NCBI GenBank assembly: GCA_905178155.1
Contig: CAJINV010000003.1
Location: forward strand, 9,927,979 to 9,991,978
DNA from: Amoebophrya sp. A120
Taxonomy: Eukaryota; Protista; Dinoflagellata
Reading direction: 5' to 3'
Length of the DNA stretch: 64,000 nucleotides
Shown here: in pieces, positions 1 through 64,000 of the stretch
How the letters are laid out: every line of letters begins with the position of its first letter
How positions within the stretch are numbered: the first letter of the stretch is position 1
The notes under the pieces: generated by a model
Seen by the model: the letters and a program-made list of their open reading frames with translations, nothing else
Databases searched by the model: none
What the model was told of the DNA's origin: nothing
Translations under genes and position numbers: made by a program

Positions 1-2620
1 CTGGAACCAGGACTGGAGTCGTTGCCGTTGCCGGCGGAGCCACCTCCACGCCAGTTGCTGTCGGACTCGGCACGGTTCCCGCCAGACGCGCTCTTGCTGC
101 CGCCCCCCTGGTTGTTGCTCCAGCCTCCGCTGTTCCACTTGTTGTTGTTGTTGTAGCCCTTCCATTTGGTGTTCTGCTCTTGCTTTGGAGCGACAACTTC
201 ACGGCTCTTTCCTCCGGCGAAAGTCTCCGGCGAGAGGTGCGATAGCGTGATCTTGTTCTTCTTGCCGGCATCGATCAGTTGCTTCGTCACTTGCGCCTTC
301 TCCAATGCCCTCGACGGACCGCCGTAGCGGATCGCGCACTTGTCGCACCAGAACGCGCCGCTATCGGCGGTTGCACTCGCGGGGAAGTTCTGCTCATGCG
401 TGCGCGTGTCCTTATGCGTCTTCTCGATTATTTCATTGAGGGTCGCGCTCTCCAAACCAGCAAAGCGCTGATCGCCCGCCTTGGCACGACTTTGTATGTG
501 GAGCACTGCTTCCCGTTGCAACGCGTGCCACTCCTGATTCTCCACCGTGTGCTTCACATCCTCCCACCGCAAACCCGCTAATTCGCACGCCCGTTCGCAC
601 CAGAACTGGACGAGTTCCTTGAGGTTCTTGAAGCCGGAGGCCACGTGTTGGTGAACGCAGTAGATGCCATACGGGCACGCAGAGCAATTTTTCCACTTTG
701 ATTCTCCATTCCACATCATTGCTCCTAATCCGAGAAAATCGAGGAAACATGCCGCCCAATGATTACGTCCGCGAAAGGTCCCGCGCATCGTCGTAATCGT
801 AATCACTGCTTCGCCACGCTCATTCAAGCGAAGTTCGTACGCAAACTTGGCTTGTTTCCATTCTTCTTTCACAGTGCCATCGGGGTTTTTGTACGTCATC
901 GCGCTGCTTGCAACATGCGGATCTTTGGGGAACTCAACCCGGAGTTCGCCGATGCGGCCGTTGCCGTAGTCCACCTGCAGTTCGTACACGGAGCCGGTCA
1001 GACCCTTGGCGCCGAAGGCTGCTTCGTCATCTTTGGAGACCGGAAACGGAGAGCCCGGATTCTCCTTGTTCAGGTACAGCTCCGTGTCGGGGGTGGGCTT
1101 GTTGTGCTCCATGATGTGGTGTGTGCCGGAGGTCTCGAATCCTGGAGCTATGGATTCGCACTGCCCCACCTCGTAGCAGCACGGCGCACCGAACTCCCCC
1201 ACGTAGTCCTCGGCATCATTTCCTTTGGCAGGCGCCGGGGGTGGTGGTCCACCCGGCTTGATGCAGCGCGACTGCGTCACAGTGCCAACCCCACTGGTCA
1301 ACACGATCGAAGCGCCCGCGCCACGCTGTTGACCGTATGGTGCGTGCGGCGGGTCCGTGCTAGCCTCGAGTACACCATCTCCATATTTTCCAGTCGGCGG
1401 CGTCCACTTGTTGCTCCACTTCACGGAGCCACCGTTACCACCCGTGGCACTGCTCTTGGGGTTTTCGGTGGGACTGTTCTTGGTAGACCCCCAGGTCGAC
1501 GGCTTGCCCGGAGAGGGTTTTGGTACGGTGCTTAGTGCGGCTGCCGGCGTTCCACGCTTGCTGCGCAACTCGTCGACTTGATTCATCAACTTTGTTAATT
1601 CCGTTTTACCGGAGTGCGAACGGGCCGAAGGGGGTCCGAGTTGAATGTTACTGGCGATCTGGTAAAAACTGGTATCTGTTTTGCGTTCGATCGTGCCGAT
1701 CATGTCCTCCAGCATTTGTAACGCATCAACTCGACTCTCTTCCCGCTGCATCTGGTCCACTTCGAGGGTCTCGATGATGTTTTGCGAACAGTAGTACGCG
1801 AGTTCCCACCCACGTAGGATGTGCGTTGAGCGGTGAAACCGGAACACCCGCACGCTCTCGTGGCTCTTGTACAACTTCCGGAAGTCCGTGAATCGACGGT
1901 AGAAAGCGTCCAACGTGGTTTGAAACGCTTGCTGCGCGGCTGGGTGCGCCCAGTCGTCCTCGGCCAGACGGCAGAACTTCATGTAGTGGCCGAGCACACT
2001 GGCAATTAGCCGCTGAATCTTGCCGATGTAGACCTGCGCGTTGGTCCGGTCGTGAGCGTACTCTGTGACGCACAGCATTTCCACCACCGCCCTCACCAAC
2101 TGCACAAAGAAAGCGATGAGCGCGGCGTCCTGGATACTGGTAGTTTGTCTTTGCAAGATGAACTGGCGTCCGGACCGCTCCCGCGTGAAGGCTTCTTCGT
2201 ACGCTTCCAGCAAAGACTCCGCACTGCGGTGGAGGCTGAACGTCTCCTCGGCCATCGTGCTACGTAACACACGTTCCAACGATGCGATCGCGCCGCACCC
2301 ACCTTCGCTCTGCAAGTTCTTGGTGTGGTCCCGGAGGTCGGCCCAGATCAGGTCGCAGACCGCGTGGAAAAGTGTGAGAATCTGCATCATCTCGCTCTGC
2401 CCCAGGTAGAACCCGTTCGGAGCCTTGTTGTTGGAAGTGGCCCACTGGCCCATCGTGCTGTCGTACAATTGCGCGGCGGCGATCTCTCCCTTGTAGGCGC
2501 ACAAGTACAGCACGGCGCAACAGACTTCCTCAGCCGACATCTCCGTGGCGAGGGCTTTGAGCGTCTGCGCGAGCTCCTTTTTATCATCATCTTTTACGTA
2601 ACTGACATTCCAGCCAACCC
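1..2620 (-). CDS. C-terminal segment (open to window edge, ~870 codons) of a giant Gag-like/unknown mobile-element protein; CCCH-like motif and Asn/Gly/Trp-rich low-complexity tail
   Basis: Hand translation of the minus frame ([32 protein letters not shown]...) finds no stop from ~2620 to position 1; it is missing from the ORF track, presumably because it has no stop. First in-frame ATG at 2540. Contains [14 protein letters not shown] (645-686; C-x5-C-x3-H) and ends [24 protein letters not shown].... Joins ORF 2587..6213 through a +1 shift in the G6 run at 2618-2623. Confidence 0.7.
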
Positions 2621-5600
2621 CCCTGCTCCGGAATTTTCGACCACAGCTCCCTCGCATCACGGACTAGTTCGTACGGTCGGCCAACCTTCGACGCGTAGCC
2701 GATTAGCTTCAACAGGGCTTTCGCAATGTCCCGGGCGTCGTCACCGTTGGTGAGCTGCGCCGACACGAGCGCTGGCCTGCTTCTCCAACCTTGATTCCGC
2801 GTCGGCCGCTGCTCGAACACGCTACGGTAACCGAGAATCGTGGGCACGTTGTTCTGGAGTTCCTCGAGAAAATCTTCGGGACTCTTTGCCGTCGCGTCGC
2901 GACCCGCTGGTCCTTCCGGTCCGGTTTCACCGATTTCACCGGGGGGCCCTCGTGGTCCTTGCGGGCCTTGGAGCCCTTGCTTACCTGGCCTGCCGTCACG
3001 ACCGGGCTGACCATCGTACCCTCGTTGTCCGGGGACACCGGCTTTTCCGGGTGGACCTTGTGAACCTTGTGAACCTGGCGGCCCTTGCTGTCCCGGCGCT
3101 CCGTCACTGCCGGGTTGCCCCGGGGGACCCGGGGGGCCTTGATATCCGTAATCTCCTCGCTCTCCCGGCATTCCTCGCTGTCCGGGCAGCCCTTGTCGGC
3201 CAGGCGGTCCGGGCGGACCCGGTGGTCCGACGTTTGAGGCAAAAGTACTAGCCGGCTCGTGGGATCCCTCTCGCGGATTGTCGGTTGCACGCGGCTGATC
3301 CGTGGTCCGCTCGGCGTCGCCGCCATGGCTGAGGACCGAGAGCGGGTTCTGCTCCAACTTGGACGTCGCGCCCTGCTCGGCGGCGGTGGACGACGGGATC
3401 GGAATCAGCGCAGCGGCTGTGCTGCTCGGCGGCGCTTGAATTGCGGCACTCGCGGGTACTGAGGTGCTGAAGTCTGGAACCCCCAGGCTCACTGGCTGAA
3501 GCTTGACGAAGTTGCTCTTTGTGACATAGTCGTACATTTGCGGATCGGCTAAGTGGTACGCTCGCAGAACGTCCTCGTCGAGTCCCGTCGACCCGAGCAT
3601 CACGGGGGTCAACCTCCACACCGGCGCCTGTTGCTGCAGCATGTCCCCGACGTTCAGCGCTACTTGCATTTCGACCTTGCGCACTTCCTCGATCGTTAGT
3701 CGCTGCGCGAACACTGGCACGTTGTTCGGGTCCATCGTGCGCTGCACAACTTCGACAAAGTCGGCCGACGGGTCTTCCATCGCAAGCCGCTGCTCAATGG
3801 CGATGTTCGTCAGCGCGTACAAGTCGGCTCTACGTTTCAACGAGGAAGCATGATGGGCTGCTGTCGCTGCGCGTTGCTGTTTCAATTTTTCCAGGCGTCG
3901 CTCCGTTGCTCGCTCCGTCGCTTCCGCTTGCGCAATCTGTAGCGGATCGGGATACGCCTGCAGTCCTTGGAGGATGGCTGCTTGTCCTGGAGACGGAGGA
4001 CGTTGCGCTGAGACGCCACCGACGGGGGATTGTGGTGCGTTGACTCCGGTGCACAGCCCATAACTGTGGCGCGGGGGCGACGGCACGGGACCAGCGTGCG
4101 CCATACTGGCTCCGTACGGGTTCGCACCGGCGATCCGACCCGCGGGTGGACTGGGAGAGGCCGTCGCCATTTGCGGATGCACGGTTGCTGGTTTCACGGC
4201 CGTAACGTGCGGGCTCCACAGCATGGTCTGAGTCTGCATGTTCGCTACGTCGTGCAACGACTTCTGCAGCGTATCGGGATTGACGTCTTGCGTGATCGGC
4301 TGATACCCGATGTTGGCGCTCGTGAAAGCCGTGGACGCGCTTCCGACATTATTGGCATTGGACATGATATTAGCCGAGCTAGTCGGCACCGGACGCTGGT
4401 CCTGGCCGAACAGCGTAAAGGACGGCGCTGCGGTCGTCCTCTGCGGAGCAAGGAAGCGTGTAGTTGACGAGGACGACAACGAGGCCGCCACATTTGCACA
4501 GATCGGTCCCGTCCCGACCGCTGCAGCGTACTGGTCACTCGGGCCCGTGGGGTTTTCGTGGTACAGGTAGCCACTATACTGCGTCTTCTCGTGCTGCCAC
4601 TGGCCACTACTGTACCCCGAGTACGCGTACGGCGCGGGCGCACTTAGAGCTCCGGTGTGCGCGGCAGACTGCGGGTTCGTGTACGTGGGCACATGCCCCG
4701 GCTGTCCAAGCGTGAACGTGCTCTGCGCGTGACTGGTGACGCTCTGCCCACTCCCAACCGTAAGGTCGGATTCGCGGCGCGCGCGACTAGCTTGCTCTTG
4801 CAAGTGCAGTGCGGTTTCTCGTTGCAGTACGTGCCACTCCGGATTCACGGGGTGCATGCCGGGCGCCCGGGACGTCAACGACGGACTCACCGACAAGTCG
4901 TGGCTACTGCCCTCGGCACGCTGCATTCCAGTGGACGAAGAAGTCTGCGTCGGCGCGGTTGGTTCGGGATGGAACAATCCACGCGATCCACTCTGCATTC
5001 CGGATCCAGCAGCCGACTGCCGGAAGTAGGTGGGCGCGCCGAACGTGTTTGTCGTCGTCACCACGTTCGCACTCCCGTCCGAGCTTGCGACGCCCCTCTC
5101 CTCGCTTTCACCAGCGTGGTTGCCTGCAGTGTCGCTGAATTCCGCGGAAAGCGCGAGCGTCGGATCACGCAACAGCTTCAGCTTGTCCTCATTGCTCAGA
5201 TTGTGATGATCAATGTGCACTGCCGTGACCGTACCCGACACGTCCCGGTCGATCGTTACTGTGCCGTGCGGCTGGAGCACCGGAGTGTCGCTGGGCTGGG
5301 AGTGTTGTGAGCAGATCGAATACTGTTCCGGTCCGTCCGAGCGGGCTGCAGATTCACGTGGCGGCGGGGTGGCCTTGCTCACGGGACGGCTGGCCGCCTT
5401 AACAACGACCGTCGGTTGCGCGATCCCAGCGGGATCCACGTCCCCGGTCACGCGTTGGCACTTCTGCGCCGCTGCGGTAGCTGCTTCGGAACTGGACTGC
5501 TCTGCATCATCCGACGAACCACTCGCGCGTTCCCTCTTATTGTCGGTCGTCACCTGCGACTGGCTCTGCTCCTGCCTGAGTTCTCCCTTTTGCGTGAGCT

Positions 5601-6213
5601 CGTAGGTGTACAGACCGATGGCGTTGGGCTTGAAGTCGTCGCACTTCAGCTGATGAAACGCAGGCTCTGCTAGCAGTTGTTGAGTATGGTGGTTCAGGAC
5701 GTCCCAGGGAACTCCGACTGCCGTTGCATGGATTAACGATTCCAACGCGCCGAACGCTGGTTCCGGGCCAGTCGAGGACGCTGCGTTGTCGGTGTTCGAC
5801 GTCGGGACGGGCGAACTCGGCTTCGACCCCATCGTGATCATGGTGGGCGCGGCCAGCGGCGTGGCTGCAGGTGTCGGCAGGAGTTGCCTGGTCATCGTTA
5901 CTTGCCCGCTGACGGTCAACGTCTGTGGTACGGACTGCGGAATGGACTTGGGCTTGACCAGCGGGCCGTACGTCTTGGTCGGTCCAGCGGTCGCGGACGG
6001 TTCCGACGTCACGGCTTCCGGAGCAGAGCTCGACGGTTCCTCGACGATGAAAACATTTCCCGTCATGAGCGCCTGTTGCGCGTCCTCCATGATACGCTCG
6101 ACGACTTCGTCACTATTGAAATTCGTTTCCGCGTCGATCTCCGCATCTTGCGCCGGGCCAGAGGCGATGCTTCCGGTGAGCGCCCGCGCGTAGTCCTCTT
6201 CCACCATCAGCAC
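2587..6213 (-). CDS. Central 1208-aa segment of the giant intronless ORF; long S/T/A/P/Q-rich disordered region, helical segment and collagen triple-helix domain
   Basis: Longest ORF in the track; contains 37 uninterrupted Gly-X-Y triplets; no introns over 3.6 kb in an otherwise intron-dense genome. Confidence 0.75.
2896..3228 (-). repeat. Collagen-like (Gly-X-Y)37 coding repeat
   Basis: [30 protein letters not shown]...[15 protein letters not shown]; 37 triplets counted. Confidence 0.92.
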
Positions 6214-6273
6214 TTCGTGCTCGAATTCCTCGCTGCTCCCGATTTGTTCAATGCGGGACCGTTTCGCGGACTC

Positions 6274-6798
6274 TCACGCGTTTTGTTCGTGCGCGGTGAA
6301 GTACACCCGCTTGAAGAGCACGCCCATCAAGTCTTCAAAGTACTTGAGCGCCAAGTCCATGCGTTGCCGCGTATAGACGATTCCCTTTTCGTCGTTAATC
6401 GTGACGCTCAGGAAGACGGACCCAGGAACCGGAGTCTTCCGTTTGATCTTTTGCTTCTCCTCGTCGTAGTTTCCCATTGCGCGGGCGACTCGGACGAGCG
6501 TCTCCTTAACCTGCTCCGCGTTCGTGATCGCGGCGTTTGCGATTGGCAGGTCCATCGCGAAAACGCAAATCGGATGCCGACTGTTCTGTCCTCCGTAAAA
6601 CATCGGAACCGCTGGCCCGAAGACCTCCCGAATCCGGTCCGGCGTAGCCATGACTGCATGACGCTTTCCTTCTTTGAGCCCGTATTTTCGCGGCTCTTTT
6701 GTGGCCTTCTCGGCTCGGGACCTGATCCCCTGCGCGGCGTTCCCGGCAGCCACGAGGGCCGTCGGAGCCTTCTTGCTCGCCGCAGCACGTGCGGACAT
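6274..6798 (-). CDS. N-terminal 174-aa segment of the same giant ORF
   Basis: Same frame as 2587..6213: after the TGA at 6274-6276 come exactly 20 sense codons ([20 protein letters not shown]) leading into VLMVEEDY. Confidence 0.65.
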   Translation of the reverse strand: MSARAAASKKAPTALVAAGNAAQGIRSRAEKATKEPRKYGLKEGKRHAVMATPDRIREVFGPAVPMFYGGQNSRHPICVFAMDLPIANAAITNAEQVKETLVRVARAMGNYDEEKQKIKRKTPVPGSVFLSVTINDEKGIVYTRQRMDLALKYFEDLMGVLFKRVYFTAHEQNA

Positions 6799-7041
6799 TT
6801 CGTTCGTGACGTCGTCGAGACTTGTCGCGCACGAACTTGTAGCGTTTAGACGTAAGTGTGGTCGGGCGGGGCGTAGGTTACCGTGTTAGAGGTTCGCACG
6901 TGTGAACCAGGACTAGATAGTCGCTCGCAGACCAACGTCGGTCGTTTTGCTCGTGCTGCCCGAAGTAGGCGTAGTTGAGACCGGTGCCGCAGTGGCGTCC
7001 GTGATCGCGATGTCGCCGCAAGTCGGCTTTAGGCGTGAAGC

Positions 7042-7375
7042 GCCGGACGACGGCTATTGACGTAGTTGCTCAGTCGCCGAACGACGGCGGACGATCTACT
7101 ACTGCCGGAAGACGGCTTATTATGTCCTGCTGCCGGAAGACGGCTTTCTCGGTACTATTGTCGGAGCCGGAAGACGGCTTCAAATTATTGCACTGCCAAA
7201 AGTTGGCACTTACGGAAAATCAGCCAAAAGTTGGCTATTGAAAGTTTACCGGCCACCCAAAAGATGGGGGACCTGGAGGAAGAGGCTGCCAGAAGATGGC
7301 GTATGGTACACTAGTTATGCCAGAAGATAGCAATGCCGAAAGACGGCTACTATTCCCGTACGTCAGAAGATGACG
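7042..7375. repeat. Array of 12 short stem-pentaloop hairpins with unique spacers (~30-bp period)
   Basis: GCCG-GAAGA-CGGC type units at 7042, 7075, 7104, 7132, 7165, 7194, 7222, 7256, 7288, 7318, 7335 and 7361. Stems covary (GCCG/CGGC, GCCA/TGGC, CCCA/TGGG, CGTCA/TGACG); loops GAAGA/AAAGA/AAAGT/GACGA/AACGA. Confidence 0.85.
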
Positions 7376-8234
7376 CGTAGACTGGTTCTTCGTTCGCGTC
7401 GTCGGCCCGTCGACCGCCTCCGCTGTTCGTGGTCCTGGCAGGGGTGCCAACCGACACACCGACCTGCTGCACTTGTCCGAAGAACTCGCCACCACGAGGG
7501 TGACGTCAGTCGTCGACTCACGATCGTCTTTGTTGAACGAGTATGATCTAGAACTTAAGTTCGTCTTACGTGGAACAGCCTACATCGTATAAGCAGGGGC
7601 GCCACCTGAAGGCAACAGGACTTCAGACGAAAAGATCGCCTGTTAATTATTTGTCGTTCGCGAGTACTTGTTTCCTCCAAAACGAAAGACGCTGCTGTTG
7701 GTTTGTCAAAATCGGTTTTTGAAGTTCAGGAAACACGTTCTTCACCTGTTCACGGGGTTCGACTACGGGTGTGTCCTAGAGAAAATTGCGTGGTTTGGGA
7801 GGGTGCGGGTAGATCAACGCGCAATCGGGGTGCTCATCAAATCAACAAGCTCGTCTATCTTGTGCGAGCGAGTGCTCTCGTCAAAGCTCATGGAACGTGT
7901 TCACGTACGGTTGTTGGTGAGTTGTATTTTGACGTTGGAAAGTACGAGACGGCTGTTCGTCAAGTTCAAAGATAGCGTCGTGCGGCTAAGGCGGACGTTA
8001 CGTGTTAGTTGATCGTGAAGATTGCGCTTACGTGTTCGACTACTCTGACCCAACTTAGAGCAAAAGAAACAGCATGGAACAAACAAAGCCACGAAGTGGT
8101 TGCTCTCTCGTGTTCGTGATTCAAGTATAGACGTATCGAGACGGATGGCGTACGGCTAATCGAATGAAGAACGGACGCGAGTGCTTGTCCGACGTAGTTC
8201 TTGTATTGTAATAATCCGATAGGAACAAAGAGGA

Positions 8235-11200
8235 TTAGCTTTGCTTGTGTCGACCAGACAAAACTGGTTTGACGGTGATCACGTGCAGGCGCTGCTGGCG
8301 TGCGGGTCCCCCTGCTCCTTTTTTAATTTTGGGCTGGCAGGTCTGGCATGCCAGGGTGAAGCGGGTAACTGAAACGGATAACCTGGACGGTTTTTTTTTT
8401 TTTGAAAAAAAAGCGTGCCAAAAAGCCGGTCTTCTGCCGCGGAAGACCTCGCAAAATTGCAGCTCAAGCGCAACGGTTGCGCTTGGGCTGCAATTTTCCG
8501 CTCTTGGCGGCCTGCTTCCTCCGCAGCGCAAATCTTCGCTGGGCAGCGCAGATTTGTGGCGCGCGCGCCACAAATCCGGGCGGCACGGACTAGGCACGAC
8601 TGGGAATGCACTGGCCAAGCGTCCTCGGCTGGGTTTCCAGCTGAGGGCGCCGGCTCAGTGGCATTCTAGCTGGAAGCGCGCCTATGTCGCAAGCCAAAAA
8701 CGCGCGGTCTAGTATTGAAATAACTTAAACCAATGCTAATGGTCTAAGTTATTTCAATACTTGCGCGGTGCCTTAACTTGGCACCGCGTTCATTTGACTC
8801 CGAATCCCCATGGTATGGTGGATTGGCGTTGACCTCGGTGCCACGCAACGATAAAAAAAAAAGAATACTAGTATTATTCTTTTTATTTTATTTCTTAACC
8901 CTGTGGCACCGAGAAGCGAAGGACGGTGCTACGGTGGCGGTGCCACCCGGATGGCACCGGGTGGCACCGCGCAAGGAAATCACGCGAATCAGCATGCTAG
9001 ACAGGCGCTTCCGCAGCTCAGTGGCGCGCTGCAGTTTTTGCGCGTTCTTGGTCCGCTTTTTTGCTACTTTGCGCGAATGCAGTAGCATCCCCTAACTTTT
9101 TTAGTAAAAGGCAGCTTTTCCGCATGGTATAAGCCTCGGGAAGTATTCGCTCCGCCGTTTACCATTAAAAGTATCCCAGTTTCTTGCTGTGTTTCCTAAC
9201 TAGAAGTGCCGGAGAGGGAAACGGAAAAGGCGCGAGAAGGTATTGAAATAACTGGAAGCAGTACGCACAACGCTGGCCGACTTGGCAAATGCGACCAAGG
9301 CCATCGGGCGATGTGTGGTCGGAGAGTTAACTGCCTTGCGTGAGGCGCGCCGCGCGCAGCTAAGCCACGCGCCTCGGCGGGAGAGTATTGCTTTCAGCTA
9401 TTTCAATACTGCTGGCGCTAGCACGTGCCGGCGCGCGGCCTTGTAGCCGCCCGCCTTGCGCGAGGCGCGCCCCGCGCAGCGAAGCCGCGCACTATAGCGA
9501 ACGAAGGCAGGGGCTTTGGCGCAAGTTGCCGCAATAGTTCCTTGCCGGCGCGGCGCCCCCCCCGCGGGGCCCCGATGCCTAAGTGGCGCCAAGCGAAAGC
9601 CGAATCGGCCGCCCCGGTTTTTTTCCGCGTTCCCCTTGTTGCGCCTGCTCCGCCGCTTGCAGCTTTGCTGCTCGCCCCGCGGAAGTCCGACCGGAGCAAA
9701 TTTCTTGCATTGCAGATTTGCCCTCCCGCCTTCTAGCGCGCCACTGCTTTTCAGTATTGATGTGCGGCATTTCAATACTTTTCGCGATTGGGGGAGGACG
9801 CTTCTTGGGCAGCATTGGCCCGCCAGGGTGCCACGCCGGCGGGGCCCCTGTCCCAATGGGGCGGCCCGTGCCGTGGCAGCCTCGGGATTTTTGCATTCCC
9901 AATGGTGCGCCTGCTCCGCCGCTTGCAGTTTCGCCGCCCGCCCCGCGCAGCGCCGTGCGGCTTCGGAGCACCCATTGGGGACCGCCTGCGCCAATTGGGA
10001 AACCCTGAAGCCGCTTGGCGATGCGGTTTCACCTCAGCGGGGCCCCTGTCCCAATGACGGCTCCCCCATTGCAGGGCACTCCTGGCGTGCTCGCTTTGGG
10101 AGCGGGGAAACATTGGGACAGGGGCCCCAAGGGAGTGACACCGGGCCAAGAGATCCCCAAGCGCGGCGACTCTGCCAGCCCTCGCCTCATGGCGGGGCGG
10201 GGGGCGCAGCGCCTCCGTGCTTGGGGGCACCCATTGGGACAGGGGCCCCATCGCGTTGGCACCGCCGGCACGGCCTGGAAAGCCCAGCGGCTCGGCTTGC
10301 CCTTCCATATTTCAAGCGTGTTCAAGTATTGACTTAGTGCAAGGCAATACTAGCACGCCCCTAGCCGGCATTTCCGTCTGGGAGTCCAGCTGGAAAGGCC
10401 TTGGGCGGGCATCCTCAGCGCCCTCCCAGCTAGAATTCCACAGAGAGGGCGCCTTCAGCTGGAACTCCAGCGGAGGGCGCCCCTTCATTGCACTTCTAGC
10501 CGCAAACACAGCAGGGGGGCCAACTGGTCACGCAGCCGGAAACGGTTGCGCTGTCGGATGAGTATTGATTTCCTTTAAGTCAATACTAGTATGCAATGCT
10601 GCATTACAAATTTGCAAAGCAGCATGGCAAATTTGCAATGCAAGTCCAGACCTGCGACCCCGCATTGCACATTTGCAATGCAGCATTGCAAATTTGCAAC
10701 GCAAGCCCAGACGACAGGCGGCGATCCCGTGCGAACTTGCAGCACCAATCGGCTCTCGGGCTGATTTGTGTGGCATGAGCAGGGAGTCAGTTCAACTGGT
10801 CACGCAGCCGGAAACGGTTGCACTGCCGGACGAGTATTGATTTACTTAAATTCAATACTAATTTGCAGCGCTGCATTGCAAATTTGCAAAGCAGCATGGC
10901 AAATTCGCAAGGCAAGTCCAGACCTGCGACCCCGCGTTGCAGATTTGCAGTGCTGCGTTACAAATTTGCAATGCAGCATTGCAAATTTACAATGCAAGGC
11001 CAGACGGCGGGGCAAATTCGCAAGGCAAGTCCAGACCTGCGACCCCGCATTGCAGATTTGCAATGCTGCGTTACAAATTTGCAATGCAGCATTGCAAATT
11101 TACAATGCAAGGCCAGACGGCGGGGGGCGATCCCGTGCGAACTTGCAGCACAAATCGGCCCTCGGGCTGATTTGTGTTGCATGAGCAGGGAGGGCAACTG

Positions 11201-12226
11201 GTTACGCAGCCGGAAACGGTTGCACTGCCGGACGAGTATTGATTTGCTTTAAATCAATACTAAAGCGCAGCGCTGCATTCCAAATTTGCAAAGCAGCATG
11301 GCAAATTCGCAATGCAAGTCCAGCAATGCGACTCCGCATGGCAGATTTGCAATGCTGCATTACAAATTTGCAATGCAGCGCTGCAAATTTACAATGCAAG
11401 GCCAGACGGCGGGCGGCGATCCCGTGCGAACTTGCAGCACAAAGCGGCCCTCGGGCTGATTTGTGTTGAATGTTCGGGCGGGATCTAGGTTTGCACTTGG
11501 GGGGCGCGTTGTATCTGTTCCTTGGCTCTTGTAGGCTCCGGATCCAAGGCATTTCCGACTTTTACTCGGAAATGCCTTCGATCCGGCACCTAAAAGCGCA
11601 GCACTACCTGGCTCTTTTGGGTGCCGGATTGCGAGGCATTTCCGAGTTTCCTCGGGAATACCTTGCCGCCCGGCACCTAAAAGAGCCGGGAGATGTTCTC
11701 CCAAAAGAGCCTCCAGAGCCAAAAGCTCCTCCGGAAGCAGGTTGCCAATTTGCAATGCGCAAATCGACTCTGCGACGCAATTTGAAGCCCCGGAACGCGG
11801 GAAGGGGGAAGGGCGCGATCCCGTGTGGGCTTGCAGTACAAATCGGCCTCCGGGAGGCAGATTTGTGCCGCAGGCTCACACGGGATCGGAAACTTTCCTT
11901 GTGGATCTGGCGACTTCCTGTTCCCAATTTGCGCTGCAGGATGGCCACTTGCGACGAAAGTGGCATCCTGCAGTGCAAATTGCAGACGCCCAGGAGAGAG
12001 CCGTCGCGAGTCCATTTGCAGTGCGATCTTGCACTGCAAATCGACTCGCCCCGCGGAAGCCCGGCCGAAACGGATAACTTTTTTCAGAAATGCAAAACGT
12101 CGGACTTCATGGTGTCCGACGTTTCGAATTTCTGAAAAAAGTTATTCGTTTCAGCCGGGCATTCCGTTTTTCGCGTCTTCGCCTTGATTTCAAGGCGATT
12201 CGTTTCAGTCTTCCGTTTCACCCCTG
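8235..12226. mobile_element. Non-coding palindrome-rich composite repeat element (unit 1); left boundary approximate
   Basis: Dense hairpins and multiple AGTATTG...CAATACT sites; ends in TTCGTTTCAGTCTTCCGTTTCACCCCTG (12199-12226), the same terminus as at 14305-14332 and 17372-17399. Confidence 0.55.
10521..11470 (+). repeat. Three tandem ~270-400-bp units built on TTGCAATGCAGCATTGCAA palindromes
   Basis: Each unit starts CAACTGGT(C/T)ACGCAGCCGGAAACGGTTGC, carries one 27-bp site and ends GATCCCGTGCGAACTTGCAGCAC...CGGGCTGATTTGTGT; unit 2 has an internal duplication. Confidence 0.85.
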
Positions 12227-12234
12227 TGCCAGAC

Positions 12235-14332
12235 CTGCCAACCGTTTTATTCGGAAGGCGAAAAAGCGCGCAAAACGCCTCCCCTTGCGCGCGCCATACC
12301 GTCGGGGCTAAAGTTCTACGGCGGAAACCGGGCGCCCAACTTCTTGCGCTCTTGCGTGCAGCCTGAAAGGCCGCGCTGCTTCCCGGTCTCCCGGCGTGCT
12401 CCAAAGCTGGAAGAGCTGGAAGCCCCGGGCCCGCAACTTCTGAAAGCGAAAGAACGGGCCGCCGCGCCCTTCGTGTTTTCTTCGCTTGCCGGCAAGGGGG
12501 GCCGGCGCTTTCCAGCTTCGCCCGCTTCGGGAGCTAGCAGGCGGGCTCCTTCAGAAAAATTGAAAAAAAATCTGGTGGCCAACTGGGGGCGCGCCTTTAG
12601 AGCGGGCGGGGCGTAATAGTATTGAACTGGGGTAAATCAATACTATTTAAGGCCCGGCGGGCCGGCGCTTTTACCAATCGCCGCCCGCCCCCGGGCAGGG
12701 AGGCTGCCTGGCGTCCCCTGCGGCGCCGCGTTCTTTTGGGTTTGCCTGTTCAGCAGCCCGAGCGGGCCAGCGGGCTGCTTGGGACAGTTCCCGGGGGCTT
12801 CGCCTGGGGCAGCGGGGCGAGCCTGCGGCGCCTTTGCAGGCTTGGCAAAGTTTGGGGGCTCTCGGCTCTGCGCCCTCCCCCCGCGCCCCCGTTGAACCCG
12901 CGACGGGAACCGTTCGCAGGCCGCCAAAGCCCGCAGGCGGCGCGCCACGAAGCCAGCCCGCCCCCGGCCGGGGCCGCAGTGCCTTGCTGGCGCCAGCTGC
13001 AGCCTTGCGGGCCAATTCGGCGCTGCCAGTTTCGCGCACGCCCCCCGCGCCCCCATTGAATCCGCGGCCAAGACCGCTCGCAAACCCCAAAAGCATCCCG
13101 GGGCGCGCCACCGAGCCAGGCGCGAGCGCACTCCCGAGACCATTTTGCGGATTCAACGGGGGGCGCGGGGGGGCGCCGCCGCCCCGTCTTCTCAGGCGCC
13201 TGGCCTTTGTCGGTGCGCGCGCGCATTCGTTGCGCGGGGCTGCCTATGCCGGAAAGTTCTCGCCGCAAAGCGCCGGCCCCGCCCCGACTTGGATGCAGTT
13301 TGCCGGCTTGCCGCGCGCAGACTCGCAATTTGCAATACGCAAGTTGGCAATTTGCAATGCGGAGACTGCCGGCCCGCAGTGCGCAGGCTGGCAACTTGCA
13401 GCGCGGGGCTTGCCAGTTTGCAACGCGCAGCTTGGCGATTTGCAATGCGGAAGCTGCCTCCTTGCAATGCGTAGGCTGGCAATGCGCAAGTTGCCAGTTT
13501 GCAATGCGCAAGTTGGCAATTTGTAATGCGCGAGTTGCCAGTTTGCAATGCGCAAGCTGGCAATTTGCAGTGCGCAAGCTGCCTGCTTGCAATACGCAAG
13601 CTGGCAACTTGCAGTGCGCAAATTGCCAGTTTGCAACGCGGAGGCTGGCAACTTGCCTCAGCCGCCTCAAGGGTGTCGGACCTCGGGCGAGTTTGCATTG
13701 CAAATTGCAGTGCAAATTCGTCCCGATTTGTCATGCAAACTGGCCACGGGGGGCTAGTTTGCCTCTCCGGCCCCCCGGCTGCTTCGGATCTGGCAAAATA
13801 CAAATTGGCCTTCGGGGTAGAAGGCCAATTTGTATTGCAAATCCGACCGAAATCTGGCGTCGGAGCTCCGCCTTCCCACGCGGAAGGCGTTGCAAAGGTG
13901 CAGCTTGGCCTCCTGGAGGCTAAGGTGCACCTTTGCCCTCCGCGCGTGGGGCGGGATCAGGTGGTTCTTTTAGGTGCCGGATCGAAGACGTTTCCGAGTT
14001 TTTCCTCGGAAACGCCTTCGATCCGGCCCCTAAAAGAACCACCAGTTGTTTCACCAAAAGAACCAGTGGTTCCCACAGTACTGTGGGAACCAATGGTTCC
14101 TTTGGGGAAACAACTGGTGGTTCTTTTGGTGGTCTGGCCACCAAAAGAACGCAGCACTTTTCCGTCCGGAATTCGAGAATTATTTCTCGAATTCCGGACG
14201 GAAAAGTGCGCGAGGGTGTGAAAAACGAAAATTTTTTATTCGTTTCAGCCCAGGACGCGCTTTGAGCGCGTCCATTTTCCGCTCTCCGCGGTTTCCGCAC
14301 CTGATTCGTTTCAGTCTTCCGTTTCACCCCTG
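12235..14332 (+). repeat. ~2.1-kb direct repeat, copy A
   Basis: Colinear with 15336-17399 from CCGTTTTATTCGGAAG to TTCAC(C/T)CCTG; contains a 27-bp site, a ~22-bp TTTGCAATGCGCAAGTTGGCAA satellite (~13300-13740) and a terminal hairpin cluster. Confidence 0.9.
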
Positions 14333-15038
14333 TTTGCCACTCTGTGTTGCGGTAGAGTATAAAACGATAGACGATTCGTTTTCTACCTTGTTGCTGTATT
14401 CAAAAGACAAAAACTGCTGCAATCTCCACCCTGTCGAAGCAGATGACCTTCGGCATGGTATTGCAAAAATTCGCTCGAAAACGTCTCTGATGAACCATCA
14501 ACAGAAGAAACCCGTCGGGTTGTCTGAGTTGATGGCTGTGCAGAACATCACAGACCGGGCACTTTTTTTGACCTGCTTCTATTTCGCCCTTCGAAGAAAT
14601 GAAGCGCAGTTACTCAATACAAGCATTGTCCTCACGTTCACAGATGATTTCATCACTGCAGATTTCCGCAAAGCTATAGCCGAAAATAAAACTAAATCTT
14701 CTACCATTAGCGGGGTCAGTGTAAAGCGTACTTGCAGCCAAGACCGCGCTACGTGCTTACACGCGTACAAACCTTATCTAGAGCAACTCAATGCGAAAAT
14801 CTGTCCCGACTATGCCGCAGCGTTTCGGCATCATTTTGCCGATAGTGAGACCAATACTCACTCCCTGCGCATCGGCGCAGTGCTCCACATGAGGGCAAAC
14901 GGGTGCCCTCCAGAAAATATCACTTGGCATTGCCGTTGGAGCACTCCACACATGTATATTTTGTATACGCGTCTTTCTGGTCTTTATCCCGTGTCCGGCA
15001 AGTTTGCCGATATTAAATTTTTCGCTACCGCGTCCTGA
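14333..15038 (+). pseudogene. Tyrosine recombinase (DIRS/Ngaro-like YR), 5'-truncated, catalytic domain intact
   Basis: 3' part of ORF 14046..15038: FALRRNEA (Arg), ENKTKS (Lys), THSLRIG (HxxR), CRWST (Trp), ILYTR (Tyr). Aligns by eye with the YR at 20856 from AVEYKTIDD/ASGYKTFDD onward; the upstream part of the ORF is repeat-derived. Confidence 0.85.
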
Positions 15039-15335
15039 ATCCAATGACAAAGCCAAAATCTGTACAGTTTGCGAAGCTGATTTTGAATTGCATACTACCG
15101 AGAAAGCCGAGCCTATCCGATCACTCGGAGAGATTTTCTTCGTGTTCTGTCCTTAGACACAGGTCTCTACCTGAAAAGATCGGCTGTCGACCCATCCTCC
15201 CACCCCGCTTACCTTCCCTCGGGGCTCACGTCCAGTGGACGCTTGCGGGAGGGCCGCCGACAGACGCCAAATGGGCTCGCTTCTTGGATTGGATAACTAA
15301 AGAAGAATAAAAGTTCTTCTTTGTTTAGTTTTGGG

Positions 15336-17399
15336 CTGTCGGCCGTTTTATTCGGAAGCCGGCAAATCGTGCAAAACGCGCCCCCTTGCGCACACCGTGC
15401 CGCCTGGGTTAAAGTTTTACGGCGGAAAGCGGGCGGCGCCACGCTTGCGCTTTTCCGTGCAGCCTGAAAGGCCGCGACGCTTCCTGTTCCCCCAGCTTGC
15501 TCCAAAGCTGGAAGAACTGAAAGCCTATGGGCCCGCAACTTTGAAAAGCGAAAGAACGGGCTGCCGCGCCCTTCTTCTTTTCTTCGCTTGCCAGCCTGGG
15601 GGGCCGGCGCCTCCCAACCTCGCCAGCTTTGGAAGCTAGCAGGCAGGGAAGGCGGGCTCCTTTAGAAAAATTGAAAAAAATTAGCTGGCAAACTGGGGGC
15701 GCGGTGGAAACGGGCGGGGCGTAAGAGTATTGAGCTGATGCAAATCAATACTAGCCAAGGCCCGGCTGGCCGGCGCTTTTGCCAATCGCCGCCCGCCCGC
15801 GGGCTAGGGGGCGTCGCTGCATGGTGAGCCTGCCTGGCGTCCCCTGCGGCGCCGCGTTCTTCTGGGCTTGCCTGTTCAGCAGCCCGGGCGGGCCGGCGGG
15901 GCGCTAGGGATAGTGCCCGGGGGCTTCGTCTGGGGCAGCTTGGCGAGCCTACGGCGCCTCTGCAGGCTTGGCAGGATTTGGGGCGTCCCGGCTCTGCGCC
16001 CTCCCCCCGCGCCCCCTTTGAGTCCGCGACGAAAACCGCCCGCGGGCCGCCATAGTCTACAGGCGGCCCGCCAAGAAGCCAACCCGCGCCCGGCCGGGGC
16101 CGCAGCGCCTTGCTAGCGCTAGCTGCAGCTTTGCGGGCCAGTTGGGCGCTGCCAGTTTCGCGCACGCCCCCCGCGCCCCCATTGAATCCGCGGCCCAGAC
16201 CGCTCGCAAACCCCAAAAGCATCCCGGGGCGCGCCACAGAGCCAGCCGCGAGCGCACTCCCGAGACCATTTTGCGGGTTCAACGGGGGGCGCGGGCGGGG
16301 CGCCGCCGCCCCGTCTTCGCAGGCGCCTGGCCTTTGTCGGTGCGCGCGCGCATTCGTTGCGCGGGGCTGCCTATTCCGGAAAGTTCTCGCCGCAAAGCCC
16401 CGGCCCCGCCCCGACTCGGATGCAGTTTGCCAGCTTGCCGCGCGCAGACTCGCAATGTGCAATGCGCAAGCTGGCAATTTGCAACGCGTAGACTGCCGGC
16501 TCGCACTGCGCAGGCTGGCAACTTGCAGCGCGGGGCTCGTCAGTTTGCAATGCGCAGGTTGGCAATTTGCAGCGCGGAAGCTGCCTCCTTGCAATGCGCA
16601 GGCTGGCAATGCGCAAATTGCCAGTTTGCGATGCGCAGGTTGGCAATTTGCGACCGAGTTGCCAGCTTGCAATGCGCAAGCTGGCAATTTGCAGTGCGCA
16701 AGCTGCCTGCTTGCAATACGCAAGCTGGCAACTTGCAGTGCGCAAGTTGCCAGTTTGCAATGCGGAAGCTGGCAACTTGCCTCAGCCGCCTCAAGGGTAT
16801 CGGACCTCGGGCGAGTTTGCATTGCAAACAAATCCGTGCCGATTTGTCCTGCAAACTGGCCACGGGGGGCTAGTTTGCCTCTCCGGCCCCCCGGCTGCTT
16901 CGGATCTGGTAAGATACAAATTGGCCTTCGGGGTAGAAGGCCCATTTGTATTGCAAACTCGACCGAAATCTGGCGTCGGAGCTCCGGCTTCCCACGCGGA
17001 AGGCGTTGCAAAGGTGCAGCTTGGCCTCCTGGAGGCTAAGGTGCCACGCGGAAGACGTTTCCGAGTTTTTCCTCGGAAACGCCTTCGATCCGGCCCCTAA
17101 AAGAGCCACCAGTTGTTTCACCAAAAGAGCCCGTGGTTCCCACAGTACTGCGGGAGCCAGTGGCTCCTTTGGGGAAACAACTGGTGGCGCTTTTGGTGGT
17201 CTGGCCACCAAAAGAGCGCAGCACTTTTCCGTCCGGAATTCGCGAACTATTTCTCGAATTCCGGACGGAAAAGTGCGCGAGGGTGTGAAAAACGAAAACT
17301 TTTTATTCGTTTCAGCCCAGGACGCGCTTCGAGCGCGTCCATTTTTCGCCCTCGTCGTTCTCCCCACCTGTTTCGTTTCAGTCTTCCGCTTCACTCCTG
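15336..17399 (+). repeat. ~2.1-kb direct repeat, copy B
   Basis: Diverged colinear copy of 12235-14332 with the same right terminus. Confidence 0.9.
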
Positions 17400-20047
17400 G
17401 AAGTGAAAGTCGAAAGCAATTACCTGCGCCTGTCTGCATCCGAAGGCAAAAGGTTTTTCACTACTTTCATCGACTGGAGTGCAACTGAGCGCCACGACCG
17501 AAGAGGCCTGCGCTGAGAGAAAAGCAAAGTCACGCTGATTTTTCATTTGCACAGATTGCGCGTTCCCTAGAAATGTCTCTCGTGGTGTTCTTATCTTTCC
17601 GTCTCCGTGCAGTCCTGCTGTTCTATGTAGTTCTTCTCATAGTTCCAGTGATTGAATATGCTGCGACGTCGCGATGATCTCTCTCCTGTGTACAGGCCAA
17701 AAGACGAGAAAAAGAATCTGTCAAAGCGTGCCGCTGCTGCGCGAAAGTCGAAAATGCAGTAACCGCGGTAGTGCGTCTGTAGCAAGATGAAATTAACGAG
17801 GAAGATGTGATATGCGACACGCTACCACCTTTTCATGAGCAGTGCGCGAAAGCGGATATCAACACGTTTCCGAGGTAGTCACCCGATCCACGCAAGAGGA
17901 TCACGGTATGAGCGACTGATCGCGTTTGCAGTGCGTGTGTATTTTCGTAGACAAGCTGACACTCTTAAACCGAAGATGTTTTGGTACTGACCGGGGTTTA
18001 TACGGCGAGCGGGTCTGTGTGCGATTGGAGTCTGTCCAATAAAGTGGATCGCAGCCGCGTTGCCACACCCCAAGTAGGGCACTTCAGGGAAGCAGTGGAG
18101 ATTTTCGTCGCGAGGCCGGTATGTTTTATGTCGTGTCGTTCTTACGCGCCACAATGGCAAAAGAATGAATCAAGTCACTGGAATCAAGTTAATGTTAAAC
18201 GAAGAATCGAGTTGAACTAAAACAAGTTAGTCATGGATCCAAGTAAGGCGGAATGAATTGTGTGAGAACTTGGAGGCAATGGTTATGGAATCAAGGCGCT
18301 GTAGCAAAGCTCCGCGCCCAGTGTCTCTCCATATCCCGCCGCTCTCTGTATATCTCTCTCTACCTCTTTCTCTCCGTGCTCTTGTATCATCTTCTTGCTC
18401 TTCCGTAATTCCCATGACCTATGGGGCGGCGTTCGATGTCCTTGCAGTTGAGAAATAATCGCGGATGATAATGCGGAGGTTATTGGTTATGTTTCCCTCC
18501 CGGGGGCTTTTTCACTTTGTACGGGGGGGAGCTGCTTGCGCATGAGGTTACGCTTTGACTTGCACGACCCTCAAGCGCGCGTGCTCAGAGTCCGTCGCTT
18601 TCAGGCGCCCGGAAGTCAATTCCAACAGACCCAGATCCTTCATCATCAATTCGAAGACTTGGGAGGACCGCGGAAGGCTTTACCTCCAGCACCCTCCCCG
18701 GTTCTTTCATATCCGCGACTCTATGACCTTTCACCTCTTGGCCCTGCGAAAGCCTAGCTTTGGGAACACCGGGAGCTCTCACGTACGAGATTACTGGGGC
18801 TTTGCGAGGTGCAAGCGCAAGGCCCACCGAGCACGCGCGGCGACCGCCGTTCGGGATGGTTGCCTTGGCGCGCGCCGACTTAGTCACCTGCATTTGCCGC
18901 GCGATCCGATACGCGCCGCGGTTTGGCGCCGAAGTATGTCGGTAGAGGCCTTTGGTCATCTGTCATATTTTCGCTGGGGCCGGCTGCCATCTCGTGCCAG
19001 TTTGCGGAGGTCCTTTGCGCCACGCGAGCTGCCGACCAGCCGCCGTGCGCAAGGCAAGCTACGAGCGTCGTAAGTGGTCTAGCGCATGGGCTTGCGCCCT
19101 TCAAGTAAATCATGCGTGGCCCCTTTCAGTCTCTATCTCGAGACCACGGCGATGGCTTGCATTTCTGCGCTTCGCACCTTACCCCCGCAAAAGCCAGAAA
19201 AGTAGCTGCACTCACCGAGTGCGTCGGTTTCGCGAGTGTGCGTCTTTGCTGAACTTCGACACGCCCTTTCACGAGCGAGCGCGGGGGCTTCCCGGGGAGT
19301 TAAGTACTTTGGACCCTGCAGGAGCGGAAATATGCACAGTGCAGGCCTCACAGCGTCACTGTCTCGACATTTGACAGGATGATGCTGTCATTTGACAACA
19401 GCGTCACTGTCTCTTTATACAGGATAGATGATGATGATGATACCCGATGATACAGACGCCACCACCAAAGCCGTCGCATATGTCTTTCCGCTATAGGAGC
19501 CGGCCCCGCTACGCAGATGCTAGGAGAAAGCTTTACACTGGGCGAATCTGCTAGCTGCCCAGCCCATCACGAAGTAACGGCTTTGCATGCGCTACGCATA
19601 ATTCAGCGCCCGTTCGTGTTGAGAACATAACGCGAGAAAGTGGCGTTTCTTTGGATCACAGACACTGGCGCTGTGAAAAAATATTCATTGACGCTGAAAG
19701 TATTGCATTGAGTGACCAGCCAGAGTCTAGTTATTGACGTTTTCTAGCTCTGTTTTATAATTTTGAATGGCGGGGCCGGGAGTACAATGGGAAGACTAAC
19801 GTTCCCAATTCTGGACGGCCGCCAACGCTCTTGGATGAAAGTGCTTCAGGTACTGATGTTTTATTTATAGAAGTCGGAATATGGACGAAGTTGCATCACT
19901 TACTCCTCAGAGCGGCGGAAAAGTGCTGCTTGCTGTTTCGTGTGCTAGATCTTTCTTCTGGCTGATAGATACGTCCTCCACACACAAGAAAAAGAGCATG
20001 AGCTTGATGCTCTCCACCACGTTGCTCAAAATGTATTTTGGGAAGAT

Positions 20048-20213
20048 AAATGTATGCCCGGGCAACAACAGGCTAGCGAGCCTGTGAGTCTAGGCTGGGG
20101 GTGGTCGGGCGGTATTTTATAGGTGGCTCCGCCCCCACCAGTCTCTATACGGTAGCCGGAACTTGAGAAGACTCGTCAGAACAGCCCGCCGACTTTCGGG
20201 GTGGGATTTTGTT
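20048..20213 (+). repeat. Split direct repeat A1
   Basis: Identical by eye to 23633-23798. Confidence 0.95.
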
Positions 20214-20855
20214 CTTCTTCTCTTGTTCCCAGGGAGTAACGCCCCTGCCGTTGGTAGTAAGTCTCGTATCGTGGCTGGTCTGCAATGCGGACCAGTCTTT
20301 CGGCTCGTATCCGCATGTCGGATAGTACTCTCGTTTCGGCCACCATTGAGTGGAAATTTGTCTCGTTATTGTCTTCGCTTTGGCGACGGCGATTTTTCTC
20401 GGATATAATCGCTTTGTCACTACGTTGGCCTTGGGGACAACAGGTGGATTTCTCGGTCTCGCTCTGCGATGGGAGGAGGGGTCGTTTGGCGCTGGCGGTT
20501 CGAACCCGTTACCCTTGCGAACTTTCTCCCTGGTTAGAGCTTCGGCATATTTTTGAAGTTGCACCAGTGCAATTTGTCTTTGGCCCTCTTCTCCTATCGC
20601 TCTGCGAGACCGAGACTCGTCTGATCTGAATTGTGAAGCTCCGCGACTGCGTTTTGCAGTAAGCTCTTTGGAATCGCTATAGTAGAACCAAGCCTTACAG
20701 TCTTGGATTGGTCTGTATTTCCATTCTCGTTTTCCCTCTCCTTTCCACGAAACAGGGCACATGGGCACCGAGTCCTTTTATTTCTCAACCTTCGTATTTT
20801 GTCTTGTCTGGATGTAGTCTGGTATTCATATTTTGGCTAGGTTTCCGCTCTGGAA

Positions 20856-21908
20856 ATGTTTCATGTTTTTAAGAACTTTCAGAAACTGAGTAGGGAAATC
20901 AAGAGTCATGACCCCCCTCCGCGGGCGGAGCGGCAGCGCAGCGAGGTAGATAGGGTTGCGCGAGCTTTAGATGGCTCCACAGGGGGCGCATCTTCTACCT
21001 TCTCCTTTCCAGCTTCGTGTGAGTCTCGTAAAGCAAGAACCTCCGCGCAGATGAAAACTGCCTGCAGATTGGCTTCGGATCCTGCTGCGCTTTCGCAGTG
21101 TGTTAGGCTGTTGGGCGAGCTTACATCTTTGGCTTCGAGTAGTACGACGAAGTCGCAAGTTTTGAAGTATGAAAGAATTACCCGCTCCAGTGGGGCGGAG
21201 CCCTGGCCGGTTACTTACCGGACTATCGAGAACTTCATCGCCGTGGCCCTCGCCTCGGGCTACAAAACGTTTGACGATGATACCAGCCTGATTTTGAAGC
21301 AGGCGCGCAAGCAGGGCCAATTTTCGTTGACTGAAGTGGAGGAAGGGTTTGTTTGGTCATTGCTTGCGAGCCTTCGGCGGAAGGGTGTGTTCACTCACAC
21401 CCAGAAGTCCCCGGTCTTCAGATCGCACATCTTGAAAATCCCTTGGGCAGAGGATCGGGCGCAGCTCATGCTTGCTTTTCTTTTCGGGTTGCGGAAGTCG
21501 GAAGCGGCGCAGATTAATAGAACCATCAAGATTTTGTGGGGGCAGCATTCGATCGGGTTAGACCTCCGCGGGGCAACATTGAAGTCGAACAGCACTGCTG
21601 CCATTCGTGTCCAGTGTACGTGCGCCAGCCCTTTGGGCCGTGCTTCCTGTCTTCATGCCTATCGCGGGTATCTGGACAAAGTTGTGGGGATCAATGTCGA
21701 GCGTTTGCTCGATAAGTACAAGATGGAGACTACTACTCAGTCCTTGAGGATAGGAGTGCTGCTCACGCTTCTATCGCAGCAGTGCACTACTCTGCAGGTG
21801 ACTACCCGCCTTCGGTGGGGGTCGCCTGTTATGGTGCTACATTACGCACGCTGTAAAGGATTGCACGAAGTACCTAAAGAAGACACTTCGTGTCCGATCG
21901 CGCAGTAA
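20856..21908 (+). CDS. Tyrosine recombinase/integrase, 350 aa
   Basis: FGLRKSEA (Arg), TLKSN (Lys), TQSLRIG (HxxR with H>Q), LRWGS (Trp), LHYAR (Tyr); N-terminal core-binding-like segment KYERIT...PWPVTYRTIENFIA typical of DIRS-group YRs. Confidence 0.9.
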   Translation: MFHVFKNFQKLSREIKSHDPPPRAERQRSEVDRVARALDGSTGGASSTFSFPASCESRKARTSAQMKTACRLASDPAALSQCVRLLGELTSLASSSTTKSQVLKYERITRSSGAEPWPVTYRTIENFIAVALASGYKTFDDDTSLILKQARKQGQFSLTEVEEGFVWSLLASLRRKGVFTHTQKSPVFRSHILKIPWAEDRAQLMLAFLFGLRKSEAAQINRTIKILWGQHSIGLDLRGATLKSNSTAAIRVQCTCASPLGRASCLHAYRGYLDKVVGINVERLLDKYKMETTTQSLRIGVLLTLLSQQCTTLQVTTRLRWGSPVMVLHYARCKGLHEVPKEDTSCPIAQ

Positions 21909-22308
21909 ATCTCGCGGAAAAATCTCGCTGGTCCTGCAGATTTTTGGTCCTTGATGTGCACAAATTGGCTGGCTCTCTGTGGGAAAATGCTCCGCCCTGT
22001 TCTCCGCCTCAAATTCTTGGCTCTTGTTCCTGATCTTCAAATTTAGCACTCGTTCTTACTCGCCCTTGGTCTACATTTGGGAGCAGTACTCGCGTGAGAA
22101 AATGGCTGATGGCGCGGATCGGCTTCTTCGGCTTGCCTCGGTAGGCTTTTCGTTGTAATGCTTTTGCTTGGTTGTGATTTTTCCAATTCGCACAGGGATA
22201 GTCGACAGATCCGCACTTCGGATTTGTTATTTTTCTTTCTGGCAGCACACTAGTATCTACTTTTGCTTTCTGTAGGGTTAGGCTTCTTACTACTTCTTTT
22301 GGAACACA

Positions 22309-23139
22309 ATGCCTGACGCTTATGAAGATCCTCTCGAGCAGCAGGAGTCTCCGGCTCCTGAGGATCCCTTGCCTAAGGACCAAGATGAGAAGACGGCCGC
22401 CCTGGTAGCGGGTATGTTCACTTCCTTGTTGACGAAAGTCACCAAGGAAGCGGATGACGAGACGAAGGACCTGGAGGCCTGCCAAGCGCAGTGCGGAATT
22501 TGTGAAGATGTCGTGCTTCCGGCTAGCTCTTTTTCGGCGGTCCTGGGGTGTGTTAAGAAGCGCGGCGTCCAGTTCAAGGACGAGAAGGACACTATCGGGC
22601 TTTTGGGAGGAGTTCTACATGTGGGCAAGATGGGCATTGAGTTGGCGAACAGCCTCGGGCTCTCTTTGCTCCTGCGCTTTGGGAAACACCCGAACTGGAT
22701 CGCGCACTTCAGCACCATGTGGAAGGGCGCGGGGACTCTTGTTGTGGATAGTTCGCCGCTGTTGGGCGGCCCCAAGCCCTCCTCTATCAAGGAACCGATC
22801 GACGTTTACGCGCGCCGCGTCTGGGTGTGGTTGGTGACCTGTGGGATGTCGGAGCTGCGGAGCTTGTGTGCGCCTCCCACCTCTAACAAGCACGACCCGC
22901 CTCTGAAGCGCCCGCGCTGGGAGCCGGGTGCGCAATCGGGTCCGTGCGCGTTGTTCCTGCAGTATGGCTCTTGCCATCGGGGCAGTTCGTGCCAGTTCCA
23001 GCATAAGTCGCCGGATAGTTTGGACCACATGAAGAAGATTGTTTCCTCCAAGGGTTGGCGTTTCTGCCCGGAGGAAGCTTGGAAGAAACGTGACAAGTCT
23101 ACCGCTGGCGCTTCTTCTTCATCCTCTACGAAGAAGTGA
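22309..23139 (+). CDS. CCCH zinc-finger, Gag-like protein, 276 aa
   Basis: CALFLQYGSCHRGSSCQFQH (22945-23004) = C-x8-C-x5-C-x3-H; intronless ATG..TGA ORF inside the SDR element. Confidence 0.8.
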   Translation: MPDAYEDPLEQQESPAPEDPLPKDQDEKTAALVAGMFTSLLTKVTKEADDETKDLEACQAQCGICEDVVLPASSFSAVLGCVKKRGVQFKDEKDTIGLLGGVLHVGKMGIELANSLGLSLLLRFGKHPNWIAHFSTMWKGAGTLVVDSSPLLGGPKPSSIKEPIDVYARRVWVWLVTCGMSELRSLCAPPTSNKHDPPLKRPRWEPGAQSGPCALFLQYGSCHRGSSCQFQHKSPDSLDHMKKIVSSKGWRFCPEEAWKKRDKSTAGASSSSSTKK

Positions 23140-23535
23140 GCTCGTCCCTCGTGCCGGAAATTTCTTTTCCGCTTGCGTCCGTTGTAGGATCTATTTATTT
23201 TCCCGCTTCACAAATAGGACCAGTGCTAGTTGCTGCTGCATTTTGAAAAGATTTATCTTTGGGGACCTTCAGAGGCCACAAACCTGTCACTACCTGCTCG
23301 ACTCGAGATGTGTATGGTGTTCGAATTTTACCCGCAGGCCACTTTCATCTGCGGCGGTTTCTTCTTCGTTTCGGTACTGAGGTTTGTGTCGCTTTGTCAT
23401 TTTATTTTTCGGTCCGTCGTCGTTGCCGGCTACGCGCTCATCGATGGGGCGCACTGGTTTCCCAAATTCAGCTACTGGCCGCCAGCGTCTCAGCGGGTTC
23501 TTTGGGATGCTTCGGCGTGCCCAGCCTCCGCCGGT

Positions 23536-23798
23536 GGGGTAGGTGCTCCATTTGAGCGCCTCGACGACGCAGAGGGAGATAGCTCCCATCGAGCGATCAT
23601 CCATCGGGTGATCCGTCTGCGGTAACTGTATAAAATGTATGCCCGGGCAACAACAGGCTAGCGAGCCTGTGAGTCTAGGCTGGGGGTGGTCGGGCGGTAT
23701 TTTATAGGTGGCTCCGCCCCCACCAGTCTCTATACGGTAGCCGGAACTTGAGAAGACTCGTCAGAACAGCCCGCCGACTTTCGGGGTGGGATTTTGTT
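23536..23798 (+). repeat. Internal B1-A2 repeat junction (copy of the predicted circle junction)
   Basis: ...CTGTATA-AAATG-TATGCCC... joins the element's right-end sequence to its left-end sequence. Confidence 0.93.
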
Positions 23799-23919
23799 TC
23801 GCCCACCCTCCCGCCCTTTTTGGTTTTTCGTGTACTAGGTTACTACGGATGGGTCGCTAGACCTCGCGCCGCCTGGCGTGTGCTAGGTGAGACAGAGGTT
23901 TGAAATTATCTTCCATTGC

Positions 23920-24020
23920 GGGGTAGGTGCTCCATCTGAGCGCCTCGACGACGCAGAGGGAGATAGCTCCCATCGAGCGATCATCCATCGGGTGATCCGT
24001 CTGCGGTAACTGTATAAAAT
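23920..24020 (+). repeat. Split direct repeat B2
   Basis: Matches 23536-23636 except CATTTGAG vs CATCTGAG. Confidence 0.95.
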
Positions 24021-24865
24021 AACAGTAGAGATATGTCAGATGTTGTAGCAAGGTCGCCAACGTTTCAATCTGACCGCCTTTTTCTTTTTGCCAGCTACCG
24101 GGCAATAAGGTGCGCGCCAAATCCGAAGCGACTGGAGGAAGCGTTTTCTGACACAAAAAATGCGAATTTTTTACCGGCTGCTTGAGCTTTGTTATTATAT
24201 ATACTTGTTTGTAGCTAAACAGGCTCGAGTTCGAGTATCGATCACCGAGTGAAGAAACCACGCGGGGGAGCCGACAAAAGTGGTGCCCGTTTGAGGCTTC
24301 CAGAGCCCCAGCAGTTTCTGGTGATGTTGGATCTTCAAGAAGGGCCGCTAAAAAAGCCCTAGCGAAAAAGAGCAAGCAGGCCTGCATGCTATTGGCGCTA
24401 TTTTTGCCCAGATTTGAAAACTGCGAACGTGGCAACCGCGCGCGGCACTTTTTGTTGCTAGATATAGTTGTTGAAATAATGCGGGGCGACAAAACGCTTG
24501 GGCTAAGTCTTTCCGTCTTCTAATTACAAAAAGGACCGAGAAAGCGACTCACGCCAAAAAGCGAAGCTCGTCAATCCGAATGCTTCGGGGCTGATTTTGG
24601 GCCCACCATTTGGCCGCCAGGCGCGGAGGCTTAGCGCGCAGAGTCAATAGTTTTTGCGGGTTGAATACCAAAGAGCTTGCGAGTTGTGGCCGCGACTGTC
24701 GTCGACAGTCATACTGCCGGGGCTTGGGCGCACACAAAAAGCAGCAGGCTCCTTTAAGCCGGGCAGCCGCAACTGCTGGGACCGCGCAACAGGTGGCCGC
24801 CCCGGTTCCAGAATTTAGCCGCGCCCCAGGAAAAAAATCGCTCAGGCCTCACTACCGAGCTACAG

Positions 24866-25989
24866 GTATTCTGTGGATCGATGAAACGAGTTACCTAGAG
24901 AGAATGATGGTGAGTGATGCGAAATCCCTCATTGCTGGTTACCAGCTGCTTCCGCGTGTGACCCATGCAGAGCTGCAATGACGAAAGTCCTTTGCATAGG
25001 GCCTCGGAGGTGAAAGCCAGCACTAAGCGGCGCGTGAAAGCTGCTCTGCGCAACACGTTCTAGAGGAAAAAGGCGCGCAGTACTTACTTGCCCATTGGAA
25101 GTGCTATGATGCAAATATGCGTTATTTTGCGTGGCGGGGAACTTCGCAATTGAATCTAAGTGATCGTCCCTAGTTTGTTGTTGTTCACTCGATGAGTCAA
25201 CTCTCCAAAGGTGGCGGCGACTACGGCTACTACTCTCTAGTAGCGAAAAAGCAAGTGTTTCCGGATCCGTTCCCAGGATCGGAGGACGGGAAGCAGAGCG
25301 GCAGCCTAGACACGGCGGTCGCAAATTTGTTTGCGAGTTTGGGTGACGCAGCGAGCAGCAACACTTCAACGGGCACTGTTACATCTACTACCCAGCAACA
25401 GCATGGTTCAATTTCAACCACCGGCACTGCCCGTGCGAACGCTAGTGCCCGCACGGTTGGTCTGCCGAAGGAGGGTGCGTGCGCCGGGCTTTTCACGGTA
25501 CCGGGCGGGAATCAAGCCGGGTCCAGTATAATCGGAAGCGAGCTGGAGGAACTACTGGGTGCTATTGGATCGGCCCCCGCTCCGAGCGGCACCAACTCTG
25601 CGACCAGCAGCGCGCACGGCGATAACTCGAATTCCAACCACCCTCTGCTTCGCAGCACCGCTGTGACAGGGGCGGCGGTAGGGTCCAATCTACAAGACTT
25701 GGACTTCGTCTCCTGGCTAACCGCCGGGGCTTCGTCGGGGACCTCTACTACTTCCACCGACTTCACCACATGCCAGACCGCGTCCAGCGCCAAGACGTCG
25801 CAGGCCTTTCGCAGTTTGTCCGGTGGAGGCAGCTCCGCAAGCTCCTTTCTGGACCAGTTCTTGAACGGCATTGCTTCCACCTCCGGCGGGGCCAGCGGGT
25901 TTTCGGGCGCCGGCTCCGGCAGCAGTGTAAGCAGAGTAGTGGAGTCTGAGCTGGACTCGATGATGAATTGGGTTCTCGTCCGAACATGA
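24866..25989 (+). CDS. Putative exons of an unidentified host gene (Ser/Thr/Gly-rich protein)
   Basis: Candidate exon 24866-24909 (CAG|...|GTGAGT; ILWIDETSYLERMM) splices in frame to TAG|25174 and ORF 25192..25989; no family recognised. Confidence 0.4.
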
Positions 25990-26139
25990 AAACTTTTCCT
26001 ACCCCAAAACCAACACGGATTTGCTTCCATTGCTGCAAAGTTTCTCATATGGAAAACACAGCACCAAGGCAAAGTTTGCGGGTAAGAATAGAGATTATTT
26101 TTACTAAGTGAGCAGGCACCTTCCGCGTAGCAAACCTGT

Positions 26140-29100
26140 GCACTAGGGACTCGCGCCACTTATGAACCCCTCGCGTTTTGCCCGAAGAGGAAGGGCGGAC
26201 GCGTTGCGTTGTGGTGCCCAGGTGTGAAGCCGCTACGCGCCGGCCCGGTTTATCGGAGCCCGCTGAAAGCAAGGGGGGGCGTTTGCATTGCCAGCTGCCC
26301 TCCGCCGCCCCCTTCGGGGCGAAAAGCGACCGAAGCCCCACCCTGGCCGAATTGGTTGGCGCCGGCCGCACGGTTTTGGTAGTGTGCCCGCCACGCCTCC
26401 TTTGGTTTGCGCTGGTGCGGCGAAGGTGGTCGCCCGAAAAGACGGGGGAAGGAAATAGCTGCCGAGAAAGCCGCCCGGAAGGGCGCGTGGTGGCGTCTGC
26501 TAATCTCCCCGGCGCCACACGGTTGCGCCCCGAAGGGTCGGCGCCGCCAGCGACGGCGCCCCCTGTTTTTAGCATGGCGGCTGGTCGGCTGGCCGCGGGG
26601 TATCGCCCCGCGTTCCCCATTCCCGGTCCGCTTTTTTTTGGTCGGCCACCTTTTTGTTTTGCTGGCATACCCGCTCGGCTCCTGCCCCACACCCAGCCTG
26701 CCCCGCATGGGCAGCCCGGCCTGGGTTCCCTGGTCCGCGGGGCCCCTGCGCCCCCCGGCCCTCTGTTTCCGTGGGAGCGCCCGCGCGCGCGGCCGCGCCT
26801 GTTGCGTTATCGTTCCTAGCGCCACGGGCGGGGCGCCTCTCAACATGCGCCCAACCCCTTCTGCGTGGGCGCCCGGGGATTGTCCGGCGCCGGCGCATTT
26901 GCTAAGGCCAAGGCCGCCACCGCGCGGCGCCGCGCCGTCTGCCCGTGCGGCGGCTTTCGGAGGCGAAGTCGCCGGCGGGCCCAATGTCGCGCCGCCTCCT
27001 GGCGGGCTCGCGGCCCCGCCGTTTTACGGCAGCCGACCGATGGTCGGGCGGCGGGCCGCGGGGCCGGCGCGGCACTCCGGGGCCCCTTCGTCTGGCACCG
27101 GCGCCGGCCTCCCGTCCCGCCCCGGCCCCCTGGCTACGCGCGGCGCTAGCCGGGTAGCTTGGCGGCCGGGAAGGGGCTTCCTGCTTTCCCGCGCTTGTTA
27201 TTTTCGCGCGCCACCCCCAGCCGGCCGCCCGCCGCCTCGGTTTGTGCTTTGCCGGCGCAATTGCCCTGCCCTGCACTCTTCTCCCCTTCCGCATTTGGCC
27301 TCGCCCTTTGCCGCACCTGCAGCCGGCCTCGCAGGCCGACCGCCGCCCGCGCCCGGTCGGCTGCCCGCCGTGCGGGCAGCCGCTGGCCCGGGCCGCGCGA
27401 GGCACCCGCTTGGCTTTGAAAGAGAAGAGCCCGCGCCCCATCGCGACGGGCCCGCCCGGGAAAAGAGGCCGCGCCCTTTGTTTCTTTCGCTTCGGTTGCC
27501 AGGAGCGCCGCCCGCGCGCCTTTTTGCCGCGACGACGCCAGCAGCGGACGGGTTCTGGCGGACCCATTTCAGCGCGCGCTTGCAGCGGAAGCGGCGCGGG
27601 GGGCTTTTTGGGTGTTGGCATGGCGGGGCGGGGTTTTAACAGGTTCCGGGCGCACCGGGCCCGGGCTTTGGCGGCCCCGGGCGCTGGGGCCTTGCGGCTA
27701 AAGCAGGGCAGTCCGAAGCCGCCGGCCCCACCGCTGCAAACCCGAAGCCGCGGCCGCCGGCGCGGCGGGCCCCTTCGCCGAAGGCACGGAAGCCGCCGGC
27801 CCCGAAGCTCGGGGGCCCCGCGCGGTAGATCGCGGCACTTGCGGCGCGCTGGCTTGGCCCGAACATAATGGCCGCGCCCGGGTCCGGATCCGGAGTCGGG
27901 TGCGTTTTGGGGAAGGCAGGTAGGGCCCTACGCCCGGGGCTGCGACCGGGGTAGCAAGGCCGAGGGGGCTCGGGCTCGGGCTGCCCGGGGGTGCCGGGGC
28001 AAGCTGGCACCATTGAAGCCCCGGCGCAGTTTCGGGGTCCGCGGTTTCTGGGTGCCTGCCCCTTTGCCTATTTCTTAAAATCTCGCACGCCCCTACCGTT
28101 CGGGGCGGCCCCGTGCGCCGGCGCCTTCTTGGCGCGAGGCGCGCACGCTTGCAAGGAGCGCGGGGCGTTTTTGGTTTCCTTGATTTTGAAGCACGTAGCG
28201 CCCGGGAATAGCTGCGCCACTTGGGAAATTGCAGGAAGCACCGGGGCGCACCCCGTTCGCGCCCCGCCGAGGGTTTTGCGGGCGCGGTTGCGCAGTGCGC
28301 GAGGCGCCAGGCTTTGCGGATGTGCCTCCGGCAATGGGGCCTGCCCCCGTCCCGGGCCGGACGCGCACGGCGCTGCGCGTAGTGGGGCAGGGCGCGGGGG
28401 CAGGGCCTCCGTTCCGCACCAGGCGCGCGCAGGGTGGCTCAGCGCACGGGCGCCCGCACGGGAGAAGAGCGCGGCACCGGGGCGGGCTGCGTCCGCCCGC
28501 CGCCCCGCAACGGGCGCGCGCGTAGTTTTTTGGCAGGCGCGCGAGCCGCCAAGCAGTGCGACCTGCCCCTCCGTGCCTGCGCACGGAATCCCAAGCGTAG
28601 CGCAGGGGCAACCAGCCCCACAACGAGCCAGCTGCGCCCTGCGGGGCTTTCGGTGGGGTAGGCGGCGAGGCGCGGCCGCACTCGCGCGAAGAAGGGGCCC
28701 CAGGGGGCGGGGCCGGGCGAACCAAGTGGGGCCGCTAGGTCCGGGGGGGAGCAGCGGCTGCCCCACCTGCGCCGGCCGGCCGGCCCGGCCCATTTTGCCT
28801 TTTGAAGGATTCGGCCGCGGGCCTCAAAATTGCCCGCGGGGCCGCCGGCCCAAAGCTTTGCCGCCTTTTCACGCCTCTCGGCACCCGGCGGCAAGAGTCC
28901 GCCCTTGGGAGATAGGGCCGCGGGCGAGTCTGCGGCCGCTTTCCCGGCGCCTATAGACTCCGCGCGGCCCGCCGCCTCCAAGGCGGCGCCCTTCATCAGC
29001 CGGCTCTTGGCGGCATTGGCGCGATGGGAGGATAGGGCCGGGCCCGCGGTGGACCTTGCCGGGGGTCCGGGGTGCTTCACTCGCAGCTTTGCCGCCCTGC

Positions 29101-30400
29101 CCGCCCACGGCGGAGTGCGCGGGCCTTTCGCAGCTCCGGGGCCCCGCGGCCGGTCTTGGCCCCGCCAAGGAGCCCCGCTCCCCAAACCCGGCGGCCTTCT
29201 TAGGCGGCGGCACGCGCGCGCGTTCGCACTTGCCCGGGCGGCGTGCTTGTCCGCTTCGCGTTTTCTCCTTGGTGGCATGGCGCATGCAGCAAAGCGGCAG
29301 CGCTGCTCGCGCTCCGCGGCTCCTCGGTGGGATGTGCGGGCGCCGCCGCGCGCACCCTGCGGGCCAGGGCGCCGCGCCTTTGGCCCCGCCCGCGGGCGCG
29401 CATAGATATGGCTCCGCGCCCAATGGCGCAACCTCCGCCGCGGGCGCCGCGCGCACCCCCTTCGCGGGAGGCCGCCGCGGGGACGTAGGCAAACCGAGCG
29501 GGGCCCCTCGGGGGCCCGAGGCCCAGCAGGCAAAAACGGAGAACCCAGGGTATGCGGCCGGTTGGGAAACACGCGCGGCAGCCGAAATGCAGCCCGGCCA
29601 AGTGTGCCGGCTCAAATTCGGGACGGCCGGGCAAGGGCCCCATCGCCTCCGGATCTGTTGGAGGGCCCGCAAAAAGCCGCGGCGCCATTTGCGAAGGGCG
29701 AACGGGTGGCGCGCGGGTGGCTCCCGCAATAAGCCGGGGCGCACACAGCGGCGCAGGGACACCCTGCGCAGAGGCCCTCGCGCGGGGTGCGGGGGTGCGC
29801 CTCTTGGCCGCAGGGCGATCGCGCTGCAGCGGCATTGTGCAGCGTGCGGCGCCCGCTGCAGCGCCCGCCCCTTAGTCCTGTTCTTTGCGGGGGCCCTTTT
29901 CTTTCCGGCTTCGGGCCCTTTCCAAGCCTTCGCCGGTTCTGGGGGCTTGGCAAAAAATTCGCCGAGGGCCATCGCCTAGGCGTTTGCGCACCCTTTGCGC
30001 GGCGGGGGGCCCTCGCGCGTTTCTTTGGAGGTCGCTAAGGAGGAAATCCCCAGACCATAACCGTGCGGGGGTCCACAAGAATGAGCCCGCGGCGGTAGCT
30101 GCAGCAAAGTAGCGCCGGAGGCGCGCGGCGTCATGCCGGCTTTCGAATTTCCCGAGCTGGGCCATTCATCTCGCGCCCGGAGCCGGTTGGCTTTGCAGCG
30201 CGAGCACAGTGCTGCGCTTTTGCGCCCTTTATTCCCGCGCCTTCTGTGTTGCGAAGGCGAAACGAAAACGCACACGGGAACGTGCTACAGCCCTCAGAAG
30301 GTGGCGCTGCCCTCTCCTGTCGCCAGCCGGCTGTTGCCTTTTCCTGTCGCCGGGGTGTTTGTTGCCAGGGCTCCGGCCTCTGAGTAGCACTGCCAGAAAA
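26140..30400. repeat. Extremely GC-rich, probably non-coding repeat/TE-derived block; boundaries approximate
   Basis: Abrupt rise in GC; overlapping R/P/G/A-rich ORFs in all six frames with no protein-like motif. Confidence 0.5.
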
Positions 30401-30734
30401 GTGCGCGGAAGCATTAGAATCAGTAGTGTCGCCCATGTAGAAACTGCGCGACTTTGCAAGCGATTCGAGCCTCGGGGGGCAGGCCACTTTCCAATATGAA
30501 AACTGTATTCCGAGTATAGTCGCACGGCTAGTATCCACGGCAAAAGTTGCGCCTTCGTGTGCGTACCTATTAACAAATCTTCCCGAGAGGGACGTGGAAC
30601 GAGGTCACAGGGAACTCGTTCTATTTCTCAGGCGGCGTGAAAGTTTGAACAGTCTGCATGACTTGCTACGCAGTTTGTACGTAACTACCCATTTTGCAAG
30701 TAGCGACGCGCGTACCTGTGCCGTGTATCATGTC

Positions 30735-31620
30735 CTCCGCAATGCCCTCGACCGGTAATGGCGCTTTGGACACGAGTGCAGCTGGCGATCAGCGAGGTCT
30801 ATCCTGTGCAAGAAGCACCACAAACAAAAATAATTGAAAGCAGGCACATCGTACTCCATCTGAAACTTCACACGTTCAAAGCTTCTGCGTTAGTCGTTTG
30901 CCTATCGGCGCCGGCACTTTTTTCTATTCTTCCAGGCGAAGGAATGAGTTGATCTAGGGAAGACTGCGAGCTTTTTTCCAGCGGATTTGAGTTGTTTGTA
31001 ATTCGCATTCTGGCGGTGGTGACTCGCTAGCTTCTTGTAAAGAAAGAAATAATTGGCGACGAGAAGCCGCGAGCAGTAGCACTTCCTGGATCTGTGCAAC
31101 GAGAAGCTGCGGAGCCAATAGAGCTGTTTGGTGTGCTGCTGTCACTGTGGCGTGCTTTTTACTCAGGATGGCGGCGCCCTGAAGGTTTCGGCAGCGTAAT
31201 CCAGCATTCGGCAGCGACGTCTGCGAAGGGGTGCAGTCAGCACCGTACGTTTCAACAAAGCAATTTTGCCAATAGCGCGAGCAGTAGCCCTTTTCCCGGG
31301 GTCGGCGCCGTATTCGGCAGCAACACCCCACTTGCCGACCACTTTTTGGCGGCTACGTCACTTGGTAGTAGCACAAGCAGCGGTATCGTGATAAAAAATC
31401 TTCCATCTCATACTCGAAGCGCAATGTGTGTAGCATTACCTGCGTCGTTGAAAAAATGCGGCCTCAATGGGCGTGATTCGTCTCCGGGAAAGACGAGTGC
31501 CGTTTTACCTCGGAGTATGGGGAAAGGGATTTTTTCCTTGTGATGCGCACAGGGTCGGCCGTGGAGAACCACCTGTTTGCACCTGTGCGAGGTTATCCAG
31601 GAGAAAGCGCATCGATACCA
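30735..31620 (+). CDS. Putative exons of an unidentified host gene
   Basis: GT-AG introns 30797-31046 and 31383-31552 join open frames: SSAMPSTGNGALDTSAAGDQR-EIIGDEKPRAVALPGSVQREAAEPIELFGVLLSLWRAFYSGW...SSTSS-GSAVENHLFAPVRGYPG. Confidence 0.4.
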
Positions 31621-34600
31621 GTACCGCACACGACACTTGCGCTCTCCTTTGTTTTGATTTGAAGTAGCTTCGTCACTTTTTGTCTGTTCTGTGCCTCCAT
31701 TCGCCGCCCGCGTTTACGCCCGCGCGACGTGCCCCAAATAACCAAGTAGCCATATTGATAATTCCAGCGAAGCGCGATCATTTTTGAGGCGCTTGGAGTT
31801 TCGCGACGCTTTTCTTTTTGCGGGGCTTTGTTAGATAAGCCCACGTGTTCAGGCAGTCAGATAGAACCCACAGCGAGGATGCCACTTTGTATAGGTGTGG
31901 AATGCTTGCCCGGCAAAAAGTACCGTCGCCGATCAAGCGGCTGTATTGCAGTGGCTTTTGCCTTTCGCGCGGCCGTTCTGCGTGCCGATATCGGCGGCGC
32001 CACTATTTATCGGCGCGGGCAACGCGTTTGGCAACGCACCACGCAAGCTGACCAAAAGCCGGGAACGGTTAGGCAAGCTAGCCGCGTGCCCATTAGTTTG
32101 CTGATGGTCATGATCACGGGGGCGCAGCCCTCTATGCCACGGGTGCGGGATGTTCCTTCGGCAAACGCGCCCCCAATTCTATGCAATTACTGGCGCCAGA
32201 CAAGTAGTGGGGCGCCTTGCTACCACTTACGCCAGACGCGAGTGTGGTGCAGGATGCGGCTGGGGAAAATGCCCGGCACTGGGCGAAGCGGGGGCCACGC
32301 CCGTAGTGCTAAAAAACTAGCAGAGGCGAGAACAAACTACCCACCTCGGCGAGGGCGATAGCTTGGGCGCGAGTCGTGGCGACTTAGATAGCAAGGCGAA
32401 CGACCCAGGACGCAGCCGCCCTGGGAGTGAGCTTCGTGGGGCTCCCGTTAAGGGCCGCCGTCCCGCGGCGAATCTGAGTGGCCATTGACCCCTTCAGCCG
32501 CCAATGGTCCACCCGCGTGCGCGTCCGCGCGCCCCCTGCGATGCCGGCGACGATGCGACGTATCCCCTATCGGCGTAACTGGCAGCGCCAGCGCCGTCTG
32601 CGAGTTAGTATAGCACGCCGAAGCACTCCTGTGCCATCGCGCCAGTTCCAGACAGCACACGCAAAAAGAAAGAAGCGCGCCGCACGGGATCACCGACCGG
32701 CAGACGGGGGGGCGGCGGGGCCCGGCGGCGCTGCCTCGAACCGCCCAACATTGCAGCAGGCCGCGAAGTCGGGCCAGCAGATGCGGAGTCACCGGGGCCC
32801 GGCGGATCCACATGGGGTGCAGGCCGGTCCGGTAGCTGCGGAGGAGCGGCGACTCTGCTTCGACCGGCCCGGCTTTGCAACTGCAATTCAGGCCGGCAGG
32901 CGTGGGGCCGGAAAGCTCCAAGGTGATTCGGAGAATTAGACCTAGAGCGAAGCTCACAGCTGAATCTGAAACTCCGGCGCGAGGCTGACTCTGGAACTCT
33001 AAGTGACGGCTGAGCTGTTTAATCCATGGCAGTTGGTCACAAGGATAAGACTTACACACGGACGCCCGACCTTGACCTTAAGCCTTCGCACTACACATAT
33101 GCTCTGGATCATGGTATGGGTGTGCTTTTCGCTTAGATGGAGGTGTGGGCGGTGGGTGCGGGTCGGTGCAGGGCGGGGGCACGAATCGAGGCAGCCACCG
33201 CAGCAGCGCAGGACCACTCGGACAAGGGGGATCTTTATCGGATCCGAATGCAGTAAATGTGTTATCACGAGGAGAAGTGCCGCCTTGATGTCAGAAGCAG
33301 GCTGCTTGCGCCGCTGCATTTGTGGCCATAAATGGTTTTGCATTGTATGTGGGAAAACGGGAGCTGTGCCGCAGAGTGCTGTCAGGCCCATGTTGATAAG
33401 CCGACGCGACAGCTAGACTGATAAAACTAGTACTTGGGTGGCGATCTTTTCGCGGTTCAGTTTTGGGTGCCAAGATGAATTGCGGTGGCTACAAATCGCG
33501 CATTACAGCTCTACCCCTGAGTATTTGGCTCCGGCTTTTTTCATCCGTGCGATAGGCGTTTTCGGATTTCGGGCAGCCGAGCACAGCGAGTTCCTCCGCC
33601 ACTGGTCCGCTCTGCAACGGACCTGCGTATGGTTGTCACCGCGCCCGGGGAGACCCCGGAACTTTTTCGCACCGCCGCGACCTACCAGAGTGAACAATAC
33701 CAGCAAGAACCTCATCAGTCGAGGAAGGCTTTACAGCGTGATTTGTGTGTGTGTGTAGCAACTGGTCCAGCATACGAGTGGAAATCCGCAAGAGCAAAAC
33801 CGGAAAAGTTGGACCTGCGGATCGGATTATCCAGTAAACCTTTCTCAAGTAAACGCTGGCCGATGTGAGTCAGGGTGCGTCACAAGCACTCAATTCATTC
33901 GCTCACACTACTTAAGCGGGCCGCCATTTGGCAGATTTGTTGCGAACTTAGTATACCGAAGAAGGTGGTGTTTTTCTGCCTTGATGCGAGACACGTGAAC
34001 GCAAATCACGCGAGTGAGGTCTTTTCGAGTGCGTGGGGACGGAGGGATCGATTTTCTTTTCGATACAACCACCAGCGTCCCTACGAGCGGACCATCTGCC
34101 GGCTCGATCCGCGCACGCTAGCCGCACCGACGGGCGGTCTATCGCAAGATGAAACATACCCACCCCAGAGCCGTCACGCACTTCTTGCATGTGCCGCAAG
34201 TATTTGATGAGGCACGTAACTCGCGCAGACATGACAAAAAGGCGCGCAATACTTTGGGAAAAACTGCGATACAGAAAAAAACTTGAAACTTTGAAGATCC
34301 GTTGAGACTAGCACTCTTGGAAGCAGGGCTGCAATGGGATTCGCAGTCAAGTATATGCCGCACCGGGCAGCTGCAGCAGGTAAGTAGGTGGCCGAGGTTG
34401 TGAAAGAGCTTGCGACCCGGCTGCAGCGACAACGGGCGTGGAAGGTCCTGCTTCAGATTCCGCAACCACTGCGCGTCTCCCGCGTTTCGGATCTTTCCCG
34501 GGCGCCCTTCCAGTTTTACTGTTTTAGTGCGCTGCATTGATTTTCCCATGTGGCTAACTAGGCACTAAGCAAGGGCGTGGGTGCAACTATTTTAGAACCC

Positions 34601-37600
34601 AGCGCGTGGTGATTTGGGCTAGGCTGACGAGGAGGCTTCTGCAGCGCACTCCGGTGGGGCCTGGCCGCCTTATTGCAGCACTAAAGGCCAAGCACCTTCG
34701 CAAAAATATATCTGCTGCGTGAAGGCTACAAAAGTCCGCGCTTTTTGTGTCGAGTACCCTTCCGAGCACCTCCGCAGCTCTGCTGTGTCCGAATTCTCAA
34801 AAATCAAGGAAATACCCTGTGCATCGACCTAGCCCCAATTGTTAACATTTCTGAGGCAGCAGAGCAGAGCACTCGGGCGATCTGCCGCTTCCCAGTTTTC
34901 AAATATGCCACGCCGCATTTTTCGGAATTTGCGAAAAAGTGCGCGCTCTGCATCAGCATCGGTGCTGCGCGGTGGGATCATGTGGCAGCTGGCGCCAGAT
35001 CTGACGCGGACAGAGCACGCGGGCAGCTGCTCGGGACTATTTGAGCCGGCTCCTTTAGCAAGAAGCGAGAAGCGCTGCGCCTTGGGGTTTTTCGCTAGAT
35101 GCGTTGCTATAACTACTTTGGTGATGCAGGCTCGCCGGGGTTTCTGGTTCTGCTCTCTACGCTAGCTAGGTGGTTGGCTTTGTTGGTCAAAGTCCCGGCG
35201 TGCGATTCGGCCGGGAGGTGATTAGGTCGCCCAGATATACACTTGCCGCCAGCGCTTTGGTCGTCTAGGCCGCCGCCCTTCGTAGAGCCTGTTTGTGGCT
35301 AACGGCTTTGCGACCGAACCGAAAAAAACAAAACCGCAGCCGCAACACTGCCGCGGCGTGAAGCGTGTCGCAAAGTACGCCACGGCCCTTTGGCGACAAA
35401 TCACAAAAGGGGCGCAGCAGGGCGCCCAGAAAACAGCACAAAGCGACAGCACTGGCGCTGCCGCGGCTTTCCAAGCCCAGCAACTACCTATGCAGGCTAG
35501 AACGAAGCGGCATGGGCGCCGAAGAATGCCGCGGGGCCGATCGGGAACGGCCGGGGGAGTTGGGTCGAACTGATTGCAAGCGCCAGGGCATTTACTTAGG
35601 CAATAGCTTGCAAATGTTCAGGGCATTCGTCTAGTTTTCGCCAGACCCGGCCTGGTTTGAGATGGTTTTCCGGGCTTCGCCTTACTGTTTTCAGGCATTC
35701 AGCTTAACCGCAAGGCAAGGAAGCGGGCCCGCCCCCTACAAATGCCCTCGATTTTGTTCGTCGGATACTGATGGGCATCTTCTCCGCGAGAAAGCCCGAG
35801 CGCCTTTAAAGTACTGGCCTCGCTGGCACAGGGAGTCGCAATTCGAAAAAGGCGCAGGAGCTCGCGCGGTGAATCAAGGGGCGCGGCCGCGCATTCTTTT
35901 CCAGCGCTCCCAAACTTGCCCTGCGCAGCTCGCTCTAAAATCGCGCGCTGTTTCCGTTTAAGTTATGGGCTAGATAGATACGAGCGGCGCTGCCCGCTGC
36001 TCTTACTTAAGTCGGCAAACATTCCGAGCACTGCGCTACTCGTCGCGCTTCTATTTGTCTCTTTACTCTTTCGCCCTGTTTCCCCCCCCCCCCGTTATCG
36101 TTTCTGCTTTGTTTGGTGCTTTGCTCTCCTGTTGCTCATTCCCTTTTCTCTTTAGGGGACAAGGCGCGGAGTTAGCGATCTCCTCCAGGGCCCCCCATGC
36201 GTAACGTTCCTCAACTCCGGCCCCGTTCGCTTTCACCTCGGCCCCCCGACCCGCAGAGCCCGCTTCCAAGTGGGACTCTTTTGCAGAAGTGAAAGGCCCC
36301 GGGCCTCGGCCGATTAGTTCTCGGAACCTTCAGAAAGGCGCTGAAGTTTCCTGGAGCCTGCTCGCAATCCGGGGCGGCGTCTATCAGTCCAAATCCCAGC
36401 GGGCAATCGACTTGCAGACCGCCCCACTCGGTCGGCCCGTGATCGAGGTCGCCGGTGAAGCTCGAGGCGTTAAACAATTCGCGAGCCTCAGCGCCGCGCG
36501 CTTTCGGTTCTCACTCGGACTATCTCGGCCCGGATCGAGGTCGCCGAAGGCCGAAAAGTTAATGAGTCCTCCGGCCTCGGACGGAAACTCTCGAGTCGGA
36601 TCCAAGTCGGCCGAGGGTTGAGCGAGGTGCAGGAAGCTTCCGACCCCTCTCCTTAACCGGACCCCTCTCCTAGAGGAGGCGGCCCGGTCTTGGGACAATT
36701 GCGGCCGTTCGAAAGTTCTCTAGGCTTTGAGCCGCGCCACGATCTCGCTTCCCGAGGGGTGAGAGGCCAGGACCAAGTTCCCACCCTCGCGAAAGTCGCG
36801 CCGAAGAGCGGGACCGCACGCCCGCAGGCCTTGGAAGCATTCCGCCGCGGGGCGAAATTTTCTTTCCTTGCCCAGTGAGCCGCTTTACCGCCATTATTAT
36901 GCGTCTACGAATCTAGAGCCGTCGCGCTCGCGGCTGTGTATTGCCCTGGGCCCCCAGGCCTTCGCCTCACTTAAAAGTATGCCGGGAGAAGCGTTAGCCT
37001 GCGACGCCGAGAGCTTTCGCCACTGCAAGGCCCCAGGGCTTGGCAGTGGAGAACAGCAGGCCGAAGAATCTCCCGCGTGGCGTTCTTGCCTCAATTCCCA
37101 AAGGGCGCGCGCCTTCCGTTCTTTCTATTTTTGCACATTACGGGGGTGCGCGGAAAGTCAAAGTGTGCCGGCCAAGTTTTAGAAAGAACCCTGCGAGCCC
37201 CCAAAAAACCCTCAGCCATTTTTTAGGGCTCTGAATGCCAACAGGGGCGGGCTGCCCTTAGATCTCCGGCGCATATAGCTTCGAGGCCTGGTTCGAGTGG
37301 CTGCGTTTGTGCTTAATTATCTTTAGAAGCTTTGCCTTGCAGCATCTTTGTAGGCTCGAAGCCCCTCCGTCTGTCCAGCTTTTGAAGAAAACGCTGCGGG
37401 CAAAGGCGCAGAACATGTTCGCGCTGAACCTCCCAAAAACGTGAGCGGATTGCTTGCTCGCGTTTAGTAAAAGGCCGCGAATGTTGATAGTCGCACTCTT
37501 CGGAGTCCGGTCCTTCGGGACATAGCGGCTACAGCTTGGCAGCTGATACCGGAAACGTCGGGCCCCCACGCGGGTCCGCGCTTTAAACGAGAGAGAGTCT

Positions 37601-37719
37601 CTCCCTCGCGTTTTAGCATCAGGCTGTGCGTCGAAAGTAGGCTGATGGATTGAATTGGAGTGGCTGGCGTCTTGGTTTCGGGGCAGGGACGGCTTTATGC
37701 ACGATTTGGTCCAGCGTTG

Positions 37720-38461
37720 CCCTACATTAGACGGGACGTCCCGCTACTGGCGGCCCCGGGTGGGCTGCCGCAGTCCCGTTGTCCGAGCGCACCGAATGGC
37801 TTGCCCCGCGGTTTGATGTACGGCACGGTGACGCGACAAACTCTACCCGTCGGCCGTGATGTCACGCATTTCGTTAGCCGCCGAGCGCGACCGGTTTTGC
37901 CACCGCCGCCGGATATTCTGCCGCCCCCGCCGAAGGTCAGCCGGGAGACGCAGTCGGTAGACCTCAAGGACCGCCCAAGTGCTGGCACGGCCTCTGGGGT
38001 TACTGCTATTCCCGCAGCAGAGACCAGTCAAACCACGTTCCAGCAGCCGCCCTGCCAGCCTATCGGTCACAAAGACGTCGCGATGTCGGGCACCGCTTGG
38101 CTTTTGGCGATGGGGGCCGGTGCTTCCGCGGCAGCGGAAACGGGAAGAGTAGGAGGCGCCTCATGTAGTTCCGCGTCTACGAGCACAACTGCGGTACGGG
38201 TGGAAGAGGTGGCACCTTTTGGAAAAGAGAAGCCCGCGAATCAACAAGGCGCCGACGATGAAGTGGCCGGCGCGGTGCTTTCCGCAGTTTCGTGTTGCAG
38301 GGGAAGCAGAGAGCCAGAAGGGGTTGCGAATAAATCTGCTATGTCCCCGGAACTGATGTCGCCCCCGCCACTGATGGAGGTCTTTTCGAATTTGGAGAAG
38401 ATGAGAGCCGGGATTTCGCCACTGCCGCCCTCAACAACCGATGATCACAGCCCGGAGGAAG
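37720..38461 (+). CDS. Putative exon of an unidentified host gene (Pro/Ser/Ala-rich)
   Basis: Core of ORF 37660..38586 at moderate GC with protein-like low-complexity composition; boundaries uncertain. Confidence 0.35.
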
Positions 38462-41400
38462 GTCCTTACTTAATATCTTTTACTGTGCTCCTGAGAAAGC
38501 ACACCAGAAGGTGGCATTGTTTTGCCATGCATGCCGTACGATCGACTCTATTACTACGATTGGTTTCGGTTCCCATACAGCGCTAACGCAGCAAACGGAG
38601 AAAAAACCGCTTCTCAATTATATAACAAAGAAAAGCAAAAACGTCTCAACACATACACAGAGAAGAGAGACAGCTCGCTTCATCAAATCTGCATTTTGCA
38701 TTTGCTGCAGCAGAAAGCAGAGATCTTTTTTGCAAATGGAGCCGCTATGTGGCAGTTCACGTTCTTGCAAGGGGGATGGATAGCGAACCCGCTTCCCGTC
38801 GCGTGTTCTGGGGTAGGCCGTACTCCTGGCGCTTTTCTAGTGTTGAACCAAGATGCCAGCGCGCTGCCCACTATCACTAGCAGCCAAAAGCAAGCCAGGA
38901 GATGCATCAATCCAAAAGCGCATCGATGCAGCACAACCGAAACTGGGCGCGCGCAAAAACTACATAGAATCCCTGCCGCGCACAGAAATCGCACAAAAAC
39001 ACAAGGGCGCGCTGTCTTAATTTCTGCAACAAGCCGAAAAGCAGCAAAGCGAACGAGCCTGCAAAAACATAAGCAATACGGGCGGGGCATGCGGGCGAAA
39101 CAGTTCCAAGCCGAGACGCCGCCAGGGGGGCGCTCGGCAAAGCAAGTCACCAAGCGCCTTGCGGCGGCGAAGGCAAGAAAGGCGCGTAGCTCTTTGGCTT
39201 TGGGAAAAGCAGACAGCGTTGCCGCGACTTTTGGCACACCGGCCTACGCCGCAGCGCCAAAATTAACAGTCTGCGCGCAGAGGGAAGCACGGCGCCGCAA
39301 GCTTATTTGTAGCGAAGCAAAAGTATTCCGCTGGCCCTGACGCTACGAAAGGGCGGCGCATCCGAAGAGCGCAAGCACGCTCGAAGCCGCAGGCCCCGCG
39401 AGCACTGCGCTGACGCGGTGGCCTCAATCAAGCAGGAAAGCGCGCGGCGTAGTTCTTCTGCAGCCGATGCGCCCGGTGCGAAGGGGGCGGGGGAGGTGCT
39501 TGCAACTTTCTGGTGGAAGAGCCGCCGCCGGATCGCGCAGCGCAGCGACGCCGCCGCGCGATCTGGGGATTGCGCGAGGGGCGCAAAATCAAGGGGCGCG
39601 GTAGCTGACGGCGGCGCGCTGGGCAAGGGGCCAATAGGAGCCAGGTTCGTGCCGGCGAACGTTCTAGGCTGGCGCCTTTTTTTCCACCGACTGCGAAAAA
39701 CGGCCATCGACCAGCAGGTGGCCAGATGCGTTTCTGACATGAAAACCCCCCGGCCCCAAGCGCACGCGGCTCAAGCTTTGCCGCCAATGGGCAGGCCCGC
39801 CGCAATCGAATGCGGCCGGTCCTCCGGGAAAAAATGGCGCAAGGAAGCCGGCAAAAGTGGCGCCCTTGTAGGTTGGCCACCTGCTGAGATTTGGGCGACT
39901 TCGGGCATCTAGAGTGGGGCGCCACATAATCGTCAACGAAGCAAAGGCCGCGTGTCCGGATGGTGTTCGCGCCATTTCCGCCAACATCGGCAGACCGAAA
40001 AAGCTGCCCCCTTGGCTGGCTAGGAGCTCTTGAGGCTGCGAGCGGCGTTGTGGGGTTGCGCCTTCTGCAAAAAAGCATGCAACAAAGCGAGAGGCGCGCG
40101 CCGTGCTATGGCCCCGATTGTGGGCGACCAATTTGTCGGCCCCGGCGGGTGGGCGGAAGGCCGGGCCACATCTTGCTCTTTTTCTGGGCCCAAAGGCTTA
40201 CTATGTATCTTTGGCCGCGATTTTCGATTCGCGCCGTACCATTTTGCGGACAGCATCGGGCGCGTCGGCGGGAAGCACACAAAATATGGCACGCGCTAAG
40301 CCCATCGCCCGCAGTGTGTCGGGAGCGGCGATAAGAAAGTGCTGCGGCTCCACTGCCCCGACGGGACGGGTATTGTCGGCGCAGGAGTCGCGTAGCTGCG
40401 CCGCGAAGGCCGCGAGCGGTTTCAGAGCCGACTTCTACTTACACACTTTTCGCATGTTCGGCCGTGCGACTTTTGGTCTGCCGTATGTGCGAAAGCACTC
40501 CAATTCGATGCCGAGAAATGAGGAGTCTATAAAGCAAAAATCGCTGCACTGAAGCACAACCGACACCGCTACTAAAAGTGATGAGCATTCGAACGAGAAC
40601 CGGAACCGGTTGCACTGCGGGGCCGAGCTGCTGTCAGCAGCCGATCAGAGCAGCATTCGAGGCTTCTGCATGCAGAGTGTTAATTTGACCTTTTGCAGCG
40701 AACAGCCAATGAATCCGAGGCGACCACTCAATATGTAATCGTCGCCCAATGATCTCCTAAGGATGCGCTTCTTTGTGATATCAGGCCGCAATCCAGAGCA
40801 GGACGCGCCAACAACAAGACTCGGAGATCACGCGCTGCCCTCTGCGGCGTCCCGATACGAGTGCAAGTAACTTGCAATGGCGCGCGTGAAAATGAAATAG
40901 AAGTACTACTACACAAGCTAGGCACTACGAAGGCGGTTCTTTGAAGCCACAGCTTGTCTCCACTTTGCAATAGAAGAGCTAGAGATCTCGCGACAGGAAC
41001 AGAAGGGCCGGCTTTACCTGTTTTGTTAAAAGACCATAAGCGAGAAGGACACAGGGCAAGTGAGTCGCATCGCTGCTCTTGTTCTCCTAGTACTCAGTAT
41101 GAAGAATGCAGCAGCAGATCACAAAATCGTCGGTCCAGGGGTTGAGCAATCCCAGAACTGGTCAAAACGCGGGCTGGTTTTATAGTTGTCTTATGGTTTG
41201 ATGAATGAAAAAGAATGCTGGCGACCGGTATGTGTATGCGTATTCCGATATGGTAAACATAGTATTGTAGCTATCGCAAATATAGTTTCGCTGTCATCCA
41301 AGATTCTAATGAGCGAAAATGCATTTTTTTTTCATTGACAATACTAGCTAGACTACGTACACTTCGCCTGCAGAAGTGTGAGTCAATCATTCCGCTATAT

Positions 41401-42984
41401 TGAAAAACAAGAAAAAGAAATAGCACCAGAGCACGAACTGCAAAGATATAAAAAGAAGAGCCATGGCCAGAAGCAGCTTCGTCATCATCTATCCGAGTAG
41501 CTTCGATGTCTTCCTGATCTTTGGGAGTGTTGGCGCACTGCTACTGCCCAAATTACCAAGCCAAGAATACCGCGGCAAGTAAATGGCGAGGGCTGCAGAG
41601 CGACTACATCTAGTCTTTCGCTTTCGGGATCCTGTATATTTGGCGCATGAACATGCGCGACAGTTATATCTGGCGCATCAACATGCGCGACAGTGGATGC
41701 TTTCCCCCACCTATCGCGCTCTTCATGTTTTTCGCCAGACTGTGACTAGGCCACCACAGGCAAGGAAAGCTATTTGCTTTTGAGGCCCTCGCGGGCGGCA
41801 CTTTTATGCGCAGTTGCCTACTGCAACATCGCGCATGTTGCTTATCTTGCGCAATTTTTCCTGCAGCTGAAAGCTGCAGACACACAGCCTTGCTTGCTAT
41901 GGGTGTCCTTTTCTTTTGCAGTCCAAAAGTCGTTCATCTTGAGCCCTTGCGTTTTAAACTTTGCGTCTAACTTTTAGCTCTTGCTTTATTAGTTTTCCCT
42001 CCTAGTTTTCTCTCTTGGTTTTTGCTTTTTCATTTTTGTTCTTTTAACTTTTTTGTGTTTTTGAGCGTCAAATTGCTGAGCAATAGGCTGACCGTCAGAT
42101 GCTTACGCTTAGCAGGGGATAGATTTCTATGTCTAGCCCGGCAGTTTTCTTGCCATGAAGCGCCAAAAATTTCTGCCGGCAGTGTTGAAAGCTGTTGCGC
42201 GTTTTTCTACTTGAACAGAAATAAAGCGCGCGAGCCTTCTTGGCTTTGGCAAGATCTAAAATTGACAATGGCGAGCCAGCAAAAGTGGCGCCCTTCTGAG
42301 GCGCCCGCCGCATTCGTTCCCGGCGGTTTTGGACGCACAGAAGAGCGCTCCGTAAAACGAAAACGCGCGCAGAATCATCACAGCCGAACCGCGTGGCGCG
42401 GCCGCGGCTGCGGGGGAGAGCAAATAGGGAACCGCGGAAGCGGCCGCCTGGTCGGCGGGCGCCCATCCTGGGACGCTTTGCGCAAAGTGCAGCCGCAAGT
42501 TTCTGGGGCGCGAAAATGAAAAAGCGCGCCAGGCCCAGGGAGCCGCCCCGTCTGCAATTGGCCCGGGCGCCCGCCGTGCTTGGGCCCGCCCCGAAGCGCC
42601 CGGGCCGGCCCTGCGCCGTCGGGCCTGGTATTCGGGAAGGGACTCTGCAAATTTGCTGAAGTTGGCGACGTTTAGAAGTGGCCGCCACTCCACGCGGCGG
42701 GGCGTCCGCCATAAGGTCGGGGCGGCGCGCAGAAAGCGGCGCCCCGGCTGCGCCGGCAAGAAAATGGCAGCGGCCCCACTCCCTCCGCCCCCGCCGCTAT
42801 ATTTGGCCGGAGGGTGCCAGGGCTGCTAGAGTGCATCCAATTCACAGTGGGAAGGCAGCGCGTCCTGCTTGTAGCACTTCCCTAGCGGAGGGAGCATCAT
42901 GCAGGATTTGCTAGTAGGTGCGCCCATCCTGTGCAAAAGTATCGCACTCGTATAAATGCGACAGCTTTTTTGTGCTTGAATTAG

Positions 42985-44065
42985 TTCAGAAGTTGGTGGG
43001 AGGTTGTTGGGAAGTCGGCGGAGAAGTTGCGGGAAGCCGGTGGCGAAGTCGGTGCGGAAGCCCTTGCCGGAGTTGGTGCGGAACCAACCCCGTGAGAAGT
43101 GGCGGGGCGTGCTGGCATCGTCATCGCCCCGGCCGAGTGCCGCGGCACGTCACTCCGCCGCGGCGAGTTCTATCGCCCCCGCTGCTTGCAGCTGCAGCTG
43201 CAAGGGCTAGAAGGAATTGCGCCGGAGATAAATAGAAAGACGGCCACTGCAATCCTTTCCATTTGTCTGCAGCGCTGCTCGACCAGTTTGCGCGACGCTT
43301 CCACGCGCGAAAACGTACAGAAGAGGCGGCAAAAGTTGCGTCTGTGATGGCTGCACGCGCAGACGCCTCGCTGATGGTTGCGCGCGCGCGACGATGCGGC
43401 GGCGCACGCCGCAGGTGCGCGGGGGTTCTTCGCGTGTTATTAACCGCAGAGCTACGCGGAACCGATTAAAGTCAAGCAATTTTGCGAGTGGTAATAGTTG
43501 GGCTGTCCTTTCTTCTGCCAAAGAGCTCGGCTGTGTGCGTAAGCTACGCGGTTTATAGTATTTTCTTCTTCGACACTTCTCAGCAACTTCTCCACAACCT
43601 CTCCACCAACATCGCTACGAACACCGGACCAGCTTCGCGGCTTTTTAAAGGCTTCGCGCAATCAATTTCCGAGAGAAGGTCTGCGCTTTCAAATTAATTG
43701 CGTGACGCCCCCAAAAGGCCACTCGCACGAGCCCGAAGGCCTTCAGCAAAAAAGGGCTCCGGGGCTCCCACATCGCTCGCATTTGCGCGGGGGTGCGGCC
43801 GAACAAACTGACTCGCGACTGCCTGCGCACGCGGCCACGAATCGGGAGCCGTGAAACCCATGAGACACCGCCCGCATCCGCATGCTGGTAGAGAAATGCA
43901 AACGGGCGCCCCTACGGTTTAAATCCGCGCCAATTCCCAGAACAAACCCAGCCGCCGACCCCCGCCAACTTCTCAACAGCTGGGAAGTTGGTGGAAAGGC
44001 TGGGGAGAAGCTGGTGGGAAGTTGGTCAGAAATGCGCGAGAAGCTGGCGAGAAGTTGGTGAGATG
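42985..44065. repeat. Degenerate ~12-bp GAGAAGTTGGTG-like repeats in both orientations
   Basis: Runs at ~42985-43100 and ~43980-44065 (+); inverted CAACTTCTCCAC runs at ~43575-43610 and ~43965. Confidence 0.5.
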
Positions 44066-45086
44066 GTCGATGCAGAAAAAGGCGGGGTCTATACGAGTGC
44101 GATGCTTTTGCACTGGATAGCGCCGCTTTGGTGGCAATTTAGCTCGAGGGAGCACGCCAAGAAAAGTCTCTGGCCCCGCGCGGAGCGAGCGCGGGGGCCT
44201 TTGTGATGTGGCGCTTCCCGGTGCTGGCGGTCTCCGTGGCCCCTCGCGGAGAAACTAGCAGGCGGCCGGCCACAGCGCTCTCGTCGGCACGAGCCAAAAA
44301 AATAGCAGCCGGAAAAGAAGCGGCGGCGTGCCATTTGCCGCAAAGGCGAAGAGGTTACTTTGCTGGATACGTGGCGCGCGCCCCAGTAGTTGCCCGCAGC
44401 GCTGGCGCGGTCGCCGGGGGGCCGGGTAAGTATCGGCGGGCCACTTACTTTGCCGGGGCGGGCCGTTCTCCCGGGCGGCCACGCTATCGCCACCCCATCG
44501 GCCGGCGGGAGTGCCGTCCGCGCGCGGGCTCTTCGGCCCAGGCCAAGAGGCCGGCGCCCTTTCTGCGCTCCCCCCCCGAATTCATACGCGGGGCGCGCTC
44601 GCTTTTGCTTCGCGCGGGTTCGCTTTCGGGCTCACGGCGACTGGCCCGCCCAAAGGGCTCCTACGGAAGCTGATTCAGCTATTTTCCCGCGAGCCCACCG
44701 AGCGCGGCCGCGCGCCTCGCCCCGGGGGCGCTCGCGAGTCGGTAACCGCCTTGGGACCGCGGGCCCTCTCGCGTCTTGGGACGTTGCCCCTCGGGGCGGC
44801 CCCACGGCCCGCGCTTGGCCTGCGGGCCGCCGCTTCTTTGTGTTGCTTGTGCGCGCTGGCGGAAAACTTCGCAGGGGGCCCGGCCTCGGGGTTTTCGCAT
44901 ATGTCGTGCGCGCTGGCCGAAGCTTGCCGGTGCTCTCTATGCACGCGGCGCAGTTCCTTGCCCGCCTCTCTTCATACTTTGCCGGCGGTCGCCCGGGCTA
45001 GATACGACGAGGGAAGCACAGCGCCAATAGATCGAGATGGTGCCTGTACATGCTCCAGTATCTATCTGGCTGTAGTGCTACTGCGA

Positions 45087-45345
45087 CTAGGGGAAGTTAT
45101 GGCGTGATCCTAGGGCATGCCTTTGCGAGAACCAAGGCAAATGCAATCTGATGGCCGTGCCCGAAGAGGATGAGTAGTCGCTGCAAGGGCTTGTAGCTCG
45201 CATAAATAGTGTTTGCTGTGCCGGAATAGAAAGTACTGCGTTACGCCGTCCGTCTGAGCCACTGTTAATCGAAATCTCTATTACAGTATCGTCCACTACA
45301 AATATGTCTGGGTCTGGAAAGTTGTGATGCAAATCTGTACCTGGT
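45087..45345 (-). CDS. Possible exon of an unidentified minus-strand gene
   Basis: CAG| followed by GTDLHHNFPDPDIFVVDDTVIEISINSGSDGRRNAVLSIPAQQTLF; protein-like but not recognised. Confidence 0.25.
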
Positions 45346-46459
45346 CGTGGTCCTGGTCGTCGCACTGCAATACGCAGCCAAGCATGACAACTTTTTTAGC
45401 TGCTATGTGTTTCGTTTTGTGCGTGGCAAACTACGTTTCGGCATGACGCGCAAAAGGCCCTTCTGCTGCTCCTGCGTCACAGATGTAAGTGTCATGGCAG
45501 ACAAGCATGACAAAGTTGCTCTCTTCCAGACCCGGACACATGTTCAATGCATACACAGAAAAACAAAAACGAAACTTCTCGGCGGCCAATTAGGTGGGAG
45601 AAGGCAAAGCCCTTCGCTAACATTATTTTGCGTCTTACGGAAGGTGAAGAGCTCTGACAGGAGCGGAAATTCAAACACGAGAATTGCATGCGATGAGATT
45701 GTCTTCAATGAATCTGCATGTTGCGTAAAATATTTTCACAAAATGCAAAGGTACAAGAACGCATAGAAAGAATATCCATGTATCCGATTTATTTTTTAGA
45801 AAGGGATCACGAACATATACATATGCATATCACGCTTGCAGCAGCTGCAAAATACGAGAGAGGTAGAAAGCAACTCACTTCTCGCACACGTCTTGTATCG
45901 CTTCAAAAGAGATACATTCAATACGCAATGCCATTTCATTAAACAATTGCTTCCATGTAGGCGAGAAATAAAGTTCACAGACAATCAGCGGCTGCCGACT
46001 TGTTCGACTATACAGGATCCAGCGAAAGATCAAGAAAAGTCCACAACAACGGAAAGCAGCGGCGGCTTCTTGCTGGAATTTTCGGCACGACCCTCTGTTA
46101 CAGATCCTTTGCAAACAAAGACAAAGAAAAGTCTGACCGCACGGTATATTTCCAGGGGACGACTCGAAAAAAACGTCACTAGCTCTCAGTTGAGCAATGA
46201 ATTGTCTACAGGATGCTGCGGTCGCAAGTATCATGCCATTCACAGAAAGGGTCACAGTACGGCTTTGATATTGATTACTACGCGCACTCAATTAGATAGT
46301 GTACAACCGAAGGAAGACTTTGCATTTTTTTTTTGAGACCGGCACGCTCTGAGGCCTAAAACGCGAAACACGACGGCAGCACGAAGGGCGCTTGTTATTT
46401 TACGGGAAATTAAATACCGGGGAGCACGTATGTCGCCCGTGACAAGGATTGCCCAGCGT

Positions 46460-47015
46460 CCGGGGGATCCGCCCTCGCCCCGGGGGATCCGTCCTCGCCC
46501 CCGGGGGATCCGCCCACCCGCGCCCCGGGGGCTCCGCCCTTTCCCCCGAGGGATCCGCTCTCGCCCATCGGGGGATCCGCCCTCGCCCTTCGGGGGATCC
46601 GCCCTCGCCCCGGGATCCGCCGTCGCCCCGGGGGCTCCGCCCTCGCCCGCCCCGGGGGATCCGCCCTCGCGCCCGGGGGGTCCGCCCGCTCTCAAGGGGG
46701 CCCGCCCGCTCTCGAGGTGCCCGCCCCCGCTCTCGGGGGATCCGCCCTCGCCCGGGGAGGGCCCACCCTTGTTTTCGGAAGACCCGCCCCGCCCCGGAAG
46801 GTCCGGCCGCCCTCCGGGGGTCCGCCCGGCCTTCGGGGGATCCGCCCCCCCCCCGTGGGAGCTGCCCGGCCTTCGGGGGATCCGCCCCCCCCGGGGAAGC
46901 TAGAGCAGCTCGGCCTCCGGGGGGTCCGCCCGGTCTTCGGGGGACCCGCCCTCGCCTCAGAGGATCCGCCCTAACCTCGGCCGGGGGATCCGCCCTCGCC
47001 GCGGGGAAATCCGCC
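46460..47015 (+). repeat. Minisatellite, ~20-21-bp unit GGGGGATCCGCCCTCGCCCC
   Basis: More than 20 degenerate tandem copies centred on GGATCC. Confidence 0.9.
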
Positions 47016-47059
47016 AAGCCGAGGTAGTGCGTGCCACGAAAGTGCACTAAAGGCGGCGC

Positions 47060-48055
47060 AAATTGGCCCAGGGGATTCCGGAGAGGATTTTGGAGTCCCG
47101 TGGGGATCCTCTCCGGAATCCTTTCCCGAAGTCGTGGCATTGCCGCCGGGGAAAGACCGCGAAAGACGGCGCAAATTGGGCCGGATAATTCCGTAGAGGA
47201 TTTTGAAATCCTTTGCGGAAGCCGTCGGGGAAAGGGCGCGGGAGACGGCTTCACTTAGGCCAGAGGATTCCAGGAGGGATTTTCGAACCCTCTGCGGAAT
47301 CCTTTGCGGAACCCCCCCCCCCGAAATCGCGGCAATGCCGCAGGGGAAAGGGCGCGAAAGACGGGCCAACTTGGGCCAGAGGGTTCCTGAGAGGATTTTG
47401 GAAGCCCCTTCGAAATCCTCTGCGGAATTCGTCCCCGAAATCGAGGCAGTGCCGCCATGGGAAGGCCGCAAAAGGCGGCTCAACTTGGGCCAGCGGATTC
47501 CTGAGAGGGTTTTGGAAGCCTCTCAGGAATCCTCTAAGGAAGCCGCCCCCGAAATCGAGGCAGTGCCGCCGGGGGAAGGCCGCGGAAGACGGCCCAACTT
47601 GGGCCAGAGAATTCCTGAGGGGGCTTGGGAATCCTCTCAGGAATCCCCTCCGGAATCCTCCCCCGAAATCGAGGCAGTCAGTGCCGCCGCGGGAAGGCCG
47701 CGAAAGACGGCCCAAATTGGGCCAGAGAATTCCCGGGGGGATTTTGGAATCCTCTCCGGAATCCTCTCCGGAATCCCCTGGGCGAATCGGGGCCATACCA
47801 TCGGGGGAAGCCCCCCCGGGGCGACCCAAATTGGGCCAGAGGAGTCGCGAGAGGATTTTGGAGTCCTCGGACGAGTTTGCTGGGAAATTCTCTGCGCAAA
47901 TCGGGGCCATACCATCGGGGAAGCCCTTCTGGGGCGGCCCAAATTGGGCCAGAGGACTCGGCAGAGGACTCTGCCGAGCCCTTCGGGCAACCCCCTGCGC
48001 AAATCGAGGCCATGCCATTGGGGGAAGCCCTTCCGAGGCGGCCCAAATTGGGCCG
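47060..48055 (+). repeat. Tandem repeat, ~115-bp unit (AA(A/C)TTGGGCCAGAGGATTCC...GAATCCTCT...GAAATCGAGGC)
   Basis: Anchor motif recurs at about 47061, 47173, 47253, 47368, 47482, 47597, 47715, 47828, 47941 and 48044. Confidence 0.85.
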
Positions 48056-49124
48056 AAGGTTGTCCGCGAAAAATGTGCGCCGGTTTGCGGCGCCTCCAAA
48101 TCCGGCGGCAAACGGCATGGGGCTCTGCCACTTCGCTCGTTTTTGTGTAGTTTTGAAACGTTTTGCCGAAGCAAACACAACCACGAGCGGACTGCGCCGC
48201 CACAAGAGGCAAACCGCGCGACATTCACAAGGCCAGCCACGAGGGTAATACGCTACGGCGGCCGCGCTAATTTCGGAGCCTACGCGGGCGGGGGCGGTTG
48301 TGTGTAGTGAGGTCACCGAACGGCTCTAGCCAGGGAGTTTGTTTGACAGCCGGACAGAAAAACGGCCGGCAGTTTTCAAGTGGCCGGAAGCGCTTTTGCA
48401 CATAAAAAATTTTCAATTATCAAGCGGCCGGGGCTTTGAAGTCAAACAAGCCCGGTCGAAAACTATCGATTCGCACTGGATAAAACGACACAGGGGAGCC
48501 GGCAAAAGAGACGCCCTTCCGAGGCGCCCGCCGCCTTAGTTTCTGGCGATTTGGGGCGCCCAAAAAGGGGCGCGCAAAAAACGCGCCCAAAATCAGAACA
48601 GCGAAACAGCATGGCACGGCCCCGATTTCGGAGCATTTTGGGCGGCCGCGAAAGTGGCCGCCTTTTCGCCGGTTTCAGAGCCTGGGAAGCTTTGCAAAAA
48701 GCGCTGGCGTGAAAAATAAAAACGCGAAAAAGAAAAAGCGCCCCAGGCGCGCAAAGCCAATCCGCATGCTATGGGCCCGATTTTTCTTCGCTTTTTGTTC
48801 GCCCCCCGTGGCACCCGGATCGGCGCCATAGCATGGGGGCTGGGTTTCGGAAAGGAATTTTGGAGATTTGCCAAAATTTGCAACGTTCCTCGAGCGGCCG
48901 CCATACCGTGCGGCATAACGCTACCCGCGGCGGTATGGCGATCCCAGAAAAAGCAAAGCCGCGGCCAAGGCGACGGCCGGCAAGAAAACTCCCACGACCT
49001 CACTACCTCCGCCCCGGCGGCTATATTTGGTATTGTAGGCCCCTCAGCGTGCCCGTCTTTTTTTTTCTGTGCGCGTGAAAGAACAGGCCCCATTTTACCC
49101 CTCTGCGCAATGCCCCGCGCAGGA

Positions 49125-49151
49125 TAGATGATGATGATGATGATGATGATT
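49125..49151 (+). repeat. (GAT)n microsatellite after CAGGATA
   Basis: CAGGATAGATGATGATG...; same motif at 19420. Confidence 0.8.
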
Positions 49152-49280
49152 CTGCCGACTTCGACCCACCAATTGAAAAGAGGAAAGAAAAAGAAACATC
49201 CGCTTGATATACTTTCTTTTGAAGACCCGTGCAATCCTAGTCGTCCTCGTAAGCAATAGACAAAAAGACCTTTCAGCAAC

Positions 49281-52200
49281 ATGGCACACAAGTTTCTATC
49301 CTCTGTTCCATCCATTTATAAGGAGGGAGCGGGGGAAGACAAGGGAGATGTGGCGCGACTGCAGGCCTTCATCGGAGCTATCGCCATCGGAGATTTGGTG
49401 AAGTCCACCCTAGGTACTCCAGCTTATATACTCAGTGCGAAGTGCTGCAAAAGCGAATACGAACGACGACGTCGTGCGTCCGCGTGCTTGATGGTCGTGT
49501 GTGTTTATGTTGTCAGTACCGAAAGAAGTGGGAAGGTCACTGCTTCATGTGAACTGTTAGTTCCCGCTACATTCTTCTTTATCCATTTTGTGAATGTTGT
49601 AGACATCGTACCAAAATCAAAGGTCCCAAGGGAATGGACAAGATTCTGCAACCTCTGCCAGGCGAAGGTGCCAGCAAAGAGACGACTGTAACTAACGACG
49701 GCGCCACTATTCTTTCACGTGTCTGTATGAGGGTGCACGGTTCCGCCTTGTCATTTGTCATGCAAAGGATATACCTTTGCGCGCCTATTTGCAAAACAAA
49801 AGTTGTAGCAGCTGAGTTATAGTACTATCATCAACACTGCTTGGCTGTTTCATGTACAGGAGCAGCGGACCACGTGGAATGGCTAAGGTGGAATGGCGCT
49901 TGTATCGGACCAAGTAGAGGCAAATGGTGGTTACGGAGCCACCTACTAGTACTATGCCACGCAGAGAGTTCCCGTGTGCCGCTTTTATTTCTGTTTCTGG
50001 CCATGCCTTCCAAAGGAAAGGCAAAGGGAGGGGCACTTGTGCAGTCTCATAGTCTGGGTCGACAATCCTAGCGCAAAAATTCTGGTGGATATCTCCAAGT
50101 CGCAAGACCAAGAGTGTGGCGATGGTAATTTCTGTGGTGATGAAATTTTCTTTGCATTTAATTCTATCTTGTCACGCTTATCTCGCTTCTCGCTCGCTGT
50201 TGAAGACGTGCTGCTACCATCAGATGAAGCACAGGAATTTTGTGTACTGCACAGACATCAAAGTAGTGGCATGTAGTAGCGTACTTGGTAGTGTAGCTTT
50301 GCACGACCGTTGTCATCCTGTTAAATTTGTGAAGCGACTCAATCACAGGAACGACGTCGGTTGTGGTTCTTGCGGCAGAGCTTTTGCGACAAGCGGAGCA
50401 ACTTGTGCAGCAGCGCATGCACCCACAGGTGATAATCAAAGGATACCGCATCGGCCTGGAAGCGGCGCGCAAGCGACTCGAGGAAGTCGCTTTTGACAAT
50501 GGTAGGCTCTTTGGCATTTACTTCTATTCATGTGCTCGCTTGCAAGTTCCAGTATTGGGCTCCTGTCGGCCAAGCTGGCGAGCAATATGGGGGCGGGAGA
50601 TCACGAGCAAGAGCATCTCGTCCTGCTTGGAAAAGTGATGTTCATTATGACCGACGTCTCGAATTTGACACTGTGACAGACTTCCGTGTCGAATTATTTG
50701 TTGCTACAGGAAAGGACGAAGCCGAATTGCGTGCAGACTTGATCAAAATCGCGGAAACGACTTTGTCTTCGAAGCTATTGAAACACGAGAAGACGCATTT
50801 CGCCACTCTAGCGGTTGACGCCATCTTGCGTTTGAAGGGAAGACCAAATCTCGACTACATTCAGGTACACGTATCGATTGCTTGCCTTGAAACAAAATGT
50901 GCGCCGAATAAATGGTATTTTGTCGCGTCACACCGGAGTCGCAATAAAATTGCAGGTTTTGAAAAAGGCCGGAGGTGCAGTAAAAGAGTCATATCTGGAA
51001 CCGGGTTTCATTCTTGAAAAACGCATCGGTGTCGGCATGCCGAAGAAGAAAGAGAATTGCAAGGTACACAGCTTCAGATTCGTGTTGGTGTGACGCAGAA
51101 CAGGAAAGTTGAGAAATGGATCACGAGCGACTATGCATCTGAAAATGGTAGCATGCGATATTTATCTGCATGCTGCGATGGCACGAGAAATGGCAGGCAG
51201 TATCTTTCCATCCGCAATGTTTCTTACGTGTCGTACCTACTATAAAAGTTGCGGACTGGTGTCGCAATATAAAAAAGGTCCTGGTGGCCAATACGCCTAT
51301 GGACTCGGACAAGATTAAGATCTTTGGCAGCCGCGTAAAGGTTGAGTCTCTGGAGGCTATGGCGGAAATCGAACGGGCGGAGCGGGAAAAGATGAAGCGC
51401 AAGTGCGACAAGATCGTGGCTACGGGGTGTAATGTTTTTATTAACCGTCAGCTCATCTATATGAAAGCGTCCGGTGGAAAGTCGTTCGTTTTGAAACATG
51501 TGCGCTGTGTGATTTTGCCGAGCAAGGTCTTCATGACAAAGACAAACGCTTGGCTCTTTACACTAAACAGTACGTATGTTGACGCGTTAGCATGATTTGG
51601 CCTACACTGGCTGCGTAGAGTCGCTGTGTCTAACATGTGCCGCCATGATCCATGACCAAGCATTTGCGGAAAGGCTTCCTGGCCGTCAGCGGAAACACGC
51701 CCGGTAGATTGCGTTTGTGATCGCGCTTGGACTAGTAACATGAAAAATATTTCTGTTTTGACGATTTCCCACCTGTCAGTTCCATAGTTTACAACTACCC
51801 GGAGGAACTGCTGAAGCAGGGCGGCATTACGTGCATCGGTATCGTCCAGGAAAATCCGCCCTCCACATACTCAAAGGGATTTGCCATCCGTAATTTGTGG
51901 ACAAAGTCACTTTGCGACAAAGCGAAAAGGACAAACTCTTTAGATTTGCTCTGCAGGCAATAGCTCATGCTAAGTAGTCCGGGGAGAGCAGATGGTTCCT
52001 GTCATGCTGAAGAAACCCAGCACGTGACTGCAATCCGGGACTCATATCCGCATTTCATCAGGTGTAAGAGGAAACGACTTTCACAAGTCAGAGGTACTGG
52101 TGTATAGAGGCGCGGTCTGCATAAGGCTTTCCTCTTCATGGGGTGGCGGTTTTTCATTTTGACAGTCAAGCATTCGGATTTTGACGGTACCGAGCGGCTC

Positions 52201-55200
52201 GCGGCCGTTCTAGGTGGCGACATCGTCAGCACCTTTGACGACGCCGAAAACATAAAACTAGGCACTTGCGAACTGATCGAGGAGGTTATGATCGGGGAGG
52301 ACAAGGTAATTCGCTTCAAGGGGTGCGCAGAAAACGAAGCCTGTACTATCGTGCTTAGGTAAGTGCAATAAGTGCCTACATACTTCTGTGTGGCACACTT
52401 TCTATAACGTGTTTTATTCTCGAGACTGTTCTTCTTCACCGCAATTTCCAGCCGTCTTGTAACGGTAATTTTTTGTAGTATAAGTTTTCTTCTGTGCCGG
52501 ACCTGGACAACTGGGCAACAGGAGGATTCTCGTCTGCTTGTAGCTATAATTATCCCCCTAAGCGCTACTATCACAAAAGCAGAAGCAATCTCGCACCTAC
52601 AATTCTTCTAGGGGTGCCTCCACGCACGTGTTGGACGAAGCGGAGAGGTCGCTGCATGACGCGCTGGCGGTTTTGTTCCAGACCGTGACGCAAGATACCC
52701 GAGTGGTGTGCGGGGGCGGGTGCTATCCTGTGTAAGAACGTCCTCACCCCATATGAGTGCGTCATGTAAGTTTGCCTTGAGATTTGGCCTTGAGTTTCGA
52801 ACCCCACGCGCCCCCGCGGTTTGCCCCGCCGAGTCTCCACTGCGCTAGCGGGCCGGGCGGGTCCGTAGTGCGGAGCGGGTCTATTGGGCTACCGGACTGG
52901 CGGGACAGCATCAAAGGCTGGCAGGTAGTGCTACAGTGTGTCTTTGCGCGAGCACGTCGGACTTCGTTAGGGCCTTAGGCCGCGGGGCGCCCGGCCCTCG
53001 TCTTTCGCACTTCTGATCGTGGGACGGCGACGAAGTACAGGAGCAGGGCGAAACGTCATCAATCGGGGCGCCCCCCTGCCTGCCGCTCTCCGATGACGTC
53101 TAGGATTGGAGGCACAGGAGCATGCGCCAAGCGCCCCCCCTGCGATGCATATTCTTGCGGCGTGTGCCACTTTGTACTGCTGTACCCAGTTACCGCCACG
53201 GCCGCCGCGTCTGTTCGACCTGCGAAGACACTCGCAGCACGCCTGCCCTCACGCTTCAGGGGCCCCGTTTCGTTCTGCATGCGTTCGCTCTCATTTCGTA
53301 CGCCTCGCCTACCCGTGCTCATCTCTCAGCACAGTCCGCGCGAATGCCTTGGCCTAAGTGCGAGCTTTCAATGCGTAGAAGACGTTTTTGCGATTCTTAA
53401 TTTACTTGTGAGCATGTTGTTTTCAAACTAGTGAATACATAGTAGTGCTGTCGACGTAGTTTTTGTTTTTATTCTCTTTTATTTTTAGCTGGTGGCCCCA
53501 GAGCTGTAAAGCGCCGTGCCTGCACTCACGTTCGATGGATTTTCCAATTGCGCCGTACGAAGTGCGTCGGGTGGTCGGAAGTGTACTGGATTGAGGTGCA
53601 TTGATTCTATTGGTTTAGTGTCTTTTAAGTGCCACCGGGGCAACCTGCCCGTAGATTTTCTATGTTGTGCCGTACCTATCACTATAAGCTGGAGGCTCTG
53701 ACATGCGGGCGGGCCACGCAAGGAGAACTACACTGCGGACCCAGGGTTGTTGCGCGCATCTCACAAAGCCCGGAATTTGTGTAGCGGAGGTCGCAGAGGT
53801 GGCACCTTTACTGAGGGGTGGGTACGTTTTTGCACATGGTAGCTGCTGCGAGATGGCTATGTCCAGGGCGGTAATGCAGACCGCCGCGGAGGTCGGCGGC
53901 AAGGAGTCCGTTGCTGTTGAGGCTTTCGCAAAGGCGCTGGTCCAGATTTATCCCGCAGAAAAGAGCTAGCGCGCCGCGTTTGCAATGGAAGAAAATACAC
54001 AGAGATCGAGAAGTAGCGCGCTGCTTCAATACACAACGAGTTCTTTTGTATGCCCTATTCACGTCCGAATGTGTGAAGCCTACTTCATCTGTTGAGAATT
54101 GAAAAACAGGCCAGCTATTCCGCTGGATCGGGCAAGAAGGTGGAGCACAGCCGCAAAGGTCAAAAGACTGGGGTAGCGCGCCAGAAGAGACAGAAAGAAC
54201 CAGGCGCGGACCTCTCGGAGGTCGGGCCTGCCGATTTCTGCTGCAACAACTGGCCCGGGGCCGGCTCGTCCTGCGGGGGTCGGGTTGATCTGGCGGAGCC
54301 GGCTAGATCTCTTAGCAGTGCGAGCCGGAGCCGCCACGCGAGACCGCCGGACCTGCAGCCCCCCAGCGGTCCGTCCGGATCGTCCGGACTTGCCGCAGTC
54401 GGCCGCCGGGCCTAGCGGCGGCCGCCTGGGCTGCGATGGAGAGTTTGGCACAAGGAGGAACCAGGTACCCTACCGAACCAGGGACCAGGTACCCTGGGAC
54501 CACGTACCCAGAAAACACCCCGGGTCTGAAAACGCCGGACCGGGGTATCCTGTTCCGTGGGTGCCTACAAGAGCTGGGCACCCTACAAAAAGGCGCACCG
54601 GGGGCCCTCGTCCGGCCACCGCTACCCACATCCGGCCATCTACATCTGCGTACCGGGTGCCCACATCCGGGCACCCGGGTACGGAGATTCGGGCAGCCGG
54701 TGCCCAGTTGTGGACACCCCGACGTGAAACCGCTCGAGTTTTCGCGTGACTTGCTTTTTTCAACTCAAAGCTGAAAAGGTGTCCCCATCCGCGCATCCAC
54801 ATCCGGATACCCGGGCGCCCACATCCGGCCGGGCACCCGGGTACCCAGGTACCTGGTCCCAGGGTACCTGGGCACCTGGGCACCTTGCCCCTGGGTACCT
54901 GGTCCCTGGGTACCTGGTCCCTGGGTACCTGGCCCCTGAGTACCTGGCTCCAGGGTACCTGGTTCCAGGGTGGCTGGTCTCGGGTACCTGGTCCCGGGGG
55001 GGCACCTGGTTCGGTAGGGTACCTGGCCCCAGGGTACCTGGTTCCTACCTCTACCGGAGAGTTTGTCGGAGGGGCGCGTTGGAGCCCATAGGGGTTTTGG
55101 TTCCGGGGCGGGCCCGCCAGAGCCCGTCGGGCCAGCCGGCGACCGCTTCGCTTCCCGAGGCGTGAGCCGACCGGACCTCGCATCCCGCCGGCCGCTCTTC

Positions 55201-58200
55201 GGCCGGCACTCGCGGGCCCGTCATAGTGAAGAGGCGGCGCGCTGTTTCCGGGCTGACCCTTCGAGGCTCCATCGGCCCATTTGCTGCGCAGCGTCTGCGA
55301 GCCCGCTCATGGTTGTTTTCGCAGCGCCCTGCCCTGCTTGGTTTCCTGCTTGCAAATGCGGACCGGCGCAGTGGCGTGGCCATCACAGCCGGCGGAAGCG
55401 TTCGCTCCTGCCGTGTGCGCCCCGGCAGGTTCCTAGCTGCACTTCCGGCAACCACGCCGCGACAGAGAGACCCCAGATCGGCCAGCGTCCGGGCTAGAGG
55501 GGTCGCATCATGCCAGGGGGCGGGCTTGTTTTCTGGCCCCGGCTGCCGACCGATGCGCCCCAAAGCCACCGGGGGCCGACCGCCGGGGGGCCCTAGCAGG
55601 GCGGCGGGTGCAGGTTTTTGTTCTCTCGCGCGGGTTTCGGTTTTGCCCGCTTTTCTCCAGTTCGCCCTGCTAGGGCAAGGCGTGGTCTCTCTGGTTCCCG
55701 TAAAGCAAAAGGGCGCAGGCGGTCAAAGGGGGCCGTGGCATGGAAAAGAGCTCGGGGGCACAAAAGATCTCGGGGAAGCCAGCGAGTGGGGTGGCGTCGT
55801 CTTTGCGATTTGTTTTTCTTCTGTGACCAAGAAATACCAGGCGCAAAAAAAAAGAAAGAGCACGAGCGACACGGGGACAAAAAGAGAAAAAAAAGAAAGA
55901 CGCGGGCCCCATGCTCACAAAAGAACAGAAGCCCCGACGAGGGTTAGTTAGCAGCATGGCCCGCAGAAAAAAATACAAATAAAAGAAAGAGCCAGAGCGA
56001 CGGAGAGAAAAGAGGACAGAGGACCAGGCTAAAAGATGACACATGTCCCAACAAAGTTAGACCGCAGCGAAGTGCGAGGAGCTCCGTGCTGATCACTGAG
56101 CTCGGTGGCGTCGTCCGTTCTGGAAAGCTTTCCTGCGTCCGCAAAGAAGCTTGCTACTGGGCACGGCTTGGGGCCTCTTTTTCCTGTTCGACTGACACAG
56201 AACCCAGAGGCGGCGGGTTTTTGGGTCAGGTATGTCGGGTGGTTGAGGATCCTCGCCTGCGCCTAGGCCGGGATCCTCTGAACATTGTGTGTGAGGGTGG
56301 TAGCACGCGACGGACCCCAGTCGGATGTCCCTTCGCTGCTAAAATGGGTGGCGTTGCGATGTCTGAGATGCCTGGCTCTCAGTGCAATCCAGTGCAGACA
56401 TCTTGCCTCCAGGAAATTTAGGCTGATCGATGGCCGTTTCTGGCTCGCCTCGGCATCTAGAGACAGAGGCCGAAAAGGCTCGCTGCGCTTGTTTTTCTTC
56501 TTTGTCAGGATTGTAGCAGCGCTTGGCTTTAACTCGGGAGCTTTCGATGGTTTGATCGGTGGATGGGAATTGCGCTTAATCTCCTGAACACTAAGGGTGG
56601 ACAGGTGGCAACCCGGGTGGACGCCAGGCGAGTGCTCGCCTCGCCCGCTACTAAAACGGGCTGCGTTCGGACATCTGTGACGCGGCTGGCGACCAACCCA
56701 CTCCCGGCGATTACCCCCGAGGAAGTTAGCGCACCTCTCTGACGGTGCCTGGCTCGCCTGATAGCTTTCCTCCACTACCAAAGAAGCGCGCGGCGGTCGC
56801 GTTGTTTTTCTGCTGTGTTGTTCGTTCGCAAAAGCGACTGCAGCCCGCCAGGGTGCGGCCCATTTTCCGCAGAAGGCCAAGCGTAGTAGGGATAGGCTTC
56901 GCATTCGCCCACGTACCCATGGACGCACTAGCGGGGGCGCCGGCTGTATGCAAATACCGCGAGCCGCCCCGGCGCCGGGGGGCGGTCTAGAGATGACTCA
57001 TCTTGGTGGTGGGAGGCGCAACAGGCCGGGGCCTTGCTTTTTTTCCGTTTGGCCAGCGGGGCAAGCCACCAAGGGCGGGCACGGGTTTAGGGATTTGGGT
57101 TCCCTAGGATGGCCGTAGCAAAGTGTGAACAGCTTCGCGCTGATCACGGCGCTTGGTGGCGTTGGGGTTCCCGCTTCTCTCCGGCTGCGCGCGAAAGAAT
57201 TGGCCGGGCTTTTTTTTTACAGTATTGTATTCGCGTTGTGCGCGAAACTTCTCAAAATGGGGAGGCTATTCGAGGGGCTTCGGCATGAAGAGCCCCCCTG
57301 TTTCAATTACAGAGCAGGCCCGTTCCTTTCAACAACCTCAATGCGTGCGGCCCCCGAGCGGCGGGCAGGGGGCTTCGCCTTGCTGTGCGCTTTGCGCCCG
57401 GGTGGCGTCGGCCCGCCCGCGGTAGTTCGGGATTACGCACGTGCGGGCTTGTTGTGCGGCCCGCGGCGCCTCCTCCGCCGTGGCGGACAGCTCAGGCTCG
57501 GCCACTTTTGTGGGTGGGCAGGCCCCCCCATCGTCGTCCGCCTTCGCTCGGACCGCCGCGATCAGCGTGTGCGTTTTCTTGTGGTAAATGACCCCCGGCG
57601 GGGGGGCCTTGCTAGCTACCTGCCGCTCCACTGCCTGCTTGACCCGCGGCGGGGCGTCGTTGTGCCTGCGCCCTTGAGACGGTCTCTGTGGCTGCTTTGG
57701 CGGGGGCGCGAGCGCCGCCGCAAATTTCTCCTCCGTGGCCTTTATTTTACTGCTTGGCGCGCATATGGATGAATGCCAGGCGGGTCGATGTATGGCTGTC
57801 GGAAGGTGCCCCTCCTCCGGGGCCGAAGATATGCAAAGGCCCAGCCAAGTGCGGCGGACTTGCCCCCGAAGCCACAAAGAGGAGACGGCTGGCCCCAGTC
57901 CGTCCGCTGCGCAAATCTCTTTCCAAAAACGGGGCGGGGAAGGCCGCAGGGGCCATGGCCTTGCTGCGTAGGCCTCGCGCCGGTTCTGGTCCCCGTGCGA
58001 AGGTGCTGCCGCTGTGCAAAAAACTGGCCCGGCTATCCCCGGCCGCCGGGCTCGCAGGCCGCCGCCGCTCGCTCTCGCTTTTTATGAACCTAGACCAGGG
58101 CAGCAGATCGCCCCCCGGGTGCCCGCCGCTGGCTGTGCCGCTCCCCGGGGCCAAAGGTATGCAATAGACCAGCGAAGCGCGGCGGGCAGACTTCGCACCC

Positions 58201-59910
58201 GCGCCCAAGGGCTCGCAGCGCAGCGACGCACCCAAACGAAGAGCCCCCCATCGGCGAAGCTTGTCGGGGATGGGTTTGGGGGCACCAAACAGACCCCAAG
58301 TGCAGGGCGGGGCGGCGGCGCATGCCGATCGCGGAGCAACTACAGGAGAACACCGCGGGGCGCCCCTACGTCAAACATAAGAAGGCACTGCCGCGCAGCT
58401 AAGAATAAAAGCAGCGCCCTCGGCGCATTGGCCGCGGGTAGCAAACGGAAGGCCGGCGCCTTTAGAGGCCCGAGACAGACCCGAGCCCTTCTGGTTGGCC
58501 CGGTGGATCTTCCGGGCGGCGAGAACATCAGGCCCGGCCCGCGGCAACTCTTCGCACTGCCTGTGTGCGGGCCCACCCAGCCCTTTACTCCCCGCCGGCG
58601 CATGGTCATACTTGCGAGGCCCGCTGCTCTTGCTGCCGGGCCTGGGGGAAATTCACACAAGTGCTGCCCCCGGGAAGGCTTCAGGCACTTGGGCGGCTCG
58701 TCCGCGCAGGTTGTCAAGTTGGCCCTAGGGCGCCGCTGCTCGTTTTTTGTTTTAGTACAAAAGCCGCCCATGTCAGACGATCTCCTCCGCCTTGCTCATG
58801 CGTGCGCAGGTCTCTGAGTGCTTGCGCTTCTTTTGGGGTTTAGGGTCGAACGTTCCCAGCACCGCTGGAAGCACGGAGCCTCAAAGGAATGCACTCCCGG
58901 AAGGATTCGAGCGCTTTTTCAGCGGTTGCCTTTGTCCTTCTTGTTTTGCTGTCCCTCTTTCCTCGGGCCCTACTGGCGTTAAGCAGTTTTTTCTTTGCGG
59001 ATGATCCGCCCTCTGTTTTTTATTTCGTTTTTTGTTTCTAGTCACCGCGAGCGCAAATCTGCACATGGCGACGTGAGCATGAAAATGAGCTTGGCGACCT
59101 CCCATCCACTACTACGGGCTGCGCTTTGCCGTCACTTCTTCTTTCGCCCCCATCTCCTTGTCTCCGTCCCGTCCCGGTCTCCATCCCGGTCCAGCGGCCG
59201 TCGCAGCAGGGTTGTAGGGTTTAGAAATGTTTCGGGTTCCTATGTTGACATTAGAATGCGCGAGAAAGGCAATGGCCTTGCCCAGACAGGACAAGTGGCG
59301 CTGCCCTGCTGCTTATTCCAATTTGCCCGCTGCGGCGGCTATTGTTGGCAAATTCGGCGTGCTAGCATTTTAGTGCAGAATAAGAGTCCGATGATTCTTA
59401 GCGAAAATGCCGGCTTCGACGCTCAGGAGATAGTGGGTGAGCTCAAGAAGTCTCATGCGACCGGCAAGGCATTCGCGGGGATCAACGTGATGACGGAAAG
59501 CGTCGCGGACATGCGGCCGTTGGGCATCTACGAGTCGTATCGGTCGAAGCTCAGTGGGCTTTGCTCTGCAGCCGAGGCAGCGGAGCAGGTACCCACGTAT
59601 AAAGTCTGTGCAGTTGCTGCGGCGCATGCATCAATCAAATAAAATAGGTTTGAAAATAATGAGTTTGCATTTGGTACAAGGTGAAGTGCGCAACTTTTGC
59701 TGTAGCTTAATGCGCCGGAAGTTATTGTAGTGTTGTTCTGCTGCCCATTTCGTGTAAAGGTAAACATGCTGCAGGTGCGCTGTTTCAATATTTTATTAGT
59801 TCTACCGCTAATTCGAGAAGCGGAACCGATATCGATTGCATTTACTTCGACAGGTGATCCGCGTCGACGACATCATCCGGAACGCACCCAGACAGCGGCA
59901 AGGCATGTAG
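49281..59910 (+). CDS. CCT2: T-complex protein 1 subunit beta (chaperonin CCT/TRiC beta), 13 exons, 536 aa
   Basis: Exons 49281-49413, 49623-49724, 50056-50124, 50349-50501, 50710-50864, 50956-51063, 51278-51458, 51791-51838, 52169-52358, 52612-52722, 53846-53947, 59387-59588, 59854-59910 total 1611 nt with consistent phases. Motifs [101 protein letters not shown] and VIRVDDII are those of the beta subunit. Confidence 0.96.
49725..50055 (+). mobile_element. Non-canonical intron 2 of CCT2 (introner-like), 331 nt
   Basis: GTCTG|TATGAGGGTGCAC...GTGCAGTCTCATA|GTCTG; perfect 5-nt direct repeat, 11/13 inverted repeat; removal restores ILSRVWVDNP. Confidence 0.85.
51459..51790 (+). mobile_element. 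Non-canonical intron 7 of CCT2 (introner-like), 332 nt
   Basis: ATCTA|TATGAAAG...TTCCATA|GTTTA; inverted repeat 51460-51485/51761-51786 (19/26); no GT donor at the junction; restores RQLIYNYPE. Confidence 0.88.
51839..52168 (+). mobile_element. Non-canonical intron 8 of CCT2 (introner-like), 330 nt
   Basis: ATCGG|TATCG...TTGACA|GTCAA; weaker stem (GAAAATCCGCCCTCC vs GGGTGGCGGTTTTTC); only GT..CA removal restores the conserved IEH. Confidence 0.78.
52723..53845 (+). mobile_element. Non-canonical intron 10 of CCT2 (introner-like), 1123 nt
   Basis: GGTGC|TATCCTGTGTAAGAACGTCCTCACCCC...GGGGTGGGTACGTTTTTGCACATGGTA|GCTGC; 21/27 inverted repeat; restores VVCGGGCCEM. Confidence 0.88.
53948..59386 (+). 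mobile_element. Non-canonical intron 11 of CCT2 (introner-like, inflated by nested repeats), 5439 nt
   Basis: AGATT|TATCCCGCAGAAAAGAGCTAGCGCGCCG...CGGCGTGCTAGCATTTTAGTGCAGAATA|AGAGT; 21/28 inverted repeat; restores [14 protein letters not shown]. Confidence 0.88.
54453..55050. mobile_element. Foldback/MITE-like element with 15-bp GGGTACCTGGTCCCT subterminal repeats, nested in intron 11
   Basis: Left AGGAACCAGGTACCCTACCGAACCAGG is inverted relative to right CCTGGTTCGGTAGGGTACCTGG...GGGTACCTGGTTCCT; tandem GGTACC units at ~54840-55045. Confidence 0.7.
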
Positions 59911-62900
59911 GACGGGGAACTCGCCGCGGAAGAAGTATGCAAGTTTTTACTTCACGGGGGAAGTGCAGTCTTTGACGTTGACCACTTTAGATTTTTCCTG
60001 TTCTGTTCTTGATTCTCGCTGTGGCGCCATCCTTTGTTTCCCGATCCGTTCGTTGGAGAGGTGGTTCCAACAGCCGTAGTCGCCGGTAATGTTGGAGCTG
60101 AGCGATGAATTGTGAGGGCCATCGCCATGTGGAGCGGAGTTGCTGTGTCACTGTCTGAGCAGGGAGCCCCTGCTTATATAGCTTTTTCAATAAAAGAGGA
60201 GCTTCATTCCACTTCACCTCACCTCACCGATTTGCGACACGGCTGCACGCAGCGGAAGTTCAAGCAGATTTGCAGGTAGTTCGTAAAGAAAAGAAGTGCG
60301 CAACTGTACCCAGGAGCGCGATTGTGGCCTGACGCAAGTGTATCTATTAGTCACCATCTGTGACGCTGACGACGAAGTGAAGTTGGTGGGCCGTGCCTGA
60401 GTTCTGTCGTTAGCATTCGCTGTTGAGGAACTGCTCTACATGTATCCCTCTTTGGCTGCGTGCGTATCATAGGACTCGCTTGTCAATGCGATTCTTGTGA
60501 AATTGGTGTGCCACGCTGCAATGTCGTCATCTCCTTGTGGAGTTGTCCTCTCAAAAAAGAATCGTTTTTCGTCGTCTCATATTATGTCTGGTTGTTATGC
60601 TTTCGACAGTAGTCCGCGAGTTGTTCACTCGCTTCGGTGTCGAGACAGTGCAAGTGGCTGCGCTGCACTGGTGTCAGCACTTGTGATGCATGATATTTTT
60701 TATATATTCGCTATGTCATTTTGATCATTATTCATTTCCATCTGGTTGCAAGAAGTCCGGCTCCTGTATCGACGCCACAGCATCGGATGCTTTTCGTGCC
60801 GTTGCTGCTTTCGCTTTACATCGGTCACATTTTCAGGCTTCCTGTTTCTTCGGACTTTTGCTATTTGTTTTGCCAACGAGCTAATTCTCCTAGGTGTGTG
60901 CCAGGTCGCGAACAGATGTAAGCCCGCGCCTGTCCTCTATCGAGAGCCGAGGTAAGAGGCAACGCCAGCCACCACCTATCTAAAGCTAAAAAAGCTATTT
61001 TTTTTTCAAAGTCAAACGGAGGCAAATGAAAATCATCAACGTCATCATGTTGCTGCAGAGCTTTTTATCTGCGTCTGGGCTTCACGACTTTCACTTTTCT
61101 TCGTGCTCGCACGGCGACGAAGTGCTACCGGTAAGGCAGGCGGCGCTCCTATCGCCTGGTGTTGCACCTGAGTCAAATGACAATGAGTACGCAAACTCCC
61201 AAGCAAGCGGAGGGGCTACTGTAGTCGCTACTCCCGGGGAGTTCGAGGACGTAGTTCAAAACCAACGCCTGCGCTGCGTCAGGATCTTCAAGGGTCGTCC
61301 TAACGCGCCAAGATCAGAATTGGCCACGTGCGCGCGGTCTCACTCTGTTTGATGAGGACATGTCAGAGAAACAATCAGCCCAGCAACAACCCCAGAAGTA
61401 ACTCACTAATGTCGACAAACAATAGAACAGCTTCCGAAGCGGCGTAGTCTTTTGGACTTTTTCTATTGTACTTCGATTTTTTCCGGCCACCCTCGCAAGG
61501 AAGTGCAGACCAGAAAGCGACTCTTATAAATAGCATACCTGGCGTAGTGCAGGCTGATCCACTGACGGTATAAGTTGACTTGTCAGGATCATCAACACGG
61601 TAGACATAGAAAGTGAATGCCCATTCGCGACGCCTTTTCACGACTCTGGCGGTCGGTTAGATTTGTGTAAGCAGCAGCAAGTTGCTCACGGCCGCAGCAC
61701 TGGCCGCTCGATTGGTCACAATGCATAGCAATATCAACAGAAAACCGGGAAGGATCGAGGTTCTTCAGTGAAGTGGTTTGGCTTGCGTGGGCCGTGGTGT
61801 TCCGTGATAGCTTTCGCTTTTGTGCATTTACCGATCCGCCGCTCTCGTGAAGCCACTGCGCAAAGTTTTGCTGAGTTCACGGGCAAAACTCTTCTGGGAA
61901 GATGACATCTTCGACACGAATTCCCCCTGCGTTTAGCCTGTTCCTTGTGCTTGAATTGCACAAGCACGATGGTGGCTGTCGGTAACATAATTGCTACCAA
62001 AATTGAATTGTATACTGAGAGCCGGGATAGTTATGCTCCTGGAAGATCCCTCTGTATAAGAGTTCTCTGCTGGATCTTGATCAGATTCTATGTAAGTAGG
62101 CGATCTCGTTTATTTGGTGAGGGTAGATCCTTGAGTGCCTAGGATGAAGATCGAGAACGCCGCGTCTTTCCTGCACCCTTCAGACGTAGTAAGTGCCAAC
62201 TTGAAATACGCTATCCAGACGTGTGAGCGCTCAACTTCGTCTCCATACTCAGGGGGATTATGTGGTGCGATACTAGCTGATAGCCGTGTGGCCGCGACTA
62301 TTGTAAAAAGCAGCCGGCTTCCGTTTTGAGTTGAAAAAACGAATCCAAAACAGAGCGGCCCAATGAATTCATGCGCTTTTGTCTGCAGCGGCAGCGAAAT
62401 CTCGCGGAGTGGTATCTTCCTGCAGCTTCACGTCTTGTGCCTTCGCGGCCTTCTTCCTTCTGCCTCCTCTAGGGCTGCGCCTTGGAAAGGGCGGACTTGG
62501 TGTGTCATATATTTTCTATGTGCTATGTTTTTCGCCTTTCGGGCCGGGCCCTTGTCAGCATCTAGCCCAACTTTGGCGTACTTCCGCTTCTTTTTTGTGC
62601 TATTGACTAAAGATATGCGCCCCAACAAACATCGCCGGTTTTGCTTTTATCTCCTTGCTTTATTGAGCTTGGGCGCACAGTTGTTTTGCCGCTAAATCTT
62701 TGTTGGGTGTCCCTTTTCCGTGTACATTCCGTGCGCAGGGCGCGCTTTCCTCTGTGTTCTCCCGATATTTGCCCGCCCCCCCGGCCGTTCCCGGTGTGCC
62801 TCTTCATTCCCCGAGACCGGGGTTCCGGCGCGCTTCACGACGCTGCCCCCTTCCCTTAACACGGGGTCTCTCCTCCCATGCCAATAACTGCGCGCTGCTG

Positions 62901-64000
62901 TGTTTGGTATACATAAAAATTGACTCGTTTACGCGGCAAGTCGCGGTATGGACGATAAAAAGGGAGACGCTGGCGCTTTTATGAGCAGTTTGGTACTAAG
63001 TACGGCATGCGCATCTTTTGCAGCCACGTCGCAGTGATAAAGGATTGTCGATAGGATGGGGCAGAAGGGTGCTGGTCTACCTTCCAGAACTACAGGTTGA
63101 TTCGCGTACACAGAGATAACGCGGCACAAATCTCCTGTGAGTGTGAGAGGAAGGGACTTCCTTCGTGACATACGCGGCCGCGCGATTAGGCGTAGAGACG
63201 GTAAAGGGATTTCCGCTATTCAGCGACGATTTGCGGACCTCTATCAATTTCAAAAGTGCACGGGCCTTAGAATTGAGGAACTTAGTATATCGCCCAGTCG
63301 TTCTCAATGACAATATATGAAACTTGGGTTGCATGAAAAAGAAAACAGAAGCTGTTACTTCATTTTCTACAGTGTCCAGGTGAGCCATTTCATCTTGACC
63401 ACGGGAAAAGTTCCGCCTTTTTCTCGCCGATGTGCAACGCAGCTCGCCTGCGATAAGAGTTTGTATTTTGGAAATGATATCCATATCGTGCAAGCTATAT
63501 GGAAAGCTTAAGGTCTTGCATTAAGAAGCTTCGTGGGGCAGTCATACTGCTTTAATTCGCGGTAGGTCAGCTTTTCGTACTGGTAACTTTCTTTGTCCTG
63601 GATGAGACGCCCGGTGAAGCCATACAAGGACTACTAGCAAGAGACACTCTTGCACCGGAACCGCAGTACGATGAGGGTGTGCGCGATTTGTGGTGCGACG
63701 CGCCAGTGTGTCCGAGGGTGGAGTGGGGCCCTGCGAGAGGCGAGAATGCGGCTGAGACTGCTCTGAAACAGGACAGCCTGTATCTAATCGCTGTGCCTCG
63801 CGTGGGAAATTCTGGGGAAGCGCTCCAGGAGTATCGGAACCGCGTCGATTTCCTCAACCGTTCGACAATCTCTGCGAACAATATGGATACGAGTGCGAAT
63901 CCTGCTGGCACCGACCGAAAATATCTCCACAGCAGGGATAAAACCACGAGGCTGCAACTGCGCCGCTTTCTTTTAGATCGCAAGAGCTCGGGGCGTGATA

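Follow-up and report, generated by a model that had tools for sequence, protein, structure and literature searches.

Two probably separate systems, a tyrosine recombinase element and terminal-repeat introns, in one Amoebophrya sp. A120 genomic window

The window analysed here is a 64,000-nucleotide stretch of the Amoebophrya sp. A120 genome (GCA_905178155.1, contig CAJINV010000003.1, positions 9,927,979 to 9,991,978 of the forward strand). It carries a mobile element encoding a tyrosine recombinase (YR) and the CCT2 gene, which contains five non-canonical introns. An earlier note on this DNA had proposed that the introns are non-autonomous cargo of the recombinase. The features that bear on this proposal are as follows.

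14334..15038, + strand: second YR of the same family, 5′-truncated, 31% identity, HxxR intact, flanked by 2.1-kb direct repeats
20048..24021, + strand: split-direct-repeat YR element, A1-[YR, CCCH ORF]-B1A2-B2, left end AAATG-TATG, right end TATA-AAATA
20048..20213, + strand: repeat A1, 166 nt, identical to A2 (166/166)
20856..21908, + strand: YR ORF, 350 aa, Cre-like fold
22309..23139, + strand: ORF2, weak CCCH zinc finger match (E 2e-4, below the Pfam cut-off)
23536..23636, + strand: repeat B1, 100/101 identical to B2
23629..23641, + strand: internal B1-A2 junction TATA-AAATG-TATG, predicted circle junction
23633..23798, + strand: repeat A2, 166/166 against A1
23920..24020, + strand: repeat B2, 100/101 against B1
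30795..31175, + strand: putative intron of intron-4 type, inverted ends 18/25, repeat AGGTC/GCGGC (2/5); its removal joins an open frame
42920..44124, no strand assigned: element with inverted ends of intron-4 type at 42925-44119 (22/25), perfect repeat GCGCC/GCGCC
49281..59910, + strand: CCT2 gene, 13 exons, 7 GT-AG and 5 non-canonical introns
49725..50055, + strand: non-canonical intron 1, repeat GTCTG/GTCTG (5/5), inverted ends 16/25
51459..51790, + strand: non-canonical intron 2, repeat ATCTA/GTTTA (3/5), inverted ends 18/25
51839..52168, + strand: non-canonical intron 3, repeat ATCGG/GTCAA (2/5), GT..CA boundary set by an RNA-like contig
52723..53845, + strand: non-canonical intron 4, repeat GGTGC/GCTGC (4/5), inverted ends 19/25, 5′ end multi-copy
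53948..59386, + strand: non-canonical intron 5, 5.4 kb, repeat AGATT/AGAGT (4/5), inverted ends 18/25

The element at 20048-24021 has the A1-ORFs-B1A2B2 repeat layout, the YR and the zinc-finger gag-like ORF of Ngaro, PAT and VIPER (PMC8547959, PMC4157794), and its letters suggest a young, intact mobile element. In the recombinase, R213, K243, R298, W321 and Y330 are all present, completing the R-K-HxxR-H/W-Y signature save for Q295, which replaces a histidine found in 36 of 43 relatives. A structure model of the protein (pLDDT 86.4) matches Cre with a Foldseek E of 5e-5; an earlier model, built from 4 sequences, reached a pLDDT of 42 and was unusable. ORF2 would be gag-like by its position. 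No reverse transcriptase (RT) match was found among the four element ORFs scanned, and the sole YxDD-like word in the element falls within the YR. Lacking an RT/RNase H ORF, the element is thus at most a non-autonomous member of the split-direct-repeat YR retrotransposons. It differs from Ngaro, PAT and VIPER, as the cited sections describe them, in having neither RT/RNase H nor methyltransferase, in placing the YR before the gag-like ORF and in the CCCH type of the finger. DIRS1-like features are missing, as the repeats are direct, not inverted, and the element's ends match at 11/25. Contig set X3, whose contigs report presence only and do not indicate silence, gave no depth over the YR and CCCH ORFs.

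Repeat A1 is multi-copy in the genome, the YR ORF is single copy at ≥88% identity, and A120 holds at least three YR copies. Both the YR family and its pairing with CCCH occur in AT5.2, and the pairing recurs in AT5.2 and Ameob2 proteins. The named reference YRs (Ngaro, PAT, VIPER) are not among the matches to the element's YR; a profile word search gave 1 match and a metagenome scan 1 locus of 1293 nt, which lacks the element ends. We found no description of an RT-less YR+CCCH element in the literature searched.

All junctions quoted in the earlier note are in place, namely AAATG-TATG at 20048, TATA-AAATA ending at 24021 and TATA-AAATG-TATG at 23629, and it correctly named the YR element and its circle-type junction. 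The core of the element looks fixed as AAAT, because the right end of another copy reads AAAT followed by T and at least three contigs with different left flanks align from 20045-20046; AAAT is thus read on the right side of one further copy, and on the left side it is inferred. DIRS1 likewise integrates over a short identical A/T-rich word (PMC3266345). Since any crossover from 0 to 4 within AAAT yields the same sequence, the register of the element is at most 4, not the 4+1 split claimed earlier.

The spliced CCT2 product is identical to the A120 protein GSA120T00015368001 over 536/536 residues. The five intron end pairs quoted earlier are real, and the introns have the features of A120 introners: they are spliced, non-canonical, and carry inverted ends starting with TAT and a direct repeat of 3-5 nt. 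Their 5-nt repeats match at 18/25 positions (P ~1e-6 against 25%), and 5 gives the best total score among repeat lengths 3-8. Introns 1-3 show flat depth at 85% identity in a DNA run, meaning that they have no close copies there and are probably old; the 5′ end of intron 4 reaches a depth of 455 against 43. Introns 1-3 have a common length near 326 nt; their bodies align weakly (z up to 3.4), leaving membership in one family unsupported.

The earlier note held that 4+1 is the only register that restores conserved residues at all five introns. Four is indeed the sole common value, but this was overstated, since only intron 3 demands exactly 4. At the protein level intron 3 fixes 4+1 through E317 (75/75 homologs), intron 5 permits 4-5, intron 2 permits 1-5, and introns 1 and 4 accept any value. 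RNA-like contigs likewise require exactly 4 at intron 3 and admit 3-5 at intron 2, 2-5 at intron 4, 4-5 at intron 5 and any value at intron 1, so that the register is fixed at 1/5 introns and allowed at the other four. Backed by these contigs, the CCT2 introns start one base before TAT.

Two further elements bring the intron-type set to seven, of which five are the spliced CCT2 introns and two are putative (42920..44124 and 30795..31175). A blind scan for terminal inverted repeats (TIRs) gave no excess (232 matches against 290-309 in shuffles), and a second was too noisy (1160 against 397-441, repeat-rich regions unfiltered). As both were uninformative, we turned to a weight matrix derived from 7 arms of the window, of which two were shifted by one base from the register; it found 37 matches against 7-12 in shuffles and is partly circular. 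The 42925-44119 element has the best-matched inverted ends of the seven and a perfect 5-bp repeat; its anatomy appears to be of intron type, and no host gene is in evidence there. Across all seven, 25/35 repeat positions match (P ~1e-8), which rejects homology-free coupling cores of the Tn1549 kind. Perfect 5-mers occur in 2/7, in a set that holds no very young copy readable at both ends. Arms start with TA or TG in 12/14 cases, as expected of a DDE/TIR transposon. A duplication of 6 bp, as in IS3EU, was rejected, as length 6 scores 1/6 in six of the seven.

Comparison of the two kinds of ends does not support the step from recombinase to introns. The intron-type elements have inverted ends of 16-22/25 with the consensus TAT-N7-AAAA, whereas the YR element lacks such 25-bp inverted repeats, and when 901 TAT sites are ordered by their resemblance to intron arms, its two arms fall only within the top 12% and 43%. 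The terminal TAT...ATA grammar proposed earlier is present, but two right ends among the CCT2 introns read GTA and ACA, and the likeness of element and intron arms stops after TAT. No blastn match below E 0.04 links the element to any of the seven, indicating that there is no sequence homology between them. At position 5 the left and right copies agree in 6/7 intron-type elements, and it is here that the element's mismatch falls. Finally, cores differ among the seven, whereas that of the element looks fixed.

Published accounts bear on both systems. Farhat 2021 (PMC7789003) describes, in the same strain, introner inverted repeats that start with TAT followed by seven variable positions and a run of A, with direct repeats of 3-5 nt across the boundaries and N-T donors; these are the end features of the CCT2 introns, and the sections cited give no fixed 4+1 register. 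Those sections report no transposase in A120 and leave the mover unnamed, and the words "recombinase" and "DIRS" are absent from the text and supplement text. Gozashti 2025 (PMC12130899) lists A120 family 38, with near-identical copies, as "Ginger, 5-bp TSD, TA/TA termini", although according to its text the family's homology overlaps no catalytic domain and Ginger termini and target-site duplications (TSDs) are lacking. Of the 58 A120 families, 48 were covered for their class and 39 of these 48 are assigned to TIR DNA; DIRS or Crypton is the final class in 0/58. Family 38 and other TIR families, with TA/TA termini, a 5-bp TSD, long inverted ends, near-identical copies and LTR-integrase-like homology, are among the closest known counterparts of the CCT2 introns; for family 38 the likeness is one of description, and the sections cited demonstrate no catalytic DDE domain. 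The TSD weight of Dataset S2 does not measure left-right identity, as families with true TSDs reach 0.56-0.83, and was not used. Among known transposases, IS3EU/GingerRoot and IS481EU have TA..TA and TNT..AYA termini, and Ginger2 makes TSDs of 4-5 bp.

We consider it probable that two separate systems meet in the window, a YR element that uses a fixed AAAT and introns derived from an integrase-like transposase whose 5-bp duplication has decayed. The repeats, ORFs, YR fold and multi-copy termini of the element are observed, as are the splicing, inverted ends and 5-nt repeats of the introns. The element would be copied through RNA by a reverse transcriptase provided in trans, close at the B-A junction, and integrate as a circle by recombination over a fixed AAAT target. 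Independently, an integrase-like cut-and-paste transposase would insert the TAT...ATA introns with a 5-bp target duplication. The intron start, one base ahead of TAT, would be set by where the splicing machinery cuts; as long as the duplication is perfect, the message is restored exactly by a fixed cut at any point within the 5-mer. Drift of the five duplicated bases on the intron side after insertion would then produce the present-day mismatches, and the TAT/ATA common to both systems would have arisen by chance or by convergence towards A/T-rich ends. The listing of family 38 with a 5-bp TSD (PMC12130899) suggests duplication. Decay is favoured by the perfect repeat beside the best-matched inverted ends, by the probable age of introns 1-3 and by the share of transitions among the mismatches (6/10, near the local 62%). 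Against a transposon, no autonomous DDE transposase was seen in the part of the genome covered. Decay also has difficulties within the seven-element comparison. Ten mismatches in 35 is high if drift affects only one copy (P 0.015 at 13.5%, 0.48 at 27%), and those at position 1 run from A (exon) to G (intron) in 3/3 cases, a bias in direction that is unexpected under plain decay. Cores group by end type, with RTCNR shared by introns 1-3 and G-S-N-G-C by the intron-4 type, as would be expected of a carried core.

These same mismatches, bias and clusters would be accommodated if the TAT...ATA introners were non-autonomous cargo of the YR family, leaving by excision or copying as circles with an arm-N5-arm junction and integrating at partly matching 5-mers with a 4+1 crossover retraced by splicing. 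This would also explain why element and introns have the same three-letter arms around a 5-nt core (naive chance of exact TAT/ATA arms at the element junction 3e-4 to 6e-3), and it agrees with the registers seen (4 for intron 3, no more than 4 for the element), with the several YR copies in A120 and with the lack of any reported transposase there (PMC7789003). Precedents exist: Tn1549 and Tn916 integrases act on short inverted ends around a 5-7 nt crossover, the ends of Tn1549 being 11 bp (PMC5871717), the termini of CryptonS are TATGG and its repeats 5-6 bp long (PMC3212892), and introner family 3 of the dinoflagellate Polarella glacialis is listed as "VIPER/Ngaro-like" (PMC12130899, Dataset S2), so that an intron-making YR element is already on record, dinoflagellates included. 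Each precedent differs from the introns, however. Tn1549 requires no core homology, whereas the cores here match at 71%; in CryptonS a single fixed word accounts for most of the repeats, and Cryptons have no TIRs; Polarella family 3 and the Crypton introners have conventional GT/GC/GA-AG sites with long direct repeats or no TSD, and none of these YR-derived introners is described in the cited sections as TIR cargo with variable 5-nt cores. Evidence against cargo comes from arms that differ past TAT, the absence of homology, the opposite position-5 patterns, the fixed against variable core, and the 5-bp TSD listed for family 38. The YR family is also present in AT5.2, whose introns are canonical, its visible multi-copy partners carry A/B ends rather than intron ends, and the copy at 20856..21908 has Q for the conserved H. 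No ATA-N5-TAT joint for introns occurs among the assembled contigs listed. We therefore regard the cargo relationship as unlikely. It is similarly doubtful that the TAT...ATA introners of A120, in their tens of thousands, are driven by an RT-less YR family that integrates TIR-bounded circles at partly matching 5-mers, with core words inherited within introner families and a 4+1 crossover that a U1-less spliceosome retraces exactly.

It also seems improbable that the introners spread without either enzyme, for example by RNA-level reinsertion of hairpin introns or through an unrecognised nuclease, with a U1-less spliceosome imposing TAT and 4+1 and filtering insertions. U1 was not detected in A120, T stands at intron position 2 in all nine predominant non-canonical boundary types, for most A120 families the cited sections assign no mover (PMC12130899), and the four informative CCT2 introns all share one register in the frame of the gene. 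Nevertheless, the combination of inverted ends and a flanking repeat of fixed length is what a staggered DNA cut usually leaves behind, and the 42925-44119 element seems to have the same anatomy where no host gene is in evidence.

The window sharpens the question of what moves the introners of Amoebophrya, and it makes a cheap test possible, since young copies should differ in their ends according to which candidate enzyme moved them. Under either model, an RT-less YR+CCCH element, with a pairing that recurs in other Amoebophrya, stands as a by-product. If the recombinase model were true, it would provide a recombinase route to mass intron gain at variable target words. Whichever the mover, a splice register one base before TAT bears on how a U1-less spliceosome chooses its donors.

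Removal of seven GT-AG and five non-canonical introns from the CCT2 gene (49281-59910) yields a 536-aa protein equal to the A120-annotated CCT2, P0126. Our analysis draws on the window, read alignments from two sources, protein searches and papers. The motifs that the earlier note had quoted for the ends of the introns and of the tyrosine recombinase (YR) element are present where it placed them (13/13). The paired 5-mers bordering the five non-canonical introns are identical at 18/25 positions (P about 1e-6), and each intron has inverted ends in which 16-19 of about 25 bases pair. Section 11 of Farhat 2021 describes A120 inverted repeats as TAT, seven variable bases and As, and its Table S4 gives T at intron position 2 in all nine predominant A120 boundary types (PMC7789003). 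Because their boundaries and inverted ends agree with this description, the CCT2 non-canonical introns represent a known class.

The splice register within the 5-mer had been claimed to be 4+1 as the sole value restoring conserved residues at all five introns. Residues fix 4+1 at intron 3 alone (E317, 75/75 homologs), and they permit 4-5 at intron 5, 1-5 at intron 2 and any value at introns 1 and 4. Read run X3, whose RNA label is a guess, covers the exons and has empty bins within introns 1-3 and 5. One X3 contig joins 51838 to 52169 unambiguously, giving register 4 for intron 3, and X3 leaves registers 3-5 open at intron 2, 2-5 at intron 4 and 4-5 at intron 5. With these limits, 4 is the only register compatible with all introns. 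The YR element, in contrast to what had been proposed, displays no such split, as any crossover from 0 to 4 yields an identical product.

Further window features used in comparing the element with the introns are:
30800-31170, a 371-nt element with intron-4-type ends, at most a candidate intron
42925-44119, an element with intron-4-type ends, likewise at most a candidate intron
14334-15038, a second YR from the element's family that has lost its 5' part and keeps HxxR intact

Together with the CCT2 introns, the first two make seven intron-type elements. In 6/7, the right inverted end is followed immediately by G (50052, 51787, 52165, 53842, 44120, 31171), creating in four CCT2 introns a TAG or CAG three bases ahead of the true 3' end; this G may act as a splicing signal or may belong to the element itself. 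At 30730-31400, excising the 371-nt element restores an open frame and another TATC-start arm lies at 31384, probably marking an unannotated gene with non-canonical introns.

The YR element at 20048-24021 was aptly named. Repeat A1 (166 nt) is identical to A2, B1 matches B2 at 100/101 positions, and a structure model of ORF1 built from 44 sequences (pLDDT 86.4) matches Cre recombinases, although ORF1 has no Pfam match. R213, K243, R298, W321 and Y330 are conserved in the family; the window copy has Q295, where 36/43 relatives have H. ORF2 has a weak CCCH finger match, and no RT was found within the element. The split-direct-repeat layout resembles that of Ngaro and PAT elements as described in parts of PMC8547959 and PMC4157794. 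Protein searches returned 90 family representatives at E up to 0.001, with named members in Amoebophrya A120, AT5.2 and Ameob2, and three members join YR and CCCH within one predicted protein. Read depth over the ORFs in DNA runs is 45.6, the same as over the flank, so they are single-copy; over the termini it rises to about 350-2060, which points to shorter or diverged relatives sharing the A and B ends. The internal hairpin region 20451-20615 is also multi-copy (depth about 1260), and X3 has no depth on the left flank. The right end of one other copy reads TATA-AAAT, then T; among the matches listed, three contigs whose left flanks differ begin to align at 20046 and one begins at 20045. On the simplest reading of these ends, the element would recombine over a fixed AAAT word, much as DIRS1 does over its own identical 3-bp word (PMC3266345, in part).

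The most likely origin of the introns, and one we hold to be probable, is insertion by an integrase-like DDE enzyme. This enzyme, which we infer as the mover, would duplicate 5 bp at insertion; splicing, which is established here as is the anatomy, cuts one base ahead of TAT and four bases past ATA, an offset that restores the message exactly, and the intron-side 5-mer copies would drift afterwards. The YR element would be a separate non-autonomous retroelement, for which we infer YR as the mover. Integrase-related DDE transposons on record have TA..TA and TNT..AYA termini with 4-6 bp duplications. In the dataset of Gozashti 2025 (PMC12130899), 39 of 48 A120 families (of 58) are classed as TIR DNA and none has DIRS or Crypton as its final class.

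The earlier proposal that the introns are cargo of the YR fares poorly, and we consider it unlikely. In its favour, exact TAT/ATA arms flank the junction core (naive chance 3e-4 to 6e-3), and the second YR retains its HxxR. Yet the arms of the YR element match each other at only 11/25 positions, their likeness to intron arms ranks in the top 12% and 43% among 901 TAT sites, and sequence comparison found no homology between element and introns. Core position 5, the mismatch in the YR element, is identical in 6/7 intron-type elements, and the best inverted ends (22/25, at 42925-44119) accompany a perfect repeat. Core identity over the seven is 71%, and homology-free coupling as in Tn1549 (PMC5871717, in part) was rejected on this match. 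Also in favour of the proposal, 10/35 mismatches is a high number if the intron copy alone drifts (P between 0.015 and 0.48, depending on the rate assumed), each of the three at position 1 pairs exon A with intron G, and the cores group according to the type of end. Against it, introns 1-3 have no close copies in read depth and are therefore old enough to have decayed, and 6/10 mismatches are transitions, near the 62% of a local repeat pair. AT5.2 carries the YR family but has canonical introns, according to part of PMC12005148.

Published families also point both ways. In favour of the YR, the available text of Farhat 2021 reports no transposase in A120 (PMC7789003), and part of PMC3212892 gives CryptonS TATGG termini with 5-6 bp repeats. 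On the same side, in the available parts of Gozashti 2025 (PMC12130899), the best peptide match of A120 family 5 is DIRS and A120 family 93 has the automated label CryptonC. Family 38, with near-identical copies and LTR-element homology, is listed there as 'Ginger, 5-bp TSD, TA/TA termini', which counts against the YR; the text, on the side of the YR, describes a family that has neither Ginger termini nor TSDs and whose homology overlaps no specific transposon domain. An unknown insertion route filtered by splicing is about as unlikely as the YR proposal.

Several other features surround these loci. A second A120 CCT2 copy (P0008, P0127; runs X1 and X3; compared with positions 49281-54000) has 11 amino-acid differences. 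None of the first five GT-AG introns is present in its DNA, nor are non-canonical introns 1-3 or, it appears, 5; it is likely a retrocopy. Its frame breaks past IVLRGA into Leu-Ser, which at the protein level would fit a later N-TATC introner gain. The second YR sits between 2.1-kb direct repeats (12242-14332 and 15343-17399, 87% identical) in a hairpin-rich region, 8711-15752, with nine 27-bp palindromes, AGTATTGA-N11-TCAATACT (11-bp arms, 5-bp variable centre). Judged by sequence, these look like recombinase or dimer-binding sites, and they are unlike the ends of the introns or the YR element. A long ORF-bearing segment at 1-8250 (- strand), whose 1228-aa frame has collagen repeats, extends beyond the window and is possibly an LTR element; a collagen match is also listed for A120 introner family 4 (PMC12130899, in part). 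A diverged 550-nt repeat pair (66%) occupies 42264-42806 and 48487-49030, and 46460-48060 and 54844-55042 hold arrays of 21-, 114- and 15-nt tandem repeats, the 15-nt array inside CCT2 intron 5.

Outside subscription papers, Gozashti 2025 was the only study that literature searches on Amoebophrya and tyrosine recombinase turned up, and those on Ngaro and CCCH turned up nothing; the available part of the Roy et al. preprint mentions neither Amoebophrya nor recombinases. The available listing of Gozashti 2025 includes two Crypton introner families and a 'VIPER/Ngaro-like' introner, Polarella glacialis family 3, with 1709 copies (PMC12130899). Since YR-derived introners are already listed, a YR-driven system in A120 would be a variant, though a large one. 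Likened to split-direct-repeat elements by layout rather than phylogeny, the RT-less element combining YR and CCCH is new as a variant.
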